Assembly: GCA_045660785.1 (NCBI GenBank)
Contig: JAZREL010000014.1
Span: 4,849 to 68,848, forward strand
Reading direction: 5' to 3'
From: Eubacteriales bacterium
Lineage (GTDB): Bacteria > Bacillota > Clostridia > Oscillospirales > CAG-272
Length of the DNA stretch: 64,000 nucleotides
Part shown: piece by piece, positions 1 to 64,000 of the stretch
Layout: every line of letters begins with the position of its first letter
Numbering within the stretch: the stretch's first letter is position 1
Made by a program: the position numbers and the translations under genes
Notes under the pieces: generated by a model
What the model saw: only the letters and a program-made list of their open reading frames with translations
The model's database searches: none
What the model was told of the DNA's origin: nothing

Positions 1-534
1 GATTCTTTCACGCATAGCTTGAATTACATCTCCTGACGGAATTGTAATCGCGCTTATTGATTCAGCCGCTGCGCCCGACACGCTAATTAACGCATCGTAC
101 ATCTTTTTTTGGTCGTTATCGTAGAGATAAAATTCACTGTGGTTTGAGTCTATTTCGTATGCCCAGGTGCGTTGGAAATAGAGCTTTGCGTTTGGCTGGT
201 GCTTGCGCACGTAGCTTGCAAGGTTTTCAAGGTATGGCTGATAGGTGTCTGCCTTGCCTGAAAAATGGCTAACCTGCTGAAGTGTTACCACATCAAACTC
301 ATCACTCTTTATTGTGTCCTCCAAGGTTACGCAATTATCTGACCACTCTGTGCCGTTTATGCAAAGACCGTAGTCCCTGATGTTTCCCACCACGTTGTTC
401 CAATGTCTTTCGAGTGAGCAACCGCCTATTACCAAATTGACAGTTGATAGATCCTTGCCATATTCCTTTGCAAGTGTATGTAAAAATGCGTGTGCATCGT
501 CTGAAAAGCTGTTGCCTATTGATAAAATTTTCAT
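1..534 (-). CDS. SGNH/GDSL-like hydrolase (DUF4886-like), N-terminal part; runs off left edge
   Basis: Open-ended, so absent from the ORF track. The reverse strand from ATG at 534 reads MKILSIGNSFSDDAHAFLHTLAKEYGKDLSTVNLVIGGCSLERHW...QRTWAYE... with no stop to position 1. A GAGGGAG SD lies just upstream. The GNSFS block is like SGNH block I. Confidence 0.6.
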   Translation of the reverse strand, partial: MKILSIGNSFSDDAHAFLHTLAKEYGKDLSTVNLVIGGCSLERHWNNVVGNIRDYGLCINGTEWSDNCVTLEDTIKSDEFDVVTLQQVSHFSGKADTYQPYLENLASYVRKHQPNAKLYFQRTWAYEIDSNHSEFYLYDNDQKKMYDALISVSGAAAESISAITIPSGDVIQAMRERI

Positions 535-675
535 AACATTCTCCCTCGAAGTGATTTTTATTCAGTTTACCACGTTTTTTATGATTTTGCAAGGCAAGGA
601 GCGCAATTTTTGTTGAAAACTAAATTTGAGCGTGATATAATTAAGCTATAATCAAAATCAAATAGGAGTCCTCTA

Positions 676-1281
676 ATGAAAAACGTGTTTTTAATAGGCG
701 ATTCAATTAGGTTCGGCGCAACAGCCAATCCCGATTACCAAACGGAGAACAGCCCCGGCTACGGCATTTACGTCAAGGAAATGCTTAAGGACAAGGCGGT
801 TGTTTACGCGCCCGATGACAACTGCCGCTTTGTGCAGTACACCCTGCGCTACCTTTACGATTGGACAATGGGGATTGAGTGCGAAAAAATAGACGTAGTG
901 CATTGGAACAACGGCCTTTGGGACGTCCTGCGAATTAACGGGGACGAGCCACTAACGCCCATTGACGTATATGAACTAATGCTTGCGCGCGTTTATGATG
1001 CTCTAAAGAAGCTATTCCCTAATGCGAAAATCATTTTCGCCCTCTCTACCTCGGTTATTGAAAGCTGGGCAAGACCTGATTTTATGCGATACAACTCGGA
1101 AATTGAAAAATACAACGCAGCGGCAAGGGCGGTGCTTACAAAAAAGGGCGCTATTATAAACGATTTATACGCTGTCAGCTTGTCACTTGGCGAAAAATAC
1201 CACGCCGACTGGGTTCACTTTAATGACGAGGGCTCAAAAATACTTGCCGATGCGGTTGCCAAAAAAATACTTTCAATATAA
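676..1281 (+). CDS. SGNH/GDSL hydrolase-type esterase
   Basis: 201 aa. N-terminal FLIGDSIRFG (GDS block I) and C-terminal DWVHFN (DxxH block V). AGGAG SD precedes the ATG. Confidence 0.75.
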   Translation: MKNVFLIGDSIRFGATANPDYQTENSPGYGIYVKEMLKDKAVVYAPDDNCRFVQYTLRYLYDWTMGIECEKIDVVHWNNGLWDVLRINGDEPLTPIDVYELMLARVYDALKKLFPNAKIIFALSTSVIESWARPDFMRYNSEIEKYNAAARAVLTKKGAIINDLYAVSLSLGEKYHADWVHFNDEGSKILADAVAKKILSI

Positions 1282-1285
1282 TTAG

Positions 1286-1311
1286 AAAAGACACCGAGAG
1301 GTGTCTTTTTT
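1286..1311. terminator. Bidirectional rho-independent terminator
   Basis: AAAAGACACC-GAGA-GGTGTCTTTTTT hairpin with an A-run and a T-run, between convergent genes. Confidence 0.7.
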
Positions 1312-1314
1312 AGT

Positions 1315-2553
1315 TCAAGTATAATAAAATTTTTTCAAAAGCACAGAGTTGTACTTTTTTATTTCTTCTAGCATCTCGGAGTTAATCAACGCATCTTTGG
1401 TTAAATCCACTATTATATATGAGTCTTCAAAATCCAAAAATATAACGTTTATATCGTCGCACTTGTGCTTCATTATAACGTTATTCTTTCCACCCGTTGT
1501 AAATTCCAAATGCTTTTCGTTTTTTAGATATACAAGATTTCTGAAATCATCTATTGTTGCGGCGTCGCTTTTGTTTTGTGCCTTAGAAAACGGAACAATG
1601 TGGTGCAGCTGGTACCCTTCCGTTTTTTTGATTAAATGATGCTTAAAGTAATCGCTTTTTGCTTTTTCACCTCTTTTTGCTTTATCATCAAACAAGCCGT
1701 AATTTCCTGTATTAAGTATCAATTTGTTATTTTCCACCTTGAAATACGTGGAATTCGCCAAAAGACCAAAAATTTGTTGACTTTCATTTTTCCAATTACT
1801 ATAATCTCTTAACAACGTTTTATTGTTAATATGCTTTCTATTTTGTGGATTACAAAACGCCTTTAACAAAGAATCAACCCGAGCTTTTTCAAATGATGAC
1901 AGCCTTCTATATTCTATCAACAAGTCCAATTTGTCATTAAGATATATTCCGTCTCTATCGTCCGATAATATATACATATATTCCAAAATGTCAATGCTAT
2001 CTATTTCGTAGTCATTCAAATACAAAATTTCAACAAGCTCCGAGGCTGTATTTTTCGTCAAGACATCTATTCCATCAGTAAAAAGCTTTATTCTTTCAAA
2101 TGCACCTACTTCTGCATATTTCAGTCCAAGCTCGGACAGCGCAACGGAGCAAACAGACCCTCTGCCTTGATTTTCAAAAATTTTTTCTCCCTTTTTATCA
2201 AATCTGTTCAAAAAACCCATTCTTGCTATGTCAGGAAACGTGTTTTTCTTTATAGAGTTTATTGTTCCCTTTGATGTTTTTCTGTTAACCTCATCAACAA
2301 TTTGATAATATGTATGTGCTTGCGGTTGCAACGTTCCGTTGTCATCACCAATATGAATTTCGAATTTAGACCCTCCCGCAATATTATATATTGTCAAAAT
2401 CAAGCTACTGAAAAATTCATACGTTAGTCTATTATGCTGTGAGCATTGAAATCCTCTATAATCGCTAGAGCTTACTCTATCAATAATATAGCTAATGAAT
2501 CTATTCTTTGGAGCAACATCCCTAAGCTCTTGTAAATATTTATAGTCGTCCAA
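1315..2553 (-). CDS. Restriction endonuclease candidate with C-terminal HNH-like motif (R subunit of the adjacent two-methylase system)
   Basis: 412 aa, last gene of an overlapping M-M-R operon. TTG start with GGAGGA SD inside the upstream gene. The C-terminal segment QLHHIVPFSKAQNKSDAATIDDFRNLVYLKNEKHLEF fits an H-N-H spacing. No other recognisable domain. Very AT-rich. Confidence 0.55.
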   Translation of the reverse strand: MDDYKYLQELRDVAPKNRFISYIIDRVSSSDYRGFQCSQHNRLTYEFFSSLILTIYNIAGGSKFEIHIGDDNGTLQPQAHTYYQIVDEVNRKTSKGTINSIKKNTFPDIARMGFLNRFDKKGEKIFENQGRGSVCSVALSELGLKYAEVGAFERIKLFTDGIDVLTKNTASELVEILYLNDYEIDSIDILEYMYILSDDRDGIYLNDKLDLLIEYRRLSSFEKARVDSLLKAFCNPQNRKHINNKTLLRDYSNWKNESQQIFGLLANSTYFKVENNKLILNTGNYGLFDDKAKRGEKAKSDYFKHHLIKKTEGYQLHHIVPFSKAQNKSDAATIDDFRNLVYLKNEKHLEFTTGGKNNVIMKHKCDDINVIFLDFEDSYIIVDLTKDALINSEMLEEIKKYNSVLLKKFYYT

Positions 2554-3328
2554 TTTCTATTCCTCCGCTTTCTATGACCTCTAAGTATTTTTCGTTCAAC
2601 TCACATCCGACAAAATTTCTTTTTTGCCCTTTAGCAACAACACTCGTCATTCCCGAGCCGCTAAACAAATCCAAAACGATTGAGTTTTCATTACTGCTCG
2701 CCTTTACGATTCTTTCTATCATCTCATATGGCTTAACCGTTGGGTGCTTTAGCGCCCTAACCTTCCCATTCACCTTTTCCTTATGCCTTTGAGATGTTAT
2801 TTCCCAAACGTCATTACACAACTTTCCGTTTTCATTTGGAAACCAACGCTTTCCATTTTTGAGTATGCCTTTTTTTGCGGCGTGCGCCATTCTTTGCTTA
2901 GACTCATACGGTATTCTTATATCATCTGAATTGAATACATATTCATTTGTTTTGGTAAAAAACAGTATTGTTTCCTGAGCATTTACATACTTTCTTTTCG
3001 TGCTACTAAACCCATCTTTTTTATACCATGTTATCCAATTTCTATATTTGAGATCCTTGCTTCTCAAATAATTCAAAATTATCGCCGAATTGTATGCGGT
3101 GTTAAATACGTAAAGCGACGCATTGTTTTTCAGTTTTGGTATTACCTTATCAATCCAACCAAAGGTAAATTCAAAATATTTTTCCTCGCTCTCAAATGAA
3201 TCCCACTCACCCTTTTTTAGGTTGTATGGAGGATCTATTATCGCCAAATCGATACTTTCGTTTTCTAATTTATCTAAGAATTCAAAAACGTCAGCGTGGT
3301 AAACCTTATTAATTATCAAGTAGCTCAC
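2540..3328 (-). CDS. DNA methyltransferase, beta-class N6A/N4C family (DPPY motif)
   Basis: 262 aa. Motif IV IIDPPYNL near the N-terminus and motif I FSGSGMT near the C-terminus (beta permutation, ParB-less N6_N4_Mtase type). Overlaps the R gene by 14 nt. Start is GTG at 3328, or TTG 9 nt downstream. Confidence 0.85.
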   Translation of the reverse strand: MSYLIINKVYHADVFEFLDKLENESIDLAIIDPPYNLKKGEWDSFESEEKYFEFTFGWIDKVIPKLKNNASLYVFNTAYNSAIILNYLRSKDLKYRNWITWYKKDGFSSTKRKYVNAQETILFFTKTNEYVFNSDDIRIPYESKQRMAHAAKKGILKNGKRWFPNENGKLCNDVWEITSQRHKEKVNGKVRALKHPTVKPYEMIERIVKASSNENSIVLDLFSGSGMTSVVAKGQKRNFVGCELNEKYLEVIESGGIEIGRL

Positions 3329-4154
3329 CCCTCACTACCGTTTCAAGCTTTTCCTCTATTAACGGTCTGTAATTTTCATAAAGCTCATAGCCTATATAAT
3401 TTCTGTCGAGTTGTTTTGCAACCCTTAATGTTGTTCCACTTCCCGCAAACGGATCCAAAACCACATCGCCTACACAGCTGAACATTTTTATGCAACGGTA
3501 TGGAATTTCCTCCGGCATAATTGCCGAATGCTTGCCAAAGCCTAAATCCTTTTTATTTGGAATGGGTATATCCCAAATCTGCTTTGTAAACGTCAGCCAT
3601 TCCTCTTGCGTTAGTGCGCTTTTCTCTTTTTTCTTTTGAGCGGTATATTTCGGTTTTCCGTCCTTGACATAAACCGTTATAAATTCCGTTGTGTTTTGCG
3701 CATAAAAATTCCTCGGGAACGGATAACTTCCGAACATTAATTTTTTTGTTGAATTCGTTCTGTTCCAAATATACAGATCCAAAAGATACAGCTTTGTTTC
3801 TTTAAGAATAGACGCCTGAATACTACTTTGAATATCGAATATATCCCTATTATAATGGGTGCAGTAGTTTTTCTTTATCATTGGTAACAATGGAACATTT
3901 ATGCACAGCTTTCCGTTTGGCACAAGTACTCTTTCACACTCCTTCCAAACAGCGAGCAAAGCCCTAATATATTCATCGAAGGTTTCATACGCTCCAAGAT
4001 CGGATTCATTCGATAGCGAGTGCTTTTTTTCTTGATAGCCGTCCTTGGAATAATCCTTTATATTAAAATACGGTGGTGATGTTATTATTAAATCAACTGA
4101 TTCGTTTGGAATCTCAGCCATTTTTTCACACGATTTATAATAGACGCAGTTCAT
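3309..4154 (-). CDS. DNA methyltransferase, beta-class N4C/N6A family (SPPY motif)
   Basis: 281 aa. Motif IV ITSPPYFN and motif I DPFAGSGTT. Overlaps the downstream methylase by 20 nt. First gene of the operon. Confidence 0.85.
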   Translation of the reverse strand: MNCVYYKSCEKMAEIPNESVDLIITSPPYFNIKDYSKDGYQEKKHSLSNESDLGAYETFDEYIRALLAVWKECERVLVPNGKLCINVPLLPMIKKNYCTHYNRDIFDIQSSIQASILKETKLYLLDLYIWNRTNSTKKLMFGSYPFPRNFYAQNTTEFITVYVKDGKPKYTAQKKKEKSALTQEEWLTFTKQIWDIPIPNKKDLGFGKHSAIMPEEIPYRCIKMFSCVGDVVLDPFAGSGTTLRVAKQLDRNYIGYELYENYRPLIEEKLETVVRGELLDN

Positions 4155-4197
4155 TCTCTATCATCTGCCTTTTCATTTAGACTTTTTTATCATTATA

Positions 4198-4253
4198 ACG
4201 CAAATGCGTTGTATTGTCAACTCGTTTGCGTTTTATATTCTACGCATTTGCGT
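4198..4253. promoter_or_regulatory. Three operator-like boxes at exact 22-bp spacing (candidate C-boxes)
   Basis: ACGCAAATGCGT (4198), ACTCGTTTGCGT (4220) and ACGCATTTGCGT (4242). Boxes 1 and 3 are reverse complements of each other, and each is a 5-bp inverted repeat ACGCA-nn-TGCGT. They lie between the divergent methylase operon and the HTH gene, abutting a TATAAT at 4256. Confidence 0.45.
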
Positions 4254-4291
4254 ATTATAATAATATCAAAGAGTTAGAAAGGGGGATAAAT

Positions 4292-4591
4292 ATGAATATC
4301 AATAAAAAAATAATTGATTTGTGCAACGAGCGAGGATGGTCACTTTACGAATTGTCCTTGCGTTCGGGCATCACTCAATCCTCGCTAAATTCGATGATGA
4401 AAAGAGGAAATCCTCCTAAAATTGAAAATTTACACTGCATTTGCGATGCATTTGGAATTACACTCTCGCAATTTTTTCTCGAAGACGAAAAGCTTGAAAT
4501 ATTGAGCGCCAATGAAAAAAAGCTTGTTTCATTATTTAGAAAATTACCTGCTAAAAAGCAAAGCGCTTTGATTGATTTGATAGATAGGTAA
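4292..4591 (+). CDS. XRE-family helix-turn-helix protein, candidate R-M controller (C protein)
   Basis: 99 aa from the ATG with GAAAGGGGG SD (the track ORF starts 26 codons earlier). HTH region WSLYELSLRSGITQSSLNSMMKRGN. Divergent from the R-M operon. Confidence 0.65.
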   Translation: MNINKKIIDLCNERGWSLYELSLRSGITQSSLNSMMKRGNPPKIENLHCICDAFGITLSQFFLEDEKLEILSANEKKLVSLFRKLPAKKQSALIDLIDR

Positions 4592-4596
4592 AACAA

Positions 4597-4630
4597 AAGG
4601 GCACTACATAGCGCCCTTTAATTATTTTTA
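4597..4630 (+). terminator. Rho-independent terminator
   Basis: AAGGGC-actacatagc-GCCCTT stem followed by a T-rich tract. Confidence 0.55.
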
Positions 4631-4649
4631 GCTTAGATTAAAACGGTAA

Positions 4650-4678
4650 TTGACATTTATTTTCGATAGTAGTATACT
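4650..4678 (+). promoter_or_regulatory. Sigma-A type promoter for upp
   Basis: TTGACA, 17 nt, TATACT, about 35 nt upstream of the upp start. Confidence 0.6.
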
Positions 4679-4713
4679 AAATACGATAAAGCTTAAATCA
4701 AGGGAGACTCACA

Positions 4714-5355
4714 ATGAAGGATTACAAAAACGTAGTTATTTTTAACCATCCGCTCATAAGACATAAAATTGCAATTTTGCGCGACGAGAAAACAAGCATG
4801 AAGGAGTTTCGTGAGCTTGTTGAGGAAATCACCACGCTTATGACGTACGAAAGCTTAAAGGACGGCGTGCCTACCACTGAAATCGAGGTAAAAACTCCGC
4901 TTGAGGTATGCAAGCAAACGGTTGTTTCGGACAATTCGATAGCTATCGTGCCTATTTTGCGCGCAGGACTCGGTATGGTAAACGGCGTTCACGTCCTTTT
5001 CCCATCCGCAAGGGTTGGCCACATTGGAATGTGCAGAAACGAAGAAACCCTAAAGCCCGACACTTATTACTGCAAGCTCCCTGACGGAATTGAAAACAAG
5101 CTTGTTTTGGTTGTTGACCCTATGCTTGCAACGGGCGGCAGCGCATGTGATGCAATTCAGCTTTTGAAGGACCGCGGCTGCAAGCATATTAAATTTATGT
5201 CAATTATCGGCGCACCCGAGGGCGTTTCTCGCGTTGCAGAGGCGCACCCAGACGTTACCGTCTACGTGTCAACTCTTGACAGATGCCTGAACGAAAACGG
5301 CTACATCCTCCCCGGCCTTGGCGACGCGGGCGACCGCCTTTTCGGAACTAAATAA
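4714..5355 (+). CDS. upp: Uracil phosphoribosyltransferase
   Basis: 213 aa. N-terminal HPLIRHKIAILRDEKT, PRPP-binding loop LVVDPMLATGGS and C-terminal YILPGLGDAGDRLFGT. Confidence 0.95.
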   Translation: MKDYKNVVIFNHPLIRHKIAILRDEKTSMKEFRELVEEITTLMTYESLKDGVPTTEIEVKTPLEVCKQTVVSDNSIAIVPILRAGLGMVNGVHVLFPSARVGHIGMCRNEETLKPDTYYCKLPDGIENKLVLVVDPMLATGGSACDAIQLLKDRGCKHIKFMSIIGAPEGVSRVAEAHPDVTVYVSTLDRCLNENGYILPGLGDAGDRLFGTK

Positions 5356-5362
5356 TTAAATG

Positions 5363-5392
5363 AAAAAGGACGAGTCAAGCTCGTCCTTTTTT
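5363..5392 (+). terminator. Rho-independent terminator
   Basis: AGGACGAG-tcaag-CTCGTCCT followed by TTTTT. Confidence 0.8.
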
Positions 5393-5428
5393 CAGGGGAT
5401 TCTGTGCCATTGCAAGATTCCCGTTTTC

Positions 5429-6511
5429 TTATTTTTTGTCAAACTTCTCTAAGCTATCCCAGACGCCGAGCATATACATAATGCCAAGGGCGCGGTCGTA
5501 GAGGCCGTAGCCTGGGCGCACGCTTCCGGGGCCCTCTCCCCAAAGGTGTCTGCCGTGGTCGGGGCGGATGTAGCCCTTGAAGCCGCAGTCGTGGTACGCC
5601 TTCAAAATTTCCAAAATTCCTGTGTCGCCGTCACAGTCGCGGTGGCTTGCCTCGGAGAAATCTCTGTTTTCAAAGTGCTTTACGTTTCTGATATGTGCAA
5701 ACGCAATTCTGTCACAGTGCTTTCTTACAATATCGGCAACGTTGGTGTTTGGATTTGCATTCAAGCTACCCGAGCAAAGCGTGAGGCAGTTATATTCGTC
5801 GTCAACCATTTTAAGGAAGCGGTCAATGCTTGGCTCGTCAATAAGCAATCTTGGCAGACCGAAAATATCCCACGGTGGGTCATCCATATGAATTGCCATT
5901 TTAATATCGCACTCGCGGCAGGTTGGCATAATAGCTTCGAGGAAGTATTTTAGGTTTGCCCACAATTTTTCGTGGTCAACGCCCTCGTATGCCTTAAAAA
6001 GCTCGTCAAGGCGTGCCATACGCTCGGGCTCCCAACCCGGGAATGACATATTGTATTTCTCGGTAAAGTCGAGAATATATTTTGCCATAGCGTTATAGTC
6101 GTCTTGTATCATATTCTTTTCATAGAAAAGCGCGATTGAGCCATCCCCCACAGGATGGAAAAGATTGCTTCTTGTCCAGTCGAAGATAGGCATAAAGTTA
6201 TAGCAAATTACCTTAACACCGAATTTTGAAAGGTTTCTTATCGTGGTTTTATAGTTTTCAATGTATAAATCACGTGTTGGCAAGCCAATTTTAATATCGT
6301 CGTGCACGTTTACCGACTCAACAACGTCCATATTAAAGCCGTACTCGTCGAGCTGACGCTTAACCTCGGCAATTTCGTCTTGCTCCCATACCTCGCCGGG
6401 CATTTTGTGGTGAAGCGCCCAAACAATGCCGTCAACGCCGGGAATTTGCTTTATATCTGACAAGCTGATACGGTCATTTCCCTCACCGTACCATCTAAAG
6501 GTCATTTTCAT
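5429..6511 (-). CDS. uxuA: Mannonate dehydratase
   Basis: 360 aa. MKMTFRWYGEGNDRISLSDIKQIPG start and length are typical of UxuA. Confidence 0.9.
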   Translation of the reverse strand: MKMTFRWYGEGNDRISLSDIKQIPGVDGIVWALHHKMPGEVWEQDEIAEVKRQLDEYGFNMDVVESVNVHDDIKIGLPTRDLYIENYKTTIRNLSKFGVKVICYNFMPIFDWTRSNLFHPVGDGSIALFYEKNMIQDDYNAMAKYILDFTEKYNMSFPGWEPERMARLDELFKAYEGVDHEKLWANLKYFLEAIMPTCRECDIKMAIHMDDPPWDIFGLPRLLIDEPSIDRFLKMVDDEYNCLTLCSGSLNANPNTNVADIVRKHCDRIAFAHIRNVKHFENRDFSEASHRDCDGDTGILEILKAYHDCGFKGYIRPDHGRHLWGEGPGSVRPGYGLYDRALGIMYMLGVWDSLEKFDKK

Positions 6512-6692
6512 AAAATTTCCTCCATTTCAATTTTTCCTTCATTAGTATATCATATCTTAGGAAAAATTTCAACATTTGACAAAATACTTGACGAATAATT
6601 ATAAAAAAGAATAAAAAATACTACAAAAACGATTTAAAAAATTGTATAATATACTTAGCGATACGCTTTTATTAAATAAAAGGAGATTAAAA

Positions 6693-8264
6693 ATGAAAAA
6701 ACAACCAAAGCTTGACTCCTCCGGTTTTCGCAAATTCGGTATGCGCGACAAAATCGCATATGCGGCGGGCGACCTTGGCTGTAACATGAGCTTCTCACTC
6801 AAAAGCACGGTACAAACCTTCTGGCTTGTATTTATGATGATGGAAACAGGCCTGCTTTCAGCTCTTTTGATTCTCGTGCAAATTTGGGATGCAGTCAACG
6901 ACCCACTCATCGGCTCACTAATCGATGCCGACCACAGAAAATACAAGCACGGAAAATTCAAATCCTATATTTTCATAGGTGCTTGCGGCTTGCTTCTCGG
7001 CGGCGCGGCAGTTTTCCTCCCCTTCCCCGGCGCTCCAAAGCTTCTTAAGGCGGCTCTATTCATAGTTGGCTACGTTATTTGGCATGCATTCTACACAATT
7101 GCAAACGTGCCGTACGGCTCTATGCTTTCACTCGTTACAAAGGACGACGGTGAGCGCGCACAGCTCTCCACCTGGCGTTCAGTCGGCTCTATGATAGGAA
7201 ATATGCTTCCTATGATGATTCTCCCTGCTCTTATTTGGAGAAAGGTTACCGCGGGCGAATTTGCAGGACTTGTAGCCGAAAACAAAATCATCATCCCCGA
7301 GGGCTACTCACCCGACCAATTCCCGATAGACGAGGACGGCTTCGTTCTCAACCCGACAACGGGCGAAACGGTTGAGCTTTTGCTCGGCAACAGAGTTTTC
7401 TGGGTTGCTCTTATTATGGGCGTTCTCGGCTTCCTTTCATTTATGCTTATGCTAAAGCTTATCACCGTGCGCGTTGACGAAAACACAGTTAAGGCAAACG
7501 AGGGCGGCGGTGTTAAATTCAACATCTTCAAGGCGTTTGGCAAGTTTATGAGAAACCGCCCCGCAGTTGGCGCAACGGTTGCCGCTATGGGTATGTTCCT
7601 CGGTATGCAATCGGCAACAACGGCAAACACAATTATGTTTGCAACGCACTTTGGTATGGCTTCCCTTTCAGGTGTTGTACAAATTATCGGCTTCCTTCCG
7701 ATGTTTGCATTTATGCCATTCATCACTAAGATAGTAAAGAAATTCGGCAAAAAGGAATCAAGCGTTGTCGGCACTCTCGTTTCACTCGGCGGTGGCTTCA
7801 TTATGCTTATTTTCCCACTTATTCCACACAAAATCGCATCCTTGGTGGTTTACCTCATCGGACTTGTTTTCTTTGGCTTCGGTCTTGGCATTTACACCTG
7901 CGTTTCATGGGCGCTTATGGGTGACGCCATCGACTACAACGAATGGAAATTCGGCACTCGCGAGGAGGGCATGGTATATTCACTCCACTCCTTCTTCCGT
8001 AAGCTTGCACAGGGCGTTGGCCCATCCTTCGTGCTTTTGGTTATGGGTTGGCTCGGCTATGATTCAAAGCTTGGCACAATTCTTCAAACGGAGCAAACGG
8101 CAAAGAATATGTGTTGGCTCGTTGCAGGTCTTTACCTCTTTAGCGCGATTTTGCAATTTGTCGGTCTTGCGTTTATCTACAACCTCGACAAAAAGACGCT
8201 TTCCAAGATGACAAGCGAGCTAAATGCACGAAAAGCAGACACATCCCCCGAGATTTCAGAGTAA
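6693..8264 (+). CDS. Glycoside-pentoside-hexuronide (GPH):cation symporter
   Basis: Start moved to the ATG after AGGAG (17 codons into the track ORF). Has the GPH signature DAVNDPLIGSLID and about 12 hydrophobic segments. Confidence 0.85.
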   Translation: MKKQPKLDSSGFRKFGMRDKIAYAAGDLGCNMSFSLKSTVQTFWLVFMMMETGLLSALLILVQIWDAVNDPLIGSLIDADHRKYKHGKFKSYIFIGACGLLLGGAAVFLPFPGAPKLLKAALFIVGYVIWHAFYTIANVPYGSMLSLVTKDDGERAQLSTWRSVGSMIGNMLPMMILPALIWRKVTAGEFAGLVAENKIIIPEGYSPDQFPIDEDGFVLNPTTGETVELLLGNRVFWVALIMGVLGFLSFMLMLKLITVRVDENTVKANEGGGVKFNIFKAFGKFMRNRPAVGATVAAMGMFLGMQSATTANTIMFATHFGMASLSGVVQIIGFLPMFAFMPFITKIVKKFGKKESSVVGTLVSLGGGFIMLIFPLIPHKIASLVVYLIGLVFFGFGLGIYTCVSWALMGDAIDYNEWKFGTREEGMVYSLHSFFRKLAQGVGPSFVLLVMGWLGYDSKLGTILQTEQTAKNMCWLVAGLYLFSAILQFVGLAFIYNLDKKTLSKMTSELNARKADTSPEISE

Positions 8265-8291
8265 TTCGGGCGAAAACTAAGGAGAAAACAA

Positions 8292-10559
8292 ATGAGAAAT
8301 ATTCTTTCACTTAACGAAAATTGGCTTTTCGTTAAGAACACAAGCGATATAAATTCAAGCGAAGGCACCACGGTAAATTTACCGCACACGTGGAATAGCG
8401 AGGACGGCTACGACGGCGGAAACGACTATTTCCGCGGCTCTTGCCTTTACAAAAAAGCATTAAACAAGAGCGAGCTTCCAAGTGCTGACCTTTACTATCT
8501 TGAATTCAGAGGTGCAAACTCAAGCGCAGACGTTTACGCAGGCGGCAAGCATCTTTATCACCACGACGGCGGCTACTCTACCTTCAGAGTGAATATTACG
8601 GAGGAGCTTGGTGATGCAACGGAAATTTCCGTAATAGTTGACAACTCACCAAACGAGCAGGTTTACCCACAAATGGCGGACTTCACCTTCTACGGCGGTC
8701 TTTACCGTGACGTGAACCTTATTTGTGTAAGCACCTCTCACTTTGACCTCGACTACTACGGTGCGCCCGGCATTAAAATCACACCCCTTGTAAACGGACA
8801 AAATGCAACGGTTACCGTTGAAGCGTTTGTAAAAAACCTTCAAGACGGACAAACTCTTGCCTACACTATATACGACAAGGATGAAAACGAGCTATTAAGA
8901 AACGAAACAAGTGACCCTGTGTCTGTTTTTGAGATAGAAAACGTGCATCTTTGGCACGGACGCCGCGACCCGTACCTTTACTGCTGTGAGGTTGAAATTA
9001 TAGAAAACGGCGAAGTAATTGACAACGTTTGTCAGCGCTTTGGCTGTCGCAGCTTCAAAATCGACCCCGAAAACGGCTTTATATTAAACGGCGAGGAATA
9101 TCCCCTTCGCGGTGTGTCCCGTCACCAAGACAGATGGGGCTTTGGTAATGCTCTTCTTCCCGAGCATCACAGAGAGGATATAGACCTCATTATGGAGGTT
9201 GGCGCAACGACAATTCGTTTAGCGCACTATCAGCACGACCAATATTTTTACGACCTTTGCGACGAAAAGGGACTTGTGATTTGGGCGGAAATTCCGTACA
9301 TTTCAAGACATATGCCAGGCGGCAGAGAAAACACAATTTCTCAAATGAAGGAACTTATCTCGCAAAATTACAACCACCCCTGTATCGTTGTTTGGGGTCT
9401 TTCAAATGAAATTTCAATCGCGGGCTCAGACGGCGATCTTCTTGAAAACCACCGTATTCTTAACGACCTCGTGCACGAAATGGACAAAACACGCTTAACC
9501 ACTATTGCGGCGGTTTCGATGTGCAAAATGGACGACCCTTACCTACTTATTCCCGACGTTGTTTCGTATAACCACTATTTCGGCTGGTACGGCGGCGAAA
9601 CGTCAATGAACGGCCCTTGGTTTGACAAGTTCCACGCGATGCATCCAAATATTCCAATCGGCTGCTCCGAATACGGCTGCGAGGCGCTCAACTGGCACAC
9701 AAGCGACCCAAAGCAGGGTGACTACACCGAGGAATATCAAGCTTACTACCACGAGGAGCTAATTAAGCAGCTCTTTACAAGAAAATATTTGTGGGCAACC
9801 CACGTTTGGAATATGTTCGACTTTGGCGCGGACGCGCGTGCGCAGGGCGGCGAAAACGGACAAAACCACAAGGGTCTTGTCACAATGGACAGAAAATACA
9901 AAAAGGATGCGTTCTACGCTTACAAGGCGTGGCTCTCCGATGAGCCGTTTGTGCATCTTTGCGGCAAAAGATACGTTGACCGCGTTGAGGACGTAACTAA
10001 GGTTACCGTATATTCCAACCTTGACGAGGTTGAGCTTTTCGTAAACGGCGAAAGCATCGGCAAAAAAACCGCACCCGACCACTTCTTCTACTTTGACGTA
10101 CCAAACGTAGGAGAATCAACCATCGTTGCAAAAGCAGGCGAGCTTACCGACGAGGGCACAATTCGCAAGGTTGACGAAATGAACATGGACTACGTTCTTG
10201 TTGAAAAGGGCGCGGTGCTTAACTGGTTCGACGTCAACGCACCCGAGGGACGCTTCTCGCTTAACGATAAGCTTGGCGATATTATGAAGAGTGGGCGCGG
10301 CAAGCTTTGGTTCATACTTCTTGCACTTAAAATGAAGCGCAAAATGGACGCCAACAAGAAGAAAAAGAAGAAGGGCGAAAAGGGCGGCGGCTTCGACATC
10401 GACCTTAAATCGGGCAGCGGACTTATGGAAATGATGGGCAGCTTCACTGTGCTTCGCTTGGCAAGCATGCTCGGCATGGCAAACATCTCCTTCACCAAAG
10501 AAGAGCTTCTTAAGATGAACAGGAAGCTTAATAGAATTAGAAAGCCAAAGAAAAAATAA
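8292..10559 (+). CDS. Glycoside hydrolase family 2 (beta-glucuronidase/beta-galactosidase-like)
   Basis: 755 aa. N-terminal sugar-binding LNENWLF, acid/base WGLSNEIS and nucleophile region GCSEYGCEA. Lys-rich C-terminal tail. Confidence 0.8.
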   Translation: MRNILSLNENWLFVKNTSDINSSEGTTVNLPHTWNSEDGYDGGNDYFRGSCLYKKALNKSELPSADLYYLEFRGANSSADVYAGGKHLYHHDGGYSTFRVNITEELGDATEISVIVDNSPNEQVYPQMADFTFYGGLYRDVNLICVSTSHFDLDYYGAPGIKITPLVNGQNATVTVEAFVKNLQDGQTLAYTIYDKDENELLRNETSDPVSVFEIENVHLWHGRRDPYLYCCEVEIIENGEVIDNVCQRFGCRSFKIDPENGFILNGEEYPLRGVSRHQDRWGFGNALLPEHHREDIDLIMEVGATTIRLAHYQHDQYFYDLCDEKGLVIWAEIPYISRHMPGGRENTISQMKELISQNYNHPCIVVWGLSNEISIAGSDGDLLENHRILNDLVHEMDKTRLTTIAAVSMCKMDDPYLLIPDVVSYNHYFGWYGGETSMNGPWFDKFHAMHPNIPIGCSEYGCEALNWHTSDPKQGDYTEEYQAYYHEELIKQLFTRKYLWATHVWNMFDFGADARAQGGENGQNHKGLVTMDRKYKKDAFYAYKAWLSDEPFVHLCGKRYVDRVEDVTKVTVYSNLDEVELFVNGESIGKKTAPDHFFYFDVPNVGESTIVAKAGELTDEGTIRKVDEMNMDYVLVEKGAVLNWFDVNAPEGRFSLNDKLGDIMKSGRGKLWFILLALKMKRKMDANKKKKKKGEKGGGFDIDLKSGSGLMEMMGSFTVLRLASMLGMANISFTKEELLKMNRKLNRIRKPKKK

Positions 10560-10591
10560 ACCGAGGATGAAACATTAAGGCACAAATACAA

Positions 10592-10620
10592 ATGCCACAA
10601 CTGTCCGTTGTGGCATTTTG
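10592..10620 (+). terminator. Rho-independent terminator
   Basis: ATGCCACAAC-tgtcc-GTTGTGGCAT followed by TTTT. Confidence 0.75.
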
Positions 10621-10623
10621 CTA

Positions 10624-10652
10624 TTTACATACATATATTTATATGGTATAAT
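10624..10652 (+). promoter_or_regulatory. Sigma-A type promoter
   Basis: TTTACA, 17 nt, TATAAT with an upstream TG-like extension. Confidence 0.5.
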
Positions 10653-10673
10653 TTAGTAAAAGGTGGTGTTTTT

Positions 10674-10991
10674 ATGGAAAAATATGCATGGCGCGCAAAA
10701 ATTGTTGACGGCGCTTTGGAGGAATACGTAAGAAGACACGATGCGCTTTGGGACGAGATGAAAGAGGTGCTTAGCGAGGCGGGGATTGTCAACTACACAA
10801 TATGGAACGTTGGAAACGAGCTTTTTGGCTACTACGAATGCACAAAGGGCGTGGAGTTTGCCGCTAAGGTACAGGCAGAAAGCCCTGTGGTTGAGCGTTG
10901 GAATGAATATATGAAGGACATTTTGATTATGGAAATGGACCCTGAAACGGGCGCGCAGCCGAAATTAACTAAGGTTTTCAGCTTTAATTAA
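10674..10991 (+). CDS. L-rhamnose mutarotase family protein
   Basis: 105 aa from MEKYAW (the track ORF starts inside the terminator). The pattern YVRRHDALWDEM...NYTIW...ERWNEYM matches the RhaM/DUF718 fold family. Confidence 0.75.
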   Translation: MEKYAWRAKIVDGALEEYVRRHDALWDEMKEVLSEAGIVNYTIWNVGNELFGYYECTKGVEFAAKVQAESPVVERWNEYMKDILIMEMDPETGAQPKLTKVFSFN

Positions 10992-11049
10992 GCATAGGCA
11001 TATTTCGCGTTCGGTATAAAGGACATATACTTAAAAGGGAGAGACATAT

Positions 11050-11748
11050 ATGAGTGATATTTGGAGCTACATTGTAAATTTTGTAAATCAGTATATTATA
11101 GAGCTTAGCTGGATTTCTATAATTTTAAGAATGATTTTGGCGGTTTTGGTTGGCGGCGTTATCGGAAACGAAAGAGGCAGAAGCGGAAGCCCTGCGGGAC
11201 TTAGAACGCACATTCTCGTTTGCGTTGGCTCGGCAATGACCGCGCTTATCAGCGTTTTTATCGCCAAAAACGGCGGCTTTGAAGATATTGCAAGAATTCC
11301 TGCACAGGTTATTTCAGGCATCGGCTTCCTTGGCGCGGGAATGATTATTGTTAAGAAAAATAACGTAATCACAGGTCTTACCACGGCGGCAGGCATGTGG
11401 GCAACAGCAACGCTTGGTATTGCGCTTGGCTACGGCTTTTATCTTGGCGCACTTATCGGCACGGCGGCTTGCATTTTCACGGCGGCATTTTTGACACGCC
11501 TTGAGCGCCGCACAAAGAAATCAATTCATATTTACGCGGAAATTCGCGATGCAGAAAAGGCGGGCGCTATCACTGATGAAATTCGCACCTTGCTCGGCAA
11601 GGAAGCGCTCATCGAGGTTTCAAGCCCAAGAAGCGGAACAAACGGCAACGTAGGTCTTTACATTACGGTTAGTACACAAACCGCCGCACCGAACTGCCGT
11701 GAATATATCGAAAAAATCGACGGTATTTTCTTTGCAATTCTTCAGTAA
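11050..11748 (+). CDS. MgtC/SapB family membrane protein
   Basis: 232 aa. Conserved RMILAVLVGGVIGNERGRSGSPAGLRTHILV block. Confidence 0.85.
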   Translation: MSDIWSYIVNFVNQYIIELSWISIILRMILAVLVGGVIGNERGRSGSPAGLRTHILVCVGSAMTALISVFIAKNGGFEDIARIPAQVISGIGFLGAGMIIVKKNNVITGLTTAAGMWATATLGIALGYGFYLGALIGTAACIFTAAFLTRLERRTKKSIHIYAEIRDAEKAGAITDEIRTLLGKEALIEVSSPRSGTNGNVGLYITVSTQTAAPNCREYIEKIDGIFFAILQ

Positions 11749-11756
11749 AGGAGATA

Positions 11757-12290
11757 GTGATGGACAAGAACCAACCCAAGGTGAATTGGAAGGGCGGACT
11801 GCTCTACTTTCTTTTTACGCAAATAGAGGTGCTTGTCTCTGCTTTTTTTCTCACGTTTTTAATTTACCCGATAAGAATGGTTTTCGACGTGGGAATGACG
11901 CGCGATTTTTTAGAAGCCGGCTTGCTCATTATAATCGAGCTTGCAATTAGATTTTTCATCTTTTTCGCGCTTTTCAAAAATCAAAGACGTTTAACCTTCG
12001 GCTATTTTGCACAGGGATACGGAATTGCAGTTGGCATACGCTTTATCTTCTCGCTTGTAACGAGCTTTGCCGCATTTAGCGCAGGAATGGGAATTTTAAC
12101 GTTTGGCTCAGCTGTGGCGACCTATTTTACCGATAAGGAAATAAAATCGCTCACCGACGTGCCAACAATAATTTATATTATTGTTTTTATTCTTTTCGAG
12201 GCGCTTTCCCTGCTAATGGCAATTTTGGCAAGCCGCTTGACTGAAGCAAGGCGAGAAAAAGAAAGAAACGAGCTAATAAAAGGAAGATAA
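11757..12290 (+). CDS. Hypothetical multi-pass membrane protein
   Basis: 177 aa with 4-5 hydrophobic segments. Tightly packed in the operon. No recognisable motif. Confidence 0.45.
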   Translation: MMDKNQPKVNWKGGLLYFLFTQIEVLVSAFFLTFLIYPIRMVFDVGMTRDFLEAGLLIIIELAIRFFIFFALFKNQRRLTFGYFAQGYGIAVGIRFIFSLVTSFAAFSAGMGILTFGSAVATYFTDKEIKSLTDVPTIIYIIVFILFEALSLLMAILASRLTEARREKERNELIKGR

Positions 12291-12291
12291 A

Positions 12292-12933
12292 ATGAAAGTA
12301 ATTGATTTAACACACACCATAAGGGAAGATATGAATGTTTATCCCGGCACAGAGCAACCGAAATTGAACGTAGCAAACACACACGAGCTTGACGGCTTCA
12401 AGGAAACGTTAATTACGATGTTTTCACACACGGGCACACATATTGACCCACCGTTTCATATTTTCAAGAACGGCAAAACGCTTGACAGCTACGATGCGGA
12501 TGCATTTGTCGGTCGCGCATTGGTAATTGATTGCCGCGATTTAAAGCTGGGTGAGAAAATTGAGCTTTCACTCATTCAAAAGCAAGAAAAAGCGGCAGGG
12601 AGTGTCGAGTTTTTGCTGTTTTGCACAGGATTTGATAAGAAGTGGGGCACGGATAATTATTATGACAATTACCCCGTTTTATCACGTGAAGCACTTGAAT
12701 ATATCATAGAGAAAAAATACAAGGGCATCGGCTTCGACGTGATAGGACTTGACCCTATCGGCTCACTTGACCTTCACCGCTTGCTATTTGAGCAAAGCGA
12801 AATGATAAACATCGAAAATCTTAAAAATCTTGATTTATGCATCGGTGGAGCGTTTACTTTTGTTTGCCTTCCGCTAAAAATTGCTAATTCGGACGGTGCA
12901 AGCGCACGCGCGATTGCCATTATGGAGGACTAA
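12292..12933 (+). CDS. Cyclase family protein (kynurenine formamidase-like)
   Basis: 213 aa. HTGTHIDPPFH metal-binding motif. Confidence 0.8.
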   Translation: MKVIDLTHTIREDMNVYPGTEQPKLNVANTHELDGFKETLITMFSHTGTHIDPPFHIFKNGKTLDSYDADAFVGRALVIDCRDLKLGEKIELSLIQKQEKAAGSVEFLLFCTGFDKKWGTDNYYDNYPVLSREALEYIIEKKYKGIGFDVIGLDPIGSLDLHRLLFEQSEMINIENLKNLDLCIGGAFTFVCLPLKIANSDGASARAIAIMED

Positions 12934-12935
12934 AA

Positions 12936-13655
12936 ATGAACACGATAAAGATTGACAAAAAGCAGGTTAAGCTCATTGCGCACAGAGGACTTAGCGGCAT
13001 TGAGGTTGAAAACACAAACGCGGCGTTTGTTGCGGCAGGCAACCGCTCATATTACGGTATAGAAACAGACATTCACAGAACAAGTGACGGAAATTTTGTC
13101 ATCGGTCACGACGACAACTACAAAAGAATAGCCGGGGAGGAAATTTTCCTCGGTCAAAATACGCTTAGCGCGCTTCAAGAGGTAATTTTCTTCGACAAGG
13201 ACGGAAAAAAGGACAGAGTGGATCTTCGCCCAAGCCACCTTGAAAATTACTTAAAAATCGTAAAAAAATACGAAAAGCACGCGATTTTGGAGCTAAAATC
13301 CGACTTTAGCGACGAGGAAATAAGCAAAATCGTCGAGATAGTAAAAAGCTACGACTATCTTGAAAATACAACCTTCATTTCCTTTATTTACGATAATCTT
13401 GCAAAAATAAAGAAGCTTTTGCCAAACCAAAGCGCACAGTACCTGTTTTGGAAGGTGACAGACGAGGAAATAAACCGCCTTGTACGCGACAAAATCGACG
13501 TTGACGTTTGGTGCCGCGAGCTGACCCGTGAGCAAATCGAAGCTTGCCACAAAGCAGGCCTTACTGTCAACTGTTGGACTGTTGACACCATTGAGGAAGC
13601 CGACAAGCTTATCGAGTGGGGAATTGACTATATTACCACGAATATTTTGGAATAA
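12936..13655 (+). CDS. Glycerophosphodiester phosphodiesterase family protein
   Basis: 239 aa. IAHRG...ENT...GIETDIHRTSDGNFVIGHD motifs. Confidence 0.85.
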   Translation: MNTIKIDKKQVKLIAHRGLSGIEVENTNAAFVAAGNRSYYGIETDIHRTSDGNFVIGHDDNYKRIAGEEIFLGQNTLSALQEVIFFDKDGKKDRVDLRPSHLENYLKIVKKYEKHAILELKSDFSDEEISKIVEIVKSYDYLENTTFISFIYDNLAKIKKLLPNQSAQYLFWKVTDEEINRLVRDKIDVDVWCRELTREQIEACHKAGLTVNCWTVDTIEEADKLIEWGIDYITTNILE

Positions 13656-13727
13656 TCAAAAAGCCACCGTGCTTATCAGTAACGTTGAGCGAGTGTAGGA
13701 TGAAAGCTACACCTTATTTCTCTGCTT

Positions 13728-13774
13728 AAAAAACGCCTTTTCCCCATTTGGTTGGAGGGAAAAGGCGTTTTTTA
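13728..13774. terminator. Bidirectional rho-independent terminator
   Basis: ACGCCTTTTCCC...GGGAAAAGGCGT 12-bp stem flanked by an A-run and a T-run, between convergent genes. Confidence 0.8.
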
Positions 13775-13795
13775 TTTCTTTTGATGTGTTGCTTT

Positions 13796-14602
13796 TTATT
13801 CCGTCGGGGCTTTGCCGAAATGCTTTTTATAAAGGCGGTAAAAGGATGAGTAGTCATTGAAGCCGCATTCGTGGCACGCTTCGATAACGCCCAAGCCGTT
13901 TCTTAGCTTTTTGTTGAAAAGTATCAAGCGTTTTGCGGTTATGTAGCTATGTGGGGATTTTCCCGTTGATTTTTTGAAAACGCGCGAAACCTGCGAGGGG
14001 CTGATGTGCATTTTGCGCGCGATTTTTTCGATAGTTAAATCGCTTGTCAAATTTTCATTGACGTAGGAAATTATTTCAGCATCCGCGCCCTTTGTAGGGA
14101 GCTTTTTTTCCTTTATATTAAATGCGGAGTTAATACTTGATAGGAGCGAGGAAAGATTTGAAATTATAGCGTCGTTTTTATTAAAGGTACCACATTCGTT
14201 TATCATTTTTTCGATTTGTGCAAGCGCGCTGATAGAGCCAAGCTCACTTGATAAATACATATTCTCCTCGCCAAGTCCTCTTTTTTTGAAGGGGGATAAA
14301 AGCTCCATTGAAAACGGAGTGCCCGAAAAAAGACTGCCCGAAAAATTGATTACGTATCTTTCATATTCCGTGCTTTTATTTACTATAAGCTTGTGCGTTT
14401 CACTCGGTCGCATAAGCATAATTGCGCCCGACTTTAATTTATAGAGCGTGCCCTCAACGATATAGTCAACGTTGCCGCGCACCAAGCAAAAAATCTCGTA
14501 GCTATCGTGAATGTGCGATGGGAAATCACTGTCCCGAGGTGCTTCATCGATAGAATGAGAAAGGGAAAAGCCCTCTATTTCGATAGCGTTTAATACTGCC
14601 AT
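13796..14602 (-). CDS. AraC family transcriptional regulator (cupin + HTH)
   Basis: 268 aa. C-terminal dual HTH (SPSQVSRVFKK...GFNDYSSFYRLYKKHFG). Confidence 0.85.
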   Translation of the reverse strand: MAVLNAIEIEGFSLSHSIDEAPRDSDFPSHIHDSYEIFCLVRGNVDYIVEGTLYKLKSGAIMLMRPSETHKLIVNKSTEYERYVINFSGSLFSGTPFSMELLSPFKKRGLGEENMYLSSELGSISALAQIEKMINECGTFNKNDAIISNLSSLLSSINSAFNIKEKKLPTKGADAEIISYVNENLTSDLTIEKIARKMHISPSQVSRVFKKSTGKSPHSYITAKRLILFNKKLRNGLGVIEACHECGFNDYSSFYRLYKKHFGKAPTE

Positions 14603-14772
14603 TTTGCCCTCTCCTTATCATTTCTTATAAATACTCTATCACAATATGACAAGAAATACAATATAATTTGATAAAAAATACAATTGTATTGTAATTTCTT
14701 TTATTATATAATATAGAAAATGGGTGCGTTTTGCTTTTTTTGGTAGGTGTGCGCCCTTTTGGAGGAAACAAA

Positions 14773-15828
14773 ATGGATTTTTCTAAAATGCCCGACTTTT
14801 TTGCTGGCTCCCTTTCATCAAGGGAGGCGTGGGAGCAAAAAAGAACGGAATTAAAATCACTTATATTAAACGAGGAGTACGGCACGTTCCCCTCTCTTCC
14901 CTCTCCCTCTATTACGGTTGAGCGACAAGGCGTCAACTTTGCAGGCAAGGCGGATTGGGACCGCGTGAGCTTTGAATTTTCTCAAGGCGAAAGGACACAC
15001 ACGGTTGAAGCCGAGCTGATTTTGCTAAAAAACGAGCCGCTAAACAAGCCGCTCTTTATTTACATTGACTTTTCTAAGGAAACGCCTTCAAAATATTTAC
15101 CCGTTGAGGAAATTTTAGATAGCGGCTGTAACATTTTCAAGGTTTTCTATCAGGACGTAACAAGTGACGACGGGGATTTTGAAAACGGTCTTTGCGCGCT
15201 TGCCTCGGGCGGTGGCGAGATATACGGAAAAATTGCCGTATGGTCATATTTTTTAAGAATTATGGCAGACTATCTTTGTTCAATCGGCTACACGGGCACG
15301 CTTGCGGTTGCAGGACATTCTCGCCTTGGAAAAACCGCACTGCTTACCGCAGCTTACGACGAAAGATTTATGCTTGCTTGCGTAAACAACAGCGGCTGCG
15401 CGGGTGCGTCATTCTCGCGCTTTAAGGAAAATGGCGAGGAAACAATAAAGGACATTGTGGGCACGTTCCCATTCTGGTTCAAGAAAAAATTCCACTCGTA
15501 CGTAGATAACGAGGATGCCTTACCCTTTGACCAACATATGCTTCTTGCCTTGGTTGCGCCAAGGTGCGCACTTATCGGCTGTGCCGAGCTTGACTATTGG
15601 GCGGACAACGATGGCGCTTATCACTCTTGCCTGCTTGCAAGCGGCGCGTGGGGGGCTTACGGCAAGACGGGAATTTTCCCTGCGCCTCATTCATATAGCG
15701 AGCTGACAAAGGACAATCTATATCCAACGTTAATGGGGAAAGAGCTTGGCTACTTTATAAGAAGCGGCACACATTTCTTGTCCCGTTACGATTGGCAAAA
15801 ATACATAGAAAAAATAAAGGAGCTTTAA
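14773..15828 (+). CDS. Alpha/beta hydrolase, CE15 glucuronoyl-esterase-like
   Basis: Start at MDFSKM after GGAGG. Nucleophile elbow AGHSRLGKTAL resembles the CE15 G-x-S-R-x-G motif. PFDQHMLLALVAPR and a C-terminal GTH are also present. Confidence 0.5.
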   Translation: MDFSKMPDFFAGSLSSREAWEQKRTELKSLILNEEYGTFPSLPSPSITVERQGVNFAGKADWDRVSFEFSQGERTHTVEAELILLKNEPLNKPLFIYIDFSKETPSKYLPVEEILDSGCNIFKVFYQDVTSDDGDFENGLCALASGGGEIYGKIAVWSYFLRIMADYLCSIGYTGTLAVAGHSRLGKTALLTAAYDERFMLACVNNSGCAGASFSRFKENGEETIKDIVGTFPFWFKKKFHSYVDNEDALPFDQHMLLALVAPRCALIGCAELDYWADNDGAYHSCLLASGAWGAYGKTGIFPAPHSYSELTKDNLYPTLMGKELGYFIRSGTHFLSRYDWQKYIEKIKEL

Positions 15829-15829
15829 T

Positions 15830-16657
15830 ATGGGACTTCAAAATAAACTTGCAGTAATCACGGGCGCAGGCGGCGTACTCTGCTCTGCGTTTGCAAAATG
15901 CTTATCACGCGAGGGCGTGCGCGTTATGCTTCTCGATTTAAACTACGAGGCGGCAAAAGCGGTTCGCGATGAAATAATCAAGGACGGCGGAGTTGCCGAG
16001 GCATTTAAGTGCAACGTGCTTGAGCGCGAGTCAATCGAGGCGGCGCACAATGATATTCTAAGCAAATACGGAAAATGCGATATACTCTTAAACGGCGCTG
16101 GCGGAAATAATCCACGTGCAACGCTTGCAAAGGAATATTACGAAAAGGGTGACGAGAAGCTTGACGATATAAAGACGTTTTTCAACCTTCAGCCCAAGGA
16201 TTTCGGCTTCGTTTTCGACCTTAATTTAATGGGTACGCTTCTTCCAACTCAGGTTTTTGCCGCTGATATGCTTGAATGTGGCGGCACGGTTGTAAACGTA
16301 TCGTCAATGAACGCGTTCAGACCGCTTACAAAAATCCCTGCTTACTCCGCGGCAAAGAGTGCAGTTTCCAACTTCACAGAATGGCTTGCCGTTTATTTTG
16401 CAGGTGCAGGCATTCGCGTAAACGCGATAGCTCCCGGCTTCTTTGTAACCAAGCAAAACGAAGCACTTCTTTTCAAGGACGGAGTGCCAACACCAAGAAC
16501 GGAAAAGATTTTACGCGCAACGCCTATGGGACGCTTTGGCGAAGCCGAGGAGCTTTTCGGCGCACTTCTTTTCCTTGCAGACAATGAAAAATCAAGCTTT
16601 GTAACAGGCACAGTTATCCCCGTTGACGGCGGATTCAGTGCTTACTCGGGGGTATAA
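15830..16657 (+). CDS. SDR family oxidoreductase (D-mannonate oxidoreductase-like)
   Basis: 275 aa. TGAGGVL cofactor motif and Y-x3-K (YSAAK). Sits in a hexuronate locus. Confidence 0.7.
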   Translation: MGLQNKLAVITGAGGVLCSAFAKCLSREGVRVMLLDLNYEAAKAVRDEIIKDGGVAEAFKCNVLERESIEAAHNDILSKYGKCDILLNGAGGNNPRATLAKEYYEKGDEKLDDIKTFFNLQPKDFGFVFDLNLMGTLLPTQVFAADMLECGGTVVNVSSMNAFRPLTKIPAYSAAKSAVSNFTEWLAVYFAGAGIRVNAIAPGFFVTKQNEALLFKDGVPTPRTEKILRATPMGRFGEAEELFGALLFLADNEKSSFVTGTVIPVDGGFSAYSGV

Positions 16658-16658
16658 T

Positions 16659-17480
16659 ATGAGACTTTGTGGTTTTGCAGATGAAGCGGATAGCTTCCTT
16701 AAAGGACAGATTGCCGCACTTAACCGTAACCAAATGAAGCTTCTTGAAATAAGAGGCGTTGACGAGGAAAATATATCGGTTGTTAAAACGTCCAAGCTCG
16801 AAGAAATAAAAAAAGAGCTTGACGCGGCGGGAATTGGCGTATGGTCAATCGGCTCACCTATCGGAAAAGCTGACCCCTGTGTTGATTTTGAGGGTCACGT
16901 TGAAAAATTCAAGCACGTATGCGAGGCGGCAGAAATTCTCGGTGCTAAAAGAATCAGAATGTTCAGCTTCTTTACAAAGGATGAAAAGCTTGCACTTTCT
17001 TCAATTGAAAAGCTGCTTAAAATCACGCCGTCGGGCATTTTGCTTTGCCACGAAAACGAAAAGGGCATTTTCGGCGACGACTACCAAAGCTGCTTGAAAA
17101 TTCACAAAGCATTCCCTGAAATCAAAGCGGTTTTCGACCCTGCGAACTTCGTACAATGCGGCGTTGACACAAAAGCGGCGTGGGAAGCTCTTTTTCCCTA
17201 CGTTGACTATATGCACATCAAGGACGCGGCGAAAAACGGACAGGTTGTGCCGGCAGGACAAGGCATTGGCAACTTAAAATATCTTGTGGAAAATTATGCA
17301 AAAATGGGCGGTGAGGTTTTAACGCTTGAGCCGCACCTTATGGAATTTTACGGTCTTTGCGACCTTGAAAACGGTGAAAGCATGGCAAAAACGCCCATCT
17401 TTACCGACACAAACGTTGCATTTGATGCAGGTGCAAACGCGCTCAAAGCGTTGCTTGACGAGTTAAATTTAAAATATTAG
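16659..17480 (+). CDS. Sugar phosphate isomerase/epimerase (xylose isomerase-like TIM barrel)
   Basis: Start at the ATG 2 nt after the upstream stop (12 codons into the track ORF). Family-typical HIKD and LEPH blocks. Confidence 0.7.
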   Translation: MRLCGFADEADSFLKGQIAALNRNQMKLLEIRGVDEENISVVKTSKLEEIKKELDAAGIGVWSIGSPIGKADPCVDFEGHVEKFKHVCEAAEILGAKRIRMFSFFTKDEKLALSSIEKLLKITPSGILLCHENEKGIFGDDYQSCLKIHKAFPEIKAVFDPANFVQCGVDTKAAWEALFPYVDYMHIKDAAKNGQVVPAGQGIGNLKYLVENYAKMGGEVLTLEPHLMEFYGLCDLENGESMAKTPIFTDTNVAFDAGANALKALLDELNLKY

Positions 17481-17489
17481 AGGTAAATT

Positions 17490-18251
17490 ATGAAGCTTGG
17501 AGCACAATTTTATACTTTAAGAGATAAATGCAAGGACATAAAGTCCTTTGCTGATACACTTGCGCGCGTGGCTGAAATCGGCTTTACCGAGGTTCAAATT
17601 TCGGGCGTTTGCGCATATGAGCCCGAGTGGCTAAACGAAGAGTTAAAGAAAAACGGGCTCAGCTGTGTCCTTACACACTGGGGACCCGAGGACGTAAGAG
17701 ATAACACGCTTGAGGTTATTAAAAAGCACGAGGTTTTCGGATGTAAAAACATCGGCATCGGATGTATGCCGGGTTGGGTAAGCTGGGATAACTACGTTGC
17801 TTTTGCACGTGATTTTAAGGAGCCCGCAAAAATTATTGCACAAAACGGCGCAAAGCTCTTTTATCACAACCACGCGTTTGAATTTGCGCGCACACCCGAT
17901 GGCGAGCGCTACTTTGACAAAATCTTAAACGTGTTCACCCCTGAGGAGCTCAGCATTACGCTTGACACTTATTGGGCGGCGCTTGCAGGCGTTGACCTTT
18001 GCGACTTAATTCCAAGTCTTAAGGGCCGTCTTGAATGCGTGCACCTAAAGGACCTTGCGGTTGATGCCGAGAAAAATGCGCCTCGCATGGCAGTAGTTGG
18101 CGAGGGAAACATAAACTTTGAAAAGCTTCTTCCTCTTTTTGATGCAGCAGGCACGAAGCATTTGCTTATTGAGCAGGATGACACACAGGGCGAATGTCCG
18201 TTTGAATGCTTAAAGAGAAGCTACAAAAACTTGAAAGCGATGGGATTATAA
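17490..18251 (+). CDS. Sugar phosphate isomerase/epimerase (TIM barrel)
   Basis: 253 aa. YHNH...VHLKD...IEQD metal-ligand pattern. Confidence 0.7.
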   Translation: MKLGAQFYTLRDKCKDIKSFADTLARVAEIGFTEVQISGVCAYEPEWLNEELKKNGLSCVLTHWGPEDVRDNTLEVIKKHEVFGCKNIGIGCMPGWVSWDNYVAFARDFKEPAKIIAQNGAKLFYHNHAFEFARTPDGERYFDKILNVFTPEELSITLDTYWAALAGVDLCDLIPSLKGRLECVHLKDLAVDAEKNAPRMAVVGEGNINFEKLLPLFDAAGTKHLLIEQDDTQGECPFECLKRSYKNLKAMGL

Positions 18252-18252
18252 T

Positions 18253-19437
18253 ATGGAAAAAATTAAGCTTGGTATAATTGGATGCGGTAATATCGGAAAG
18301 GTACATACCGACAATATAATTGGTGGCAAATGCCCCGAGGTGGAGCTTACTGCCGTATGCGACCTTAAAAAGGAGCGCCTCGATGAAATTTTAGAAAAAG
18401 CGCCTGACGTGTCTGTATTTTACGATGCAGAGGAAATGATGGACTCAGGAAAGATTAACGCGGTTTTGGTTGCCGTGCCTCACTACGACCACCCAAAATT
18501 TGCAATTATGGCAATGAAAAAGGGACTTCACACCCTTATTGAAAAGCCCGCGGGCGTTTACACAAAGCAGGTTACCGAGATGAACGAGGTTGCAAAGGAT
18601 GCAAACGTGGTGTTCGGTATTATGATGAACCAACGTACAAACTGCATCTATCGCAAAATGCGCGAGATTGTAAAGAGCGGTGACCTTGGCGAAATTAAGC
18701 GCACAAGCTTAATTATCACCGACTGGTATAGACCTCAGGTTTATTATGATTCAGGCGACTGGCGTGCTACCTGGTCAGGCGAGGGCGGTGGCGTGCTTCT
18801 CAATCAATGCCCACACAACCTTGACCTTTGGCAATGGATTTGCGGTATGCCAACGAAAATTCACGCGAAATTACACTACGGCAAGTGGCACGACGTTGAA
18901 ATTGAGGACGACGTTAGCGCATACTGCGAGTATGCAAACGGCGCAACGGGCACCTTTGTTACCACAACGGGCGACACCCCCGGCACAAACCGCTTTGAAA
19001 TCACACTTGAAAAGGGCAAGCTTGTTGCCGAGGACGGAAAGCTTAAAATGTGGGTAAACGAAATGACCGAAAAGGAATTTTCACGTACCAACGAAAACCC
19101 ATTTGCAAGACCTAACTTTGAATTTAGCGAGGTTGAAACAGACGGCGAAAATCCACAGCACTCAGGCGTGCTTAACCAATTCGCAGATGCAATTTTACAC
19201 GGTGGCGAGCTTGTTGCACGTGGCGAGGAGGGCATAAACGGCCTTACCATTTCAAACGCGATGCACCTCTCCTCCTGGCTTGACAAGGAAATTGACCTCA
19301 CAACCTTCGACAGTGAGCTTTTCTATGAGGAATTAAAGAAGCGTATTGCAACCTCACGCCGTAAAAGCACGGTTAAAGAGGTTGGCACGGTTGATATGAA
19401 CGCTTCGTTCGTAAAAGACCACTATCATATGAAATAA
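18253..19437 (+). CDS. Gfo/Idh/MocA family oxidoreductase
   Basis: 394 aa. N-terminal Rossmann LGIIGCGNIGKVH and an EKP motif. Confidence 0.85.
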   Translation: MEKIKLGIIGCGNIGKVHTDNIIGGKCPEVELTAVCDLKKERLDEILEKAPDVSVFYDAEEMMDSGKINAVLVAVPHYDHPKFAIMAMKKGLHTLIEKPAGVYTKQVTEMNEVAKDANVVFGIMMNQRTNCIYRKMREIVKSGDLGEIKRTSLIITDWYRPQVYYDSGDWRATWSGEGGGVLLNQCPHNLDLWQWICGMPTKIHAKLHYGKWHDVEIEDDVSAYCEYANGATGTFVTTTGDTPGTNRFEITLEKGKLVAEDGKLKMWVNEMTEKEFSRTNENPFARPNFEFSEVETDGENPQHSGVLNQFADAILHGGELVARGEEGINGLTISNAMHLSSWLDKEIDLTTFDSELFYEELKKRIATSRRKSTVKEVGTVDMNASFVKDHYHMK

Positions 19438-19453
19438 TTTTGAATAAGCATTT

Positions 19454-19491
19454 AGGACGTGTCTAATTTAGACACGTCCTTGCATTTTTTT
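19454..19491 (+). terminator. Rho-independent terminator
   Basis: AGGACGTGTCTA-att-TAGACACGTCCT 12-bp stem followed by a T-run. Confidence 0.8.
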
Positions 19492-19533
19492 GCTTTCAAT
19501 GCGAAATGGCAGCCATTGTTAACACGGTATTCA

Positions 19534-19562
19534 TTGACAAATAGGTCTTTATTTGATATAAT
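19534..19562 (+). promoter_or_regulatory. Sigma-A type promoter
   Basis: TTGACA, 17 nt, TATAAT. Confidence 0.55.
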
Positions 19563-19620
19563 AGTAAAAACGGTGCGTTGGTTTCGCGCCTTAATATCGA
19601 TTAGACGAAAGGATTTACAT

Positions 19621-21291
19621 ATGAAAAAGAAAATTTTATCGCTTTTGCTTTGTCTTACTCTTTGTATTCCGCTTGCACTTGCCTCGTGCACAGTGCCTGA
19701 TTTGTGGCCACAAGAAGAGGAAAAGGAAAAGACGTTTTTTGACGAAATTTCGTGTCTTTGGGAAAACAAGGACAGCTATGACTCCGCAAGCTCCTTTGTT
19801 ACTGTGGGCACGGTTGCAAGCTCCAATGAAAAATTCGTTTATACGGTAGGACTTGACTATTCAGACGAAAGCATTGGATTGATTGTTGACAAAACACATT
19901 ATCGCGTTTACAACGTTGCAAGCGGCGCGCTTATTTTTGAGGATTCACTGCTTTTCGATATAAAATCACTTTCCTACACCTCAGAGAGCAAATCAATTGA
20001 CGTAACGCTTCTTGACAAAATGATTTGTGTTAAGAAAACCTCCACCGAAACAGGCGAGGAAACCGCTTATTTCTTTGACGAAAACGGAAAAGAGCTTCTT
20101 AAGACATCCGACACTGCTCTTACAAAAATTGACGAAAACAGAATAATACTCAACCACAAGCTATACGTTTTAGAAAACGGTGAGCTTAAAATGAAGAAGG
20201 ATTTGAACGACATTTCCCCTGCGTTTTACACCATTATCACCCAGCTTGCATGCTTTGGTGACAGATACGTATATTTAGACAAGGGCACAAGCACTATTTA
20301 CGTTTTTGACGAAAACTACAGCTTCCTTTATAAAAAAGCATTAAAACAGACACAGGGTGCCACATTTGCAGATGAACAGTACAAATATTTCACCCTTGCA
20401 AACGGTAACGTTCTTTTCCAAACAACCTACTCAGTTGGCAACTATTCCGTCGAGCTTGAGCCGTACACCTACGACTACATCTCGGGTGGCAAATGCTTCA
20501 AGCTTGATTCATATCTTTTAGATATAAGAACAGGCAATTACAAGGAAATTGAGCTTTCTTATATTTTGTCAACAGTTTTACCCGTTGAGGGCTCAAGCAC
20601 TAATATTTCTTTGCCATACGGCGCACAAAACATTGGCATCGGACAAAGAATTGACGCAAAGAAGCTTGTTAACACAGACGGCGCGCACTTTGCTTCCTTC
20701 CTCCTTTATAATAACGGTGGTGTGAGCGGATTGCCAAGCGTTGACGGCTCTGCTAATTTAACGGTTATCAGTGAGAACAGATTTATCGTAGAAAACGACT
20801 TTTTCGTTAAGGTTTATAACGAAAATGCGACGCTCATCGGTACACTCGACTCATACGAATATTGCAATGAGAAATTTATCGTAACGGGCAAGGAAATTTT
20901 GAGCCACAACCTTGAGGTTGTTTACTCACTTTCCGACAATAATGCCGCGGTTCTCGACGTAACCTCTGACTCCATTTTCGTTGTCGCATACGACAAGGAA
21001 GCCGGCATCTCAACTACGTACCTTATCACAGGCAGCGGTGAGCCAAAGGCAATAAGCAATGACGTTTCACTCTTTGTTTATGACAGCTTCTTTGTTGCCG
21101 AGGAAGAAAAAGACGGCGCTAGCAAGCTTGTAATATACAAGACAAACGGCGACGTGATTGGCGAATTTGCAATTGACGAGCACTCAGGCGTTGAATTTTG
21201 CCGCGAATACGATGGCTACGCAGTTATCGAAACCAAAAACATCGAAGGAAAAACGATGTATATAACCGTTTTCAAGACGGAAAAGGCGTAA
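19621..21291 (+). CDS. Hypothetical lipoprotein
   Basis: Start at MKKKILSLLLCLTLCIPLALASC (signal peptide plus lipobox LASC), 54 codons into the track ORF. No recognisable catalytic motif. Confidence 0.6.
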   Translation: MKKKILSLLLCLTLCIPLALASCTVPDLWPQEEEKEKTFFDEISCLWENKDSYDSASSFVTVGTVASSNEKFVYTVGLDYSDESIGLIVDKTHYRVYNVASGALIFEDSLLFDIKSLSYTSESKSIDVTLLDKMICVKKTSTETGEETAYFFDENGKELLKTSDTALTKIDENRIILNHKLYVLENGELKMKKDLNDISPAFYTIITQLACFGDRYVYLDKGTSTIYVFDENYSFLYKKALKQTQGATFADEQYKYFTLANGNVLFQTTYSVGNYSVELEPYTYDYISGGKCFKLDSYLLDIRTGNYKEIELSYILSTVLPVEGSSTNISLPYGAQNIGIGQRIDAKKLVNTDGAHFASFLLYNNGGVSGLPSVDGSANLTVISENRFIVENDFFVKVYNENATLIGTLDSYEYCNEKFIVTGKEILSHNLEVVYSLSDNNAAVLDVTSDSIFVVAYDKEAGISTTYLITGSGEPKAISNDVSLFVYDSFFVAEEEKDGASKLVIYKTNGDVIGEFAIDEHSGVEFCREYDGYAVIETKNIEGKTMYITVFKTEKA

Positions 21292-21311
21292 TAAAAACAC
21301 TTGAATAAAAT

Positions 21312-21340
21312 AAAAGAGCTTACCGCGGTAAGCTCTTTTT
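21312..21340. terminator. Bidirectional rho-independent terminator
   Basis: AAAAGAGCTTACC-GC-GGTAAGCTCTTTTT. Confidence 0.8.
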
Positions 21341-21346
21341 GTTTAA

Positions 21347-21937
21347 TTAAAAATTAAAAAATCCTGAAATTGAGTTTGTCACGAATGATATATCGTAGCC
21401 AAGCTCGGTAAGCACAAGGTACGCACCTTGCAGAACCACTGCAAGCGCACCGAAAATCACACAAAGTGTGAAAACTACGGTTAAAACGTAATTCTTCACC
21501 TTCATAAAGATAAATGAAAGGATTGTGAATATGCCGTAAACCTGAGATGCTTTAGGTTTCTTGGCTGACTGACAAACGGTGATAAGCACGCCAAAATACG
21601 GTGGGCAAAGGAGCGTGAGCATAAGTAAGAAAAAGTTTACTCTATCCTTGGATTTTGGGGCTTTTTCCGCCTTTTGCTCCTTTGGTGCTTTTTCTGCCTT
21701 TTGCTCCTTTGGTGCTTTTTCTTGTTTTGGTTGAGGGAGTGTCTGTTTTTTTGCGTTTTTCGCTTCCTTCTTTTCAAGCTTTTCCGCTTTTTTCTCCTCT
21801 TTTTTTGCATCCTTTTTCTTGACCGCAGGAACTACGGTAATCACGTTTGGCGCACCCTCCTCATCTTGAGTGGCGCCGCAAAAGGTGCAAAACTTTGCGC
21901 CGTTTTCTATTTCCTTGTTACATTTAATGCAATTCAT
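21347..21937 (-). CDS. Zinc-ribbon membrane protein with Lys/Glu-rich repeat linker
   Basis: 196 aa. N-terminal CxxC...CxxC ribbon (MNCIKCNKEIENGAKFCTFCG), APKEQKAEK repeats and C-terminal TM helices. Confidence 0.6.
   Translation of the reverse strand: MNCIKCNKEIENGAKFCTFCGATQDEEGAPNVITVVPAVKKKDAKKEEKKAEKLEKKEAKNAKKQTLPQPKQEKAPKEQKAEKAPKEQKAEKAPKSKDRVNFFLLMLTLLCPPYFGVLITVCQSAKKPKASQVYGIFTILSFIFMKVKNYVLTVVFTLCVIFGALAVVLQGAYLVLTELGYDISFVTNSISGFFNF
21660..21730 (-). repeat. In-frame 27-nt tandem repeat (2.6 copies)
   Basis: GCTTTTTC(C/T)GCCTTTTGCTCCTTTGGT occurs twice plus a partial third copy. It encodes the APKEQKAEK repeats. Confidence 0.8.
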
Positions 21938-21949
21938 AAAGCTACCTCC

Positions 21950-22330
21950 TTACGCCATAATCGCGGAGAGGTCAATCACACCCGCATAGTAAAGAGCGAC
22001 TACTACCGCCAAGGCAATAACTACCGTTAAGCAAACAAGTGCGACAATAAGTCTTGGAATAAACCATTTTAAGAACCACGGCAAAATTGCGCAAAGACCG
22101 TAAGCCCTTGCAGTGCGCGGTTGAATATCAATTTTTGAAGCCCACAAAACAAAGCCGAAAATCACGCCCTGCGGCACAAAAAGCGCAAGCAAAACGGTTA
22201 AAAACGCGATTGCACAATTTACGTGCTCGGGAATTTCAACGTTTTTGATTTTATTTTCCGTTTGGCAACCGCAGCTTGTGCAAATCACCGCTTCGTTATC
22301 AAGCTCCTTTTTACATTTTTGACAAATCAT
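21950..22330 (-). CDS. Zinc-ribbon membrane protein
   Basis: 126 aa. MICQKCKKELDNEAVICTSCG ribbon plus 3 TM segments. The TM region resembles that of the preceding gene. Confidence 0.6.
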   Translation of the reverse strand: MICQKCKKELDNEAVICTSCGCQTENKIKNVEIPEHVNCAIAFLTVLLALFVPQGVIFGFVLWASKIDIQPRTARAYGLCAILPWFLKWFIPRLIVALVCLTVVIALAVVVALYYAGVIDLSAIMA

Positions 22331-22451
22331 ATTTTTCTCTCCTCATATCCCTTCAAAAGGGCTTATAAAATTATTTTAGCACACCAAGGTATAATTGTCA
22401 AGGGTGGCTTTTTGTCAAAAAAGCGGTGCCGAGGTGGCACCGCAATGCTTA

Positions 22452-22811
22452 TTAACCGATAAATCTGTTTGTCAAAATAATTCCAGCTATAGTTACAACC
22501 GTCAGAATCACCGCGCTTACAACAATGGAAACGATAGAAAGAATTCTGCCAATTTTCACCCTTGGATTATATACCAAGGTTGTTTTATTATATAAGGAAT
22601 ACATAACGAGTGAAGCTATTGCAAAGGTATAATTCATGCTGGCAAGCGCGATAATTCCGGAAATAAAGCAAAGAAGGGAAAAAACCCTAACAGACGGGCA
22701 AAATTTCACGTCCTTTTTTAATTCCGCGGTTCTGGTAAGCGCACCGCCACAGCTTGGGCAATGGTTGAACCCTTCCTTTTCAAGCTTGTTTTTACAATAT
22801 GGACACTTCAT
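22452..22811 (-). CDS. Zinc-ribbon membrane protein
   Basis: Start at MKCPYCKNKL after AAGGAGAAGG (9 codons into the track ORF). CPYC...CPSC ribbon plus TM segments. A GCGGTGCC/GGCACCGC terminator lies downstream. Confidence 0.6.
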   Translation of the reverse strand: MKCPYCKNKLEKEGFNHCPSCGGALTRTAELKKDVKFCPSVRVFSLLCFISGIIALASMNYTFAIASLVMYSLYNKTTLVYNPRVKIGRILSIVSIVVSAVILTVVTIAGIILTNRFIG

Positions 22812-22945
22812 ATACCTTCTCCTTAAAGCTGCTTTCATTTGACATTATTTTACCACACGCGTGCGCGCTTGTCAACATAAAACTCCACTTTTAGAAAAAG
22901 AGGGCAACGGCAAAGCCGCCAAGCCCTCTTTCTGTAATTTTTAGT

Positions 22946-23338
22946 TTAGCCCTGGAAAAGTAATGCAAATAAAAAAGCGTAGACAATAACGTAATAAAGT
23001 ATTAGAGCTACGATAGCGAGCGCCCAGATGATAATTCCGATAACGCCGCATACAGAACCAACCTTAACCATTGTGTGTGATTCGCCTGCTTTTTTCTTGT
23101 ATAATGTTCCGGTAATCAAAGCGGCAATACCGCCGACAATTCCTAATCCCCAAATGATGGAGGCAATACCCGTTGCCATACAAATGATAGCAAGCACGAG
23201 TGGCTTTTTCTTTACCGGTGTCTTTATCTCTACGTAATCCGGTTCAACTTTTTCCTGCTCTTCCACCCTTGGCTCCTCGGGAGTGCAATTTGGGCAAGCT
23301 CCGTTTATAAGCTCAGTGCCACATTGTGAACAAAACAT
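22946..23338 (-). CDS. Zinc-ribbon membrane protein (DUF4190-like C-terminus)
   Basis: Start at MFCSQCG after AAAGGAGAG. CSQC...CPNC ribbon and Gly-rich TM pair. Confidence 0.6.
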   Translation of the reverse strand: MFCSQCGTELINGACPNCTPEEPRVEEQEKVEPDYVEIKTPVKKKPLVLAIICMATGIASIIWGLGIVGGIAALITGTLYKKKAGESHTMVKVGSVCGVIGIIIWALAIVALILYYVIVYAFLFALLFQG

Positions 23339-23433
23339 ATTTTTCTCTCCTTTCATACGTCAAACGACATATTTCTACTTTTATTTTATCACGGTACAGA
23401 CATTTTGTCAATATACTTGCAATTTGTTACAGC

Positions 23434-23505
23434 TTATAATTCTACCTCAAGCAGCTTGTCAAGCTCCGCGCTCTTTTCGCTTGAGTATAGGGGGAGGCGT
23501 ATATC
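23434..23505 (-). pseudogene. Displaced, recoded duplicate of the last 23 codons + stop of dapA
   Basis: Encodes DIRLPLYSSEKSAELDKLLEVEL*, versus ELRLPLSPTQKSAELDKLLEIEL* at the live dapA end. It lies downstream of the inserted element. Confidence 0.7.
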
Positions 23506-23602
23506 TTGCCTTCCCCAGTTAGGGGAAGGGGGACCGCAGTTGGGTGCTTGAAAACAAGCGGTGCGCGAAAACGCCTGCGGTGGATGAGGTGTATAATGCA
23601 TA
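23506..23602 (-). mobile_element. Solo-end palindromic mini-element (divergent member of the DUF559-cassette TIR family) inserted right after the dapA stop
   Basis: Outer palindrome CCTTCCCC-agtta-GGGGAAGG, then GGGGACCGCAGTTGGGTG and CTGCGGTGGATGAGGTGT. These parallel GGGGACCGCTTGCGGTGGAGGGATTGGTGTG of the full element at 40110. Confidence 0.5.
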
Positions 23603-24478
23603 TCAAAGCTCAATTTCGAGTAATTTGTCAAGCTCTGCGCTCTTCTGAGTCGGAGAAAGGGGGAGGCGTAGCTCGTTTTCCATAAAACCGAGGCGCGAAA
23701 GGAGATATTTTAGCGGCACGGGGTTGGTTTCACAAAAAAGTGATGATATAATTGGAGATAGCTCACGTTGGATTTTTAGCGAAATATCGACACGTCCCGC
23801 CACGAAATGAGTGCAAAGCTCGCGCATTTTTCTTGGCACAAGGTTTGAAGCAACCGAAACTACGCCATAGCCGCCAAGGGACAAATTCAGGTAGGTCATA
23901 TCGTCGTTGCCTGTGTAAATTGCGTATCTTTCGCCGTATAATCGGTGCAGCTCCTGCAAATAGCTCGCGTTTCCGCTTGCCTCCTTAACCGCGACTATAT
24001 TTTCCTCATCAATGAGCTTTCCGTAAACGGAAAGTGGGATTTGCGCGCCCGTTCTTGACGGCACGTTATATAAAATCAGCGGAAGCGGTGTGCTTTTTGC
24101 CACCTCCCTAAAGTGATTTACAAGCCCGTTTTCGTTTGGCTTATTGTAGTATGGCGAGACGCACAAAAGTGCATTTGCCCCCGAGGAGTGTGCGTTTTTG
24201 GCATATCTTACCGTGCTTTCGGTGCAGTTTGTGCCGACACCGACAACAAGGGGAATTCTTCCCTTTACTACCTCGCTTGAAAATTTTACTATTTCCTCGC
24301 GCTCACTCTCGCTAACCGTGGGTGCTTCCCCCGTTGTGCCGAGAACCACTATCGCGTCTGCGCCGTTTTCTATTTGATATTCTATTACGTGCCCAAGCGC
24401 TAAGCAGTCAACCTCGCCGCCCTTAAAGGGAGTGGGGAGCGCGGTGATAACGCCAAAGGGCAAAATATTCTTTTGCAT
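23603..24478 (-). CDS. dapA: 4-hydroxy-tetrahydrodipicolinate synthase
   Basis: 291 aa. GVITALPTPF, VLGTTGEAPT and YNVPSRTG motifs. Confidence 0.9.
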   Translation of the reverse strand: MQKNILPFGVITALPTPFKGGEVDCLALGHVIEYQIENGADAIVVLGTTGEAPTVSESEREEIVKFSSEVVKGRIPLVVGVGTNCTESTVRYAKNAHSSGANALLCVSPYYNKPNENGLVNHFREVAKSTPLPLILYNVPSRTGAQIPLSVYGKLIDEENIVAVKEASGNASYLQELHRLYGERYAIYTGNDDMTYLNLSLGGYGVVSVASNLVPRKMRELCTHFVAGRVDISLKIQRELSPIISSLFCETNPVPLKYLLSRLGFMENELRLPLSPTQKSAELDKLLEIEL

Positions 24479-24597
24479 ACAAATTCCTCCAAAATGTGAA
24501 AAAGTGTTGAAAATATTTTCTAAATGCTATATACTATATATGATATGCGCGTATATTGTATGCGCGCGCAATTTTTCACGCGGAAGGGGCGAACAAT

Positions 24598-25677
24598 ATG
24601 ATTAAAAATACCTTACCCGAAACCACGCTCAAGACGAGTGATTTCTACTACGATTTACCAAGTGAGCTTATCGCACAGACCCCTGCCACACCAAGGGACT
24701 CCTCGCGCCTTTTGGCACTTCGCGGGGACGGCACTATTGAAGATAAGCATTTTTACGATATAATTGACTATCTTAACGAGGGTGACACGCTCGTTATCAA
24801 CGACTCGCGCGTTATCCCTGCAAGAATTTTTGGCGAAAAGGTGCGCCAAGGTGAGTTTGAGGCAGCGCCATCGAAAATTGAAACCTTGCTTTTGAAGCAT
24901 CGCGGAAACGACGAGTGGGAGGTGCTTTTGCGCCCTGCCAAGAAAATCAAAATTGGCGGTAAAATCAAGTACGATTGCTCCCTTGAGGGCACAGTTGTTG
25001 ACGTTATCGAGGACGGCAACAGAATTGTAAAATTCGATTACGATAAAGAAAAATACACGAATATTTTCGAGGTTTTGGAGTTGGTTGGCTCCATGCCCCT
25101 TCCCCCATACATCACTGAAAAGCTTGAGGACAAAAACCGCTACCAAACTGTGTACGCGCGCGAAAACGGAAGCGCGGCGGCACCGACGGCAGGCCTTCAT
25201 TTCACCCCCGAGCTTCTTGAAAAAATAAAGGCGAAGGGTGTAGCTATCGTGCCCGTTATGCTCCACGTTGGGCTTGGCACGTTCCGCCCTGTTAAGGAAG
25301 AAAACATCACCGACCATATAATGCACGCGGAGTTTATCACGGTTAGCCCCGAGAGCGCGCGCATAATAAACGAGCGCAGAAAAAAGGGCGGACGCACCGT
25401 TGCCGTTGGCACAACCTCGTGCCGCACACTTGAAAGCGCCTCAAACGACGACGGCGAGGTTTTAGCCACCGCCGATTCAACTGAAATTTTTATTTACCCC
25501 GGATATAAGTTCAAGGCAGTTGATGCCTTGATTACAAACTTCCACTTGCCCGAAAGCACGCTTATTATGCTTATTTCAGCATTCCGCGGCAGGGAAAGAA
25601 TAATGGAGGCGTATCGTCACGCGGTTGCGGAAAAATACAGATTTTTCTCGTTTGGCGATGCAATGCTTTTAGAATAG
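24598..25677 (+). CDS. queA: S-adenosylmethionine:tRNA ribosyltransferase-isomerase
   Basis: Start at MIKNTLPE after GGAAGGGG. DFYYDLPSELIAQTP, PLPPYI and GLHFT motifs. Confidence 0.9.
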   Translation: MIKNTLPETTLKTSDFYYDLPSELIAQTPATPRDSSRLLALRGDGTIEDKHFYDIIDYLNEGDTLVINDSRVIPARIFGEKVRQGEFEAAPSKIETLLLKHRGNDEWEVLLRPAKKIKIGGKIKYDCSLEGTVVDVIEDGNRIVKFDYDKEKYTNIFEVLELVGSMPLPPYITEKLEDKNRYQTVYARENGSAAAPTAGLHFTPELLEKIKAKGVAIVPVMLHVGLGTFRPVKEENITDHIMHAEFITVSPESARIINERRKKGGRTVAVGTTSCRTLESASNDDGEVLATADSTEIFIYPGYKFKAVDALITNFHLPESTLIMLISAFRGRERIMEAYRHAVAEKYRFFSFGDAMLLE

Positions 25678-25696
25678 TTTAAAGGAGACGTGCCAA

Positions 25697-27289
25697 ATGG
25701 ACTTGATTGCAATTGTTGGGCCGACGGCGGTTGGCAAAACCGCGCTCGCACTTGCTTTGGCGAAAAGATATAACGGCGAGATTATCTCGTGCGATTCCAT
25801 GCAAATTTACAAGCATATGGACATTGGCACAGCTAAGCCGACAAAAAATGAGCAAGCAATTTGCCCTCACCACCTAATTGATATAAAGGAGCCAAACGAG
25901 GACTTTTCCTGTGCGGAATACGCCACCTTGGCACGTGAGGCAATTGAAGATATAAGGAGCCGCGGCAAGCTGCCTATTTTCTGTGGCGGCACGGGTCTTT
26001 ATCTTGACAGCGTTTTGAAAATTTCGTCATTTAGCGAAACACAGGTTGACGAAAGCTACCGCGCCGAGCTTGAAAAATTTGCAAGTGAAAACGGTGCTGA
26101 CGCGCTCCACGCGCTTCTCTCATCGGTTGACCCTGAAAGCGCCGAGGCAATTCACAAAAACAACCAAAAAAGAGTAATTCGCGCACTTGAAATATATAAG
26201 TGCACGGGTAAGAAAAAGAGCGAGCTTGACCGTCTTTCGCGTGAGCAGGAGCCGCCGTACGATGCCACGGTCTTTTTCCTAACCGCACGCGAGCGCGAGC
26301 TTCTCTATTCGCGAATTGAACAGCGCGTTGATATTATGCTTGACGAGGGGCTGGAAGCCGAGGCGAAATACCTTTGGGAAAACGAGCTTTTGAAGCCCGA
26401 ATATAATTCCTACGCGGCAATCGGCTACAAGGAGCTTATCCCTTATTTCAAGGGCGAAAAAACGCTTGAGGGGTGCATCTTAGACCTAAAGCTTGCCACG
26501 CGCCACTATGCAAAAAGACAGCTCACTTGGTTCTCGCGCGAGGAAAGCTATCATAAAATTTACATCGACGCAGAAAACGCATACGATTCCGCTTGCGCCA
26601 TAATCGACGGGCAAAAAAGCCCAAAGCAAAAAGCGATTGACGCGGGCTTTGACGAGGTTACAGATACCATTCGCCGCCTTGATCCAAATGGCAAGGTTTC
26701 GCTCCTTGCCGCAACAAAAATGCAGGATGCCAAGGACATAAACTACCTCATTTCCAAGGGAGTTAAGATTATTGGCGAAAACCGAGTAAACGAGCTGATT
26801 GAAAAATACGACTCGTACGATAAAAGTGCGGAGCTTCACTTTATCGGCACACTCCAAAAGAATAAGGTTAAATATATAATAGATAAGGTTTCCTTAATTC
26901 ACTCGCTCGATTCATATTCACTTGCCGAGGAAATCAGCAAGCGCGCAACCAAAATCGGCAAGGTAATGGACGTTTTGGTTGAGGTAAACAGCGGACGTGA
27001 GGAAAACAAGGGCGGCATTTTACCCGAGGACCTTTATAGCTTCCTTGCCTCACTCACCTCACTCTCAGGCGTGCGCGTGCGCGGACTTATGACAATGGCG
27101 CCAAGGTGCGAGAAAAAAGAGGACTACTTAAAATATTTTTCACTGACGAAGGAACTTTTCGATGCGCATTTCGGTGGCGACGAAAACGCGATTTTGTCAA
27201 TGGGAATGAGCGAAAGCTACGAGGAAGCAATTTTATCTGGAGCGACTCTTGTTCGAGTTGGCTCAAAAATATTTGGAAGGAGAAATTAA
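25697..27289 (+). CDS. miaA: tRNA dimethylallyltransferase fused to YggS/PLPBP-type PLP-binding domain
   Basis: Single 530-aa ORF. Residues about 1-300 are MiaA (IVGPTAVGKT P-loop, SCDSMQIYKHMDIGTAKP, YAKRQLTWF). Residues about 315-530 are YggS/YlmE (KIIGENRVNE, HFIGTLQKNK, GLMTMAP, LSMGMSESY, VRVGSKIFG). Confidence 0.85.
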   Translation: MDLIAIVGPTAVGKTALALALAKRYNGEIISCDSMQIYKHMDIGTAKPTKNEQAICPHHLIDIKEPNEDFSCAEYATLAREAIEDIRSRGKLPIFCGGTGLYLDSVLKISSFSETQVDESYRAELEKFASENGADALHALLSSVDPESAEAIHKNNQKRVIRALEIYKCTGKKKSELDRLSREQEPPYDATVFFLTARERELLYSRIEQRVDIMLDEGLEAEAKYLWENELLKPEYNSYAAIGYKELIPYFKGEKTLEGCILDLKLATRHYAKRQLTWFSREESYHKIYIDAENAYDSACAIIDGQKSPKQKAIDAGFDEVTDTIRRLDPNGKVSLLAATKMQDAKDINYLISKGVKIIGENRVNELIEKYDSYDKSAELHFIGTLQKNKVKYIIDKVSLIHSLDSYSLAEEISKRATKIGKVMDVLVEVNSGREENKGGILPEDLYSFLASLTSLSGVRVRGLMTMAPRCEKKEDYLKYFSLTKELFDAHFGGDENAILSMGMSESYEEAILSGATLVRVGSKIFGRRN

Positions 27290-27290
27290 A

Positions 27291-27686
27291 ATGGGACTTT
27301 TTGATATTTTTAAGAAAAAGAGGGTTGACACATTTGACGACGAGGATGACGAGCTTCAAGCCGAAAACGGTGGCAAGGAGCAAACGCCCGAGGTTGCAAT
27401 TGAGGGACAGGTTGAACTTAAAATTTGCAAGCCGAGAACCTTTGAGCAAGCACTTAGCGCAGTTGATTACCTCGTTTCGGGCAGAACCGTGCTATTAAAC
27501 CTTGAGGACATAGACCGTTCTCTCTACCGCAGAATTATCGACTTTATAAGCGGTGCGTCCTATGCGCTTGGCTTAACTATAAAAAAGGCAACGAACGATT
27601 CATACTTCATCGCACCTCGCGAGGTTGACGTTAGCGGCGAAATCTTCGACACGCCCGATGCCGACGAGGAATTTTTCACGATTTAA
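27291..27686 (+). CDS. sepF: Cell division protein SepF
   Basis: Start at MGLFDIFKKK after GGAAGGAG. The core VLLNLEDIDRSLYRRIIDFISGASYAL is typical of SepF. Confidence 0.85.
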   Translation: MGLFDIFKKKRVDTFDDEDDELQAENGGKEQTPEVAIEGQVELKICKPRTFEQALSAVDYLVSGRTVLLNLEDIDRSLYRRIIDFISGASYALGLTIKKATNDSYFIAPREVDVSGEIFDTPDADEEFFTI

Positions 27687-28002
27687 TTTGCCTGCAAGAA
27701 TAGCAAGGGCTTTAGAGGACGAGAAAAAAGTGCGAGCGAGCCGGCGTCGTCGTACTAATGTACGACAGAGGGCTTGGTCGCGATTAGAAAAGCAGAAAGG
27801 AGATTTTCTTTTTGAAAATCTCTACCTTAAAAGGTTCGGTGGCGTCTTGACCTGCGAACATAAAATTAAAATTGCTTTTCGTTTTAAGAGGTTCCCCGAA
27901 CCGAATAGGGGTCCTCAAAGCGAAGAATGAGCTTTGGGGTTCTCGTAGTTGAGGTTTTGGGGTTCACGTTTTTCGTGCTGTAAAGAACTTGAAAGGAGAA
28001 AA

Positions 28003-28290
28003 ATGGAATTTTTACAAATTATATGGTACTATTTAGGGCGAATGATTTTTTGGGCGCTTTCCCTTTTTCAAACGGTGCTTATCGTGCGCGCAATTCTTTC
28101 GTGGATCCCGCCCGTGCGCCGCTCGCGCTTCTTTTGGTTTCTTAACAAGATTACCGAGCCGTTTTTGCGCCCAATCCGAAACGTGCTATTCAAAATCAGT
28201 TGGATGCGCACAGTTCCCATTGATTTTTCATCTTTGATTTTATTTATAATCATTGACGTTGCAATGATGATGCTCAGCATCGTATTATAG
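28003..28290 (+). CDS. YggT family membrane protein
   Basis: Start at MEFLQ after GAAAGGAG. RAILSWIP...ITEPFLRPIR motif. Confidence 0.8.
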   Translation: MEFLQIIWYYLGRMIFWALSLFQTVLIVRAILSWIPPVRRSRFFWFLNKITEPFLRPIRNVLFKISWMRTVPIDFSSLILFIIIDVAMMMLSIVL

Positions 28291-28297
28291 GAGAAAA

Positions 28298-28957
28298 ATG
28301 CTTACTACTTTTATTTTAATCTTTATAATTGCGGGCGTAATTACGCTTGACCAAATTTCAAAGCTTTTGGTCGTTTGCTTTATGGATCTTAATCAAGGAG
28401 TTGAGATTTTGCCCGGACTTTTCCGCCTGCGCTACATCACCAACCCCGGTATGTCGTTTGGGCTTTTTGGCGAGGGTGACCAAAGATGGATTTTTATGGT
28501 TATTTCACCTATTGCGTTAATTGCCATTGCGGTTTATCTTTTCAAGTTTTCAAAGGACAAGCTTCCTATGAAAATAGGACTTGCGTTTATCTTTGGCGGC
28601 GGTCTTTCCAATATGATTGACCGTACCTTCTACGGTGATGCTATTTTCCACGGCGAGGTTATCGATATGTTTGACTTCTACGGAATTTGGCACGCAATTT
28701 TCAACGTGGCTGACTCTTTTGTTTGCATAGGAGCTGCGCTTGTGGTTCTGACCTTGATAGTTGAAATTTTCCTTGAAAAGAACGACGAAAAGAAAAAGGC
28801 CACAGCCAAGGCAGAGGAGCTAAACGCGAAGATGGCAGGCGGTGTTCAGCCAAGCGAGACAAAGCACATTGTTCTAGATGAAAACGATGATAAAAAAGAC
28901 GAAAAACAGACACTCCCCGAGGATTTTTCCGAAAGCAGAGAGGAAAAAGCGGAATGA
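28298..28957 (+). CDS. lspA: Signal peptidase II with charged C-terminal extension
   Basis: 219 aa. NPGMSFG, GGGLSNMIDR and FNVADSFI-like blocks. The last 60 aa or so are Lys/Glu/Asp rich. Confidence 0.85.
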   Translation: MLTTFILIFIIAGVITLDQISKLLVVCFMDLNQGVEILPGLFRLRYITNPGMSFGLFGEGDQRWIFMVISPIALIAIAVYLFKFSKDKLPMKIGLAFIFGGGLSNMIDRTFYGDAIFHGEVIDMFDFYGIWHAIFNVADSFVCIGAALVVLTLIVEIFLEKNDEKKKATAKAEELNAKMAGGVQPSETKHIVLDENDDKKDEKQTLPEDFSESREEKAE

Positions 28958-29868
28958 TTGCAGCTGAAAACGACGTAAAAAAACGGCTTGACCTTTTTGT
29001 TTCTGAGGTGTCGGGTGCAACGCGCTCGGGCGCACAGGTTTTAATAGACGACGGCTGTGTTTTGGTAAACGGCAAGGCAGAAAGCAAAAACTACCGCTTA
29101 CGTCTTGGCGACACCGTCGAGATAAATATGCCCGAGCCAAAGGAGCTTGAGGTTGAACCCGAGGATATCCCTTTAAACATCGTTTACGAGGATGACTCAA
29201 TAATTGTAATTAACAAGCCATCGGGCATGGTTGTGCATCCCGCAAACGGAAACGAAAGCGGCACGCTTGTAAACGCGCTTCTCTTTCACTGCAAGGATTC
29301 TCTTTCGGGCATAAACGGCGTTATTCGCCCGGGAATTGTCCACAGAATCGACAAGGACACAAGCGGACTTTTGGTTGTGGCAAAAACGGATGAGGCACAC
29401 GTTTTCCTCTCCTCACTTCTAAAGGACCACGGAATTAAAAGAGTTTATCACGCGATTTTGGCAGGACACTTAAAGGAAACGCGCGGCACAGTAAACGCAC
29501 CAATTGCGCGCCATCCCGTTGACAGAAAGAAAATGGCGGTGGTCAAGGGCGGCAAGGAAGCGGTGACACATTACACCGTGATGTGCGAATACCCCTCGTT
29601 TACGTATGCAAAAATGGAGCTTGAAACGGGCAGGACACACCAAATAAGAGTCCATATGAGCCATATAGGTCACCCAATTATAGGCGACACGGTCTATGGC
29701 GGCGGCAAAACTCCGTTTGAAAAAGCAAACGCTTCCCTTTTAGACGGACAAATCTTGCACGCGAAGGAGCTTTCCTTCCCTCACCCAAAAACGGGGGAAA
29801 TTATGAAATTTGAATGTGAGTTACCCGATAATTTCAAGGAGCTTCTGACCAGATTAGAAAATTTATAA
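28954..29868 (+). CDS. rluD: RluA/RluD family 23S rRNA pseudouridine synthase
   Basis: 304 aa. S4-like N-terminus, HRIDKDTSGLLVVAK catalytic motif and THQIRVH. Confidence 0.9.
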   Translation: MIAAENDVKKRLDLFVSEVSGATRSGAQVLIDDGCVLVNGKAESKNYRLRLGDTVEINMPEPKELEVEPEDIPLNIVYEDDSIIVINKPSGMVVHPANGNESGTLVNALLFHCKDSLSGINGVIRPGIVHRIDKDTSGLLVVAKTDEAHVFLSSLLKDHGIKRVYHAILAGHLKETRGTVNAPIARHPVDRKKMAVVKGGKEAVTHYTVMCEYPSFTYAKMELETGRTHQIRVHMSHIGHPIIGDTVYGGGKTPFEKANASLLDGQILHAKELSFPHPKTGEIMKFECELPDNFKELLTRLENL

Positions 29869-29874
29869 AACAGA

Positions 29875-29907
29875 AAAACGCGGCTCGCACGAGTCGCGTT
29901 TTCTTTG
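29875..29907 (+). terminator. Rho-independent terminator
   Basis: ACGCGGCTC-gcac-GAGTCGCGT (one mismatch) followed by a T-rich tract. Confidence 0.6.
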
Positions 29908-29943
29908 TTAATATCTTGAATTATAGACACAGGTAGGCACTTT

Positions 29944-30747
29944 TTATATTTTGGAGAAAAGGTCCAGTCCCGATTTTTTCAAAAACCACGTGATAAGGCG
30001 CGGTGCTTTGCTTGGGAAAATACGGTGAACAAGGTCAAGCGCGCACGCGTCCTTGCCAACCACTATTCTTCTCTTGCGCCTTCTTACACGGTTAACTATT
30101 TTGCGCGCAACTACATCCGCGTCCGCGCTGAACGAGCGCACTATACGTGCTTCCTTGCCCGAAATTTGTTGATTTTTCAATATATTAGTTCTTACAAAGC
30201 CGGGCATCACGCTTGAAAAGCGCACGTCCTGTCTTTCACAGCTGAGCGATAGTGTAAACGCGTTTAAGGCGCTCTTTGTCGCGGTGTACGTGCTAACGCC
30301 GCCAAATGGGCAAAGCGCAGCCGCACTTGAAACGTTTACAACTGCCCCACCCTCGGTAAGAATCGGCTCAAGCGCGCGATATGAATACGCGCAGGATAGA
30401 AAATTAAGCTTTACTATTCCTTCAAGCTCGTCTATTTCTGTCTTATCAAAGGATTTAAATTCAGGGAGCGCGCCTGCACAGTTAATAAGCGCATCAACCT
30501 TAATTCTGTTATTTACAAGATAGGAAAAAAGCTCGCCCCAGCCGTCTTTTGACGCCACGTCCAAGGGGTACGGTATAAAGCGGTCGCCAAGCTCCGCCCT
30601 TGCCGCTTGAAGCTTTTCCCATCCGCGGGCAATACCGATTATGCGCGCGCCGTATTTCTTTATCAGATGCGAGGCAATTGCTTTGCCTATACCGCTTGAA
30701 GCGCCGCTTATCACCACGGTTTTTCCTCGAAAATCCAACTTTTTCAT
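29944..30747 (-). CDS. SDR family oxidoreductase
   Basis: 267 aa. ISGASSGIG and Y-x3-K (YTATK). Confidence 0.8.
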   Translation of the reverse strand: MKKLDFRGKTVVISGASSGIGKAIASHLIKKYGARIIGIARGWEKLQAARAELGDRFIPYPLDVASKDGWGELFSYLVNNRIKVDALINCAGALPEFKSFDKTEIDELEGIVKLNFLSCAYSYRALEPILTEGGAVVNVSSAAALCPFGGVSTYTATKSALNAFTLSLSCERQDVRFSSVMPGFVRTNILKNQQISGKEARIVRSFSADADVVARKIVNRVRRRKRRIVVGKDACALDLVHRIFPSKAPRLITWFLKKSGLDLFSKI

Positions 30748-31454
30748 TTCGATTTTCCAACGCCTCCGCCAAGGAATCTTATCGCGCGCTCAGGCGCATC
30801 CTTTGAGTCATACCACGGCTCACTGTCGTAGCGGTAGTCGAATTTTTTGCAAAACCAACTAACGTCACCGACGGTTTTTTCAAGAAACTTGTTTTCAACC
30901 TCGCAAATATCCTTGTAAAACTCGTCATATTTACGCTTGTCAAGCTCCTTGCCTGCCACGTCGAGAAGCATTGCGTAGTGAGGGAGGCAAAAATATTTTT
31001 GCGCGCGGAGCTTTTCGCGAAATCCGCTTTCCTTATCGTAAAGAAGCACGACGGTTTCTATCATTTTTTCAAAATGGTTGTCAATTCGCTCACAAATAAA
31101 GCAGCTGTTTACTATCTTGTCTGCATTTTTGTAGCTTTTCTTTGCGCGCCCACCGAAAATAGCATCGAAAAATCCGCCGTTTAGCTTGCCTTTCACCTCA
31201 GGCAAATGGCTCTCTAAAATAAGTGCCAAGGAAAGGCGGTTGTTCTTTTCAAGCATCATTCTGAAGTGGTCACGGCAGAAGCCCTTTTCGTTCATCAATA
31301 TTCTAACGCTTGGCTCCATCATTGACGAGCCGAGCGACATATCAACCTCTTTTTTCTCAAGCGTATCGTAGATTTTGCAAAGTGGGCAATCGCATCCGCT
31401 CCTTTGGCACTCCTCAAACGCTTCGTTTACGGGAATTGTATAAATTTGTTCCAT
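30744..31454 (-). CDS. Conserved Cys-motif protein (DUF6062-like)
   Basis: Start at MEQIYTIP after AGAAAGG. CDCPLC, FCRDH, CFICE and FCLPH motifs. ATGA overlap with the downstream SDR gene. Confidence 0.45.
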   Translation of the reverse strand: MEQIYTIPVNEAFEECQRSGCDCPLCKIYDTLEKKEVDMSLGSSMMEPSVRILMNEKGFCRDHFRMMLEKNNRLSLALILESHLPEVKGKLNGGFFDAIFGGRAKKSYKNADKIVNSCFICERIDNHFEKMIETVVLLYDKESGFREKLRAQKYFCLPHYAMLLDVAGKELDKRKYDEFYKDICEVENKFLEKTVGDVSWFCKKFDYRYDSEPWYDSKDAPERAIRFLGGGVGKSK

Positions 31455-31495
31455 GTTTTCAACCTTTCTGTTTACCACATTCAATTGTGGCGCAC

Positions 31496-31524
31496 TTGAC
31501 TTAATTATATTATAATGGTATAAT
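31496..31524 (+). promoter_or_regulatory. Sigma-A type promoter
   Basis: TTGACT, 17 nt, TATAAT. Confidence 0.55.
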
Positions 31525-31559
31525 TATAAAAGTTCAAGAGTTTTTTGAAGGGGGATTTT

Positions 31560-32441
31560 ATGTACACCTTAAATGAATACGTAACGAGCGACGGCATACC
31601 CTACGTGCACGCGCAAGACATACCGCGCCTGAGTGTTTTCAAGACGTTTGATTGCGGTCAGTCCTTCCGCTTCGACCCTGTTTCGAGGTTTGGAAACGAG
31701 TGCGAGTTTGGCGGCGTTGCATTTGGAAAATACGTCGTTTTCGCGCAAAACCACGACACCGAAATTTACGTTTACGGCGCGACAAAAAACGATTTTGAAA
31801 AAATTTGGGCGCATTATCTTGCGCTCGATATTGACTACGAAGCAATTGACAGCCAAATTATTTCCACGGTTGACTCAGCCCATGCTAAGCTTGCCACGGA
31901 ATATTCAAGGGGAATAAGAATTTTAAGGCAGGAGCCGTGGGAGGCGCTTTGCTCATTTATCATCTCTCAAAATAATAACATACCCCGAATTAAGAAAATT
32001 ATAGCAGAAATTTCAAAAAAGTACGGGGACGTGGTTGATTTTGACGGTCAAGCATACAACGCCTTCCCATCCGCCGAGTCACTTTTCTTGGCAGGCGAGG
32101 CAGAAATTTTTGCACTGAAAACGGGCTTCCGCGCAAAGTACATTCACGATGCCGCATCAAAGGTGTCAAACGGTGAAATCTCACTTGATAAGGTAATGGA
32201 AAGCTCCTTTGAGGACGCGTTGGCACTCCTTTCAAAAATAAAAGGGGTTGGACCCAAGGTTGCCTCGTGCGCGCTCCTTTTCGGCTTTGGCAAAACCGAG
32301 GCGTTTCCAATCGACGTTTGGATCAAGCGCTCACTCGACGCGCATTTCGGCGGCAATTTAGACGTTGAAGCCCTTGGCGGCAGCGCGGGCATTTTCCAGC
32401 AATATCTATTTTATTACGAAAGATATAATCAAAACACTTGA
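31560..32441 (+). CDS. ogg: HhH-GPD DNA glycosylase (8-oxoguanine DNA glycosylase-like)
   Basis: Start at MYTLNEY after GAAGGGGG. FDCGQSFRF and the GVGPKVASCALLFG...PIDVW catalytic Lys/Asp pattern. Confidence 0.75.
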   Translation: MYTLNEYVTSDGIPYVHAQDIPRLSVFKTFDCGQSFRFDPVSRFGNECEFGGVAFGKYVVFAQNHDTEIYVYGATKNDFEKIWAHYLALDIDYEAIDSQIISTVDSAHAKLATEYSRGIRILRQEPWEALCSFIISQNNNIPRIKKIIAEISKKYGDVVDFDGQAYNAFPSAESLFLAGEAEIFALKTGFRAKYIHDAASKVSNGEISLDKVMESSFEDALALLSKIKGVGPKVASCALLFGFGKTEAFPIDVWIKRSLDAHFGGNLDVEALGGSAGIFQQYLFYYERYNQNT

Positions 32442-32466
32442 CTTAACTAATTCTTTGATATATAAT
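32438..32466 (+). promoter_or_regulatory. Sigma-A type promoter
   Basis: TTGACT (overlapping the ogg stop), 17 nt, TATAAT. Confidence 0.55.
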
Positions 32467-32499
32467 TTTATTGAAAATATTTATTAAAAGAGGTACTAT

Positions 32500-33525
32500 A
32501 TGAAAACAGTATGCTTTGGCGAAATTATGCTCCGCTTAAATCCGGCGGGATACACAAGATTTATTCAAACAGATACGTTTGGCGCAACCTACGGTGGCGG
32601 TGAAGCAAACGTTGCAGTTTCTCTTGCTAACTACGGCATTGATGCATCCTACGTTACAAAGCTTCCAAGCCACGAAATCGGTCAAAGCGCGGTTAACTCA
32701 CTCCGCAGATACGGCGTTGACACAAGCGACATCGTAAGAGGTGGCGAGCGCGTTGGTATTTACTACCTTGAAACAGGCGCATCACAAAGACCGTCAAAGG
32801 TTATTTACGACCGTGCATATTCAGCTATTGCTCTTGCAAAGAGAAGCGATTTTGATTGGGAAAAGATCCTCGACGGCGCAAATTGGTTCCACTTTACAGG
32901 CATCACTCCGGCACTCGGCGGTGAGCTTCCCGAAATTTGTATGGACGCACTTAAGGTTTGCCGCGAAAAGGGCATCACCACAAGTTGCGACCTTAACTAC
33001 CGCAAAAACCTTTGGTCAACAGAGGAAGCAGGCAAGGTTATGGGCGAGCTTATGAAGCTTGTTGACGTTTGCATTGCAAACGAGGAGGACGCTGAAAAGG
33101 TATTCGGCATTAAGGCAGAAAACACAGACGTTGACGCAGGCGTTGTTAACCACGAGGGCTACAAGAGCGTTGCATCACAGCTCTCTGCCCGTTTCGGCTT
33201 CAAGCGCGTTGCTATTACACTCCGTACAAGCATTTCGGCAAACGACAACGTTTGGGCGGCTATGCTCTATGATGCAAACGAAAACGAATACTATTTCTCA
33301 CGCTCATATAACATCCACATCGTTGACCGTGTTGGCGGCGGTGACTCATTCGGCGGCGGTCTTATCTACGCTTCCTTGATGAACAAGTCAAGCCAAGACG
33401 TTATCGAATTTGCAGTTGGGGCATCATGCCTCAAGCACACAATTATCGGTGACTATAACTTAGTTAGCGTAAAAGAGGTTGAAGGCCTCATCAAGGGCGG
33501 CGGCTCAGGACGCGTTCAAAGATAA
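32500..33525 (+). CDS. kdgK: 2-dehydro-3-deoxygluconokinase (PfkB family)
   Basis: 341 aa. FGEIMLRLNP, GGGEANVAV and DRVGGGDSF motifs. Confidence 0.85.
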   Translation: MKTVCFGEIMLRLNPAGYTRFIQTDTFGATYGGGEANVAVSLANYGIDASYVTKLPSHEIGQSAVNSLRRYGVDTSDIVRGGERVGIYYLETGASQRPSKVIYDRAYSAIALAKRSDFDWEKILDGANWFHFTGITPALGGELPEICMDALKVCREKGITTSCDLNYRKNLWSTEEAGKVMGELMKLVDVCIANEEDAEKVFGIKAENTDVDAGVVNHEGYKSVASQLSARFGFKRVAITLRTSISANDNVWAAMLYDANENEYYFSRSYNIHIVDRVGGGDSFGGGLIYASLMNKSSQDVIEFAVGASCLKHTIIGDYNLVSVKEVEGLIKGGGSGRVQR

Positions 33526-33591
33526 CTTCCAAGCTTAAGGACAATCCCTCCGTCAACTACGTTGACACCTCCCTTTGCACAAAGGAGGCAA
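33526..33591 (+). mobile_element. Solo-end palindromic mini-element (TIR-family member) inserted right after the kdgK stop
   Basis: CAATCCCTC + hairpin GTCAAC-tac-GTTGAC + CTCCCTTTGCACAAAGGAG. This has the same three-part architecture as the right TIR of the DUF559 cassette at 40482. Confidence 0.6.
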
Positions 33592-33621
33592 GGCGGCGGA
33601 AGCGGACGAGTTCAAAGATAA
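33592..33621 (+). pseudogene. Displaced, recoded duplicate of the last 9 codons + stop of kdgK
   Basis: GGC GGC GGA AGC GGA CGA GTT CAA AGA TAA, versus the live GGC GGC GGC TCA GGA CGC GTT CAA AGA TAA. There are 5 nt differences, all synonymous (including TCA/AGC Ser). Confidence 0.7.
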
Positions 33622-33633
33622 TTACATAAAATT

Positions 33634-33665
33634 AAGACACAGGGCTTGCCCTGTGTCTTTTTTTA
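33634..33665 (+). terminator. Rho-independent terminator (native kdgK terminator)
   Basis: AAGACACAGGG-cttg-CCCTGTGTCTT followed by TTTTTT. Confidence 0.8.
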
Positions 33666-33743
33666 CGGTTGTTCGTTAAGCAAAGCGTGAAAGAAGCAAA
33701 TAAAAAAACGCGCCCGCTATTGCAGGCACGCCTTTATCAAATA

Positions 33744-35117
33744 TTATCTTTCGTCCATTGGAACGTAGGTTTTACGCTCGCATACGTTTTCGTAGCCGGG
33801 ACGGATGATTTTGCCGTTTAGGAGCAATTCCTCGATACGGTGTGCGCTCCAGCCCGCAATTCTCGCAATTGCGAAAAGCGGTGTATAAAGCTCGGTTGGT
33901 AAATCAAGCATACTGTAAACAAAGCCACTATAGAAGTCAACGTTGGCGCTAACGCCCTTGTAAATTTTGCGCTCCTTGGCAATAACCTCAGGCGCGAGCT
34001 TTTCAATAAGCGCGCAAAGCTTGTATTCCTTTTCAAGTCCCTTTTCCTTGGAGAGCTTTTCAACCCACTCCTTGAAAACCTTAGCACGTGGGTCAGAAAG
34101 AGCATAAACGGCGTGACCCATACCGTAGATAAGTCCCTTGCCGTCAAATACCTCTTTTCTTAAAATCTTGGTGAGGTATTCCTTGATTTCGTCCTCGTTT
34201 GTGTAGTCCTTCAGGTTCTTTTTGATATTTTCAATCATTTCCACAACCTTGATGTTTGCGCCGCCGTGACGTGGACCCTTCAAGGAGCCGAGGGATGCCG
34301 CAATTGAGGAGTACGTATCTGTGCCCGATGAGGTAACAACGTGTGTTGTGAAGCTTGAGTTGTTTCCGCCGCCGTGCTCCGCGTGTAAAACGAGTGCAAG
34401 GTCGAGAATTTTTGCCTCAAGTGGAGTAAAGCTTGCATCCTTACGGAGCATATAAAGCAAGTTCTCCGCGATTGAAAGCGATGATTTTGGACGTCTTATG
34501 ATAAGACTTCTCTTCTTTTCGTTATATTCATAGCTTCTGTACGCGTAAACGGCAAGAAGCGGAAATTCGGAAATAAGCTGCAAGCATTGACGAAGCACGT
34601 TTGGAATTGAGGTGTCGTCTGCCTTATCGTCGTACGCGTAAAGAGTGAGCACGGAGCGCGCAAGAATATTCATCATATCCTTACCCGTTGCCTTCATAAT
34701 CGAGTCGCGCACGAAGTTCTTTGGAAGCGAGCGGTATTTTGTAAGAAGTGTGATAAATTCATCAAGCTCCTGCTTTGATGGAAGCTGACCGAACAAAAGA
34801 AGATAAATCGTTTCCTCAAAGCCAAAGCGGTCGTCGCTAAGGAAGCCGTTTACAAGGTCGTTGATGTTTACGCCACGGTAGAAAAGCTCACCGTCCTTCG
34901 GAATTCTTGTGCCGTCGGGCTGAACGTCAAAGGAGTTGATTTCGGAAATGGCGGTAAGTCCTGCAACGACGCCCTTACCGTTTACGTCACGTAGACCTCT
35001 TTTAACGTCAAACTTGATGTATTGCTCGGGCTCAATGGTTGTATTGGAAATGCACATATCAACGTATGAAATGTGCTGAGGTGTTACTTTAGTTAGTTCT
35101 TTTTTAGCGGTTGGCAT
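33744..35117 (-). CDS. Citrate synthase
   Basis: 457 aa. LHAEHGGGNNS, GPRHGGAN and MGHAVY motifs. Confidence 0.9.
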   Translation of the reverse strand: MPTAKKELTKVTPQHISYVDMCISNTTIEPEQYIKFDVKRGLRDVNGKGVVAGLTAISEINSFDVQPDGTRIPKDGELFYRGVNINDLVNGFLSDDRFGFEETIYLLLFGQLPSKQELDEFITLLTKYRSLPKNFVRDSIMKATGKDMMNILARSVLTLYAYDDKADDTSIPNVLRQCLQLISEFPLLAVYAYRSYEYNEKKRSLIIRRPKSSLSIAENLLYMLRKDASFTPLEAKILDLALVLHAEHGGGNNSSFTTHVVTSSGTDTYSSIAASLGSLKGPRHGGANIKVVEMIENIKKNLKDYTNEDEIKEYLTKILRKEVFDGKGLIYGMGHAVYALSDPRAKVFKEWVEKLSKEKGLEKEYKLCALIEKLAPEVIAKERKIYKGVSANVDFYSGFVYSMLDLPTELYTPLFAIARIAGWSAHRIEELLLNGKIIRPGYENVCERKTYVPMDER

Positions 35118-35299
35118 TGCTTGCCTCCTTTTGCGTGGATTGGTTTTGCCGATACGCTCGGCACGTCTTACTTTAGCGCTTTAACGCGTTAAAATGAAAA
35201 TATAGTCTATTCTATCATAGAATTGTGAATAAATTGTGAATTTTCAAAAATATTTTCAAAATTTTGCAATTTTTTATAAAATTCTAAAAAAGCCCGATA

Positions 35300-36028
35300 T
35301 CAAAGGGGCTTTTTAGAAATTTGCGAGTTGTTTCTCGGGTAAAGTGCGGGGGTATTTTTTGTCTTTTTTATAATAATAATCGTTCTGTCAAGAACCTCGG
35401 TGCCGTCGGTTAAAGTATATGTGTTAACGCTGTCAAGTGTGCCACCGAGCTTTTCTATTGCGATTTTTGCCTCGCTTATTTCCTCGGGCGCGGCTTGCGA
35501 TTTCATTGAAATGAACACACCGCCCACCTTAAGAAGCGGTAAGCAAAGCTCACAAAGGACGTTTAAGCGTGCAACCGCACGTGCAGTTACCACGTCAAAG
35601 CTTTGACGGTAATCCCCGTCCCTGCCAAGCTCCTCTGCGCGTCTACTTGAAACCGTCACGTTGTCAAGACCCAATAGCTGTGCAGTGCCTTCAACGTATT
35701 TTACCTTTTTTGCCACACTGTCAACGCCCAAAACAGACACGTCCCCGCGCAAAATAGCAATTACGAGCGAGGGGAAGCCACCGCCGCAGCCGATATCGCA
35801 AAGCTTTGCGCCCTTGGCAATATACGGAACACAAGCGCTTGAATCAACGAGGTGCTTCAAAATTACGCCGTCCTCGTCCTTTATCGCGGTTAGGTTAAGA
35901 TGCTCGTTAACCGATAGCATGTGAGAGGAGAGCTTTTGCAATATTTGCGCCTTTTCCTCTGTAATTATATTTTTGGTTGCTTCGTTTTTTTCGGCAACCC
36001 TTGTCAGCTTATTTACAAAATCGCTCAT
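35300..36028 (-). CDS. rsmG: 16S rRNA (guanine527-N7)-methyltransferase
   Basis: Start at the ATG overlapping the galK stop (TAATG). DIGCGGGFPS SAM motif, VTARAVA and a GidB-type length. Confidence 0.85.
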   Translation of the reverse strand: MSDFVNKLTRVAEKNEATKNIITEEKAQILQKLSSHMLSVNEHLNLTAIKDEDGVILKHLVDSSACVPYIAKGAKLCDIGCGGGFPSLVIAILRGDVSVLGVDSVAKKVKYVEGTAQLLGLDNVTVSSRRAEELGRDGDYRQSFDVVTARAVARLNVLCELCLPLLKVGGVFISMKSQAAPEEISEAKIAIEKLGGTLDSVNTYTLTDGTEVLDRTIIIIKKTKNTPALYPRNNSQISKKPL

Positions 36029-37308
36029 TAAAGTACTTTTATCGCTCCGTAGGGTCTGATGCGCAACACGTGACACGCGCCGCTGCCAAATGCGGAGTCA
36101 ATTGCGCGCTTATATTCCTCAACAAGCTCTACCTTTACAAACGCTTGGATTGTGCCTGCAAAGCCACCGCCGTGTACGCGGTATGCGCAGCGCTTACCAG
36201 AAAGGACGGAGTCAGTAATTGCAAGTGCCAAGGAAAGGCCCTGCTCTTGAACGTTTTTGGTTGTGAATACGTTTTGAAGATACATAAAGCTTGAGTTGCC
36301 CGACTTAATAACGAACTTAAGGAAGCCGTCAACGTCGCCTGCCTTAAGTGCGGCTGCCTGCTTTGCAACTCTATCGTTTTCGTTGAAGAAGTGGATTGCG
36401 CGCAAAATTGCACGGTCGCCACAGCTTTCTCTTAGCTCCTGCACGTTTTCAAGCACGTTTGCTTTGTCAAGCTGTCTTAAATATTCCTTGCCGAAATATT
36501 TTGCCACGCTCTTCATTTCGTAAGGAACTGAAGCGTAGTCATCGTTTAAGTCAGCGTGGTTGCCGCCCGTATTTACAATACAAAGCGCGTAGCCCGCACC
36601 GCTCAAATCAAACGGAATTTTTTCAATAACGGGGTTTTTGGTATCGTCAAAGTCAATATAAACGAAGCCGCCAACCGCGCAAGCCATTTGGTCCATAAGT
36701 CCGCAGGGCTTACCAAAGAAAACGTTTTCGGAATATTGCGCCATCTTTGCAATCTCCACGTTATCAACCGCGCCGTCGTTATAGAAATAGTTAAGGATGT
36801 TACCAACCATTACCTCAAAAGCGGCAGATGATGAAAGTCCTGAGCCCTTAAATACGTTTGAGGTGGTGTACGCACAGTAGCCGCCTGTTTTAGCGCCGTA
36901 GTTTTCAAAGGCGCGTGACATACCTGCAATAAGTGCGCTTGACTTAAAGTAGTCCGCCTTGTTTGGCTCCTTATAGGTGTTAATATCAACCGTATCCTCG
37001 TCAAAGCCCTTGCTCTTAATTCTAATCACGCCGTCGTCAGTCTTTGCTGCAAACGCAATTATATCAAGGTTGATTGAGCCCGCCATAACCTTACCGTGGT
37101 TGTGGTCTGTGTGGTTGCCCGAAAGCTCACTTCTGCCGGGAACGGAGAAGATTGACACCTCGGTATCACCGTAATTATCAAGGAATTCCTTAGCCGCGCG
37201 CACGTATCTTTCCCTTTGCGCGCTTACGTTTTCCTCGCCGTAAATATTTGCCAAAGAATTGTTTAATTCACCGTTTTCTATAAATTTAATAAGCTCATTG
37301 GTTTTCAT
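36028..37308 (-). CDS. galK: Galactokinase
   Basis: 426 aa. PGRSELSGNHTDHNHG galactokinase signature and GSGLSSSAA GHMP motif. Confidence 0.9.
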   Translation of the reverse strand: MKTNELIKFIENGELNNSLANIYGEENVSAQRERYVRAAKEFLDNYGDTEVSIFSVPGRSELSGNHTDHNHGKVMAGSINLDIIAFAAKTDDGVIRIKSKGFDEDTVDINTYKEPNKADYFKSSALIAGMSRAFENYGAKTGGYCAYTTSNVFKGSGLSSSAAFEVMVGNILNYFYNDGAVDNVEIAKMAQYSENVFFGKPCGLMDQMACAVGGFVYIDFDDTKNPVIEKIPFDLSGAGYALCIVNTGGNHADLNDDYASVPYEMKSVAKYFGKEYLRQLDKANVLENVQELRESCGDRAILRAIHFFNENDRVAKQAAALKAGDVDGFLKFVIKSGNSSFMYLQNVFTTKNVQEQGLSLALAITDSVLSGKRCAYRVHGGGFAGTIQAFVKVELVEEYKRAIDSAFGSGACHVLRIRPYGAIKVL

Positions 37309-38105
37309 TACTTAATATCTCCTTTGATTTTCAAAATTTCAACGCTTATCGGTTGATAGGTGCTTCTGTCAAGCTCAAACACCGCGCCGTTTAATTCTAT
37401 TTCGCCCTCGCTAAAATCGAATTTTGAGAGCATTTTTGTCTTTAATTTGTAAATTACGGCTTCCTTTTTTACGCCAAGGATGCTGTCCTGCGCGCCGCAC
37501 ATTCCAAGGTCGGTTATATATGCGCATTTGCCGTCTAAAATTTGTGCATCGTTTGTTTGCACGTGGGTGTGAGTACCGAATGCACAAGCAATTTTGTCAG
37601 AAAAGTTATATGCGATTGCTTTTTTCTCGCCCGTTGCCTCCGCGTGAATATCAAGCACACAAAAATCGTACTCGCCCTCGTTTCGTGCAAGCGCACGCTC
37701 AATTGCAGAAAAGGCAGACTCACTCGCGTCCATATAGGACTGTCCAAGCACGTTTAAAACAAGAATTTTTATTCCGTCAACCTTGATTATTGCATCGCCG
37801 TGACCGGGACACTCGCTTGGGTAATTAAGCGGACGAAGAATATACTCCTCATCGTCAAGATAGGAAAAAACACTGCTTTTTCTGAAAACGTGATTTCCCG
37901 TCGTGATTACGTCAACGCCTGAATCGAAAAGAGATTTGGCTGATGCCTTGTCAATTCCGTTTGGCTCCGCGGAGTTTTCGCCGTTTGCAATAACGAGATC
38001 CGCCCCTATACGTGAGCGCAAGCGCCAAAGATTTTTGCTAAGATACTCCGTTGCGCGTGGGCCGACGATATCGCCGATTGCTAAAATTTTGATTGAATTT
38101 TTCAA
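37308..38105 (-). CDS. ymdB: YmdB-type metallophosphoesterase (TIGR00282 family)
   Basis: 265 aa. ILAIGDIVG, NGENSA, GNH and DIHAEATGEK motifs. Its stop overlaps the galK start (TAATG). Confidence 0.85.
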   Translation of the reverse strand: MKNSIKILAIGDIVGPRATEYLSKNLWRLRSRIGADLVIANGENSAEPNGIDKASAKSLFDSGVDVITTGNHVFRKSSVFSYLDDEEYILRPLNYPSECPGHGDAIIKVDGIKILVLNVLGQSYMDASESAFSAIERALARNEGEYDFCVLDIHAEATGEKKAIAYNFSDKIACAFGTHTHVQTNDAQILDGKCAYITDLGMCGAQDSILGVKKEAVIYKLKTKMLSKFDFSEGEIELNGAVFELDRSTYQPISVEILKIKGDIK

Positions 38106-38233
38106 AATCAGTTTCTTTCTATGCTTCCTTGGGAAGACTTTTTTTAGATTTTTATTGAAATTTTTTCAATATAATTATATAATATAGTAAATAAGGCAAA
38201 ATTGCAAGTACTTTTGACAAATTAGGAGGAAGT

Positions 38234-40141
38234 ATGAAGGACGGATATATAAAGGTTAAATCAATCTCGCCGCGCACAGAGGTTGGCGGAGTTAGCTTTA
38301 ACAAGGAAGAAATCGTAAAGGAAATCAAAAGCGCAATCGGCCAGGGCGTAAAAATCCTCGTTTTTCCCGAGCTTACGTTAACGGGTAAGACGGCGGGTGA
38401 TATGGCTTACAGCGGCGTTATACTAAACGCTTGTGAAAAAGCGCTTCTAAACATCAAATTTGCGACACAGGGTAGCGATATTTTGGTTTTTGTCGGCGCT
38501 CCGCTTCAGTATAAGGGTGCATCCTATTCCTGCGCGGTTGCAATAAAATCGGGTGAGATTTTGGGCGTTGTGCCTAAGATTGGAAAAATGCCGTACTTTA
38601 AGGATTTTATAAAAATCGGTGACGAGAAATATCCGTTTGGCACGGATTTACTCTTTACCTGCAAGGAAATTAGTGACCTGACCATTGGCGTTGTCATCGG
38701 TGACGCCGTTGCAAATCCTTCACCGAAGGGATTTTTCCTTTGCGAAAACGGCGCAACAGTTATTGTTAACCTCTCGGGCAGCTACGAGCTTGTTTCGAGC
38801 GAGGAAATAAGACGCGCCGCGTTTGTTTCAAAGAGTTATGCCACGAGAAGTGCTTATATCGTTGCAAATCCAAGCGAGGACGAGTCAACGACGTCTAACG
38901 TTTATTCCGCTCATAATTTCATTGTGGAAAACGGTGATATTTTAGCGGAAAGCAAGCCGTTTGAGAAGAAAACAGGCGACTGTGTGTCTGAAATTGACGT
39001 TTCTTACCTTGCGGGCAAAAGAAATTCCGTCGGTGCGCGCGCCGAGGCAATAACGGACGTTTCCTTCTCTTTTAAGCTTGAAAAAACCACTCTTACAAGA
39101 AAAATTTCAAAAACACCTTTTTTTCCTGAAGGCAAGGAAGAACTCAAAAGGCACTGTGAAAAAATCCTCACAATGCAGTCACGCTCCCTTGCCAAAAGGT
39201 TGACTGCATCTTATTCCAAGGGAATGGTGCTTGGAATTTCGGGCGGCCTTGACTCCACTCTTGCCCTTCTTGCCTGCGTTAAGTGCGCGGACTATCTCGG
39301 TTGGGACAGAAAAACGGTCACCGCCATTACAATGCCCTGCTTTGGCACAACAAAGCGCACAAAATCAAACGCGACCGAGCTTTGCAAATCCCTTGGAGTT
39401 ACGCTTCGCGAAATAAACATCTTTGAAGCAACAAGGGTTCATTTCAAGGACATCGGACACGACGAAAACGACCATAGCGTAGTTTACGAAAATGCGCAAG
39501 CACGTGAGCGCACACAAATTTTAATGGACGTGGCTAATTCAATCGGCGCGCTTGTTATCGGCACGGGCGACCTTTCCGAGGTTGCACTCGGTTGGTCAAC
39601 CTACAACGGTGACCATATGTCGATGTATAATATAAATTCCGCCCTTCCAAAGACCTTAATCAGACACGTGGTCGAGCATTTTGCAAATATAAGCGACGAA
39701 AACGTGAAAGGAATTTTGCTTGATATTCTTGATACTCCCGTTTCCCCCGAGCTTCTTCCAGCCAAGGAAAACGGCGAAATTGAGCAAAAAACAGAGGACA
39801 TTGTCGGCCCATACGAGTTACACGATTTCTTTATTTACAATTTTGTAGGGCGCAAATTTGCCCCCTCAAAGATTTACCGCTTGGCGCTTTACGCCTTTGG
39901 TGGAAAATACGACGGCGACACCGTTTATAAATGGCTCACCGTATTTATCAAGCGCTTCTTTACTCAGCAGTTCAAGCGCTCCTGCTCACCTGACGGAATC
40001 AGAATCGGCTCAGTTTCCCTCTCAAAAAATGATTTTTCAATGGTAAGCGATTTTTCGTACAAATCATTTTTAGAGGAGTTAAATTCATGCCTCCCTTGTG
40101 CAAAGGGAGGGGGACCGCTTGCGGTGGAGGGATTGGTGTGA
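38234..40141 (+). CDS. nadE: Glutamine-dependent NAD+ synthetase, C-terminus replaced by read-through into an inserted element
   Basis: 635 aa. N-terminal nitrilase-like domain plus a synthetase domain (GISGGLDST, NAQARERT). The last 19 aa (SCLPCAKGGGPLAVEGLV and nearby residues) are encoded by the element's inverted repeat. The native ...EELNENK* ending survives in the displaced copy. Confidence 0.85.
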   Translation: MKDGYIKVKSISPRTEVGGVSFNKEEIVKEIKSAIGQGVKILVFPELTLTGKTAGDMAYSGVILNACEKALLNIKFATQGSDILVFVGAPLQYKGASYSCAVAIKSGEILGVVPKIGKMPYFKDFIKIGDEKYPFGTDLLFTCKEISDLTIGVVIGDAVANPSPKGFFLCENGATVIVNLSGSYELVSSEEIRRAAFVSKSYATRSAYIVANPSEDESTTSNVYSAHNFIVENGDILAESKPFEKKTGDCVSEIDVSYLAGKRNSVGARAEAITDVSFSFKLEKTTLTRKISKTPFFPEGKEELKRHCEKILTMQSRSLAKRLTASYSKGMVLGISGGLDSTLALLACVKCADYLGWDRKTVTAITMPCFGTTKRTKSNATELCKSLGVTLREINIFEATRVHFKDIGHDENDHSVVYENAQARERTQILMDVANSIGALVIGTGDLSEVALGWSTYNGDHMSMYNINSALPKTLIRHVVEHFANISDENVKGILLDILDTPVSPELLPAKENGEIEQKTEDIVGPYELHDFFIYNFVGRKFAPSKIYRLALYAFGGKYDGDTVYKWLTVFIKRFFTQQFKRSCSPDGIRIGSVSLSKNDFSMVSDFSYKSFLEELNSCLPCAKGGGPLAVEGLV

Positions 40142-40533
40142 ACAGACGTCACAACAAGCTACTCGTACCATTAGCAAAGAATCTTCGAAAAGATATGACG
40201 GATGAGGAAAAACACTTGTGGTATGATTTTTTGAGAACCTACCCTGTTCGCTTCATTCGCCAAAAAATAATAGACGGCTATATAGTAGATTTTTATTGTG
40301 CAAAAGCTAAATTGGTTATTGAGCTTGACGGTTCTCAACACGGCGAAGAAAAAAACGCAATAAAAGATTCTGCGCGCGATTTTGAACTCTCGAAATACGA
40401 CATAAAAGTCATAAGGATACCTAATCATAAAATTTGGAATAACTTTAAGGGCGTTTGCGAGTACATTGACTTTCAAGTTCTCCAATCCCTCAGTCAGCAT
40501 AGCTGACAGCTCCCTTTGCACAAGGGAGCCAAA
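40085..40533 (+). mobile_element. DUF559-nuclease cassette bounded by about 46-nt composite terminal inverted repeats
   Basis: Left end, 40091-40136: CTCCCTTGTGCAAAGGGAG + GGGGACCGCTTGCGGTG + GAGGGATTGG. Right end, 40482-40528: CCAATCCCTC + AGTCAGCATAGCTGACAG + CTCCCTTTGCACAAGGGAG. The outer 19-mer and inner 10-mer are exact reverse complements. The middle is a different hairpin in each end. Confidence 0.65.
40138..40506 (+). CDS. DUF559 domain endonuclease (Vsr/PD-(D/E)XK-like)
   Basis: 122 aa from GTG (VNRRHNKLLVPLAKNLRKDMTDEEKHLWYDFLR...YIVDFYCAKAKLVIELDGSQH...). The ATG at 40087 is an alternative start but lies inside the palindrome. The stop falls in the right-end hairpin. Confidence 0.75.
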   Translation: MNRRHNKLLVPLAKNLRKDMTDEEKHLWYDFLRTYPVRFIRQKIIDGYIVDFYCAKAKLVIELDGSQHGEEKNAIKDSARDFELSKYDIKVIRIPNHKIWNNFKGVCEYIDFQVLQSLSQHS

Positions 40534-40650
40534 TCCCGCTCACCTGACGGAGTTCGTATTGGCTCGGTTTCCCTCTCCAAGAACGACTTTAAAATGGCAA
40601 GTGACTTTTCATACAAATCATTTTTAGAGGAATTAAACGAAAATAAATAA
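40534..40650 (+). pseudogene. Displaced, recoded duplicate of the last about 37 codons + stop of nadE
   Basis: Encodes SPDGVRIGSVSLSKNDFKMASDFSYKSFLEELNENK*. Over the 33 codons shared with the live copy, 15 codons differ: 12 synonymously and 3 by replacement (I/V, S/K, V/A). Confidence 0.75.
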
Positions 40651-40666
40651 AAAGGAGAAAAACAAT

Positions 40667-41101
40667 ATGAAAGCATTACTTTTAAAAATTCCCGCATTAG
40701 TTGCAATTTGTTTGAGCTTGTTAAGCCTGTTGCTTGTTTTGTTTATGGTTATTTGCTCCGTAAACGAAAACCCTGCGGAGCAAGAAGGATTTTCGCCTTC
40801 ATTTACTTTTTGGATTTTTAGCATTTTGACCGCTCTTATTAGCATTATTTTTTTCTATGCCGACGGAGTTATGGCTATAGTAAACGCCATACGTAAAAAC
40901 AACGTTATTTTTAATATTATTTTTGCAATTGTTATATTTATCAGCCCTATTTTGCTATTTACGGTTGGTGCCTCAGATGGCAGAGGGTTTATAATATGGA
41001 ACGTTTATTACCTTGGGCTTTTATCGCTCGAAGCAGTTTCCATCATTTTTCTCATTAAAAAAATTCATAAAGAGAACCCCAAGCCTCAAATTTCGGCTTG
41101 A
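40667..41101 (+). CDS. Hypothetical 4-TM membrane protein
   Basis: 144 aa. AAAAGGAGAAA SD and four hydrophobic segments. Confidence 0.5.
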   Translation: MKALLLKIPALVAICLSLLSLLLVLFMVICSVNENPAEQEGFSPSFTFWIFSILTALISIIFFYADGVMAIVNAIRKNNVIFNIIFAIVIFISPILLFTVGASDGRGFIIWNVYYLGLLSLEAVSIIFLIKKIHKENPKPQISA

Positions 41102-41117
41102 GGACCCCTTGTCAAAC

Positions 41118-41157
41118 AAAAAAAGCCGATGAAATTTTCATCGGCTTTGATTTTTTA
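41118..41157. terminator. Bidirectional rho-independent terminator
   Basis: AGCCGATGAAAA/TTTTCATCGGCT 12-bp stem with A- and T-runs. Confidence 0.8.
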
Positions 41158-42558
41158 GTTACCTAAATCCTCAACGAAGAGCTCACGCACTGCGTTTGGA
41201 TCTTCCTTTGGCTTAGGATTGTTTCTTTCGGAGAGGAACTTTGTTGCAACCTGTGGGAAAAGCGCGTATGATAATACGTCCTCGTCGCATTTTGCAAGGT
41301 CCTTTGCCTCTTCTCTGTACTTATCAAGCTCGGGAGCGATAAGGTCTGCAGGGCGGCACTCGATAATCTCCTCGTCACCGATTGCCTTCTTTCTTACCTC
41401 CTCGTTAACCTCACCGGGAACACGTCCGTATTCACCCTTCAAAAGTCCCTTGGATTCCTTTGTTACCATCTTGTATCTCTCGCCTGAAAGCACGTTAAGT
41501 ACTGCCTGTGAGCCAACTATCTGGCTTGTAGGAGTAACAAGCGGTGGGTAACCGAAGTCCTTTCTAACTCTTGGCACTTCAGCAAGCACGTCGTAATACT
41601 TGTCCTCTGCCTTTGCTTGCTTAAGCTGTGAAATAAGGTTGGAAAGCATTCCGCCCGGTACTTGGTAAAGAAGTGTGTTAGGGTCAACGTTTAACACCTT
41701 GGGGTCAAGTGAGCCCTGCTCCTTGAGCTTTGCAGCAACACCGCGGAAGTGTGCGGCAACGTCGGAGAGCTTACCAAGGTCAATGCCTGTGTCGTATTCT
41801 GTGCCATTAAGTGTTGCTACCATCGCCTCTGTTGATGGCTGTGACGTGCCGTTTGCAAGAGGGGACAACGCTGTGTCGATAATATCAACGCCTGCTTGAA
41901 TAGCCATTAAGTACGTCATATCACCTGTACCTGTTGTGTTGTGGGTATGAAGGTGAATTGGAACCTTAATTTCCTTCTTAAGAGCGGAGATAAGCTCGAA
42001 TGCATCGTAAGGAAGGAGCAAGTTTGCCATATCCTTTACACAGATTGTGTCAGCGCCTCTGTTTTCAAGCTCCTTTGCGAGCTTTACAAAGTATTCAAGG
42101 TTGTGAACAGGGCTTTCTGTGTATGAAATAGCCGCTTCAACGTGTCCGCCGTATTTCTTTGTTGCCTTCATTGCCGCTTCAATGTTTCTTACGTCATTGA
42201 GCGCGTCGAAGATACGAACAACGTTGATACCGTTTTCGATTGATTTCTTTACAAACTCCTCAACAACGTCGTCTGCATAGTGCTTGTAGCCGAGCAAATT
42301 CTGTCCGCGAAGGAGCATTTGAAGTCTTGTATTTGGCATTGCGCGGCGAAGTGCACGAAGGCGCTCCCACGGGTCCTCGCCAAGGAAACGCATACAGGAG
42401 TCAAACGTTGCTCCGCCCCAACACTCGAGTGACCAATAGCCCGCCTCGTCAAGTGCCTTGCATGCAGGAAGCATATCCTCAATTCTCATTCTTGTTGCAG
42501 CTTGAGATTGATGCGCATCACGCAATATTGTATCTGTAATTAAAACCTTTTTAGCCAT
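41155..42558 (-). CDS. oadA: Oxaloacetate decarboxylase alpha chain (5S carboxyltransferase, no biotin domain)
   Basis: Start at MAKKVLITDT. ITDTILRDAHQS, ECWGGATFD and HLHTHNTTG motifs. Confidence 0.85.
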   Translation of the reverse strand: MAKKVLITDTILRDAHQSQAATRMRIEDMLPACKALDEAGYWSLECWGGATFDSCMRFLGEDPWERLRALRRAMPNTRLQMLLRGQNLLGYKHYADDVVEEFVKKSIENGINVVRIFDALNDVRNIEAAMKATKKYGGHVEAAISYTESPVHNLEYFVKLAKELENRGADTICVKDMANLLLPYDAFELISALKKEIKVPIHLHTHNTTGTGDMTYLMAIQAGVDIIDTALSPLANGTSQPSTEAMVATLNGTEYDTGIDLGKLSDVAAHFRGVAAKLKEQGSLDPKVLNVDPNTLLYQVPGGMLSNLISQLKQAKAEDKYYDVLAEVPRVRKDFGYPPLVTPTSQIVGSQAVLNVLSGERYKMVTKESKGLLKGEYGRVPGEVNEEVRKKAIGDEEIIECRPADLIAPELDKYREEAKDLAKCDEDVLSYALFPQVATKFLSERNNPKPKEDPNAVRELFVEDLGN

Positions 42559-42626
42559 TTTATTACCTTTCGTCAAGGCGCGCCCGTGGGAAACGCCCCA
42601 CGAGCCACCTTAATTATTTATTTATG

Positions 42627-44120
42627 TTAACCTACGAGTGAAATAAGTACGCCCGCTGCAATTGCAGAGCCGATAACGCCTGCAACGTTTGGTCCCATCG
42701 CGTGCATAAGAAGGAAGTTGCCCGGGTCTGCCTCTTGGCCAACCTTTTGTGAAACACGCGCCGCCATAGGAACGGCAGAAACACCTGCTGAGCCGATAAG
42801 CGGATTGATCTTTTTGCCCTTTGGCAAGAAGAGGTTGATAAACTTAGCAACAAGAACACCGCCTGCAGTAGCTACTGCGAATGCAACTACGCCCATAACG
42901 ATAATCTTGATTGTGTTGAAGGAGAGGAAGGTTGCAGCTGTTGCAGTTGCACCAACTGAAACTCCAAGGAAGATTGTTACAATATTCATAAGCTCGTTTT
43001 GAACTGTCTTTGAAAGACGCTCAGCAACGCCGCACTCACGGAGAAGGTTACCAAACATCAAGCAACCAACGAGTGCAACAGCATCAGGAACGAGAAGCGC
43101 AACGAATATAATAATTACAATCGGGAATATAATCTTTGCCTTCTTTGAAACGGGACGGAGTGAATCCATACGGATTTCTCTTTCCTTCTTTGTTGTAAGA
43201 AGCTTCATAATAGGTGGCTGAATTACAGGAACGAGCGCCATATATGAGTACGCCGCAACCGCAATTGGGCCAAGAAGCTCAGGAGCTAAGAGTGAGGTTA
43301 CAAAGATAGCTGTTGGGCCGTCTGCACCGCCGATAATACCTATCGATGCTGCCTCAGGTCCTGTAAAGCCAAGAGCGATAGCACCTGCAAACGTTGCGAA
43401 GATACCGATTTGGGCAGCCGCACCGAGAAGCAAGCTCTTCGGATTTGCAAGGAGTGGGCCGAAGTCTGTCATTGCGCCAACGCCGATAAAGATTAAGCAA
43501 GGATAAATGCCGAGCTTAACGCCAAGGTAAAGAATATCGATTAGACCAATAGATACCTTTGAGCCAAGGTTTTGAGCCATAAACTCGATAATATGTGAAT
43601 CGTCAACTATTGTATTAACGATTTCTTGAACAAAGCCGTTTTCAAATGAGCCGATAGCCGCCTTAAACGAGTCAAAGCTCCAGCTTGCAAAATCAGAGCC
43701 GAGCGCTTCAAGAAGTCTTGCCGCCTCGCTTGCAAACGCGCCGTCAACCAAATTGCCGTCAGCTATGTATTTAATTCCGTTGAAAATATTTTCGTTAATG
43801 CCGAGTTCAAATGCAATTTCCATGATTCTTTCAAGCGTAATTGCATTTCCGCCGATAAGATCCCATTGAATGTGTCCGCCGGCAAAGAAAACCTCGTGAT
43901 ATACACCGGCACCGGGCAAGTTTGTAAGAAGCATACCCGTTGCAATAGGTATAAGAAGCAATGGCTCGAACTTTTTAACAATGGCGAGGTAAAGAAGCAC
44001 GCAGGAGATAAGTATCATAATGATACCAAGCCAGCTTGCATTTCCTGTAAAATAGTTACCTACACCCGTGCTTTTCAAAAATCCGAGAAATGCTTCCCAT
44101 GTGTTTTTAAGCATTTCCAT
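42627..44120 (-). CDS. oadB: Sodium ion-translocating decarboxylase beta subunit
   Basis: 497 aa. KKFEPLLLIPI, GVGAMTDFGPLLANP, IIGGADGPTAI and GSAGVSAVPMAARV blocks. Confidence 0.9.
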   Translation of the reverse strand: MEMLKNTWEAFLGFLKSTGVGNYFTGNASWLGIIMILISCVLLYLAIVKKFEPLLLIPIATGMLLTNLPGAGVYHEVFFAGGHIQWDLIGGNAITLERIMEIAFELGINENIFNGIKYIADGNLVDGAFASEAARLLEALGSDFASWSFDSFKAAIGSFENGFVQEIVNTIVDDSHIIEFMAQNLGSKVSIGLIDILYLGVKLGIYPCLIFIGVGAMTDFGPLLANPKSLLLGAAAQIGIFATFAGAIALGFTGPEAASIGIIGGADGPTAIFVTSLLAPELLGPIAVAAYSYMALVPVIQPPIMKLLTTKKEREIRMDSLRPVSKKAKIIFPIVIIIFVALLVPDAVALVGCLMFGNLLRECGVAERLSKTVQNELMNIVTIFLGVSVGATATAATFLSFNTIKIIVMGVVAFAVATAGGVLVAKFINLFLPKGKKINPLIGSAGVSAVPMAARVSQKVGQEADPGNFLLMHAMGPNVAGVIGSAIAAGVLISLVG

Positions 44121-44140
44121 TGATGATGTGCCTCCTAATA

Positions 44141-44500
44141 TTAGTTAAGAGCACAAAGAGTAGCGCCTGAATCAACAGTTTGACCTGCTGCTACGTTTAC
44201 GCTTGCAACAGTAGCATCAGCAGGAGCCAAGATTTCGTTTTCCATCTTCATTGCTTCAAGAATCATCAAAACGTCGCCCTTCTTAACTGCTTGACCGTTT
44301 GATACGTTAACCTTCAAAATTGTACCTGGCATTGGAGCAGTAATTGTTTGTGCGCCCGCAGGAGCTGGAGCTGCCACAGGAGCTGCAGGAGCTGCTTGGG
44401 GTGCAGGAGCTGCCGCTGGTGCTTTGATATCTGCCTTATCAATTACCTCAATTGTGATTTCATAAACATTTCCGTTAACATTAACCTTATAAGCTTTCAT
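44141..44500 (-). CDS. Biotin carboxyl carrier protein of the decarboxylase
   Basis: 119 aa. Ala/Pro linker and EAMKMENEI biotinylation motif. Confidence 0.85.
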
Positions 44501-44520
44501 TTTATTTATTTCCTTTCAAA

Positions 44521-44841
44521 TTATAACTTTTTAAATGAGATTACGCGGATAGCGGAAATGTCCGTACCCTCTTCTTCAGCGATTGCCGCACATACTGCAG
44601 CTACAATTTCGCCACGGTTTTCAACCGCCACAGGTGCCACGGGTGCGCTTTGCACAGGTGCCTGCTCTTTTTGTGTTGGCTTTGCGCCTCTTTCAAGCAG
44701 CTTGTTGCAGATAAACGTCATAAGCTCAACAAGACCGATAATGCAGATAAGTCCAACGAAAACTACCGCAACACCAATCAAGCATACAATTGCCCAGTGA
44801 ATCTCGCCCTCTGCCGCAAACATAAACAATGATTTGTCCAT
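44521..44841 (-). CDS. oadG: OadG-like decarboxylase gamma subunit
   Basis: 106 aa with a single N-terminal TM. First gene of the operon. The C-terminal IAAVCAAIAEEEG pattern is typical of OadG. Confidence 0.65.
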   Translation of the reverse strand: MDKSLFMFAAEGEIHWAIVCLIGVAVVFVGLICIIGLVELMTFICNKLLERGAKPTQKEQAPVQSAPVAPVAVENRGEIVAAVCAAIAEEEGTDISAIRVISFKKL

Positions 44842-45059
44842 TTTTTCACTCCTTTTCGCTCTTTAGGCATAAGGGATTTTTTGAACAACCCCAAATTAAC
44901 CCATTTTACACTATTCTATCATAGTTTGTCAAAAAAGTAAAGTCATTATTATATAATAATGTAAAAATTTTTAGTATGCGCTTTTTTATTTACTTTTTTT
45001 GTGTAAGCATTTACATTCCTTTTTCTATATGATAAAATAAACTTAGGGAGGTGTTAACA

Positions 45060-45587
45060 TTGAATCATAAAACAGCATTAATTAAAAAAGTAATTTGTTT
45101 ATCGTTTGTTTTGATTTTTGTTCTTTCTCTTTGCTCCTGTGTTAATAGGTTCACAGTAAAGATTGACAGCCACGCGCACAGCTACGTTAAGGAATCGTTT
45201 TTATTTGAAAACAAAATAAAGGGCGCGGTTTATAAAAATCCCAATTTTAATGAAGGCGACCCCGACGACGAGGAATTCATTTGGAACGAGGAAGGTCCAA
45301 GCAAGCTCTATTTTATAATTGAGGACGAAAAAACGTATAGTGAAATTTTCACAGACGAGGCGCCAAGCGTTGATTTTGAAAAGAAAATGGTCATTTTGCT
45401 TATTTATTGGGACATGAATCCAAACTTAACTCATTATATAAGGAGCATAAAATTAAAAAATAACGAATTATCTGTTTCCTTATCATCTACAATCAGTTTT
45501 CGAACCGGTTCTACTTGGCCATACCCAAGATGCACCACTCTGACAATGAACAAAGCGGAAATTACAAACGTATATTTTGAAATTTAG
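45060..45587 (+). CDS. Hypothetical lipoprotein
   Basis: The track ORF starts at GTG 45051. TTG at 45060 has better spacing from AGGGAGG. Signal peptide with LSLCSC lipobox. AT-rich. Confidence 0.45.
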   Translation: MNHKTALIKKVICLSFVLIFVLSLCSCVNRFTVKIDSHAHSYVKESFLFENKIKGAVYKNPNFNEGDPDDEEFIWNEEGPSKLYFIIEDEKTYSEIFTDEAPSVDFEKKMVILLIYWDMNPNLTHYIRSIKLKNNELSVSLSSTISFRTGSTWPYPRCTTLTMNKAEITNVYFEI

Positions 45588-45627
45588 AGTGTTATTATAT
45601 AACGATTTAAAAAATTTTACCGTTTTT

Positions 45628-46056
45628 TCACAAGCTTTCTGCCAAATTTATTATTTTCAAGCTTTTCCTTCTCGCCCTTTCTACCCATTTGGCGGAATTT
45701 GATGTAGCATCGACCAAATATACCACTGCCACATTGGAATTTTTAATCATCCATTCGTTTCTTTTTGAAATCGCAAATTTAGGCAAAACACTCTCTTGCC
45801 CTTCGAGAAAAACCGTTTCCTCTTGATTTTCGCCAAGGGCGCGCTCGTCGATATATGACAAAACTATTCGATATTTTTTAATTTTATTTTCATTTTTCAA
45901 TTCTGCCAATACAGATTGAACCAAAAGGTCAAACGTACCGCTGTTTCCAACAAAAAAGCACTCGTAGCCATCCTTGGCTAAGCTTTCTATTGTTTCTTTT
46001 AGCTTTCCTTTTATCGAATATGGCGCGTTTCGATGTCCAAAAAATGTGCAGTTCAT
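45628..46056 (-). CDS. SLOG/DUF1273 family protein
   Basis: 142 aa. The N-terminal CTFFGHRN and VGNSGTFD pattern is typical of DUF1273 (YpsA-like SLOG) proteins. Confidence 0.55.
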   Translation of the reverse strand: MNCTFFGHRNAPYSIKGKLKETIESLAKDGYECFFVGNSGTFDLLVQSVLAELKNENKIKKYRIVLSYIDERALGENQEETVFLEGQESVLPKFAISKRNEWMIKNSNVAVVYLVDATSNSAKWVERARRKSLKIINLAESL

Positions 46057-46078
46057 TTTTCATCTCTCCTTGTTAAAT

Positions 46079-46152
46079 TTAGTATACTTGCTTTAAGTAT
46101 ACTAACAACATTATAGCACAAAATAATCTTAAAATATACTTATATTAAGATT
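46079..46152. promoter_or_regulatory. Two perfect inverted repeats in a divergent promoter region (candidate operators)
   Basis: TTAGTATACT-tgcttta-AGTATACTAA (46079-46105) and AATCTTAA-n12-TTAAGATT (46125-46152), between the SLOG gene and the RHH gene. Confidence 0.35.
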
Positions 46153-46158
46153 TTAGAG

Positions 46159-46350
46159 GTGCGCATGAGAAATAAAAATAACAAGCATTTGGGCATAGAG
46201 ATAGACCCCGAGCTTCACTATAAGCTGCATTATATTTCAAAATATTACGGACGAAGTGCAAACGGAGAAATTTTGTTTCTTATAAGACAAGCTATAAAAG
46301 ATTTTGAAAAGAGCGAGGGGGAAATAATCCCACCGCCAAAAGAAAACTAA
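46159..46350 (+). CDS. Arc/MetJ-type ribbon-helix-helix DNA-binding protein
   Basis: 63 aa. HLGIEIDPELHYKLHYISKYYGRSANGEILFLIRQAIKDFE fits a beta-strand/helix/helix RHH layout. Confidence 0.5.
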   Translation: MRMRNKNNKHLGIEIDPELHYKLHYISKYYGRSANGEILFLIRQAIKDFEKSEGEIIPPPKEN

Positions 46351-46388
46351 AAAATGCACGGCATTTCGCCGTGCATTTTATTATTTTC
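46349..46388. terminator. Bidirectional rho-independent terminator
   Basis: ATGCACGGC-atttc-GCCGTGCAT with flanking A- and T-runs. Confidence 0.7.
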
Positions 46389-46420
46389 GTAGGGTACGAC
46401 GCCCTCGGCGTACCGTTTTC

Positions 46421-46456
46421 TTATTTGTTAAGAAGTGTTTCAACAAGTGTGGGTGC
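46421..46456 (-). pseudogene. Displaced, recoded duplicate of the last 11 codons + stop of alaS
   Basis: Encodes APTLVETLLNK*, versus the live ALALVETLLSK*. 8 of 36 nt differ, including synonymous Leu recodings (CTC/CTT, TTG/CTT). Confidence 0.65.
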
Positions 46457-46538
46457 TTCTTTTCGCCTCCCTTGTGCAAAGGTGAGGTGGCACGACTTGT
46501 CGTGACGGAGGGATTGACCGTTTGCTTTAGCAATTATT
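46457..46538 (-). mobile_element. Solo-end palindromic mini-element (TIR-family member) inserted right after the alaS stop
   Basis: The plus strand reads CTCCCTTGTGCAAAGGTGAG + GTGGCACGACTTGTCGTGAC + GGAGGGATTG. This is the three-part TIR architecture, and its orientation relative to the host gene matches the kdgK copy. Confidence 0.6.
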
Positions 46539-49157
46539 TTATTTGCTCAAGAGTGTTTCAACAAGTGCAAGCGCATCGGCAATTTTGGAGATGTCCTTGC
46601 CGCCGCTCATTGCGCTGTCGGGGCGTCCGCCGCCCTTACCGCCTGTTACTGCGCTAACCTCGCCAAGGATTTTGCCTGCGTGTGCGCCGTTTTTAACTGC
46701 ACCCTTACCGCATACTGCGATAAAGTTGAGCTTTTCGCCTGAATGGATTGCAAATACAGCAACTGCGTTTTCGTCCTTGTCCTTGATTACGTCACCAAGT
46801 GAACGAACCGCGTCAGCACCCATATCACCAAGGTTTGCGGTGATAACGTTGAATGCGCCAACTGCTTTTGCGCTGCTGATTAAGTCGTTAACTCTTGATG
46901 AAGCCATCTTGGAGTTAAGAGATTCAATCTCGCGCTTGAGAGCTTTTATTTCCTCATTTACCGCGCCTGCACGCTTAGCAATATCGTTTACGTTTTGGCA
47001 CTTAAGCTCGCTTGATGCCTTTTCAAGGAGATTTTCCTTGTTTTCAAGGAGTGAAAGCACGCCGTAGCCCGTTGTCGCTTCAATTCTGCGCACGCCTGCC
47101 GCAACGCCAATCTCGGAAATAATCTTAAACATACCTGCCTTTGCGGTATTGTCAAGGTGAGTACCGCCACAAAGCTCGGTTGAATAGTCGCCCATTTTAA
47201 CCATACGTACAACCTTGCCGTACTTTTCTCCAAAGAGAGCCATTGCACCGTTTTTACGTGCGGTTTCAATATCTGTTTCGAGTGTTTCAACCACTGTGCC
47301 CGAAAGGATTGCCTCGTTTACAAGTGCTTCAACCTCTTTGATTTCGTCCTTTGTGAGTGCTTGGAAGTGTGTAAAGTCAAATCTGCCGATTCTTTCATCA
47401 ACGTATGAGCCCGCTTGCTCAACGTGTGTGCCGAGAACCTTGCGGAGTGCGGCTTGGAGCAAGTGAACGGATGAGTGGTTTCTTGCAATAGAAGCACGTC
47501 TTGCGCCGTCAACCTGGCAGTTGAGCGTGTCGCCAACCTTTACTGTGCCGCTTGCAATTTTACACATATGAATATATACGCCGTCTGATTTTTTGGTGTC
47601 AACAACCTCAATTTCAGCATTTTCGTTTGTAAGTGCGCCTGTGTCGCCAACCTGACCGCCGCCCTCACCGTAGAATGAGGTAGTGTCGAGAACAACGGAG
47701 CATTCGCCCTCGCTTACTTCGCTTACGCTTTCGCCGTTTTCGTCAATAATTGCGATAACCTTGCCGCTTGCTTGGAGCGTGGTGTAGCCCTCGAACACAG
47801 TCTTTGGAAGCTCCAAGGATTTTTCCTTGTCCTGCCAACCGCTAATGCTTGCACGTGCGCTTCTCGCTCTTTGCTTTTGCTCCTGCATAAGCGCTGTAAA
47901 CTTGTCCATATCGGTGCCAAGTCCGTTTTCCTCGGCAATTTCACGGGTTAAGTCAATTGGAAAGCCAAAGGTGTCGTAAAGCTTGAACGCGTCCGCGCCG
48001 TCAAGAGTATCCTTGCCGCTTTCCTTTGCTTCCTTAATAAGATTTTCAAGAATTGAAAGTCCTTGGTCGATGGTTGCGGCAAAGCGCTCCTCCTCAAGAG
48101 CAAGAACCTTTTTGATGTAGTCTGATTTTTCCTCAAGCTCGCGATAGCCATCCTTGCTTTCGCCAATTGCAACCTCGCACATTTCAACAAGGAATGCACG
48201 CTCAATTCCAAGGAGCTTACCGTGACGGCAAGCGCGGCGAATGATACGGCGAAGCACGTAGCCCCTGCCCTCGTTTGAAGGAATAACGCCGTCGGAAATC
48301 ATAAACATTGCGCTTCTTGTATGGTCGGTGATAACGCGGATTGAAATATCATCTGCGGCATCCTTGCCGTAGGTTTTGCCTGAAATTTCGCACACGGTGT
48401 CAAGGATTTTACGTACGGAGTCAACCTCGAACATATTGTCAACGTCCTGCATTACGCAAGCAAGACGCTCAAGACCCATACCTGTATCGATGTTCTTTTG
48501 TGCAAGCTCTGTATAGTTGCCTTGTCCGTCGTTGTTGAACTGTGAAAATACGTTGTTCCAAATTTCCATGTATCTGTCGCAGTCGCAGCCCGGCTTACAG
48601 TCGTCTGAGCCACAGCCGTGCTTAATTCCACGGTCAAAGTAAATTTCGGAGCAAGGGCCGCAAGGACCTGAGCCGTGCTCCCAGAAGTTATCTGCCTTAC
48701 CGAGGCGAACAACGTGCGCAGGGTTAACGCCGATTTTGTTTACCCAAATATCGTACGCTTCCTCGTCGTTTTCGTAAATTGACGGCCAAAGAAGCTCACC
48801 GGGGATTTCAAGTGTAACGGTTAAAAACTCCCAAGCAAACTGAATTGCCTCCTCCTTGAAGTAGTCACCGAAGCTGAAGTTGCCAAGCATTTCAAAGAAC
48901 GTGCCGTGGCGCGCGGTGTGACCAACTCTTTCAAGGTCAGGTGTTCTTATACACTTTTGGCAGGTGGTAACTCTCTTTGAAGGAGGCACAACCTCACCTG
49001 TAAAGAACTTTTTCATCGGAGCCATACCCGAGTTTATAAGAAGAAGGGATTTATCGTTGTTTGGAACGAGCGAAAAGCTGCCAAGACGAAGGTGTCCCTT
49101 GCTTTCAAAATAGGAAAGATATTTTTCTCTTAAATCGTTAAGTGATGTCCATTTCAT
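46539..49157 (-). CDS. alaS: Alanine--tRNA ligase
   Basis: Start at MKWTSLNDLREKYLSYFESKGH (18 codons into the track ORF). Class II motifs, editing domain and C-terminal DHHA1-like GGGRPD. Confidence 0.95.
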   Translation of the reverse strand: MKWTSLNDLREKYLSYFESKGHLRLGSFSLVPNNDKSLLLINSGMAPMKKFFTGEVVPPSKRVTTCQKCIRTPDLERVGHTARHGTFFEMLGNFSFGDYFKEEAIQFAWEFLTVTLEIPGELLWPSIYENDEEAYDIWVNKIGVNPAHVVRLGKADNFWEHGSGPCGPCSEIYFDRGIKHGCGSDDCKPGCDCDRYMEIWNNVFSQFNNDGQGNYTELAQKNIDTGMGLERLACVMQDVDNMFEVDSVRKILDTVCEISGKTYGKDAADDISIRVITDHTRSAMFMISDGVIPSNEGRGYVLRRIIRRACRHGKLLGIERAFLVEMCEVAIGESKDGYRELEEKSDYIKKVLALEEERFAATIDQGLSILENLIKEAKESGKDTLDGADAFKLYDTFGFPIDLTREIAEENGLGTDMDKFTALMQEQKQRARSARASISGWQDKEKSLELPKTVFEGYTTLQASGKVIAIIDENGESVSEVSEGECSVVLDTTSFYGEGGGQVGDTGALTNENAEIEVVDTKKSDGVYIHMCKIASGTVKVGDTLNCQVDGARRASIARNHSSVHLLQAALRKVLGTHVEQAGSYVDERIGRFDFTHFQALTKDEIKEVEALVNEAILSGTVVETLETDIETARKNGAMALFGEKYGKVVRMVKMGDYSTELCGGTHLDNTAKAGMFKIISEIGVAAGVRRIEATTGYGVLSLLENKENLLEKASSELKCQNVNDIAKRAGAVNEEIKALKREIESLNSKMASSRVNDLISSAKAVGAFNVITANLGDMGADAVRSLGDVIKDKDENAVAVFAIHSGEKLNFIAVCGKGAVKNGAHAGKILGEVSAVTGGKGGGRPDSAMSGGKDISKIADALALVETLLSK

Positions 49158-49307
49158 ATCAAAATCCTCACAATTTGACGTAAATATTATAAAACACATA
49201 CATTTTAGCATTATTATATAATTTTGTCAAGAATTATTTATAACTTGACAATCATTAGGTATCGGGGTATAATTTTAATGAGAAACAAAAGAAGGCAGGC
49301 AATTAAG

Positions 49308-49862
49308 ATGACAGATTTACTCACGCTTCAAAAAAGCTTCATTTTGGCGCACCTGAAGGCAGGCGACAAATGTGCCGATTTTACAATGGGCAACGGACAC
49401 GACACCGCATTTCTTTCCCAAACGGTTGGAGAAAACGGTCACGTTTGGGCGTTTGACATTCAAGCGGGCGCACTGACAAGCACAAAAAAGACGCTTGAGG
49501 CGGCGGGCTGTCCCGAAAACTACACCTTAATTAACGATTCGCACCACAACGCGAAAAACTATATTGACGGAAAAATCAAGGCAGGAATGTTCAACCTCGG
49601 ATATTTACCGGGAAGCGGAAACAAGGCCCTTACCACAAAAAGAGAAACCACCTTGCCTGCGGTTCAAGCGGCTATTGAGCTTCTTGATTCCGACGGAATT
49701 TTGCTTGTTGCGGTTTACCCGGGGCACGAGGAGGGATACCTCGAGGGGCTTATGCTTGAGGAATATTTCAAGACGGTCAGCCGCTTTGAGATGAGCATTT
49801 CGCGCTTTCAAATTATAAACTCACCAACCTCGCCTTATTTCTTTATCATCGAGAAAAAATAG
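49308..49862 (+). CDS. mnmM: tRNA (mnm5s2U34)-methyltransferase MnmM/YtqB family
   Basis: Start at MTDLLTLQ (28 codons into the track ORF). DFTMGNGHDT, GHVWAFDIQ, FNLGYLPGS and AVYPGHEEG blocks match the YtqB family. Confidence 0.75.
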   Translation: MTDLLTLQKSFILAHLKAGDKCADFTMGNGHDTAFLSQTVGENGHVWAFDIQAGALTSTKKTLEAAGCPENYTLINDSHHNAKNYIDGKIKAGMFNLGYLPGSGNKALTTKRETTLPAVQAAIELLDSDGILLVAVYPGHEEGYLEGLMLEEYFKTVSRFEMSISRFQIINSPTSPYFFIIEKK

Positions 49863-49922
49863 TAAAAAACAGACACTCCTTGGCACTTTTTTGATTTTCG
49901 CCAAGCAAAACGGAGGAATTTT

Positions 49923-51290
49923 ATGATAAACAAAACAGTTGCCGCCATCTCAACCGCACACGGCAAGGGCGGTGTTGCGATAATCAGAATAAGCGGCGAT
50001 GATGCACTTGTTATTGCTAAAAAAGTGATGAAGCTTCGCTCCTCGCTAATTGAGCCGCGCAAATCCTACTACGGTGAAATTTTGCGAAGCGGTGAGGTTA
50101 TCGACGACGGAATTTTAACCTACTATAAAGCTCCCCACTCCTTTACGGGTGAGGACACTTGCGAAATTTGCTGTCACGGCGGTCTTTACGTTACGGGCGC
50201 GGTGCTTGAGGCGGTACTTTCAGCAGGGGCAACCTTGGCAGGCGCGGGCGAATTTACAAAGCGCGCTTATATCAACGGCAAGCTGACGCTTTCGCGCGCC
50301 GAGGCGATAGGACAGGTAATTGATGCAAAAACAGATGCACAGCTTCGCCTTTCCTCCTCGCAGGCAAGAGGCACGCTTTCCCGCAAGATTGATACGATTC
50401 GAGAAGCTATTCTTAGCTGTATCTCACACGCATATGCAACAATTGACTACCCCGACGAGGACATTACGGAAATTGAAATTTCCGAGATTAATTCTTGCCT
50501 TGACACAGTAATAAACGAGTTAACCGCGCTCAAAAGCTCATACCACACGGGCCGTGCGGTTTGCGAGGGAATAAAAACCGCAATTATCGGCAAGCCAAAC
50601 GCGGGAAAAAGCTCCGTTTACAATATGCTCCTTGGTGAGGATTTGGCTATTGTCACAGATATTGCAGGCACAACGCGCGACGTTATCGAGCATACTGCAT
50701 CAGTTGGCGGCGTTACCCTTTCTCTTGCCGATACAGCAGGCATACGCGATGCACTTGACACCGTTGAAAAAATAGGAATTGAAAGAGCGCGCAAAAAGGT
50801 TGAAAGCTCCGAGCTGCTTTTGTGTGTTTTTGACTCCTCCGAGAAGGAAACCGACGAGGACGAGCTTATTTTAGAGCTTGCAAGCGGAAAAACCGCTATC
50901 GCAATAATAAATAAAACGGATAAGGAAAGCTCTCTTTCCGCCGAATTTCTTAGAAAGATTGAAGCGGTGTGCCAAAACGTTATCTATGCAAGTGCTAAGG
51001 ATGGCGTTGGCATGACCGAGCTTGAAAAGGTGCTAAGCGAAATGTACCGCCTTGGTGAAATCAACCTTTCCTCAGATGCGGTAATTGCAAATGCAAGACA
51101 GTTTGCCGCCACGGAATCAGCGCTTGAAAAAGCACTTGAAGCAAAAAGCGCACTTGCATTTGGCGAAACACCCGATATTATTTGCTTTTCACTTGAAAGC
51201 GCCCTTGGCGAGCTTAATATGATTGACAGACGCGAGGTTAGCGAGGAGGTTGTTTCGGCAATTTTCTCACGCTTCTGTGTTGGCAAGTAG
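49923..51290 (+). CDS. mnmE: tRNA modification GTPase MnmE
   Basis: 455 aa. GKGGVAIIRISG, GKPNAGKSS, DTAGIR, NKTD and C-terminal FCVGK. Confidence 0.95.
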   Translation: MINKTVAAISTAHGKGGVAIIRISGDDALVIAKKVMKLRSSLIEPRKSYYGEILRSGEVIDDGILTYYKAPHSFTGEDTCEICCHGGLYVTGAVLEAVLSAGATLAGAGEFTKRAYINGKLTLSRAEAIGQVIDAKTDAQLRLSSSQARGTLSRKIDTIREAILSCISHAYATIDYPDEDITEIEISEINSCLDTVINELTALKSSYHTGRAVCEGIKTAIIGKPNAGKSSVYNMLLGEDLAIVTDIAGTTRDVIEHTASVGGVTLSLADTAGIRDALDTVEKIGIERARKKVESSELLLCVFDSSEKETDEDELILELASGKTAIAIINKTDKESSLSAEFLRKIEAVCQNVIYASAKDGVGMTELEKVLSEMYRLGEINLSSDAVIANARQFAATESALEKALEAKSALAFGETPDIICFSLESALGELNMIDRREVSEEVVSAIFSRFCVGK

Positions 51291-51531
51291 TCGCGTTGCG
51301 ACATGAATTGTTGTTTCACAACATTAATTGCACATTTAGTGCATAAATTGTGCTTTGCACATGAATTGAAGCAAAGCTTCATAAATTACGTTTTCACGGC
51401 TTTAATTGACTAACGTCACAAATTATTACTCGCAACGTAAAATGCAACAGCGTTGCAATTCTTGCGTTTACGCAATTCATGACACAAAGTGTCAATTCAC
51501 GTCCGCAGGACAATTCATTCCTTAAAGGATT
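51290..51531 (+). repeat. Phased array of about 12 distinct mini-palindromes separated by a conserved CATNAATTG linker that inverts mid-array
   Basis: Forward linkers CAT(G/T/A)AATT(G/A) and CTTTAATTG are at 51302, 51322, 51342, 51360, 51380 and 51400. Reverse linkers CAATTC(T/A)(T/C)(G/T) are at 51456, 51473, 51493 and 51511. Between them lie hairpins such as GTCGC-gtt-GCGAC, GTTGT-ttc-ACAAC, GTGC-ttt-GCAC, GAAGC-aaa-GCTTC, GCAAC-agc-GTTGC, GACAC-aaa-GTGTC and GTCC-gca-GGAC. Confidence 0.75.
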
Positions 51532-51535
51532 TATT

Positions 51536-51865
51536 ATGGATACTAAAAGATTTACAAAAAACGATAACGGCTTTATTTGCGAAAATTGCGGACACGAGGT
51601 TTTGCCCCTTGGCTACACCTCTCGCAATCATTGTCCAAAATGTCTTGCCTCAAAGCACGTTGACATTTTACCGGGTGACAGACAAAACCCGTGTGGCGGC
51701 GTTATGGACGCGATAAAGGTAGAGCCCGACCCAAAAAAGGGCTACGTAATTATACATAAATGCCGCAAATGCGGTGAGATTAAGCGCAACAAGGCGGCGC
51801 ACGAGGCAAAAAATCAGCCCGACGATATAAAAAAGCTAATCAAGCTGACCGCAGGTGGATTTTAA
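51536..51865 (+). CDS. RNHCP domain-containing protein
   Basis: Start at MDTKRF (19 codons into the track ORF). CENCG...SRNHCPKCLASKHVD...CGG...CRKCG matches the RNHCP zinc-ribbon domain. Confidence 0.75.
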   Translation: MDTKRFTKNDNGFICENCGHEVLPLGYTSRNHCPKCLASKHVDILPGDRQNPCGGVMDAIKVEPDPKKGYVIIHKCRKCGEIKRNKAAHEAKNQPDDIKKLIKLTAGGF

Positions 51866-52764
51866 TGGATAAAAACCAAGCCATCCTACAAAAAAGCTGC
51901 ACCCTGTGTCCGAGAAACTGTAAAATTGACAGAAAAACCGCACGCGGTGTTTGCGGTGCACCTGAGGAAATTGTAGTTTCCAAAATAATGCTCCACAAGT
52001 GGGAGGAGCCGTGTATAAGCGGCAAAAACGGAAGCGGCGCAATCTTCTTTTCGGGCTGCCCCTTAAAATGTGTTTATTGTCAAAACAAGAAAATCAGCCA
52101 CGAATGTAACGGCAAGATAATGACCGTTTCCGAGCTTTGTGAGGCAATGCTTGATTTGCAAGCTCAAGGTGCGCACAATATAAATTTAGTCACCCCCACG
52201 CACTACTCGGACAAAATTACAGAAGCACTCTCACTTATCAAGGGTGAGCTTAAAATTCCCGTGGTTTATAACACCTCGGGCTATGAAAATGCATCGGAAA
52301 TTGAAAAAATAGCCGACCACGTGTCTGTTTTTCTATGTGATATTAAATATTTCTCCAGCGAAGCCTCGCAAAAATATTCTTTTGCAAACAACTACTATTC
52401 GGTGGCAAAGGAAGCGTTTGATACAATGCTAAAAGCAGTTGGCGCGCCGAAATACGACGAAAACGGGATGATGACAAGCGGCGTTATTTTGCGTCACCTT
52501 GTTTTGCCCTCCTTGCGCCGTGACTCAATTGCAATTTTCGAGGACGTTTCAAAAAGCTTTGACACCTCATCCTTCGTCCTTTCATTAATGAGCCAATACA
52601 CCCCCGAGTTTTGCGACGAAAACTTTCCCGAGCTTAAGCGAAAGCTTACCACGTTTGAATATAAAAGTGTGCTTTCCCGCGTAGAGGAGCTTGGCTTTAC
52701 GGGCTATATGCAGGATTTTTCCTCATCAACCTCGGCTTATACACCGAATTTTGACCAAAATTAA
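51865..52764 (+). CDS. Radical SAM protein, PflX-like (COG1313 type)
   Basis: 299 aa. CPLKCVYCQN radical-SAM cluster motif plus an N-terminal CTLCPRNC. TAATG overlap with the RNHCP gene. Confidence 0.8.
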   Translation: MDKNQAILQKSCTLCPRNCKIDRKTARGVCGAPEEIVVSKIMLHKWEEPCISGKNGSGAIFFSGCPLKCVYCQNKKISHECNGKIMTVSELCEAMLDLQAQGAHNINLVTPTHYSDKITEALSLIKGELKIPVVYNTSGYENASEIEKIADHVSVFLCDIKYFSSEASQKYSFANNYYSVAKEAFDTMLKAVGAPKYDENGMMTSGVILRHLVLPSLRRDSIAIFEDVSKSFDTSSFVLSLMSQYTPEFCDENFPELKRKLTTFEYKSVLSRVEELGFTGYMQDFSSSTSAYTPNFDQN

Positions 52765-52976
52765 ACAGCTAAGAGCATTTTGCAAGCGTGTTTTTGCAGA
52801 TGCTCTTTTATTTTTGTTATTTTATATAAATTTTATATTATATGTTGACAATTTTTTGTAATTGATGTATAATTAGTGTGTATCTTTGGCGACAAGTGCC
52901 AAAACCACCGTGCAGAATGCCGTGCTCGGCAGCTGAAATCGGTCTTTTTCAAGTTTGTTTTGATGGGAGAAAATTT

Positions 52977-55900
52977 ATGAAAAAGCTTCATTCTAAAATT
53001 CTTATTTCCGTGGCGGTTCTTGCTTTACTGCTCGTCACGGTATTCTCGATAAATATGTTTGCATCCGAGGAATACCTAAGGGTTACTTACGTGCACGGCG
53101 GTAAAACGTACAGTGACGTTTGCACTGTCGGCGGCTCGGTTACCTTACCAACTCCCGAAGCAAAGCTCGGCGGCGAGGTTTTCGGTTGGTATGACTCGAA
53201 CGGAAACTTCTACGAATGCGGCCAAACCTTCACCCCCTCAAAGAGCACAACGCTTTACTGCGCGGAGGGTGCGGAAATTTCACTCAGCGGCAGCTTGCTT
53301 CGTGCAGCTTCCTTGGGATATTCCTACGTTAAGCTGAATTCAAACATCACCGTTAACGAAACGATAAACCTCAAAAACGGTATGTTCTATATTGACTTAA
53401 ACGGTAACAACTTCTCTCTCAACACAGAAACAGACGGCTTTGTCGGCGAGGACTTCGGTCTTATTCTTGCTAACTCATCAAGCAAGAAAGCAACACTTAC
53501 CCACACAGCAGGCGGCGAGGCGGCATTCGCACTCAACTCCTTTGTTTCCGTTGCTCCCAACACTACTGCAAATTACCTTACATATACAATAGGTGAAAAC
53601 GTTGCCCTCTCGGAGAATATGAACCTTATCTCCGTTAAGACAAACATTTCAAGCTTTGAAAACGCACTCCGCTTGAACCTCTTTGGCGAGGTTACCTGCG
53701 GTAAGATTATCCGCGGTAACGGCTTAAACGGCGCGATTTTCGAGGTGTTTGACGGCGCGAAATTGACAACCGACTGCGAATATTTCTTCGAGGACGTTGG
53801 CACAACCGCTAAAACCGCGGCAACACTCCTTGTTCACGGCGGCTCGTTCTACTTAAACGGCTCAACAAGCTACGGCAAGGACACAAACATTTTTAAGGCA
53901 CTTATTTACGGCGGAAGCTACTCGGTTAACACAACATCATTCTTCCCGCTTGGCAACTACCGTTCAACCTACAACGCAACTACAAAGCTTTACGACTTCA
54001 CAAGCTGTCAGCACGAGGGTGCGCTTATTGAGCACTCACCCGACTGTACCTCGGACGTAACGCTTGACCACTTCTGCAAATATTGCGAAACAGTGTTTGA
54101 AAAACGCTACACAAACGGTGTCGGCCACTCATACACACCAAAGCTTACTCAAGAAATTATAAACACTCCCGAAAAAACAGAGCCGGGCTGCTACACCTTA
54201 ACATGTACAAAGTGTAACCACAAGACAACTCAGTACACATACCCGGACCCTGCAACAGTTTACGTTACCGTTGGCTTTATCAACGAGGACGGCAAGGAAG
54301 AGTATATGCGCTTCCCGTCAACCGACCTCTACTCATTCAACGGCACAAAGATTCTTTCCTTCTCTGCTGACGCGCTTTACTACGAGGTTGAAAGCGCAAG
54401 CGGTTGGATTACCGAAAAGAATATCCCACAAAAGAACGTATTTCACGTTGAAATTCCTCTTGGTGCAACGGATATTTACGGAGATTCAAGAAACGACACC
54501 CCAACGGGCGTTTTCCTAAGAAACGACCACTTAAAGAGCATTTCCTTCCCCGTTTCGGTAAAAAACATCAACAAATATGCATTTTCATCAATGCCAAACA
54601 TTGAAAAGCTTATCGGCCTTGAAAACATATCGGGTACAATTGCGGAATATGCATTCAAGCAGAGCGCTGACTCCAAGCTTATCATTGACAATATGACAGT
54701 CAACGCAAGCAGCATTGGCACAGAAGCGTTCAAAAACATAAGAATGACAACGCTCACCTTCACCTCAAACGTTCGCTCCATTTCTCAAGGCGCATTCGGA
54801 CTTGATTCGGGCGTGATTTCAAACATTGCGGAAATCTTCGTTGAGGAAAACAAGGTATATGAGGAAACAACCCTTTCAAGCGTATTCAGCACGTTAGGCA
54901 AATCCTGCTCGTCGGGACAGCAATTTGACGGACTTAATATCGTTTTCTTAAACCACAACTATATTGCCGAGTCAATCCCCGCAACGTGCGTGGATTACGG
55001 CTACGATTTGCTCACCTGTGACCGTTGCGGATACGAGGATAAGAGCCATTACACAGACACGCTTGCTCCGCACACATATCAGCCGTACATAAAGCCCGCA
55101 ACCTGCCAAGCACTTGGCTACGAGGGTGAAAAATGCGAGCTTTGCGAGCATATCAACGTTATAAACGACCTTTACTACGACTACAATAACCACTCCTTCA
55201 CACACAAGGAGGTTAAATTCCCTGAGGTTGAGGGCTACTCAATCTGCGTTGACCCATACTACACTCTCGGACAGTGCTTATGCGGCGCAATCGAGCCGGA
55301 CACACCCGCAAACAGAAGCGAGGTAATTCAACCTGACGGAAGCACCGACCACGCATGGAAGGAAACTGTAATCACTGAACAAACCTGCGGCACATGGGGT
55401 CTTAGCAAATACGACTGCTCTGTTTGTAAGCAAACAAGAACAGCTCCTACCGAGCCCGTTGGCGCACACACATGGCAATATTTCATCACAACCCCTGCAA
55501 CCTGTAAGGACGGCTCAAAGGGCTACGCGCTTTGTGCAGTCTGCAAGGACACAAGAGATACCACGTCACAAACTCCTGACCCTAACGGACACGTAAAGAA
55601 GGACGGTGACGAGGGTGAGCTTGTTCAAGAGGCAACAACTATTCACACCGGCTCAAGAAAATATTTCTGCGCACTTTGCGGCTACGAATTCTACGAGGAA
55701 ACTCCTGTGCTTGACGAAAGCACACAGCCAAACTTCGTTGAAAGAATGCTTGAGCGTGGCTTTGTCGGAATATTGATTCTTGTGGGAATTGGAATTCTGT
55801 TGATCCTCGGCGTTTTCCTTGTTGTCGGCGTTGTAATGACCGTTGTTCTCACCTTCAAGAAGAAAAAGAACAAGTCAAAGGGCTACAAATTCAAGTTCAA

Positions 55901-56231
55901 CACACTTAAGAACGGAAAAGAAATCGGCTCAGGCAAGACAATTCAAGAGCAGCTTGCAGAAATGCACATCTTGAACGAGGAGCCGGAGGAAGCAATCGAC
56001 CACACAGCTAACTTCTCAGCTTACATGGAAGCACTTAGCCAAGGCAACGATGCAACCGCTGAATTAAAGGTTACCGAAACGGACGATATAACAGACAGCG
56101 AAAGAGATGCTTCACTCCAAGCATACCTTGATGCCTTGAAGCAGGATTACTCCGCGACAAATCAAGATGCACCAAGCGACAGTGGCAAATCCTTAGCTGA
56201 AATGATGGACGACGCGGCACCTAAGTTCTAA
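52977..56231 (+). CDS. Large membrane-anchored surface protein with BspA-type leucine-rich repeats and Cys-rich modules
   Basis: Start at MKKLHSKILISVAVLALLLV (signal peptide), 33 codons into the track ORF. LRR-like segment at about aa 560-680. Repeated CxxC...H modules. C-terminal TM (FVGILILVGIGILLILGVFLVVGVVMTVVLTF) followed by KKKKNKSKG and an acidic tail. Confidence 0.65.
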   Translation: MKKLHSKILISVAVLALLLVTVFSINMFASEEYLRVTYVHGGKTYSDVCTVGGSVTLPTPEAKLGGEVFGWYDSNGNFYECGQTFTPSKSTTLYCAEGAEISLSGSLLRAASLGYSYVKLNSNITVNETINLKNGMFYIDLNGNNFSLNTETDGFVGEDFGLILANSSSKKATLTHTAGGEAAFALNSFVSVAPNTTANYLTYTIGENVALSENMNLISVKTNISSFENALRLNLFGEVTCGKIIRGNGLNGAIFEVFDGAKLTTDCEYFFEDVGTTAKTAATLLVHGGSFYLNGSTSYGKDTNIFKALIYGGSYSVNTTSFFPLGNYRSTYNATTKLYDFTSCQHEGALIEHSPDCTSDVTLDHFCKYCETVFEKRYTNGVGHSYTPKLTQEIINTPEKTEPGCYTLTCTKCNHKTTQYTYPDPATVYVTVGFINEDGKEEYMRFPSTDLYSFNGTKILSFSADALYYEVESASGWITEKNIPQKNVFHVEIPLGATDIYGDSRNDTPTGVFLRNDHLKSISFPVSVKNINKYAFSSMPNIEKLIGLENISGTIAEYAFKQSADSKLIIDNMTVNASSIGTEAFKNIRMTTLTFTSNVRSISQGAFGLDSGVISNIAEIFVEENKVYEETTLSSVFSTLGKSCSSGQQFDGLNIVFLNHNYIAESIPATCVDYGYDLLTCDRCGYEDKSHYTDTLAPHTYQPYIKPATCQALGYEGEKCELCEHINVINDLYYDYNNHSFTHKEVKFPEVEGYSICVDPYYTLGQCLCGAIEPDTPANRSEVIQPDGSTDHAWKETVITEQTCGTWGLSKYDCSVCKQTRTAPTEPVGAHTWQYFITTPATCKDGSKGYALCAVCKDTRDTTSQTPDPNGHVKKDGDEGELVQEATTIHTGSRKYFCALCGYEFYEETPVLDESTQPNFVERMLERGFVGILILVGIGILLILGVFLVVGVVMTVVLTFKKKKNKSKGYKFKFNTLKNGKEIGSGKTIQEQLAEMHILNEEPEEAIDHTANFSAYMEALSQGNDATAELKVTETDDITDSERDASLQAYLDALKQDYSATNQDAPSDSGKSLAEMMDDAAPKF

Positions 56232-56255
56232 TAGGGGTACACGATAACAAAATAC

Positions 56256-56288
56256 AAAAGGATGTCACTTCACGTGGCATCCTTTTTT
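56256..56288 (+). terminator. Rho-independent terminator
   Basis: GGATGTCAC-ttca-CGTGGCATCC (one mismatch) followed by TTTTTT. Confidence 0.6.
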
Positions 56289-56293
56289 AGTTA

Positions 56294-56324
56294 AAAAGAG
56301 AGAACGCGAGGTTCTCTCTTTTTA
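56294..56324 (-). terminator. Rho-independent terminator of the feo operon
   Basis: AGAGAGAAC-gcgag-GTTCTCTCT flanked by A- and T-runs. Confidence 0.7.
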
Positions 56325-56483
56325 TTATTTTTTGTTTTTGTGGCAAGCATCCTTAAATGCACATCCTGAGCATCCGCACGAGCAGGAGCTTTTGCCCTTT
56401 TTCTTATTAACAATCAAAATTGCAACGACCGCCGAAATAACCGCACTGAAAACGCCGAGTGCTATAATTGTCGGTAAATCCAT
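56325..56483 (-). CDS. FeoB-associated Cys-rich membrane protein
   Basis: Below the ORF-track size cut-off. The reverse strand encodes MDLPTIIALGVFSAVISAVVAILIVNKKKGKSSCSCGCSGCAFKDACHKNKK (52 aa): one TM plus a Cys cluster, directly downstream of feoB, with a GGAGTGAG SD. Confidence 0.75.
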   Translation of the reverse strand: MDLPTIIALGVFSAVISAVVAILIVNKKKGKSSCSCGCSGCAFKDACHKNKK

Positions 56484-56520
56484 AAAGCTCACTCCTTTGC
56501 TTGCGCTTGCCTATATAAGC

Positions 56521-58821
56521 TTACGCGTTTTTGTCTTCCTTTTTTGTAAAAATACGCTTGCAAGTGTCTGTAATTGAGAATTTTGTCGGTTTAAAGAGCA
56601 GGTATAAAAATACTGCCAAAACGATAAACGCGAGCACTGTCCAAATTGAGAACGAGCCCCATTTTATAAGCATCCCTATTTGGTACGTAACAAGGGAAGC
56701 GGCATATGCAAGTCCTGTCATATAACCAAGCGTTGCCCAAGTCCATTTTCTACTGTTCATTTCCGTTTTGATAGCGCCGATTGCCGCAAAGCACGGTGCG
56801 CAAAGAAGATTGAATATCATAAAGGACATTCCCTTAAGGAAGCTGCCGTCGAAAAATTCCTCCGCCGCGCCCTCAAGTCCGCCGTCTGCCATTGTGCCTA
56901 TTGCGCCGACTACCTCCTCCTTAGCAACTAAGCCAAGGATTGTTGCAACGCTTGCCTCCCAGCTGTCACCGAAGCCAAGCGGCTTGAACACAAGCGAAAT
57001 AAGCTCGCCAAGCACCTGTAAAATTGATTTTGAGGTGCAGCCGTCCTCGATAAAGTGAAGCCCTGTGTGCTCTGCTTTTTCAAAGCCGATTATATTTCCG
57101 TCCTCATCGTACACAAGGTGCGCGTGAACGCCGTTTTCAATATTGCCCTCCCCGTCGGTTACAAACGAGCCGTCCTCGTTTACCGAATACTCCTTGGAGT
57201 CGGAGCTTTCAAGAGATACGTTTTGTCCAACCCAAATAAGCACGCTTGCGATAAGAATAACCGTTCCTGCACGCTTTACAAAGCCCCAACCGCGGTCAAA
57301 GGTTGACTTAGCCACGTTTTTAGCCGCAGGCACGTGGTATTCGGGAAGCTCCATAACAAACGGTGACGGATGACCTGCAAACGCCTTAAATTTTTTAAGT
57401 ATAACGCCCGAGCAGATAACCGCCGCAATACCGATAAAGTACGCGCCCGTTGAAACAAGCGCACCGCGCCAGCCGCCGCCGAAAAGATATCCCGCAACGA
57501 ATGCAACGATAGGCATTTTTGCGGAGCATGGCACAAAGCCAGTTGTCATAATAGTGATTTTACGGTCATTTTGCTGCTCGATTGTACGGCTTGCCATAAT
57601 TCCCGGCACGCCGCAGCCCGAGGCAATAAGCATAGGGATAAAGGATTTGCCTGAAAGGCCAAAGCGTCTGAACACTCTGTCCATTATAAACGCAATACGC
57701 GACATATATCCGCAGTCCTCAAGCAAGGAAAGCAAGAAGAACAAAATGAGCATTTGAGGCACGAAGCCAAGCACCGCACCGACACCGCCGATTGCGCCGT
57801 CCGCAATTAAGCCGACAAGCCAAGGTGCAACGCCCCATTTTTCAAGCAAAGCGTGTGCGCCAGGAACAATCCATTCCCCAAAAAGCGTTTCGTTCATAAA
57901 GTCGGTAACGAAGCCGCCCACCGAGCCGATTGCAATAAAATAAACCGCAAACATAATAAGCGCGAAAAGCGGAATTGCCAAAAATCTGTTCGTTACTATT
58001 CTGTCTATTTTGTCAGACACCGACATTTTATCTCTGCCGGGTGTTTTCTTGTCAACTATCTTCGTTACGTAATCGTATCTTTCATTTGTGATTATGCCCT
58101 CGCTGTCGTCGTCAAGCGCTACTTCCACGCCCTTTATTACAGCTTCAATCTCTGCCCTTGATTTTTCCGAAAGGTCAATGTGTGCAGAAATCTCCTCATC
58201 TCTTTCAAAAAGCTTTACGCTGAGCCAACGAAGCTCATCCTCTTCTATGTATCCGCGAGAAATTGAGCGCTGAATTTTAGTGAGCGCTTCCTCAACCTTA
58301 GGTGAGAAAATGTGATGCTTAAAGCTCTTTTTATTCGATGAAATTTCAATTGCCTCAAGTGCAACCTCGCGAATTCCCTTGTTTTTAAGAGCGGATATTT
58401 CAATAACCTTACAGCCGATTTCCCTTGATATTTTATCAAGATTAAGCTTTACGCCTCTTTTCTCCAAAATATCCATAAAGTTAATGGCGATAACCATAGG
58501 AATACCGAAGTCGAGAAGCTGTGTTGTTAAATATAGGTTTCTTTCAAGGTTTGTGCCGTCAACAATGTTGATAATAGCGCTTGGATGCTCCTCAACAAGA
58601 TAGTTTCTTGCAACAATTTCCTCAGGTGTATATGGAGAAAGTGAATATACACCGGGCAAGTCGGTTAAAATAACCTCCTTGTTCCACTTTATTTTTCCTT
58701 CCTTCTTCTCAACGGTAACACCGGGCCAGTTTCCAACGTATTGGTTAGAGCCGGTGAGGGCGTTAAAAAGAGTTGTTTTACCCGAGTTGGGATTTCCAAC
58801 CAAAGCAATTTTAATTGACAT
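56521..58821 (-). CDS. feoB: Ferrous iron transporter B
   Basis: 766 aa. N-terminal G-domain GNPNSGKTTLFNALTG and DLPGVYSL, followed by a polytopic membrane domain. Confidence 0.95.
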   Translation of the reverse strand: MSIKIALVGNPNSGKTTLFNALTGSNQYVGNWPGVTVEKKEGKIKWNKEVILTDLPGVYSLSPYTPEEIVARNYLVEEHPSAIINIVDGTNLERNLYLTTQLLDFGIPMVIAINFMDILEKRGVKLNLDKISREIGCKVIEISALKNKGIREVALEAIEISSNKKSFKHHIFSPKVEEALTKIQRSISRGYIEEDELRWLSVKLFERDEEISAHIDLSEKSRAEIEAVIKGVEVALDDDSEGIITNERYDYVTKIVDKKTPGRDKMSVSDKIDRIVTNRFLAIPLFALIMFAVYFIAIGSVGGFVTDFMNETLFGEWIVPGAHALLEKWGVAPWLVGLIADGAIGGVGAVLGFVPQMLILFFLLSLLEDCGYMSRIAFIMDRVFRRFGLSGKSFIPMLIASGCGVPGIMASRTIEQQNDRKITIMTTGFVPCSAKMPIVAFVAGYLFGGGWRGALVSTGAYFIGIAAVICSGVILKKFKAFAGHPSPFVMELPEYHVPAAKNVAKSTFDRGWGFVKRAGTVILIASVLIWVGQNVSLESSDSKEYSVNEDGSFVTDGEGNIENGVHAHLVYDEDGNIIGFEKAEHTGLHFIEDGCTSKSILQVLGELISLVFKPLGFGDSWEASVATILGLVAKEEVVGAIGTMADGGLEGAAEEFFDGSFLKGMSFMIFNLLCAPCFAAIGAIKTEMNSRKWTWATLGYMTGLAYAASLVTYQIGMLIKWGSFSIWTVLAFIVLAVFLYLLFKPTKFSITDTCKRIFTKKEDKNA

Positions 58822-58853
58822 TTTTCCTCCAATGCGGCAAAATCAACCGCTAT

Positions 58854-59081
58854 TTAAGCTTGTTTCTCAACTATTATCATTTTTGCGTCTTCTTTTCTGA
58901 CGCTCAGTTCGTATCCGCGCACCGTTAATTCAAACGGATCGCCAAGTGGGGCAACCTTTCGTACGTAGATTTCAACACCCTTGGTAATTCCAAGGTCCAT
59001 AATGCGGCGGCGTATCGGGCCCTCGCCCTCAACCTTGATAACCTTGACAGTATCGCCGACTTTTGCATTCTTTAAGGTCAT
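58854..59081 (-). CDS. feoA: FeoA family protein
   Basis: 75 aa. SH3-like RRRIMDLGITKG motif. Confidence 0.85.
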   Translation of the reverse strand: MTLKNAKVGDTVKVIKVEGEGPIRRRIMDLGITKGVEIYVRKVAPLGDPFELTVRGYELSVRKEDAKMIIVEKQA

Positions 59082-59110
59082 TTTTCTCTCCTTTTAACAA
59101 CGCTTAAACG

Positions 59111-59128
59111 AGTTAGTCTTGACTAACT
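59111..59128. promoter_or_regulatory. Palindromic operator candidate upstream of feoA
   Basis: AGTTAGTC-TT-GACTAACT is a perfect 8-bp-arm inverted repeat about 30 nt upstream of feoA. A related half-site GCAGTTAGTTTAGC follows. It loosely resembles DtxR/IdeR-type TTAGG..CCTAA boxes. Confidence 0.4.
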
Positions 59129-59280
59129 TCGCAGTTAGTTTAGCATAACCACCTTGTTTTGTCAAGTATTTTTGTAAGATTTTTCAAATTTTTTTGTGCG
59201 GTAAAATCAATATCGGTTTTTGAAATTTGCCAATATAAAATATTATATTAAATATGTAGGGTTTTTAGAGCCGCCGCGCC

Positions 59281-59309
59281 TTGACAAAGAATTTTCAAGG
59301 CGGTATAAT
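59281..59309 (+). promoter_or_regulatory. Sigma-A type promoter for copA
   Basis: TTGACA, 17 nt, TATAAT. Confidence 0.6.
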
Positions 59310-59340
59310 CATAATAGAAGAAAATGAAGGGAGGGCTAAA

Positions 59341-61821
59341 ATGAAAAGGTTTAACGTCACGGGGATGAGCTGTGCCGCTTGCTCCGCACGTGTTGAAAAA
59401 GCGATTATGACAACCAAGGGCGTGACTGCCTGCTCGGTAAACCTTATCACGGGCGAGGCAACCGCTAAGGGTAATGCATCGAGCGAGGAAATAATCTTAT
59501 CGATTAAAAAAGCCGGCTACGGCGCAACTCTTTCAAACGATGAAGCGCTAAGCTTGACGCTTTTTACGGACAAGGAAACGCCTATTTTAAGAAAGCGCCT
59601 TATCATCTCGTCCTGCCTGCTTCTTTTCCTTATGTATTTTTCAATGGGCGCACACATCGGTATAATTCCGCAATTTTTGAGGGATAAGTATCTGATTTTG
59701 GCGTTTTTACAGCTTGCCTTCTCTCTTTCTATTTTAATAATAAATAGGAAGTTTTTTATAAACGGCGCAAAGGGTGCTGTCAAGCTCTCACCGAATATGG
59801 ACACGTTAGTTTCGCTTGGCTCGGGCATTTCGTTTGTTTACAGTGCGGTTATGCTCATTTTAATGTGCGCGCGCCGAGGGGATGCGGAGTTTTTGGAAAA
59901 AACACTTCACAAGGGCCTTTATTTTGAGTCCGCAGCTATGATTTTGGTGCTTATCACGCTTGGCAAAATGCTTGAATCAATCTCGAAAAGAAAAACGACA
60001 AGCGCGCTGAAAAATCTTATAAAAATGAAGCCGAAAACCGCCGTAATTTTAAAAGACGGCAAGGAGGAAACGGTTGACGCCTCCGAAATTAAAATCGGTG
60101 ACGAGTTTATCGTAAAGGCGGGCGCCATTACTCCCGTTGACGGAATCATCATAAGCGGTGAAGCATCGTTTGACGAGTCTTGTCTGACGGGCGAAAGCAT
60201 TCCTGCGGACAAATCAGTCGGCGCAAGAATTTACGCTTCCACCACCGTTAAATCGGGCTACGTCATCGCTCGTGCCGAGGAGATTGGCGAAAAGACCGCC
60301 ATTTCAAAAATAATCAAAACCGTATCGGATGCAATGACAACAAAGGCACCGATTGCAAGAATTGCAGACACAGTGTCGGGCTTTTTTGTTCCAACGGTTA
60401 TTTTAATTGCATTTATTTCATCGTTAATTTGGTTCATTTGCACACACGATTTTGCATATAGCTTGGAGCGCGGAATTTCCGTCCTTGTTATAAGCTGTCC
60501 TTGTGCGCTTGGACTTGCCACCCCCGTTGCAATAATGGTTGGCGGCGGCATAGGCGCAAAAAAGGGAATTTTATTCAAGGACGCGGGCAAGCTTGAGCTT
60601 CTTGGCAAGTGTGATTGGGTGCTTCTTGACAAAACAGGCACAATAACCGAAGGCGCACCCGAAATTACCGATATTATTCCACTGCAAGCAAGCGAAAACG
60701 AGCTTATTTCATACGCCTACACCCTTGAAAAAATGAGCGAGCATCCGCTTGCAACCGCTGTAAACGAATATGCAAGGAAAAACGATATAAAGCCGCTTGA
60801 AAGCATTGGCTTCAAAACCCTTTCGGGAAGCGGTGTTAGTGCCGAAATAAACGGCGAGGCCGTATTTGGCGCAAGCTACTCCTATACCGTTTCGCAAATC
60901 GGCGAAAGCAAGGAGCTAAAATCGCACTTCGAGCGCATTTCAAACGAGGGAAAAACGCCACTGTTTTTCGTAAAAAACGACACTCCCCTCGGTATAATTG
61001 CCGTGCGCGACAAAATCAAGGCAGACAGCAAGGATGCAATTTCCAAGCTAAAGGAAATGGGGCTTCACACCGTGATGCTGACAGGTGATAACGAAAAAAC
61101 CGCGTGGGCAATTGCAAAAAGCGTCGGTATAGATTACGTAATTGCAGAGGTAATGCCCGAGGGAAAAGCCGCCGAGGTTACAAGAGCAAAACCAAGTGGC
61201 AGCGTTATAATGGTTGGCGACGGAATTAACGACGCGCCCGCCTTGGCAACGGCCGACGTTGGCGTTGCAATTGGCGCGGGAGCTGACGTTGCAATAGATA
61301 CCGCCGACGTGGTGCTTGTAAAAAGCGCGCTTAGTGACCTTGTCACCGCAATAAAGCTTAGCCGTGCAACGCTTATAAACATTAAAGAAAACCTGTTTTG
61401 GGCGTTTATTTACAATATTATCGGTATTCCGCTTGCGGCAGGCGCGTTTATCGCGGTATCGGGCGGACACCTAACGCTCACCCCAATGCTTGGCGCGCTT
61501 TTGATGAGCTTTTCAAGCGTTAGCGTTGTTTTAAATGCACTGCGGCTTAATTTGTTTAACGAAAAAAAGAATTATAAACGAAGAAAAAAGAAATTAACCC
61601 CAAAGAAGGAGAAAAAGGAAATGAAAATTACGTTAAAGGTTGAAGGAATGATGTGCCCACACTGCGAGGCGCACGTAAAAAAAGCGCTTGAAGCAATCGA
61701 CGGTGTTGAAGCGGCAACGGCAAGCCACACAAGGGGCGAGGTTGAAATAACGCTTTCAAAGGATATTTCAATTGACACCTTAAAAAGCATCATTGTTCAA
61801 GAGGGCTACACCGTAAAATAA
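59341..61821 (+). CDS. copA: Copper-translocating P1B-type ATPase with N- and C-terminal HMA domains
   Basis: Start at MKRFNVTGMSCAAC after GGGAGGG. Contains CPC, DKTGT and GDGINDAP. An extra C-terminal HMA domain (MKITLKVEGMMCPHCEAHV) is in frame after a Lys-rich linker. Confidence 0.9.
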   Translation: MKRFNVTGMSCAACSARVEKAIMTTKGVTACSVNLITGEATAKGNASSEEIILSIKKAGYGATLSNDEALSLTLFTDKETPILRKRLIISSCLLLFLMYFSMGAHIGIIPQFLRDKYLILAFLQLAFSLSILIINRKFFINGAKGAVKLSPNMDTLVSLGSGISFVYSAVMLILMCARRGDAEFLEKTLHKGLYFESAAMILVLITLGKMLESISKRKTTSALKNLIKMKPKTAVILKDGKEETVDASEIKIGDEFIVKAGAITPVDGIIISGEASFDESCLTGESIPADKSVGARIYASTTVKSGYVIARAEEIGEKTAISKIIKTVSDAMTTKAPIARIADTVSGFFVPTVILIAFISSLIWFICTHDFAYSLERGISVLVISCPCALGLATPVAIMVGGGIGAKKGILFKDAGKLELLGKCDWVLLDKTGTITEGAPEITDIIPLQASENELISYAYTLEKMSEHPLATAVNEYARKNDIKPLESIGFKTLSGSGVSAEINGEAVFGASYSYTVSQIGESKELKSHFERISNEGKTPLFFVKNDTPLGIIAVRDKIKADSKDAISKLKEMGLHTVMLTGDNEKTAWAIAKSVGIDYVIAEVMPEGKAAEVTRAKPSGSVIMVGDGINDAPALATADVGVAIGAGADVAIDTADVVLVKSALSDLVTAIKLSRATLINIKENLFWAFIYNIIGIPLAAGAFIAVSGGHLTLTPMLGALLMSFSSVSVVLNALRLNLFNEKKNYKRRKKKLTPKKEKKEMKITLKVEGMMCPHCEAHVKKALEAIDGVEAATASHTRGEVEITLSKDISIDTLKSIIVQEGYTVK

Positions 61822-61826
61822 TATTT

Positions 61827-61858
61827 AAGCTCCCAAGCACGCGTTTGGGAGCTTTTTT
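61827..61858 (+). terminator. Rho-independent terminator
   Basis: AAGCTCCCAA-gcacgcgt-TTGGGAGCTT followed by TTTT. Confidence 0.8.
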
Positions 61859-61932
61859 GTTAAATTTCTACCAAAAATAGAGTAAAGCCGCCCATTCTCA
61901 CCACCCGTTGGGGTGGCGTGGGTTAATTTTAT

Positions 61933-61961
61933 TTGACAAAGTCAATATACTATGGTATAAT
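61933..61961 (+). promoter_or_regulatory. Sigma-A type promoter
   Basis: TTGACA, 17 nt, TATAAT (with an upstream TG). Confidence 0.6.
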
Positions 61962-61990
61962 TGAATTAATCTTACGAAGGGAGTGCGGAT

Positions 61991-62356
61991 ATGATTATTA
62001 AGGAATCGGCAGAAAACTATCTTGAAGCAATTTTAGTTATAAAAAATCAAAAGGGCTTTGTGCGCTCGATAGATATTGCAAATGAGCTTTCAGTTTCCAA
62101 GCCAAGCGTATCCGTGGCTATGAAAAACTTTCGTGAGGAGGGCTACATTACCGTTGACGAGGACGGAAGCATTGATTTGACCGAAAAGGGGCTTTTAATT
62201 GCAAGGCGTGTTTACGAAAGACACGAAATTATCGCCTCCGCGCTTGAAGCAATCGGCGTCAGCCGTGAAACCGCGCTTGATGACAGCTGTAAAATCGAGC
62301 ACGTTATCAGTGAGGAAAGCTTCCTCAAAATCAAGGAATTTCTAAATTCAAAATAA
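61991..62356 (+). CDS. DtxR/MntR family metal-dependent transcriptional regulator
   Basis: 121 aa. ENYLEAI, a winged HTH (IANELSVSKPSVSVAMKNF) and a RHE metal-site block. Confidence 0.85.
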   Translation: MIIKESAENYLEAILVIKNQKGFVRSIDIANELSVSKPSVSVAMKNFREEGYITVDEDGSIDLTEKGLLIARRVYERHEIIASALEAIGVSRETALDDSCKIEHVISEESFLKIKEFLNSK

Positions 62357-62406
62357 TGAGTGCATCCAAAGGATGTACGCTCAAAAATATAAAAAGGAGT
62401 GTTTTT

Positions 62407-63243
62407 ATGGACGAAATTATTAAAGCTAACCCCATCGAAAACGATGAAGCCGCTATCTCGCCACTTGACGAAACAGCTGGTTGCGACTGCTGTTGTGAGT
62501 GCGAAGCAAGCGATGAATCGTGTAGTGAGCAAACGACGGCAGAAACGGTTGTTTCGGTTAATAAGCTATTCAAGGATTACGGCAAGCTTATGGCATTAAA
62601 CGGCGTTGATTTAACGCTCACATCAGGCAAAATCGTTGGTCTTCTCGGCCCTAACGGAAGCGGAAAGACAACGCTTATTAAAATTCTTGCAGGTCTTTTG
62701 ACCGCAACGTATGGAGATGCAAAAATTTGCGGCAAGGAAATCGGCGAGGAAACAAAGGCGCTTGTTTCTTACCTTCCCGAGCGCCCTTATTTCAGCTCTT
62801 GGATGAAGGTTGAAGAGTGTCTTGACTTCTTTGGCGACTTTTATGCGGACTTTGACCGTGAGCTTGCTGAAAAGATGCTTGTTGACCTTGAAATTGACAA
62901 GACAAAGAAGCTCCGCACGCTCTCAAAGGGTACGCGTGAAAAGGTGCAGCTCATTCTCGTTATGTCAAGACGCGCAAAGCTTTATTTACTTGACGAGCCG
63001 ATTGCAGGCGTTGACCCGGCGGCACGTGACTACATTCTTGAAACAATTATTTCCGCATACAACAGAGAGGCAACCGTTGTTATCTCCACGCACTTAATTT
63101 CCGATATTGAAAACGTGCTTGACGAGTATATCTTCATTAAGCACGGCAACATTGTGGAATTCGGCAATGCAAAGAATTACGAGGAGAAAAACGGCGAAAC
63201 ACTCGATATGCACTTTAGGGAGGTGTTTAAGTATGTTCGGTAA
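62407..63243 (+). CDS. ABC transporter ATP-binding protein with Cys/acidic N-terminal extension
   Basis: Start after AAAAGGAG (17 codons into the track ORF). Walker A GPNGSGKTT, signature LSKGTREK and Walker B LYLLDEP. The N-terminal 45 aa or so contain GCDCCCECEASDESC. Confidence 0.85.
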   Translation: MDEIIKANPIENDEAAISPLDETAGCDCCCECEASDESCSEQTTAETVVSVNKLFKDYGKLMALNGVDLTLTSGKIVGLLGPNGSGKTTLIKILAGLLTATYGDAKICGKEIGEETKALVSYLPERPYFSSWMKVEECLDFFGDFYADFDRELAEKMLVDLEIDKTKKLRTLSKGTREKVQLILVMSRRAKLYLLDEPIAGVDPAARDYILETIISAYNREATVVISTHLISDIENVLDEYIFIKHGNIVEFGNAKNYEEKNGETLDMHFREVFKYVR

Positions 63244-64000
63244 GCTATTTAAATATGATATGAAATCGACAATGCGCGTTGGCTTGCCACTGCTTATCGC
63301 CGCGCTTGCACTTGTTGTTTTTGGAGTTTTGAACAATCTTTTCTCCGCATTTACACAGGATTTATCGCTTAAAATGACCGAATGGTTGGTTAACGGAACT
63401 ATTAACGAGCGCTTAGCCACCGTGCTTACAATTCTTATCACGCTGACCACGCTTATTTCCTCGTTCCTCCAATCAATCGGCTCAATGGTGCTTGCGGCAA
63501 CCTATATTGCAATGATAATTATCAATCTTGTAAACTTCTACAAGAACCTTATCACCGACGAGGGCTACCTTATGTTCACCTTGCCCGTACGTCCTATTGA
63601 AATTCTTTCATCAAAGGTTGTAAACGCGTGCATTTGGAACTTTGCCGCTTACGCAGTTGTGCTTGTTGGCTCACTCGTTCAAAGCTTGCCAACCTACATT
63701 CGTACAATTGCGCTTATAATTATTGCTAACAAGGATCTCGGCTTAGAGATTGATCTTTGGCCGATAATTCAAGAGGTATTTGGAGTATCGGGAATCAGCC
63801 CAATGCTTCTTGCCCTTATGATTGTGCTTGCAATTGCGGTTTCACTTTGCATCGTTATTGCAACACCCGTGTTTATGTTCTTCACAATTTACCTTGGCGG
63901 TGTTGTGGCAAAGAAGCACAAGCTTCTTGCAGGTGCGGGCTTCACGCTCCTTGGCTACGAGGTTTACACGATTATCGAAACGATAATTGTGTTCTTCACA
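63233..64000 (+). CDS. ABC transporter permease-like membrane protein (5' part; runs off right edge)
   Basis: Open-ended, so absent from the ORF track. ATG at 63233 after AGGGAGG, overlapping the upstream stop. Reads MFGKLFKYDMKSTMRVGLPLLIAALALVVFG... with no stop to 64000 and several hydrophobic segments. Confidence 0.6.
   Translation, partial: MFGKLFKYDMKSTMRVGLPLLIAALALVVFGVLNNLFSAFTQDLSLKMTEWLVNGTINERLATVLTILITLTTLISSFLQSIGSMVLAATYIAMIIINLVNFYKNLITDEGYLMFTLPVRPIEILSSKVVNACIWNFAAYAVVLVGSLVQSLPTYIRTIALIIIANKDLGLEIDLWPIIQEVFGVSGISPMLLALMIVLAIAVSLCIVIATPVFMFFTIYLGGVVAKKHKLLAGAGFTLLGYEVYTIIETIIVFFT

Follow-up and report, generated by a model that had tools for sequence, protein, structure and literature searches.

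A gene-less insert between two differently spelled dapA tails as a probable end module of a gene-tail-replacing DUF559 cassette in Clostridia

In the 64-kb window analysed here, meaning the whole stretch of DNA under study, an insert of 97 nt lies between dapA and a second copy of the dapA tail. The best explanation is that this insert is the one end module left over from a DUF559 cassette that replaces gene tails and homes together with a rescue tail (probability of about 0.6). Such cassettes occupy the last codons of conserved genes, with the order gene body, tail 1 (working and differently spelled), cassette, and tail 2 (displaced and continuous with the native downstream DNA). According to this proposal, an unoccupied allele would be broken by the nuclease near the 3′ end of the gene, and repair would copy tail 1 and the cassette from the donor, with homology provided on the left by the gene body and on the right by the relic tail 2. 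Host gene function would be preserved, the respelled tail 1 may escape pairing with or re-cutting of the target, and tail 2 would be renewed from the recipient at each transfer. Homing as well as the identity of the arriving tail are inferences. At dapA, the nuclease gene and the other end would have been lost, leaving the box, P2, P1, and the trinucleotide CAA, and this gene-less form is old and also occurs in another species.

The features of the dapA locus and of its sister members are listed in Table 1. An earlier note on this DNA, made from the sequence alone, had described dapA on the minus strand with the end ELRLPLSPTQKSAELDKLLEIEL and a stop, followed by the 97-nt insert, a distal palindrome (CCTTCCCC-agtta-GGGGAAGG), and a second dapA tail (DIRLPLYSSEKSAELDKLLEVEL and a stop), with both stops intact, and all of these statements were confirmed. 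The length of the encoded protein equals that of its relatives. In the direction of the gene, the element consists of box, hairpin 2, palindrome, CAA, and tail 2, and both GGGGACCGCAG... and ...CTGCGGTGGATGAGGTGT are found in the insert. Folded as single-stranded DNA, the insert reaches −22 kcal/mol on either strand (z = −4.9); the interior of P2 comprises 35 nt with two small hairpins inside. The spacer between the stop of tail 1 and the box has only 3 nt (TGC) at the dapA locus of L009, compared to 10 nt in the window, while the box GGATGAGGTGT is identical in L009, L061, and L076, and the trinucleotide CAA is also present at nadE, at the PfkB kinase gene, and in L009. The ORF 23434..23631 had been regarded as a mere chimera, rightly so: it starts with TTG within tail 1 in a different frame, reads through the insert, and terminates as tail 2.

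Table 1. Coordinates of the dapA locus and of the sister members in the window
Feature	Position	Strand	Remarks
dapA (4-hydroxy-tetrahydrodipicolinate synthase)	23603..24478	minus	291 aa, intact; Pfam DHDPS E = 9e-83
Tail 1, final 23 codons of the working dapA and TGA (ELRLPLSPTQKSAELDKLLEIEL, stop)	23603..23674	minus	contiguous with the gene
Gene-less 97-nt insert, solo end module of a DUF559 cassette	23506..23602	minus	
10-nt spacer TATGCATTAT, from the tail-1 stop to the box	23593..23602	minus	
Box GGATGAGGTGT, proposed third strand	23582..23592	plus	mirrors the P1 purine arm, 7/8 triplex-compatible
P2, 7-bp stem ACCGCAG / CTGCGGT (23533-39 / 23575-81)	23533..23581	plus	fold
P1, outer palindrome CCTTCCCC-agtta-GGGGAAGG (pyrimidine arm, loop, purine arm)	23509..23529	plus	
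CAA, conserved C and A/T-rich trinucleotide, from P1 to tail 2	23506..23508	minus	
Tail 2, displaced second dapA tail (DIRLPLYSSEKSAELDKLLEVEL, stop)	23434..23505	minus	frame and stop intact
65-aa ORF, spurious chimera	23434..23631	minus	tail 1 out of frame, insert, tail 2
66-nt solo end 3′ of the PfkB kinase gene (32500..33525)	33526..33591	plus	covariance model E = 1e-18; tail 1 33496-33525, tail 2 33592-33621, both encoding GGGSGRVQR and a stop
Full cassette in the nadE end	40085..40533	plus	Pfam PF04480 E = 5e-27
Parts of the nadE cassette	left module 40086-40135; DUF559 ORF 40138..40506; right module 40483-40533	plus	modules, covariance model E = 1e-16 and 2e-19
nadE tail 1	39980..40084	plus	without stop codon, runs into the cassette (...ELNSCLPCAKGGGPLAVEGLV, stop)
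nadE tail 2	40534..40650	plus	intact, ends with ...EELNENK and a stop
89-nt solo end 3′ of alaS (46539..49211)	46450..46538	minus	covariance model E = 1e-15; tail 1 46539-46567 (LVETLLSK, stop), tail 2 46421-46449 (LVETLLNK, stop)

No nuclease ORF was found at dapA, and the whole window contains a single DUF559 gene, that of the nadE cassette. The dapA copy is therefore a solo relic, which cannot move by itself. The earlier note had not recognised that the insert is a solo end and not a complete mini-element. Two further ideas about the locus were rejected. Translation of tail 2 by read-through or ribosomal bypass would yield a senseless doubled tail; with an insert of 97 nt, tail 2 is out of frame with dapA. 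A miniature inverted-repeat element (MITE) would require two TIRs and a short target-site duplication (TSD) of fixed length, whereas only one end is present and the flanking repeats are diverged and 27–105 nt long.

Full members of the family carry one small DUF559 gene (PF04480, Vsr-like PD-(D/E)XK) between two inverted end modules. The DUF559 protein of the nadE cassette is also similar to PDB entry 3hrl (E = 1e-11), and DUF559 has been grouped with Vsr and the homing endonuclease I-Bth0305I (PMC3424549). Cleavage of the target by the DUF559 protein is inferred from Pfam and PDB similarity only. DUF559 is a very large family of unknown function, for which at least 8000 candidates were obtained, all with E ≤ 0.001. 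At nadE, the kinase gene, and alaS, the tails of the host genes are duplicated in all three cases, with 83% nucleotide identity and mostly synonymous differences between the nadE tails. With respect to the host gene, the element points the same way at all four window loci. Near-identical modules are present in three different host genes of this one genome, which looks more like transposition than like strict single-site homing. The alaS member, the fourth in the window, as well as the occurrence of the same dapA insert in another species had escaped the earlier note.

For assignment of the dapA insert to this family, it was compared by local alignment with the left end of the DUF559 cassette (40084-40145) and with 2000 dinucleotide shuffles. 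The similarity proposed in the earlier note exceeded the shuffled controls (score of 25 versus a mean of 14.6; 9 of 2000 shuffles reached 25), with the correction that, along dapA, the element has the direction of a right end, as have all other members in the window. In a search with a covariance model built from modules outside the window only, the insert was the fifth-best match in the window, with a marginal score (12.7 bits, E = 0.067) which is due to the unusually long P2 loop of 35 nt. The composite CCTTCCCC-N3-6-GGGGAAGG-N8-80-GGATGAGGTG was confined to the dapA insert, the dapA insert of L009/L010, both ends of the complete DUF559 cassette in the metagenome locus L061, and L076 (twice); in 200 shuffled windows, the palindrome never occurred and the box occurred 0.035 times per window. 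This shared composite is the decisive evidence for membership, not the alignment score or the covariance model. The variant palindrome and the variant box mark a subfamily, which also flanks the intact DUF559 gene of L061, and the relationship suspected in the earlier note is real. The features of the end modules are present at dapA: P1 has pyrimidines in its 5′ arm and purines in its 3′ arm, P2 lies between P1 and the box, and the box mirrors the purine arm; an adjacent DUF559 (PF04480) gene is missing there and is present for the same module type in L061. An association between palindrome type and DUF559 paralog, as considered previously, was weak yet significant (Spearman −0.20; permutation P = 0.006).

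Read on the purine-rich strand, the module consists of the outer hairpin P1, the hairpin P2, which is free in sequence, and a box of 8–10 nt mirroring the purine arm of P1. Because MAFFT and RNAalifold applied to all modules mis-aligned the hairpins, they were replaced by a structure given by hand and a subset of 18 sequences. Across 137 distinct modules, 98.8% of the P1 positions and 82.7% of the P2 positions were paired, and both sides had changed in 7 of 8 and in 4 of 5 pairs, respectively. The covariation score was 0.464, compared to 0.181 in shuffles, none of 500 reaching the observed value. This covariation supports, at the level of sequence comparison, a requirement based on structure and not on sequence, as had been suggested for the swapped palindrome. 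At dapA, the box has been swapped along with this palindrome and matches it as a mirror image of the purine arm, a three-strand covariation not noticed before. At the second pair of P2, left and right ends are asymmetric (a G.A mismatch versus a T-A pair), which is a candidate cue for cleavage by a Vsr-like enzyme.

For the mirror relation, the triplets G.G-C, A.A-T, and T.A-T, or a T facing a flipped C-G pair, were accepted. By this rule, 96.0% of 1045 arm-box cells fitted a triplex, versus 74.5 ± 1.0% with boxes shuffled among sequences (0 of 500 reached the observed value) and 39–55% with the box slid. The covariance model handles arm and box columns as independent, so the mirror relation is not imposed by the model. 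The dapA box GGATGAGG is compatible with the mirrored arm GGAAGGGG at 7 of 8 positions, and the same pairing is found in L061 and L009. One strand could thus fold as a hairpin with a laid-back third strand, forming an antiparallel purine-motif triplex; this triplex is inferred from covariation only.

The same gene-less insert follows dapA at the same codon junction in a second species (L009/L010), the dapA protein of which is 74% identical. Between the inserts of the window and of L009, all 46 structural positions are identical, stems included, compared to 20 of 38 aligned positions in the P2 interior, and this divergence of about 50% indicates that the insertion is old. Tail 2 is nonetheless intact in both occupied species, with the reservation that the L009/L010 contigs end inside it. 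An intact tail 2 after an old insertion needs repeated renewal or some constraint, neither of which has been demonstrated. In L011/L012, the dapA site is empty. The DNA 3′ of tail 2 in the window matches the DNA 3′ of the L011 dapA stop codon at 95 of 116 bases, without any counterpart of the insert in this relative; the sequence beyond tail 2 is thus the native continuation. The scan of the genome collection with dapA yielded one close relative only.

The nearest relatives of the DUF559 protein among the matches listed (79–82% identity) occupy the same nadE site in other Clostridia, with duplicated tails. Occupied nadE sites are those of L001 and L003, and tail 2 of L003 bears an older palindrome scar. 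The same layout with other host genes was found in L013 and L061. What is expected of a homing element, namely one site occupied in different genomes and the existence of unoccupied alleles (dapA), is therefore met. Tail duplication is claimed for the inspected hosts only, i.e., nadE (three genomes), dapA (two), the kinase gene, alaS, L013/L029, and L061, because the automated survey of the flanks was noisy: among 42–60 DUF559 loci surveyed for flanking direct or peptide repeats, many matches were extra modules or arrays and not host tails. Clear duplicates of host tails were present in a minority of DUF559 cassettes only (80 metagenome loci), many of which lie within module arrays.

The 24 codons of the two dapA tails comprise 8 identical codons, 8 synonymous ones plus the stop (TGA/TAA), and 7 replacements, with 49 of 72 nt identical. 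These counts agree with the earlier note, whose term recoded tail duplicate is fitting (pS 0.87, pN 0.15). The replacements are located in a block that is variable also among orthologues. For the pooled tail pairs, pN/pS was 0.17 (P = 1.6e-9 versus neutrality), and the synonymous share of the differences was 0.648, versus about 0.355 predicted by local duplication and decay of the second copy (P = 3.9e-5 pooled; P = 0.007 for dapA alone). Since the differences are mainly synonymous, local duplication with subsequent decay is rejected by this comparison, and it follows that one of the tail copies came from another lineage. All five examined tail-2 copies have kept their reading frame, and the four complete ones, all from the window, retain the stop codon; the L009 copy is truncated by the contig end.

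Which of the copies is foreign can be judged in L061. There, the end of tail 2 overlaps the ribosome binding site and the ATG of the following gene, and tail 2 is therefore native. In tail 1, the final 5 codons, the stop codon, and 22 nt differ from tail 2, which indicates that this end arrived with the cassette. Identical tail tracts of 97 nt in L001 and of 39 nt in L061 were observed, while in both the cassette-side part of tail 1 is sharply unlike tail 2. Any identical core in the two dapA tails is limited to about 12 nt. Compared with the tails of five relatives, tail 2 of dapA was no closer than tail 1 (39–42 versus 36–41 of 58 bases), and the native dapA tail is thus not directly shown. 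In its 3′ half, tail 1 is more similar to its counterpart in the other occupied species, with 30 of 36 bases in common, than to those in other relatives.

This resemblance would also be expected if a single insertion after the stop codon was accompanied by a simple duplication, and later homologous recombination with other lineages swapped the working tail, so that the foreign spelling is unrelated to movement of the element. The synonymous bias merely requires that both tails functioned in different lineages and is compatible with such a course. We consider it unlikely, however, because it requires recombination at about 30% divergence without a stimulating break, and this independently at four genes within 64 kb. 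Neither the lack of decay of tail 2 nor the cassette-linked foreign stop codon with 22 nt in L061 would be explained.

Improbable, too, is an origin of the second tail on the spot, either by local tandem duplication when replication is stalled by the hairpin or triplex, or by staggered nicks giving a long target-site duplication, with subsequent drift of the copies in place. Triplex and hairpin DNA has been associated with local rearrangement (PMC4666352), and the long identical tracts in L001 and L061 as well as the varying lengths of the duplicates (27 to 105 nt across members) would fit. Drift in place is contradicted by the synonymous share given above, by the reading frames and stop codons kept in the tail-2 copies, by the restriction of the sharp differences in L001 and L061 to the cassette side of tail 1, and by the junction codon, which is the same in two species.

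That the module serves the host as an RNA or DNA signal at the 3′ end, e.g., as terminator, mRNA stabiliser, or protein-binding site, and is selected like REP/BIME sequences with the second tail as a by-product, appears quite improbable. Its position is always directly 3′ of a gene, the fold is strong, and all structural positions were kept in two species despite drift of the P2 interior. In contrast, no T-run follows the hairpins of the dapA insert, an Rfam scan of the whole window gave no match at the gathering threshold, and the insert is absent from a close relative (L011). Moreover, the modules flank a nuclease gene as its inverted ends, and they also occur in arrays. A third strand of G, A, and T is more suited to a purine-motif triplex of DNA than to one of RNA, which also speaks against an RNA signal. 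Integrative elements that target the 3′ ends of genes leave gene-end duplications of this kind, but an attL/attR scar of an excised element which targeted the dapA end with its own tail copy is hardly credible, as no integrase is located near any of the four window loci, the tails lack an identical core exceeding about 12 nt, and the DNA between the repeats (66–97 nt at the three loci without a nuclease gene, about 450 nt in the full nadE cassette) is a defined module common to DUF559 cassettes.

For the preferred reading, replacement of the tail by a homing cassette, the closest known counterpart in layout is given by the mORF gene hybrids of fungal mitochondria, described for atp6 of Allomyces macrogynus and for atp6, atp9, cox2, and nad3 of Glomus (PMC3630166). 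In both systems, the gene body is followed by an inserted foreign C-terminal piece, an endonuclease ORF, and a displaced native C-terminal piece, and the element is present or absent among related taxa. The mORF copies are 64–81% identical in DNA with a conserved protein, which is similar to the tail divergence here, and the mORF insert at times lacks its own stop codon and continues in frame into the element, as at nadE. The three-part layout is met at dapA; for the nativeness of the downstream copy, support comes from L061 only. Differences are the location on a bacterial chromosome instead of an organelle genome, a DUF559/Vsr-like nuclease (PF04480) instead of a LAGLIDADG or GIY-YIG enzyme, the structured inverted ends (hairpin, hairpin, mirrored box), and the persistence of gene-less solo ends with several occupied host genes per genome.

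The end modules resemble the intrastrand triplex repeats TMECO/BoxC, which are known from E. coli and other Proteobacteria (Holder et al. 2015; PMC4666352). For the E. coli repeats, triplex formation was shown by CD and NMR, and the authors reported that they had found no mobility gene (PMC4666352). In both, a pyrimidine and a purine arm are joined by a loop and followed by a second loop and a mirrored purine arm, in which T faces A. Both are multicopy, directly 3′ of genes, and sometimes in inverted pairs, and both are tied to local genome variability. The modules thus meet the strand design, but as their second loop is a structured hairpin of 15–50 nt instead of 3 nt, they represent a variant of this motif. 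Furthermore, the modules described here can be shown to enclose a nuclease gene as its inverted ends. Tail duplication was found at none of the three E. coli TMECO pairs checked, and the covariance model R1 failed to detect the E. coli TMECO, whose geometry differs.

With the Vsr-like/EDxHD homing endonucleases such as I-Bth0305I, the cassettes share a small Vsr-fold nuclease as selfish gene (PMC3239194, PMC2677866), the occupation of the same site in different genomes, and a target in a conserved gene. In contrast to these, the cassettes have no intron or intein, belong to Pfam family PF04480, and possess structured ends in inverted orientation as well as a second copy of the host tail; cleavage is only inferred here. 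As in REP/RAYT (REPIN) systems, a single nuclease-type gene lies between inverted hairpin repeats, many gene-less copies follow genes elsewhere in the genome, and compensatory changes maintain the hairpin structure. However, the gene encodes DUF559 and not a Y1 (HUH) transposase, the hairpins are not headed by GTAG, and neither the mirrored third strand nor the host-tail duplication is a REP feature. In the engineered HomeR drives, an essential gene is cut in its 3′ part and receives a recoded rescue copy of this part with the cargo; the original 3′ part stays downstream as right homology arm (PMC7968924). HomeR is a Cas9 system in insects, and the analogy is one of logic only.

More generally, but only as a tentative idea that we regard as rather doubtful at present, DUF559 proteins may be the missing mobility enzymes of BoxC/TMECO-like repeats, i.e., of widespread selfish cassettes whose triplex-hairpin ends are recognised or processed and which in Clostridia invade the 3′ ends of housekeeping genes with a recoded rescue tail. 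If true, such cassettes would be the natural equivalent of engineered home-and-rescue gene drives, DUF559 would acquire a concrete, testable role, and the intrastrand triplex repeats, described in 2015 without a known mobility gene, would have a candidate enzyme. Tail replacement of the fungal-mitochondrial type would then also shape bacterial dapA, nadE, alaS, and sugar kinase genes, and a natural cleave-and-rescue design with a small structured DNA end could be of use in genome engineering. For annotation, second tails yield spurious ORFs such as 23434..23631 as well as gene fusions such as that of nadE into the cassette, and the modules may cause assembly breaks (compare the contig ends of L009/L010). 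In E. coli, the DUF559 gene ycjD and TMECO no. 9 are separated by about 170 nt, and ycjD extends into a degenerate copy.

The element at dapA is a degenerate representative of the DUF559-cassette family, whose full cassettes consist of a gene for a Vsr-like nuclease (DUF559, PF04480) between two inverted end modules. Neither the nuclease gene nor the other end remains in this copy, whose possible fates are limited to persistence, loss via recombination between the two tails, and movement that is either passive or in trans. Here, tail 1 denotes the end of the working host gene and tail 2 the second copy downstream of the insert. All sequence details described for this locus in the earlier note were found in place, including the composition of the 24-codon tail pair (8 codons identical, 8 sense codons plus the stop synonymous, 7 replacements) and the nature of a 65-aa ORF as a chimera of tail 1 read out of frame, the insert, and tail 2. 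Folded as single-stranded DNA, the insert forms two hairpins on either strand (−22 kcal/mol, z = −4.9).

The window contains four family members with one common layout and orientation relative to the host gene, and only one DUF559 gene; the other three are solo ends, i.e. single modules without a nuclease gene. Along the host gene, the order is tail 1, the cassette if present, a short box, the second hairpin (P2), the outer hairpin (P1), a C followed by three A/T-rich bases, and tail 2. The PfkB kinase tails differ at five nucleotides, including a serine TCA/AGC exchange, without any amino-acid change. Tail 1 of nadE lacks a stop codon ahead of the cassette and reads on for 18 codons into the end module (...ELNSCLPCAKGGGPLAVEGLV*). 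This fusion is also present in L001, a nadE locus from another genome, so the module lengthens the C-terminus of an essential enzyme. The gene-less alaS solo end (covariance model E = 1e-15; P1 with one bulge) was absent from the earlier note's account of the dapA finding.

Features of the dapA locus, the cassette family and neighbouring genes in the window
Feature	Position	Strand	Details
dapA	23603..24478	minus	Pfam DHDPS E = 9e-83; C-terminal end ...ELRLPLSPTQKSAELDKLLEIEL*
Insert 3' of dapA	23506..23602	minus	97-nt solo end; tails 24 codons each
dapA box	23582-23592
dapA tail 2	23434..23505	minus	DIRLPLYSSEKSAELDKLLEVEL*
Chimeric ORF	23434..23631		65 aa
PfkB kinase solo end	33526..33591		66 nt; both tails GGGSGRVQR*
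Box	33542-33551
nadE read-through into module	40084-40141
nadE full cassette	40085..40533
Left module	40086-40135
Box	40126-40135
DUF559 ORF	40138..40506		PF04480 E = 5e-27
Right module	40483-40533
alaS	46539..49211	minus
alaS solo end	46450..46538	minus	89 nt; region 46416-46567; tails LVETLLSK* and LVETLLNK*
Box	46507-46516
Repeat family D1	21950-23356	minus	four tandem paralogues
MiaA-like/Ala_racemase_N fusion	25697-27289		530-aa ORF

For the kinship of the dapA insert to these cassettes, direct comparison within the window alone gave moderate support: local alignment with the left end of the 40.1-kb cassette scored 25, against a mean of 14.6 for dinucleotide shuffles, 9 of 2000 of which reached 25. 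A covariance model trained on 18 modules from other genomes, with the window sequences excluded, recovered four canonical modules (E = 1e-15 to 2e-19) and ranked the insert fifth among the hits in the 64 kb (12.7 bits, E = 0.067), the low score being explained by a palindrome and a box that are both variants and by a second hairpin with a 35-nt loop. However, a complete DUF559 cassette on a metagenome contig (L061) carries, at each end, CCTTCCCC-loop-GGGGAAGG together with the box GGATGAGGTG(T). The composite of palindrome and box was found only in the window insert, in the dapA loci L009/L010, at both ends of L061, and in a further locus, L076. In 200 shuffled windows, the palindrome never occurred and the box occurred 0.035 times per window; therefore, the similarity between insert and cassette is real. 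The likeness, which according to the earlier note would have been refuted by insignificance against shuffled controls, thus stands, decided by L061, L009/L010 and L076.

Structure statistics were obtained from 137 distinct modules aligned to the covariance model. P1 was paired in 98.8% of cases with both sides changed in 7 of 8 pairs, and P2 in 82.7% with both sides changed in 4 of 5. The covariation score was 0.464, compared with 0.181 after shuffling (0/500 reached 0.464) and at most 0.14 with slid partners. Because the modules were aligned to fit the structure, these figures lean towards it; nevertheless, the margins are large. The 8 bases that follow P2 form the box; they mirror the P1 purine arm, being its reverse and not its complement, and covary with this arm across at least 15 arm variants, a relation that the covariance model could not impose. 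Examples are AAGGGAGG with GGAGGGAT, AGGGGAGG with GGAGGGGT, AAGGGGGA with AGGGGGAT, GAGGGAGG with GGAGGGAG, and AGAGAGGG with GGGTGAGT; in the dapA type, GGGGAAGG with GGATGAGG, 7 of 8 positions fit. Where the outer P1 pair is flipped, so that the arm ends in C, the box begins with T (54 cases). The triplets G.G-C, A.A-T, T.A-T or T opposite C-G accounted for 96.0% of 1045 arm-box cells, versus 74.5 ± 1.0% with boxes shuffled among sequences (0/500 reached 96.0%) and 39-55% with slid boxes. Judged from sequence, the arrangement of a hairpin and a mirrored purine tract behind it corresponds to that of a fold-back antiparallel purine-motif triplex in which P2 is the linker; triplex formation has not been shown. 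The earlier suggestion that structure rather than sequence is required is supported by the P1 and P2 covariation and extended by the mirror relation. A correlation between palindrome type and DUF559 clade was also found, but it is weak (rho = −0.20, P = 0.006). Three linked positions consistently distinguish left from right modules, such as those of the nadE cassette (alignment A3): the outer P1 pair (C-G/G-C), the first box base (G/T), and the second P2 pair (G.A mismatch, in 48 modules, or T-A). The hairpin mismatch could plausibly serve as a signal to a Vsr-like nuclease.

For comparison of dapA across species, three relatives were obtained by protein search (74-79% protein identity) and one, L004 (75%), by genome scan. 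L009/L010 carry the same gene-less element directly 3' of the dapA stop, in the order box ACACCTCATCC, stem ACCGCAG...CTGCGGT, CC, CCTTCCCC-tcaa-GGGGAAGG, CAA, and a second tail, which begins at the same codon as in the window (ELRLPLAQSEIGAELDKLL...) and runs up to the contig end. The two inserts are identical at 46/46 structural positions and at 20/38 aligned positions of the second-hairpin interior, while the dapA bodies share 77.6% DNA identity. L011/L012 represent the empty site: the insert has no counterpart there, and the DNA after the stop matches that after tail 2 of the window at 95/116 bases, a stretch that takes in the next gene's promoter and start. In L004 (3877-3900) and L007 (3377-3400), ACACCTC lies 4 bases after the dapA stop without any other part of the element, at the place where occupied species carry the box ACACCTCATCC, and is possibly a scar left by former occupancy. 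Just downstream of dapA in the window, repeat family D1 comprises genes for small zinc-ribbon membrane proteins (MxCxxCG...) that have 54 nt around the start codon in common; this arrangement is syntenic in L004, L007 and L011. Another ORF of the window fuses tRNA isopentenyltransferase (MiaA-like) and YggS-type PLP-binding (Ala_racemase_N) domains, a fusion also called in L007 and L009.

Regarding the origin of the tail pairs, the three longer pairs of the window gave a pooled pS of 0.64 and pN of 0.11 (ratio 0.17; P = 1.6e-9 vs neutrality), and dapA alone a pS of 0.87 and pN of 0.15. Local duplication followed by free decay of tail 2, with tail 1 constrained, is rejected, as the synonymous share of the differences should then be ~0.355 and was 0.648 (P = 3.9e-5 pooled; P = 0.007 for dapA alone). 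The dapA replacements cluster in a four-residue block that is variable among orthologues (YPSQ, SPSS, APSE, CKAE...), with RLPL and ELDKLLE kept. From this block and the synonymous bias, it is inferred that both tails evolved as working tails in different lineages and that one was brought in. Identity to relatives does not separate tail 1 from tail 2 as the native copy; continuity with native downstream DNA and the loci L061 and L003 point to tail 2. The L061 host, a 125-aa ORF, has tails with 39 identical bases; beyond these, tail 1 continues with KARRD* and 22 nt before the cassette, and the end of tail 2, KKQPGRDV*, reaches into the start of the next gene, overlapping its ribosome-binding site and ATG. 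By this arrangement, tail 2 is the native gene end, the end of tail 1 having come with the cassette. In L003 (4397-4480), the short nadE tail 2, which lies downstream of the current cassette, contains a solo palindrome scar of earlier date (...ELNS-CLTCAKG-DTNK*), a nested history.

DUF559 relatives numbered at least 8000 (each E ≤ 0.001), and the nearest among the matches listed (79-82% identity) occupy the same position at the nadE end in other Clostridia genomes. The nadE tails of L001 are identical over 97 nt and diverge sharply over the last 16 nt beside the cassette. Another host carries tail duplicates of 21 and 11 codons (L013 and L029). Clear host-tail duplicates were not universal among 80 metagenome DUF559 loci, and many of these cassettes lie amid arrays of extra modules (162 model hits in 274 kb). 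In L023, L059, L052, L047 and L056, DUF559 genes are found within tandem or inverted arrays, each of 5-8 end modules with repeated spacers, resembling BIME-like clusters rather than single cassettes. Relatives with 54-63% identity occur on IMG/VR contigs classed as viral (L093-L095), in L093 flanked on either side by end modules (E = 8e-13 and 3e-11), which makes phages possible vehicles. A gene between long inverted end modules would also explain the enrichment of 'DUF559 domain-containing protein' among predicted targets of programmed inversion (odds ratio 14; PMC9881135).

The evidence fits best with a selfish nuclease cassette that sits at the 3' ends of conserved genes and carries a replacement tail; cleavage and the target site have not been shown. 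The same gene-tail replacement is known from fungal mitochondrial mobile ORFs, in which an inserted C-terminal piece is followed by the endonuclease ORF and the displaced native piece, the copies having 64-81% DNA identity and a conserved protein sequence; for Allomyces, mobility has been demonstrated to depend on the endonuclease as its driver (PMC3630166). Engineered home-and-rescue drives follow the same logic (PMC7968924). In repair of the inferred break, the gene body would serve as left homology arm and the relic tail 2 as right arm, and at each transfer the recipient's own tail would partly overwrite tail 2. Such overwriting would explain a "young", coding-like tail 2 even in an old element lineage, and the scheme as a whole would explain the identity tracts between tails and why a respelled tail 1 pays. 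It leaves unexplained the perfect conservation of the solo module across species, and the origin of the first duplication at a new gene has not been shown. Near-identical modules at three different host genes of one genome look transposon-like and are likewise unexplained.

Each component has a precedent, namely fungal tail-replacing endonuclease elements, triplex repeats of Proteobacteria, and Vsr-like homing endonucleases. The literature searched contains no description of DUF559 cassettes whose inverted ends are of triplex type, of such tail replacement in bacterial chromosomal genes, or of a link between DUF559 and triplex repeats. The end modules share their strand design with the TMECO/BoxC repeats of E. 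coli, CCCTCNCCC-N3-6-GGGNGAGGG-N3-GGGNGAGGG, for which triplex formation was shown by CD and NMR; 3610 copies in 262 genomes are tied to local variability, and an associated mobility gene was never found by the authors (Holder et al. 2015, PMC4666352). The E. coli K-12 DUF559 gene ycjD (NC_000913.3, 1351407..1351760; locus L096, 1349500-1354500) lies ~170 nt from TMECO no. 9, and its last codons run into a degenerate TMECO copy/palindrome, followed by a diverged duplicate of ycjD's own tail.

Follow-up and report, generated by a model that had tools for sequence, protein, structure and literature searches.

Hairpin-bounded elements between duplicated gene tails in a clostridial genome, and their possible spread by 3'-end replacement

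Introduction

A small gene between inverted structured repeats is the arrangement seen in REP elements with RAYT transposases (REPtrons and REPINs) and in MITEs, the REPtron enzyme being a Y1 (IS200-like) transposase. On another scale, e14 and phage 21 at icd span tens of kilobases, integrate by a tyrosine integrase acting on attP/attB, and carry a replacement tail inside the 3' end of the gene. Mobile ORFs with C-terminal gene duplications are found in mitochondria, at atp6 of Allomyces and also at atp6, atp9, cox2 and nad3 of Glomus (the latter PMC3630166). WHO elements, rare homing elements known from the yeast genera Torulaspora and Lachancea, lie just downstream of an essential, conserved gene, FBA1; they encode a LAGLIDADG/intein-like zinc-finger protein of the WHO/HO type and have a duplicated segment of about 400 nt (PMC7282813; 10.64898/2026.08.13.744650).

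Here we analyse a 64,000-nt stretch of a Eubacteriales genome (GCA_045660785.1, JAZREL010000014.1:4849-68848; hereafter the window) together with loci from related genomes, which carry L numbers. The comparison suggests that these elements of gut Clostridia may copy themselves into the same gene of other strains and species, much as WHO elements do.

Results

Four elements between duplicated gene tails

One repeat family accounts for exactly four elements in the window, at the 3' ends of dapA, a PfkB kinase gene, nadE and alaS (Table 1). Motif, regular-expression and covariance-model scans gave five TIR units, which make up the four elements; the covariance model missed the dapA copy, a variant whose long-loop subfamily recurs at kdgK in L132 and in L259. 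The name kdgK is taken over from the first-pass annotation, our own analysis giving the PfkB family only. A possible fifth copy is a degenerate relic, consisting of hp2 only, 53 nt downstream of the gene at 27249-27686 (+) and with no tail duplication around it.

Table 1. Coordinates of host genes, elements and duplicated gene tails in the window
Locus	Feature	Position	Strand	Basis or detail
dapA	Host gene (DHDPS)	23603-24478	(-)	Pfam
dapA	Live tail copy	23603-23671	(-)	stop at 23603-23605
dapA	Solo element, long-loop variant	23502-23602	(-)	sequence reading and alignment
dapA	Element parts	hp1 (outer hairpin) 23509-23529; hp2 stem 23533-23539 / 23575-23581; inner motif 23582-23591		
dapA	Downstream ("displaced") tail copy	23434-23501	(-)	open frame, ends ...LDKLLEVEL-stop
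dapA	Tail duplication	23447-23501 / 23616-23670		75% identical
	Possible fifth copy	27739-27777	(-)	weak covariance-model match, E=0.035
kdgK	Host gene (PfkB-family sugar kinase)	32500-33525	(+)	Pfam
kdgK	Live tail copy	33496-33525	(+)	
kdgK	Solo element	33526-33591	(+)	16-nt spacer and two-hairpin unit 33541-33590; covariance model 68.6 bits
kdgK	Downstream tail copy	33592-33621	(+)	
kdgK	Tail duplication	33496-33525 / 33592-33621		83% identical
nadE	Host gene (NAD synthase)	38234-40141	(+)	Pfam
nadE	Live tail copy	39980-40083	(+)	
nadE	Complete element	40084-40533	(+)	
nadE	Left unit	40088-40136	inverted	covariance-model match
nadE	DUF559/Vsr-like nuclease ORF	40138-40506 (40087/40138-40506 by Pfam)	(+)	Pfam PF04480
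nadE	Right unit	40482-40531		covariance-model match
nadE	Downstream tail copy	40534-40650	(+)	...SFLEELNENK-stop, stop 40648-40650
nadE	Tail duplication	39980-40083 / 40534-40637		83% identical
alaS	Host gene (AlaRS)	46539-49211	(-)	Pfam
alaS	Live tail copy	46539-46568	(-)	...LVETLLSK-stop
alaS	Solo element	46450-46538	(-)	spacer 46518-46538 and two-hairpin unit 46464-46517; covariance model 62.8 bits
alaS	Downstream tail copy	46421-46449	(-)	...LVETLLNK-stop
alaS	Tail duplication	46416-46449 / 46534-46567		82% identical

The basic unit is a two-hairpin module of about 50 nt, in which the motif CAATCCCTC is joined to two hairpins, one variable (hp2) and one conserved (hp1; CTCCCTTTGCACAAGGGAG). 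Covariation is strong: 93.6% of cells are paired, all six hp2 pairs have double-sided changes, and none of 500 shuffles reached the score of the real unit. Two such units, inverted and enclosing a gene for a DUF559 (Vsr-like, PD-(D/E)xK) nuclease of about 122 aa, form a complete element; three of the four window copies (dapA, kdgK and alaS) are without the nuclease gene. The window elements are 66-450 nt long and encode no integrase, recombinase or transposase, and all four are members of a very large family of Clostridia. Rfam gave no match in the window at the gathering threshold and nothing relevant around the kdgK copy at E<=10. A curated Rfam or REP-like RNA/DNA motif was rejected because no covariance model matched, and a group I/II intron or intein because Rfam gave no ribozyme match and the host ORFs stop before or inside the element.

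Each element lies between two diverged direct copies of the last 30-104 nt of its host gene, and these duplications are the top four local direct repeats of the entire window; the target sequences have no motif in common. The distance from the live stop codon to the element start is 0-22 nt in dapA, kdgK and alaS. At nadE the element substitutes for the final three codons, and the live ORF continues 58 nt into the left repeat. Over the four tail pairs pN/pS is 0.19 (P=5e-9 versus neutrality), whereas about 0.5 is expected where one copy decays freely, which indicates that the tail copies were shaped by purifying selection.

The first-pass annotation had placed all four copies at gene 3' ends, each with its outer palindrome facing a displaced tail that keeps an open frame and a stop. 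Our reading bears this out at all four genes, the outer palindrome adjoining the downstream tail in each. The annotation had also put a terminator after every displaced tail, and this holds for kdgK (33634-33659) and for alaS (46351-46379, preceded by a second small palindrome at 46385-46415), but not for dapA, where a promoter-like site lies 3' of the downstream tail, nor for nadE, where a terminator search found none and the ribosome-binding site and ATG of the next gene follow.

Both kdgK tail copies encode GGGSGRVQR and the stop, with five synonymous differences that include TCA/AGC; the empty kdgK site of L131 is of the AGC type, like the downstream tail in the window. The closest AlaS relatives end in ...ALVETLLNK. 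At alaS the 5' part of the downstream tail copy has probably decayed and survives as 46450-46463; L300 has an orthologous solo whose downstream tail is intact.

The nadE element and its nuclease

The nadE ORF runs through the left repeat to end in ...SCLPCAKGGGPLAVEGLV and a TGA that overlaps the GTG start of the nuclease, and from this reading of the sequence the nuclease gene is evidently coupled translationally to its host gene. The product matches PF04480 with E=7.8e-27 over profile positions 6-104 of 109, which places it among the DUF559 / Vsr-like PD-(D/E)xK proteins. It also matches PDB 3HRL (E=1.2e-11) and, over the ...DF...IE.dG... core, the homing endonuclease I-Bth0305I (PDB 3R3P, E=0.026). 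There are weak matches to PHROG homing endonucleases, and NCBIfam PRK09767 scores 49.9 bits, under its equivalog cut-off of 218. Nucleases of the nadE type are under purifying selection (dN/dS 0.05-0.17), with synonymous sites saturated, and every DUF559 homologue of at least 74% identity that was looked up overlaps a nadE stop.

Occupied and empty alleles in related genomes

The sites are polymorphic. The nadE tail is occupied in the window, L132, L133, L135 and L136, and L138 has a decayed relic; the kdgK tail is occupied in L132, and the alaS tail in L135, L140 and L300. L131 is empty at nadE, kdgK and alaS, and the alaS tail is also empty in L132, L301 and L302. The same structures are seen in independent NCBI, ENA and JGI assemblies. 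A Y1_Tnp gene lies near alaS in L301, with no repeat units adjoining it.

Element and host have had different histories at nadE. In L291 and L292, which are different species, the element is identical at 440 of 440 positions while the nadE body is 83.9% identical. Between L133 and L135 pS is 0.01 for the element and 0.45 for the host, and between the window and L132 it is 0.77 and 0.54, respectively. The phylogenies are incongruent, and the alignments indicate that the nuclease lineage moves horizontally while remaining faithful to the nadE tail. Empty and occupied alleles, site-faithful horizontal spread and this incongruence make up the pattern of a homing endonuclease gene.

The tails themselves are mosaic. 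At nadE the tail copies of L291, L136, L133 and L135 match their partners at 99-100% and are specific to each species, even though the element is common across species. This requires that the copies were later homogenised by gene conversion, or else that one element took the place of another inside the conserved repeats. Tails diverge from 12 nt outside the identical element in L291/L292 and L133/L135. The right junction at nadE occurs at three positions (-107, about -98 and -40), and the same junction recurs in several species. L211 and L227 have a common live tail (...CKIENN-stop), with downstream copies of the form ...CKKDG(E)-stop. At alaS the live tail of L135 differs from the empty L301 allele at 14 positions in 1500 nt; the downstream copy is identical to this native tail at 22 of 36 positions (61%) and to the downstream copy of another species, L300, at 34 of 36 (94%), so that the foreign passenger here is the downstream copy and the live tail is native.

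The occupied L291 and the empty, conspecific L137 differ at 21 of 1200 nt, and eight of these differences fall within a 22-nt patch that begins 13 nt and ends 34 nt 3' of the duplication boundary (clustering P=1.4e-7). All eight are synonymous, including a CGC/AGA pair, and the patch is indirect evidence that element-free alleles may be cut site-specifically. Across species no consistent signature separates putatively resistant from sensitive alleles at this boundary; the live tail of L136, for example, equals the empty L140 allele there. L292 and L293, of one species, contain a tandem array of the form tail, E1, tail, hp1 relic of E2, decayed tail, terminator. Solo or hairpin-only copies at nadE in L138 and L292 are visible decay products of complete elements.

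The wider family

On other contigs, 31% of 131 non-redundant copies lie no more than 60 nt downstream of a co-oriented stop. At 1-21 nt from such a stop there are 23 copies, against 4 in the mirror arrangement; among complete elements the orientation is only weakly tied to that of the upstream gene (31 of 55). Convincing tail duplications accompany about 8-12% of these 131 copies and 3 of 21 testable complete elements; over the wider samples as a whole the share with a detectable duplication is only about 10-15%, and about 30% of copies abut a co-oriented stop. Flanking duplications measure 17-111 nt, their length differing even at a single gene. The sampled contigs contain 170 solos and 5 complete copies. 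Around DUF559 genes in 80 metagenome loci, the covariance model matches both flanks in 24 and at least one flank in 44.

These data sort the broader proposals of the first-pass annotation. Targeting of gene tails fails as a family-wide rule, given the census and the majority of copies with no detectable tail duplication; selfish, non-disruptive elements tied to gene tails remain a sound description of the window copies. Of the origins it offered, nuclease-triggered repair from a donor allele is the one that the comparative data favour. The presence/absence mapping it proposed gives empty and occupied alleles, with the same gene tails struck in several species, and the comparison it proposed to detect xenologous origin gives tails that are xenologous or donor/recipient mosaics (pN/pS 0.19). 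The displaced tail is not always the old native one, as L135 alaS demonstrates. Nor need the solos and the DUF559 copy form an autonomous/non-autonomous pair: the solo or hairpin-only copies at nadE in L138 and L292 arose by decay, and the solos of the window belong to hairpin subfamilies other than the repeats of the DUF559 copy. As for an undescribed class, the WHO elements of yeasts and the mobile ORFs of mitochondria are precedents for the principle, but our literature search found no bacterial description of such tail-replacing elements.

Discussion

Taking the alleles together, we consider homing by gene conversion with 3'-end replacement, most likely triggered by nuclease cleavage and followed by decay to solos, to be the probable course of events, though far from assured. 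The heritable cassette would consist of a gene-tail copy, the element and a second gene-tail copy, and would enter alleles of its gene that carry no element, whether in its own or in related species, through homology-directed repair (gene conversion), with the two tail copies as left and right homology arms. Because the arms are tail copies, the host gene would always keep a complete, functional 3' end. Most likely the nuclease would cut alleles without an element close to the upstream limit of the duplication, a position suggested by the synonymous recoding of occupied alleles there. Conversion tracts of variable length could leave donor sequence in the live tail, in the downstream tail or in portions of both. 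Once the element is fixed, its ORF would decay to leave solo units and hairpin relics, and repeated invasion would build stacked arrays. We infer that the dapA, kdgK and alaS solos descend from complete elements. Several observations count against this account: the nadE boundary has no consistent resistant-versus-sensitive signature across species, the near-identical nadE tails of L291, L136, L133 and L135 are species-specific around a common element, the right junction takes three positions, three of the four window copies encode no nuclease and their targets have no motif in common, most copies elsewhere have no detectable tail duplication, and the orientation bias of complete elements is weak.

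The strongest competing account, which we nonetheless think unlikely, is passive hitchhiking, in which the hairpin units are REP-like structures after stops, such as RNA or DNA structures of the 3' end, that change genomes only when incoming DNA, anchored by the conserved gene, recombines in the ordinary way or by homology-facilitated illegitimate recombination. A one-sided crossover would yield the duplication as a by-product, and the nuclease would have no targeting role. Mosaic tails, variable junctions, the absence of a common target motif and the simply intergenic position of most copies elsewhere, after stops, are all compatible with it, and hairpins could perhaps shield single-stranded incoming DNA, whose fragments would then terminate where the element does. 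It fits poorly with strong purifying selection on a nuclease whose synonymous sites are saturated, with identical elements at the same codon in species 16% apart, and with one junction in several species. The clustered synonymous patch beside the junction and the stacked array would be expected of an arms race between cleavage and resistance rather than of neutral hitchhiking.

Somewhat less credible again is REP/MITE-like transposition, by which a hairpin unit, alone or together with the nuclease gene, would integrate as a discrete piece through two staggered strand transfers and gap repair would duplicate 30-110 nt of target, giving tails that are identical at first and diverge later. The near-identical, species-specific nadE tails around a common element agree with this, as do sharp element boundaries, the excess of solos and a hairpin covariation typical of active repeat families. 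However, duplication length varies at one gene and between genes, and the pN/pS of the window tail pairs is well below that of free decay; the L135 alaS copies and the live tails common to the hosts L211 and L227 also speak against it, and the elements have no transposase and a nuclease lineage strictly bound to one gene.

Campbell-type cycling, with recombination between tail copies excising a circle of element and one tail that re-enters the same gene's tail by single crossover and so restores the duplication, seems very improbable. Direct repeats around the element are the architecture that such a crossover gives, and precise loss between tail copies would account for clean empty sites, but donor sequence should then be found at both element ends, contrary to the L291/L292 and L133/L135 tails. 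Tails of 30-40 nt barely reach, or fall short of, the length that efficient RecA crossover needs, and the circle would lack functions for replication and transfer. Under another reading an integrase would have placed the elements at gene 3' ends, with a replacement tail borne on attP, as in e14 and phage 21 at icd. This reading, for which synonymously differing replacement tails at prophage attachment sites inside genes are a parallel, is effectively refuted by the small size and integrase-free content of the elements, and assembly artefact by their recurrence in independent assemblies.

Comparison with known systems

Homing with 3'-end replacement would have partial parallels in several systems. 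With e14 and phage 21 at icd the elements have in common an alternative 3' end, borne by the element and differing mostly synonymously, that keeps the host gene intact; they differ in size and in being without a recombinase. Scattered solos in 3' intergenic space, far more numerous than complete copies, and hairpin covariation recall REPtrons, REPINs and MITEs. We rejected assignment as a REPtron because the gene between the inverted repeats is DUF559 and not a Y1 (IS200-like) tyrosine transposase, and as a MITE or IS-derived non-autonomous transposon because solos are single units, duplications vary and no transposase is present; there is also no fixed target-site duplication, each nuclease lineage keeps to a single gene site, and the flanking duplications are gene tails.

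Vsr-like (EDxHD) homing endonucleases, free-standing or intron-encoded, such as I-Bth0305I, have a related catalytic fold and selfish, site-faithful behaviour (PMC3239194). Unlike I-Bth0305I, which comes from a self-splicing group I intron and is equipped with additional DNA-binding regions (PMC3239194), the present elements include no intron, and the duplicated tail would rescue the gene in place of splicing. The mitochondrial mobile ORFs likewise bring an endonuclease ORF and a foreign C-terminal segment to a gene 3' end, giving a hybrid gene with the former terminus downstream (PMC3630166), but they are organellar, encode LAGLIDADG or GIY-YIG enzymes, and have neither hairpin terminal repeats nor a solo repeat family.

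The architecture closely resembles that of WHO elements: an upstream replacement 3' end in the mobile unit, a 3' fragment of the gene downstream as homology arm, a 3' end that evolves discordantly from the gene body, arrays from repeated invasion, and decay of old copies (PMC7282813; 10.64898/2026.08.13.744650). Membership of the WHO family is excluded, as the protein is DUF559 and the hosts are bacterial, and the likeness is one of mode of working only. A bacterial chromosome takes the place of a yeast nuclear genome with meiosis, and a putatively cleaving Vsr-like protein of about 122 aa that of the LAGLIDADG/intein-like zinc-finger protein. Duplications measure 30-110 nt here and about 400 nt in WHO elements, structured inverted repeats bound the element, solo derivatives are abundant, and many host genes (nadE, alaS, dapA and the PfkB kinase gene) are used where WHO elements use one. 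Finally, the foreign tail copy may be either of the two, and in L135 it is the downstream one.

Tail duplications at four host genes

By motif search, regex scan and covariance model, the window holds five repeat units making up four elements and no further convincing unit, the sole other match being a weak hairpin relic. The four duplications flanking these elements are the strongest local direct repeats of the whole 64 kb. Along all four host genes (dapA, kdgK, nadE and alaS) the order is gene body, tail copy, element and second tail copy, and at every site the outer palindrome adjoins the second tail copy. The first tail copy is closed by its own stop codon in dapA, kdgK and alaS, with the element 0-22 nt further on. 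At nadE the last three codons are replaced by the element, and the NadE reading frame runs 18 codons into the left repeat, where its TGA and the GTG that starts the nuclease overlap. Beyond the second tail copy lies a terminator at kdgK and alaS only; a promoter-like site is found there at dapA and the next gene's ribosome-binding site at nadE. The first-pass annotation had described insertion at gene 3' ends, an outer palindrome facing the displaced tail and a native terminator beyond it. As order and orientation are uniform along the host genes, this observation stands, the terminator detail excepted.

Occupied nadE alleles (the window and loci L132, L133, L135, L136, L291 and L297, fetched for comparison like the other L-numbers) encode a conserved 17-18-residue C-terminal extension, S[CS]L[PL]CAKGGGPL[AV]VEGL[VAKI], translated from the left repeat, and gene callers call the downstream nadE tail of L291 as a 41-aa ORF. 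Both probably give rise to odd annotations; annotators would do well to flag duplicated tails and read-through extensions, such as the 18 extra NadE residues. Just downstream of dapA, several tandem small genes with a common conserved 54-nt 5' end look like a tandem paralogue array.

Coordinates of features in the window and in comparison loci (L-numbers)
Feature	Locus	Position	Strand	Basis or remark
dapA	window	23603-24478	-	Pfam
PfkB-family sugar kinase ('kdgK'; name not established)	window	32500-33525	+	Pfam
nadE	window	38234-40141	+	Pfam
DUF559 ORF	window	40138-40506		
alaS	window	46539-49211	-	Pfam
Weak hairpin relic	window	27739-27777		E=0.035
Tandem small genes	window	21674-23356	-	~126-136 aa
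Small gene of this array	window	22946-23356		weak double-zinc-ribbon match, N-terminus
54-nt 5' repeat copies	window	21897-21950, 22290-22343, 22771-22824, 23298-23351	-	
Second palindromic repeat	window	46385-46415		
Second palindromic repeat	L132, L300			downstream of alaS
Second palindromic repeat	L135, L136, L140			downstream of nadE
Nested palindromic module	L140	16099-16207		
Nested palindromic module	L134	~11870-11960		
41-aa ORF	L291	2893-3018		downstream nadE tail
Extended DUF559 ORF	L297	2501-2959		152-aa product
Solo unit, glycosylase gene	L131	2769-2821		
Homologous glycosylase gene	window	31545-32441		
Homologous site, empty	window	32441-32500		
Y1 transposase gene	L301	4150-4650	-	PF01797, E=1e-5
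Cassette	L018	~2596-3133	-	phage-like contig
Cassette	L074	~1114-1722		phage-like contig

The repeat unit and its nuclease

A unit has three parts: CAATCCCTC, a hairpin that varies (hp2) and one that is conserved (hp1; CTCCCTTT[G/A]CACAAGGGAG). Across 37 distinct unit copies 93.6% of cells are paired, two-sided changes occur at all six hp2 pairs, and hp1 covaries at its closing pair (G-C versus C-G); shuffled or slid-register controls came nowhere near the observed pairing. No Rfam family matched the unit. In the complete element at nadE, two inverted units surround an ORF whose last codons (QSLSQ...) lie within the right unit. The encoded protein, of which P0001 is a 99% relative, matches PF04480 (DUF559) and 3HRL, an uncharacterised endonuclease-like protein (E=1e-11); E, D and H of its ELDGSQH stretch are the putative catalytic residues. 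Searches for exact matches to this protein, to P0001 and to the window AlaS gave none. A weaker match, to the catalytic domain of the Vsr-like homing endonuclease I-Bth0305I (3R3P, E=0.026), extends across the DF...IE.DG core, and weak PHROG matches are annotated 'homing endonuclease' and 'HNH endonuclease'. The dN/dS of the ORF is 0.05-0.17, with synonymous sites saturated between lineages, and purifying selection on the ORF is strong.

A second, unrelated family of small palindromic repeats (e.g. CGTAGGGTACGACGCCCTCGGCGTACCG and TGTAGGGACAGGCGTCCCCGACTGTCCGCACA) occurs in 3' intergenic spaces adjoining elements. In L140 and L134, the hp2 loop of a unit encloses a palindromic module of ~60 nt (...CCCCTCTCGCCGAGGCGGCAACCCTTTTGTCGCTTTGCGACATTT.CCCTCGCAGGG...); the L134 unit stands directly after the nadE stop without a tail duplication. 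Other small repeats seem to use the units as insertion targets.

Occupied and empty alleles across species

In L131, whose NadE is 88% identical to that of the window and ties with L132 as closest among the genome-contig relatives, nadE, kdgK and alaS are all empty. Complete elements lie at nadE in the window, L132, L133, L135, L136 and strains L291-L299, while L138 carries a decayed solo (a unit without the nuclease ORF) and a partial downstream tail. The kdgK gene of L132 is occupied at the same position as in the window, by a different hairpin subfamily. Elements are present at alaS in L135, L140 and L300 and absent in L131, L132, L301 and L302; the L300 solo is orthologous to that of the window, with which it has an unusual hp1 in common.

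All examined DUF559 homologues that are at least 74% identical begin 4 nt inside the nadE stop. Element divergence is incongruent with host nadE divergence in the three pairs compared: pS is 0.01 for the element and 0.45 for nadE between L133 and L135, and 0.77 and 0.54, respectively, between the window and L132, while L291 and L292 have identical elements (440/440 nt) and nadE bodies 83.9% identical. This incongruence, together with the constant nadE position, shows that the element crosses species yet keeps to one codon of one gene, behaviour that is homing-like and not that of random transposition.

The conspecific comparison of L291 (occupied) with L137 (empty) gives a closer view. Their nadE genes are 98.3% identical over 1200 nt, as are 296/300 positions downstream, and 8 of their 21 differences are packed into a 22-nt stretch that lies 13-34 nt 3' of the duplication boundary (clustering P=1.4e-7). 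All eight are synonymous, recoding seven codons in an eight-codon stretch (including CGC versus AGA), and the recoded patch is found in both L291 tail copies; the empty tail of L137 and L131 contains ...CCTGATGGAGTCAGAATCGGCTCG.... The occupied allele therefore differs by the element, a 111-nt tail duplication and silent recoding beside the junction. Such recoding would fit sequence-specific nuclease cutting there, with occupied alleles resistant, although it is only a signature, and the nadE boundary carries no consistent resistant signature across species.

The nadE right junction was found at three positions, and inspection by eye of right junctions at 11 sites gave no common motif or microhomology. 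In L297, where this junction lies at -40 versus -107, the DUF559 ORF extends beyond the right repeat and on into the nadE tail fragment that follows, and its product ends ...FSDFSYKTFLEELDTTDRRTL before the stop. L131 also carries a solo unit with a ~17-20 nt tail duplication on an OGG/HhH-GPD glycosylase gene upstream of kdgK, identified by homology to the window, where the homologous site is empty.

Origin of the tail copies

Differences within the window's four tail pairs are mainly synonymous (pS 0.58, pN 0.11, ratio 0.19, P=5e-9) and include codon-family switches (Ser TCA/AGC, Arg AGA/CGT); both copies therefore diverged under coding constraint, and neither simply decayed in place. At kdgK, 29/30 positions of the downstream copy agree with the empty L131 allele, and the foreign patch lies in the live copy, at the end of the working gene. 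The closest relatives of the window AlaS (94% identity) end ...ALVETLLNK, as the downstream copy does. L135 and the empty, conspecific-level L301 differ at 14 positions in 1500 nt, which shows that the live L135 tail is native. The downstream L135 copy is identical to this native tail at 22/36 positions and to the downstream copy of L300, another species, at 34/36; here the element came with a passenger tail fragment. We therefore dropped the rule of an invariably imported live tail and an invariably native displaced one, since this conspecific pair shows the reverse; the foreign copy is not the same one at every site. At dapA the native tail could not be told apart, as DapA relatives are at most 81% identical.

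Mosaic tails were also seen elsewhere. The complete elements L211 and L227 have live tails with ...CKIENN-stop in common and downstream copies ending ...CKKDG(E)-stop, and their duplicated lengths are ~75 and ~45 nt, respectively. The two L136 nadE tails match over 98 nt; in the 15 nt that follow, which end the live tail beside the element, there are 7 mismatches. Double-strand-break repair from a donor allele yields tail mosaics of this kind when the single tail of the recipient is able to pair with either copy of the donor. Several species have two nadE copies that are 99-100% identical to each other and specific to the species, around an element common to these species; this calls for later gene conversion between copies or element-for-element replacement via the conserved repeats.

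Family size and gene-tail preference

More than 8000 DUF559 relatives were scored, chiefly from gut and rumen metagenomes and Clostridia or Oscillospiraceae MAGs. Units were sampled from these relatives and from the viral-contig matches listed by an hp1-core scan; among the matches listed, 170 were solo units and 5 complete elements. Of 80 metagenome loci, 24 have covariance-model units on both sides of the nuclease ORF and 44 have a unit on one or both sides. The unit family is huge and mostly solo.

A co-oriented long ORF ends within 60 nt of the inner end in 41 of 131 non-redundant copies with adequate flanks (31%). The stop-to-unit distance peaks sharply at 1-21 nt (23 copies, versus 4 in the mirror arrangement), indicating a real preference for a fixed orientation just after a stop. 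A convincing adjacent tail duplication was present in only ~10 of the 131, and a gene-tail duplication in 3 of 21 testable complete elements (L211, L227 and L259); complete elements are only weakly oriented with respect to the upstream gene (31/55). Gene-tail targeting, put forward in the first-pass annotation, is thus only in part a rule of the family: sites just after stops are preferred, but tail duplication does not extend to most copies. In the window's lineage, sampled as ten related rumen and hindgut Clostridia MAGs (NadE identity 79-88%), a gene end adjoins essentially every copy, and six of the seven host-gene tails counted carry duplications (nadE, kdgK, alaS, dapA, the OGG glycosylase gene, an unnamed gene at L132:366 and a gene at L135:20498). 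No complete element associated with AlaS, kdgK or dapA was found among the sampled DUF559 loci, one query being out of frame.

An earlier duplication screen of viral-contig copies was discarded as over-called, its apparent duplications in high-GC contigs being mostly neighbouring copies of other palindromic repeats or duplicated ribosome-binding-site/start regions. In the phage-like contigs L018 and L074, cassettes of ribosome-binding site, ORF and hairpin unit are flanked by 19-24-nt duplications of the ribosome-binding site and start region and not of a gene tail. More generally, inserted gene cassettes may have the hairpin unit at their 3' edge.

A proposed mechanism and its rivals

We propose that the mobile unit would be a homing-type cassette of tail, element and tail, copied into empty alleles by gene conversion that is probably started by putative cleavage by the DUF559 nuclease, with later ORF decay giving rise to solos. 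Decay from complete element to solo is seen directly at nadE in L138 and L292. In L292 and L293 a stacked array runs tail, complete element, tail, hp1-only relic of an older element, decayed tail and terminator, which repeated invasion would build. Counting against this model are the lack of a universal resistant signature at the nadE boundary, the near-identical, species-specific nadE copies around a common element, the three nadE right-junction positions and the lack of a nuclease in three of the four window copies; taken together, we regard it as about half established.

The model competes with transposition that leaves a long duplicated target, with passive hitchhiking through homology-facilitated recombination and with Campbell-type cycling. 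As a mobilising enzyme, the Y1 transposase near alaS was rejected, the covariance model finding no hairpin units beside its gene in L301. This IS200-like gene is convergent to alaS in empty alleles, and similar sequence lies downstream of alaS in L131, L137 and L302.

Relation to known systems

Our broadest reading, offered tentatively and at somewhat less than even odds, is that gut Clostridia carry a widespread bacterial counterpart of a third homing category, neither intron nor intein. A Vsr-like nuclease cassette with structured repeats would invade the 3' ends of essential genes and rescue them with a recoded tail, a natural 'cleave-and-rescue' gene drive via bacterial recombination whose decay seeds REP-like hairpin repeats at gene ends. 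If true, a large bacterial family with an unrelated nuclease would follow the same strategy as the organellar parallels, pointing to its repeated evolution, and the huge orphan DUF559 family would gain a concrete biological role. It would also give a reason for the mosaic, fast-evolving 3' ends of core genes (alaS, nadE) in gut Clostridia and a source for the short hairpin repeats and small spurious ORFs after stops in their genomes. Finally, it would offer compact nucleases, possibly programmable by selection, and a natural model of recoded-rescue drives.

Yeast WHO elements, classed in the literature as a rare third category of homing element, replace the 3' end of FBA1, retain a 3' fragment downstream as a homology arm and build clusters (PMC7282813; 10.64898/2026.08.13.744650). 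The proposed tail-element-tail cassette resembles them in the way it works, and mitochondrial mobile ORFs, by which hybrid gene ends arise (PMC3630166), are similar too. Full-text literature searches returned no paper tying DUF559 to flanking repeats, homing or gene-tail duplications. The principle is already known from yeast nuclei and mitochondria; as far as we can tell, the novelty lies in a bacterial host, in the family of the nuclease, in structured terminal repeats that have a large solo progeny, and in the many host genes.

Follow-up and report, generated by a model that had tools for sequence, protein, structure and literature searches.

The 3' end of a kdgK-like gene in the genome of a Eubacteriales bacterium raises the question of how a gene can come to carry its last codons twice, in two different codings, on either side of a short insert. 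The gene, a PfkB-type sugar kinase found in the open reading frame list at 32500..33525 on the forward strand of the window (the whole stretch of 64,000 nucleotides that was analysed), matches Pfam PF00294 with E=1.3e-34. Its homologs are annotated as 2-dehydro-3-deoxygluconokinase and share a nearly invariant C-terminus, ...SGRVQR*; exact-protein look-ups with the KdgK of the window and with P0121 gave no match. The last 30 nucleotides of the reading frame, here called tail A (33496..33525), constitute the functional last nine codons and the stop, GGC GGC GGC TCA GGA CGC GTT CAA AGA TAA, with a TCA serine codon. An insert of exactly 66 nt (33526-33591), which holds no open reading frame, is followed by tail B (33592..33621), an untranslated second set of the same nine codons and stop, GGC GGC GGA AGC GGA CGA GTT CAA AGA TAA, with an AGC serine codon. 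Both tails encode GGGSGRVQR*, and the five of 30 nucleotides at which they differ fall in three codons and are all synonymous, including the TCA/AGC switch. A terminator scan and RNA folding place the native intrinsic terminator of kdgK downstream, at 33634..33666, with an 11-bp stem (33634-33659) and a T-run. A preliminary description of this DNA had reported the insert with its parts, the second GGGSGRVQR* copy, the five synonymous differences with the serine switch and the terminator, all of which agree exactly with the sequence and its coordinates. It is probable, in our assessment, that the insert and second tail are the remnant of a selfish DUF559-nuclease element with hairpin ends, which replaced the tail of the gene and pushed the native tail downstream.

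The composition of the insert links it to this element. After a 16-nt spacer, CTTCCAAGCTTAAGGA, that leads from the kdgK stop codon to the terminal inverted repeat (TIR) (33526..33541), it consists of the box CAATCCCTC (33542-33550), GTCAAC-tac-GTTGAC (33552-33566), CTCCCTTTGCACAAAGGAG (33569-33587) and a short linker. A covariance model (R1) for the ends of the cassette, the alignment and the DNA fold together delimit a solo TIR of about 53 nt at 33538..33590 on the forward strand, the only one between the two tails, in which hairpins HP2 (33552-66) and HP1 (33568-88) both form. The kdgK copy scores 63.8 bits against R1 (E~3e-17), and a 19-mer of the insert has three matches in the window, compared with 0.01 expected. 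The earlier claim that the insert matches the right end of the DUF559 cassette thus stands as regards the cassette and needs refinement as regards the side, since at the three positions that tell left from right ends the kdgK copy carries left-type bases, though it is oriented as a right end; in the alignment this combination is shared by the solo TIRs of the window. The motif CCAAGCT, common to the 16-nt spacer and to the longer spacer of the related locus L001, suggests from sequence likeness that the inserts of the two genomes have a common ancestry.

The full-length reference for this family lies in the same window, at 40088..40531 on the forward strand, between two copies of the end of nadE. 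It comprises a left TIR (40088-40139; 49 bits), the DUF559 reading frame (40138-40506), which is its only one, and a right TIR (40479-40531; 67.7 bits). Overall, an intact element measures about 440 bp and is made of a TIR of about 50 bp, a gene for a 122-aa DUF559 (Vsr-like) nuclease and a second TIR, each TIR containing two DNA hairpins and a CAATCCCTC/GAGGGATTG box, while the right TIR itself encodes the conserved C-terminus of the nuclease, QSLSQLR*. The family has many members in gut Clostridia, as full copies (~440 bp), MITE-like copies (~125 bp) and solo TIRs, and 194 TIR matches in 87 loci show the same architecture. Copies of the TIR occur in both orientations, and the left-TIR side of full copies faces the 3' end of a co-oriented gene in 51 of 61 loci, often 0-30 nt past the stop; no common target motif could be established across the insertions. 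A search of the literature on DUF559 mobility, or on Vsr proteins together with inverted repeats, found no description of such an element, and the mentions of DUF559 were incidental.

The hairpins are conserved as structures. Across 113 copies, 97.1% of the cells are paired, 10 of 12 pairs show double changes, and none of 500 shuffles reached the covariation score; G-U pairs are nearly absent, which points to pairing at the level of DNA or on both strands. Two finer features were considered and set aside, namely a GCGAAGC mini-hairpin as a general trait of HP2, present in only 26 of the 113 copies, and a hammerhead ribozyme suggested by CTGATGAG on the reverse strand of the hairpin loop in L001, whose motif the window copy lacks and whose flanking helices, judged by eye, are unfit. 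Such conservation invites the view that the module benefits the host as a 3'-UTR stabiliser, a terminator or a regulatory RNA, with the second tail an incidental by-product. Compensatory changes do keep the hairpins even in copies without a reading frame, a T-run follows the right HP1 in many loci, and the RNA fold has a z-score of -2.75. However, no Rfam family matches at the gathering threshold anywhere in the window, the sole match near the insert being a sub-threshold, chance-level one over the kdgK terminator; the lack of G-U pairs and the occurrence in both orientations speak against an RNA; in each of the 80 loci examined, the module forms the end of a cassette that carries a nuclease gene; a separate strong terminator already follows at kdgK; and the duplicated, differently coded tail is left unaccounted for. 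A host-beneficial role is thus very unlikely to explain the locus.

The protein encoded by the reference element matches Pfam DUF559 (PF04480) over profile positions 6-104 of 109 (E=5e-27, 94.3 bits, with a gathering threshold of 20.6). The family profile in turn matches 3HRL and, more weakly, the catalytic domain of I-Bth0305I (3R3P). An AlphaFold model (pLDDT 75) finds its best PDB match in 3R3P (E=2e-5, TM 0.63/0.76), followed by 3HRL and, more weakly, by Vsr itself (1CW0), so that the predicted structure of the DUF559 protein has a Vsr-like nuclease fold. All of 24 family members share E62, D64, H68 and D77, residues that fit a putative Vsr-type active site; in the HMMER alignment to 3R3P, D64 is paired to N. 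I-Bth0305I, the best structural match and the prototype of the EDxHD/Vsr-like homing endonucleases, and the predicted nuclease are both tied to conserved host genes. I-Bth0305I is an intron-encoded, multidomain and dimeric enzyme with a footprint of about 60 bp that needs extra DNA-binding domains (PMC3239194). The DUF559 protein, in contrast, is a free-standing, TIR-flanked catalytic domain of 122 aa, preceded by about 35 low-confidence N-terminal residues, with no extra DNA-binding domains and neither intron nor intein.

Which of the two tails belongs to the host gene could be decided from relatives. The insert and second tail occur only in the window and, in diverged forms, in its 97%-identical relatives L001-L004; the insert was not found in kdgK relatives at 91-94% identity (L005-L007, L088, L168-L172), nor at some 70 more distant kdgK loci. 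As relatives at 92-94% identity without the insert carry a B-type tail, tail B is the displaced native tail. Against the lone tails of relatives without the insert (L005, L007, L088 and L168), it shows 2-4 differences in 27 nt, compared with 7-9 for tail A, whereas the A-type tails of the window, L001 and L004 group together with 2-4 differences. The arrangement is therefore not universal, its second tail is homologous to the kdgK ends of relatives, and the alignment proposed earlier identifies the B-type as the resident allele, with the insert missing from some relatives; neither of the two conditions under which the earlier claim would fail applies. Codon type by itself is no proof of foreign origin, since one relative at 91% identity (L170-172) has a TCA-type tail as its native one. 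Overall, tail B is the native tail of the clade and tail A is a differently coded allele, and we infer from the sequence comparison that tail A came in with the element.

Moreover, the kdgK bodies of L001 and L004 differ at just 2 of 996 nt, whereas tail A, the insert, tail B and the downstream DNA all differ. The module of gene end, insert and tail B has thus been exchanged between near-identical strains. The mutual differences among the tails B of the window, L001 and L004 are synonymous only, a pattern that long-dead DNA would not be expected to show and that calls for either recurrent re-invasion or selection on the stranded tail as a homology arm. These independent assemblies, from different samples and with diverged forms of the same kdgK architecture, also bear on the idea that a chimeric join at a repeat merely mimics a duplicated tail. 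Elements of this family do break assemblies, as they often lie at the end of a contig or on a very short one. However, recurrence of the architecture in L001-L004, together with three more tail duplications of the same layout in the window, makes the probability of an assembly artefact practically negligible.

The first of these three flanks the reference element, with nadE tail A at 39980-40084 and the displaced tail B at 40534-40650 on the forward strand, as seen from the sequence and a tail comparison; 19 of 105 positions differ. A second solo TIR (57.8 bits) with a tail duplication follows alaS (Pfam tRNA-synt_2c) on the reverse strand at 46421..46574, where tail A (...ALALVETLLSK*, 46574-46539), the TIR (46464-46520) and tail B (...LVETLLNK*, 46459-46421) are arranged as at kdgK; the alaS protein tails of relatives, against which a native tail would be judged, are variable, and these relatives are at most 81% identical. 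The third was found by an unbiased scan for tail duplications after a DHDPS-family gene (Pfam DHDPS) at 23434..23644 on the reverse strand, and consists of tail A (KSAELDKLLEIEL*, 23644-23603), a 127-nt variant hairpin insert with a weak covariance model match at 23507-23554, and tail B (KSAELDKLLEVEL*, 23475-23434). A further candidate near 30080 (LLTRL..., six of eight residues) lacks a hairpin element and looks like chance. In all four cases the upstream copy is complete and in frame, and the second copy lies past the insert. Among the 33 codons that differ between paired tails in the four duplications, 25 are synonymous and 8 non-synonymous, an excess that speaks against a local duplication whose displaced copy then decayed (P=1.2e-5). 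This excess and the module swap between L001 and L004 support the earlier proposal that the kdgK tails are two alleles and no recent local duplication.

It could still be argued that the insertion made a long target duplication in place, by staggered nicks and fill-in, and that initially identical tails diverged later, with tail A perhaps recoded under selection, for instance against repeat-mediated deletion. There is precedent for the underlying event, in that restriction-modification (RM) genes insert with long target duplications of variable length, seen as near-identical direct repeats of more than 30 bp that in some cases overlap the 3' end of a gene, and imperfect inverted repeats border some of the RM units as well (Furuta, Abe, Kobayashi 2010; PMC2853133). 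The element resembles these units in its restriction-endonuclease-fold gene, the lack of a recombinase, the direct repeats of the target and, as in some RM units, the inverted repeats. Within the family itself, nadE tails are nearly identical in L008-L010 (105 nt) and in L174 (58 nt), so recent duplication or homogenisation also occurs, and these tails could equally well stem from a new target duplication, from gene conversion or from an imported allele. The duplicated length at nadE varies by genome, from about 45-58 nt to 105 nt.

However, the tails in the window have diverged as orthologous alleles do, with a synonymous bias, unlike the near-identical RM repeats; 5 of 30 positions differ at kdgK and 19 of 105 at nadE, and near-identity is confined to L008-L010 and L174. 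Nor does the element have a methyltransferase partner. Flank duplication is missing in most of the roughly 70 full copies and is therefore not intrinsic to insertion; where full copies are flanked by duplications, repeats that are additional TIR copies aside, they lie in coding sequence, mostly in gene tails. In addition to the synonymous excess, which rejects a constrained tail A with a neutrally decaying tail B, a change from an ancestral AGC to TCA would need at least two steps by way of non-serine codons in a nearly invariant tail. The edge of the repeat adjoining the element looks donor-derived in L009 and L008, and wholesale exchange of the module between L001 and L004 does not suit local divergence. 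Duplication in place is thus unlikely as the origin of the kdgK arrangement. Recoding of tail A as self-immunity, in which loss of a target motif would shield the tail from the nuclease of the element, was also considered and found unsupported as a general rule, as the step from AGC to TCA removes GAAGCG at kdgK, whereas both nadE copies keep the boundary motif.

A substitute gene end is also what integrase-type elements can bring along; e14 and phage 21, for example, integrate at icd in E. coli and carry one. The kdgK arrangement might then be a leftover att-site duplication from an island or prophage that once sat in the 3' end of the gene. The logic is alike, since the native 3' end is displaced by a substitute that differs from it synonymously. 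However, the tails are only 66 nt apart, with a DUF559-element TIR between them, kdgK has no recombinase gene next to it (its neighbours encode an OGG glycosylase and citrate synthase), none of about 90 kdgK loci has an island with an integrase between the two tails, and the full-length version at nadE encodes the nuclease only. This origin is accordingly considered extremely improbable.

The closest analogue of the kdgK arrangement appears to be the mobile-ORF (mORF) gene hybrid of fungal mitochondria, described for atp6 in Allomyces and for atp6, atp9, cox2 and nad3 in Glomus. In these hybrids an inserted C-terminus comes after the core of the gene, then an endonuclease reading frame and the displaced native C*-terminus. 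Of the two copies, the native one agrees with relatives and the inserted one is diverged in DNA but conserved in protein, and the whole is interpreted as a transfer brought about by a homing endonuclease (PMC3630166). The DUF559 family has the same layout and the same contrast of native and inserted tails, with the C-terminal coding segment present on both sides of the insert, complete and in frame upstream, at kdgK, nadE, alaS and the DHDPS-family gene, and at kdgK the downstream copy is the one nearer to relatives. There are differences as well. The endonuclease reading frame between the copies is missing at kdgK, though present at nadE in the same window; the elements reside in bacterial chromosomes of gut Clostridia; and they have hairpin TIRs of about 50 bp with MITE-like and solo derivatives. 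Mitochondrial mORF endonucleases are of the LAGLIDADG or GIY-YIG type, whereas the nuclease of the window's element is DUF559/Vsr-like. No bacterial description of such a tail-replacing layout was found in the literature.

Taken together, these observations would make the kdgK insert a relic of a small selfish element, reduced to one end and devoid of a reading frame. The element would settle at the 3' termini of housekeeping genes and provide a replacement tail. Its spread between genomes may proceed by homing-like recombinational repair templated on the occupied allele. The conserved gene end would serve as the left homology arm, and the tail of the donor would therefore travel with the element; the DNA on the right is intergenic and unconserved, so the right junction would form at the break inside the coding sequence of the recipient, leaving the recipient's own tail stranded as tail B. 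A DUF559 subclade of 74-82% identity, which occupies the nadE tail of eight or more genomes, lends indirect support to the putative cleavage of the empty insertion site. At kdgK the nuclease gene would have decayed later, with one end remaining; because none of the roughly 90 kdgK loci has a full-length element at this site, this decay from a full copy is something that we infer. The effect on the host would be neutral, the KdgK protein being unchanged and transcription still stopping at the native terminator.

The ends of the element call for a further comparison. REP/BIME units and the ends of IS200/IS605 elements are short, multicopy and palindromic, are non-autonomous derivatives of a protein-coding parent, and keep their hairpins by compensatory changes. 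The DUF559 TIRs resemble these and MITEs in being short, multicopy and palindromic with non-autonomous forms. However, the element has neither an HUH nor a DDE transposase, its only reading frame being that of the Vsr-like nuclease, and shows no short fixed target duplication, flank repeats being either absent or 30-105 nt long. To our knowledge, the replacement of gene tails has no counterpart in the REP/BIME and IS200/IS605 families. The conserved TIRs and the MITE-like copies suggest a transposon-like action of the predicted enzyme on the ends of its own element, which is no part of classical homing. More tentatively, and with doubt still outweighing confidence, it may be proposed that DUF559 proteins of this type are the engines of an unrecognised class of bacterial mobile elements, in which a Vsr-like nickase acting on the hairpins of its own TIRs would mobilise autonomous, MITE-like and solo forms and bring portable replacement tails to the 3' ends of housekeeping genes.

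DUF559 has thousands of members with no assigned function, and the findings offer a testable role for it as a selfish mobile nuclease. The spare-tail strategy of mitochondria would extend to bacterial chromosomes, with another nuclease and with hairpin inverted repeats. Gene 3' ends made mosaic by DUF559 elements can mislead phylogenies and strain typing, gut-metagenome contigs break at these elements, and annotation would yield fused or lengthened C-termini, NadE of the window with its extra repeat-encoded residues being one case. The nuclease could possibly be a compact new nicking enzyme, provided that it recognises DNA hairpins or short motifs. Finally, should these proteins indeed drive a class of mobile elements, the 3' ends of genes would be hotspots of recombination between strains in gut Clostridia, and stranded native tails such as tail B of kdgK would be homology arms or landing pads for re-invasion.

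The kdgK locus of the window has, nucleotide for nucleotide, the layout claimed in the preliminary description. A PfkB/KdgK-type kinase ORF (Pfam PF00294; 32500-33525, + strand) ends in nine codons and a stop, hereafter tail A (33496-33525, +; GGC GGC GGC TCA GGA CGC GTT CAA AGA TAA). This is followed by a 66-nt insert (33526-33591, +) comprising a 16-nt spacer, CAATCCCTC, the hairpin GTCAAC-tac-GTTGAC and the hairpin CTCCCTTTGCACAAAGGAG, and then by a second copy of the gene end, tail B (33592-33621, +; GGC GGC GGA AGC GGA CGA GTT CAA AGA TAA). A terminator scan places an 11-bp stem at 33634-33659 (+). Between the two tails there are 5 nucleotide differences, spread over 3 codons and all synonymous, and the repeat motifs of the insert are far commoner than chance expectation.

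The insert is the end of a mobile element. The full cassette in the window (40088-40531, +) carries a 122-aa DUF559 ORF (PF04480, E=5e-27) between imperfect terminal inverted repeats (TIRs) of ~50 bp, each composed of hairpins HP1 and HP2 plus a box, which reads GGAGGGATTG in the left TIR and CAATCCCTC in the right. The left box probably doubles as the ribosome-binding site of the ORF, while the right TIR overlaps its end, the box and first HP2 arm encoding the conserved C-terminus QSLSQLR and stop. A covariance model trained on 59 TIRs gives the kdgK insert a score of 63.8 bits, bearing out its proposed identity with the DUF559 cassette end. A remnant integrase attachment site is improbable given this identity and the absence of a recombinase gene nearby. 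In an alignment of 113 TIR copies, 97.1% of cells are paired, and double (compensatory) changes occur in 10 of the 12 pairs, a covariation reached by 0 of 500 shuffles, although fitting the alignment to the model inflates these counts somewhat. One-sided (G-U type) changes are nearly absent, which argues for pairing in DNA or on both strands rather than in a one-strand RNA. A host-beneficial RNA hairpin is therefore doubtful; moreover, an Rfam search returned no family matching the insert, and the hairpin module forms the end of a nuclease cassette.

Three diagnostic places, one of them a covarying basal pair of HP1, tell left-type from right-type TIRs. In the window, the solo TIRs, which lack an ORF (33538-33590 and 46464-46520), have left-type bases in right-end orientation, which could stem from a different orientation of insertion, from inversion or from one copy converting another; the kdgK solos of two close relatives, L001 (3554-3605) and L004 (1774-1825), are right-type. 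An intergenic weak model match (27739-27780, -; 11.8 bits), with a CAAGCCCTC box, the hairpin GTCGTACattaGTACGAC, a decayed HP1 and no tail duplication, may be an old TIR relic. An HP1-like perfect hairpin, CTCCCTTtcatcAAGGGAG, near an ORF 5' end (14808-14826, +), without box or HP2, may be chance or a footprint.

The family is large, with at least 8000 nuclease homologs at E<1e-10, of which many come from very short contigs, and the TIR-ORF-TIR unit was present in 80/80 loci from gut or rumen Clostridia and Oscillospiraceae MAGs. Besides solo TIRs, there are ORF-less, MITE-like elements of ~125 bp (left TIR, ~15-25 nt, right TIR; for example L062:741-864, L056:3042-3166 and L083:2136-2259, 2265-2394 and 2901-3010), often in tandem beside a full copy, suggesting that new insertions are drawn to element ends. 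The element prefers sites just after stop codons: of 61 loci that could be classified, 51 have the left TIR turned towards the 3' end of an ORF oriented like the element, often 0-30 nt past the stop, with no orientation bias on the right (27 vs 24). Most full copies lack a flanking duplication; those that have one, extra-TIR repeats excluded, lie in coding sequence, mostly gene tails. In 11 MAGs (L028, L037, L038, L043, L055, L059, L063, L068, L074, L080 and L081, at about 2390-2450) a full element occupies one common intergenic site just 3' of a near-consensus promoter-like TTGACTaaaagcattaaaaatgaTAATAT, and another site is common to L015-17, L023, L025, L042, L054 and L058; both could reflect orthologous inheritance or site-specific spread.

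The KdgK C-terminus ...SGRVQR and stop is nearly invariant in 120 homologs, and the insert is polymorphic at this tail. Alignment of relatives' 3' ends found insert and second tail, in diverged versions, only in L001-L004 (97% protein identity). Loci at 92-94% (L088, L168, L169, L005-L007) have a single B-type tail (GGA AGC GGA) without insert, those at 91% (L170-172) a native TCA-type tail without insert, and a second tail is absent from ~70 more distant loci (63-87%). Since the same architecture recurs in independent assemblies, an assembly artefact is most improbable. Over the last 27 nt, tails B show 2-4 differences from uninserted tails, confirming the homology claimed for the second copy; tails A show 7-9, and 2-4 among themselves. 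Tail B thus has the native-type sequence, and the tails B of the window, L001 and L004 differ from one another only synonymously. L001 and L004 differ at 2/996 nt of the gene body, yet at 4/27 in each tail, in the insert (including a compensatory HP2 change) and in all downstream DNA. The module was thus replaced by recombination, with a breakpoint ~50 nt before the stop, and modules are exchanged between strains. Each lineage examined has different DNA after kdgK, making this 3' end a synteny breakpoint. A different repeat family, in several copies (...CTAAATTGACTGTGAAATTCTTCGTTG.../...TGTCAATTATAGCCCAAGTGCAA...), lies there in the 91% relatives (L170:3030-3480, L171, L172).

When the 64-kb window was scanned without bias for ORF tails encoded a second time downstream, four duplications emerged, in each of which a hairpin insert separates the copies: a solo TIR at kdgK, the full element at nadE, a solo TIR at alaS (46421-46574, -; 57.8 bits) and a 127-nt variant hairpin insert at a DHDPS-family gene (23434-23644, -). 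The alaS tails read …ALALVETLLSK and …LVETLLNK, each with a stop; a terminator follows, and, with relatives too distant, either tail may be the native one. In the DHDPS-family gene 13 codons are duplicated (7 synonymous differing codons, 1 non-synonymous), and the insert (CCTCATCC box, long HP2, HP1 CCTTCCCCtaacTGGGGAAGG) resembles an element ~190 nt downstream of kdgK in L007. Tail B often begins at or near AGCG (window 33592, 40534 and 23475; L008-L010; L173-L175), with boundary sequences AAGCGC and GTCAGCGAC at nadE, GGCGGAAGCGG at kdgK and AAGAGCGCGG at the DHDPS-family gene that look like the loop region of HP2 (GTCAGCGAAGCTGAC, GGCGAAGCCG); the resemblance, a post hoc observation, may reflect a nuclease recognition motif or microhomology.

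Of the codons that differ in the four duplications, 25 are synonymous and 8 non-synonymous, whereas an identical duplicate whose displaced copy decayed neutrally would give ~38% synonymous (P=1.2e-5). Both copies were thus coding for most of their divergence. Together with the L001/L004 module exchange, this supports the earlier proposal of two independently evolved alleles over a recent local duplication. That the tail was duplicated in place at insertion has a precedent (PMC2853133) and is favoured by the nadE tails of L008-L010 and L174, but is unlikely in view of this excess and of the kdgK pattern, in which tail B, not tail A, is near uninserted tails and whole modules are replaced.

The nadE sites bear on the same question. 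The DUF559 copies nearest the window's (74-82% identity) all lie at a nadE tail, in the window, L008-L010, L173-L175 and, by read-through, the locus of protein P0135; one nuclease subclade is tied to this site. In the window (39980-40650, +) the full element is inserted 3 codons ahead of the native stop, so that NadE ends ...EELN plus ~18 left-TIR-encoded residues (SCLPCAKGGGPLAVEGLV and stop), and the displaced tail B (40534-40650) shows a deletion of 3 nt along with 4 non-synonymous differences. The duplicated length is 105 nt from AAGCGC or ~45-58 nt from AGCGAC, so the duplication is not a fixed mechanistic one, and A/B divergence ranges from none (L174) to ~30% (window, L173). In L009 and L008 the edge of the repeat next to the element is more like other genomes than like the second copy of the same genome, which also counts against duplication in place and fits co-conversion from a donor. 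Tails B of L173 (1897-1975) and L174 (1897-1993) contain HP1-derived codons (…NSCLTCAKG…, …ETCLPCANEP…), which are footprints that an earlier insertion or excision left at this site; the 58-nt duplication of L174 takes in the first 15 nt of HP1. As HP1 is nearly palindromic, its left and right copies also form a pair of direct repeats, which on recombining would leave only one HP1.

The profile of the element's nuclease family matches the DUF559 structure 3HRL (E=2e-15) and, weakly, the catalytic domain of I-Bth0305I (3R3P, E=2e-3), which is also the best match of the AlphaFold model (pLDDT 75; E=2e-5, TM 0.63/0.76), with Vsr behind. I-Bth0305I, a multidomain dimer whose footprint spans ~60 bp, acts mostly by nicking (PMC3239194), whereas the protein here is little more than a catalytic domain. 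We infer that the element spreads by homing-like repair templated by the occupied allele. With the conserved gene end as left homology arm, the donor's tail would travel with the element; since the intergenic DNA downstream lacks conservation, the junction on the right would form at the break within the recipient's coding sequence, stranding the recipient's own tail there. Later ORF loss would yield MITE-like and solo forms. If the nuclease cuts the target and not the element's own ends, the conservation of the TIR hairpins is not explained. Searches of the available, incomplete literature turned up no account of a bacterial DUF559/TIR element or of its gene-tail replacement; mobile-ORF gene hybrids of fungal mitochondria (PMC3630166) share the layout and the native-versus-inserted tail pattern. 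For the host, the kdgK feature is a neutral scar.
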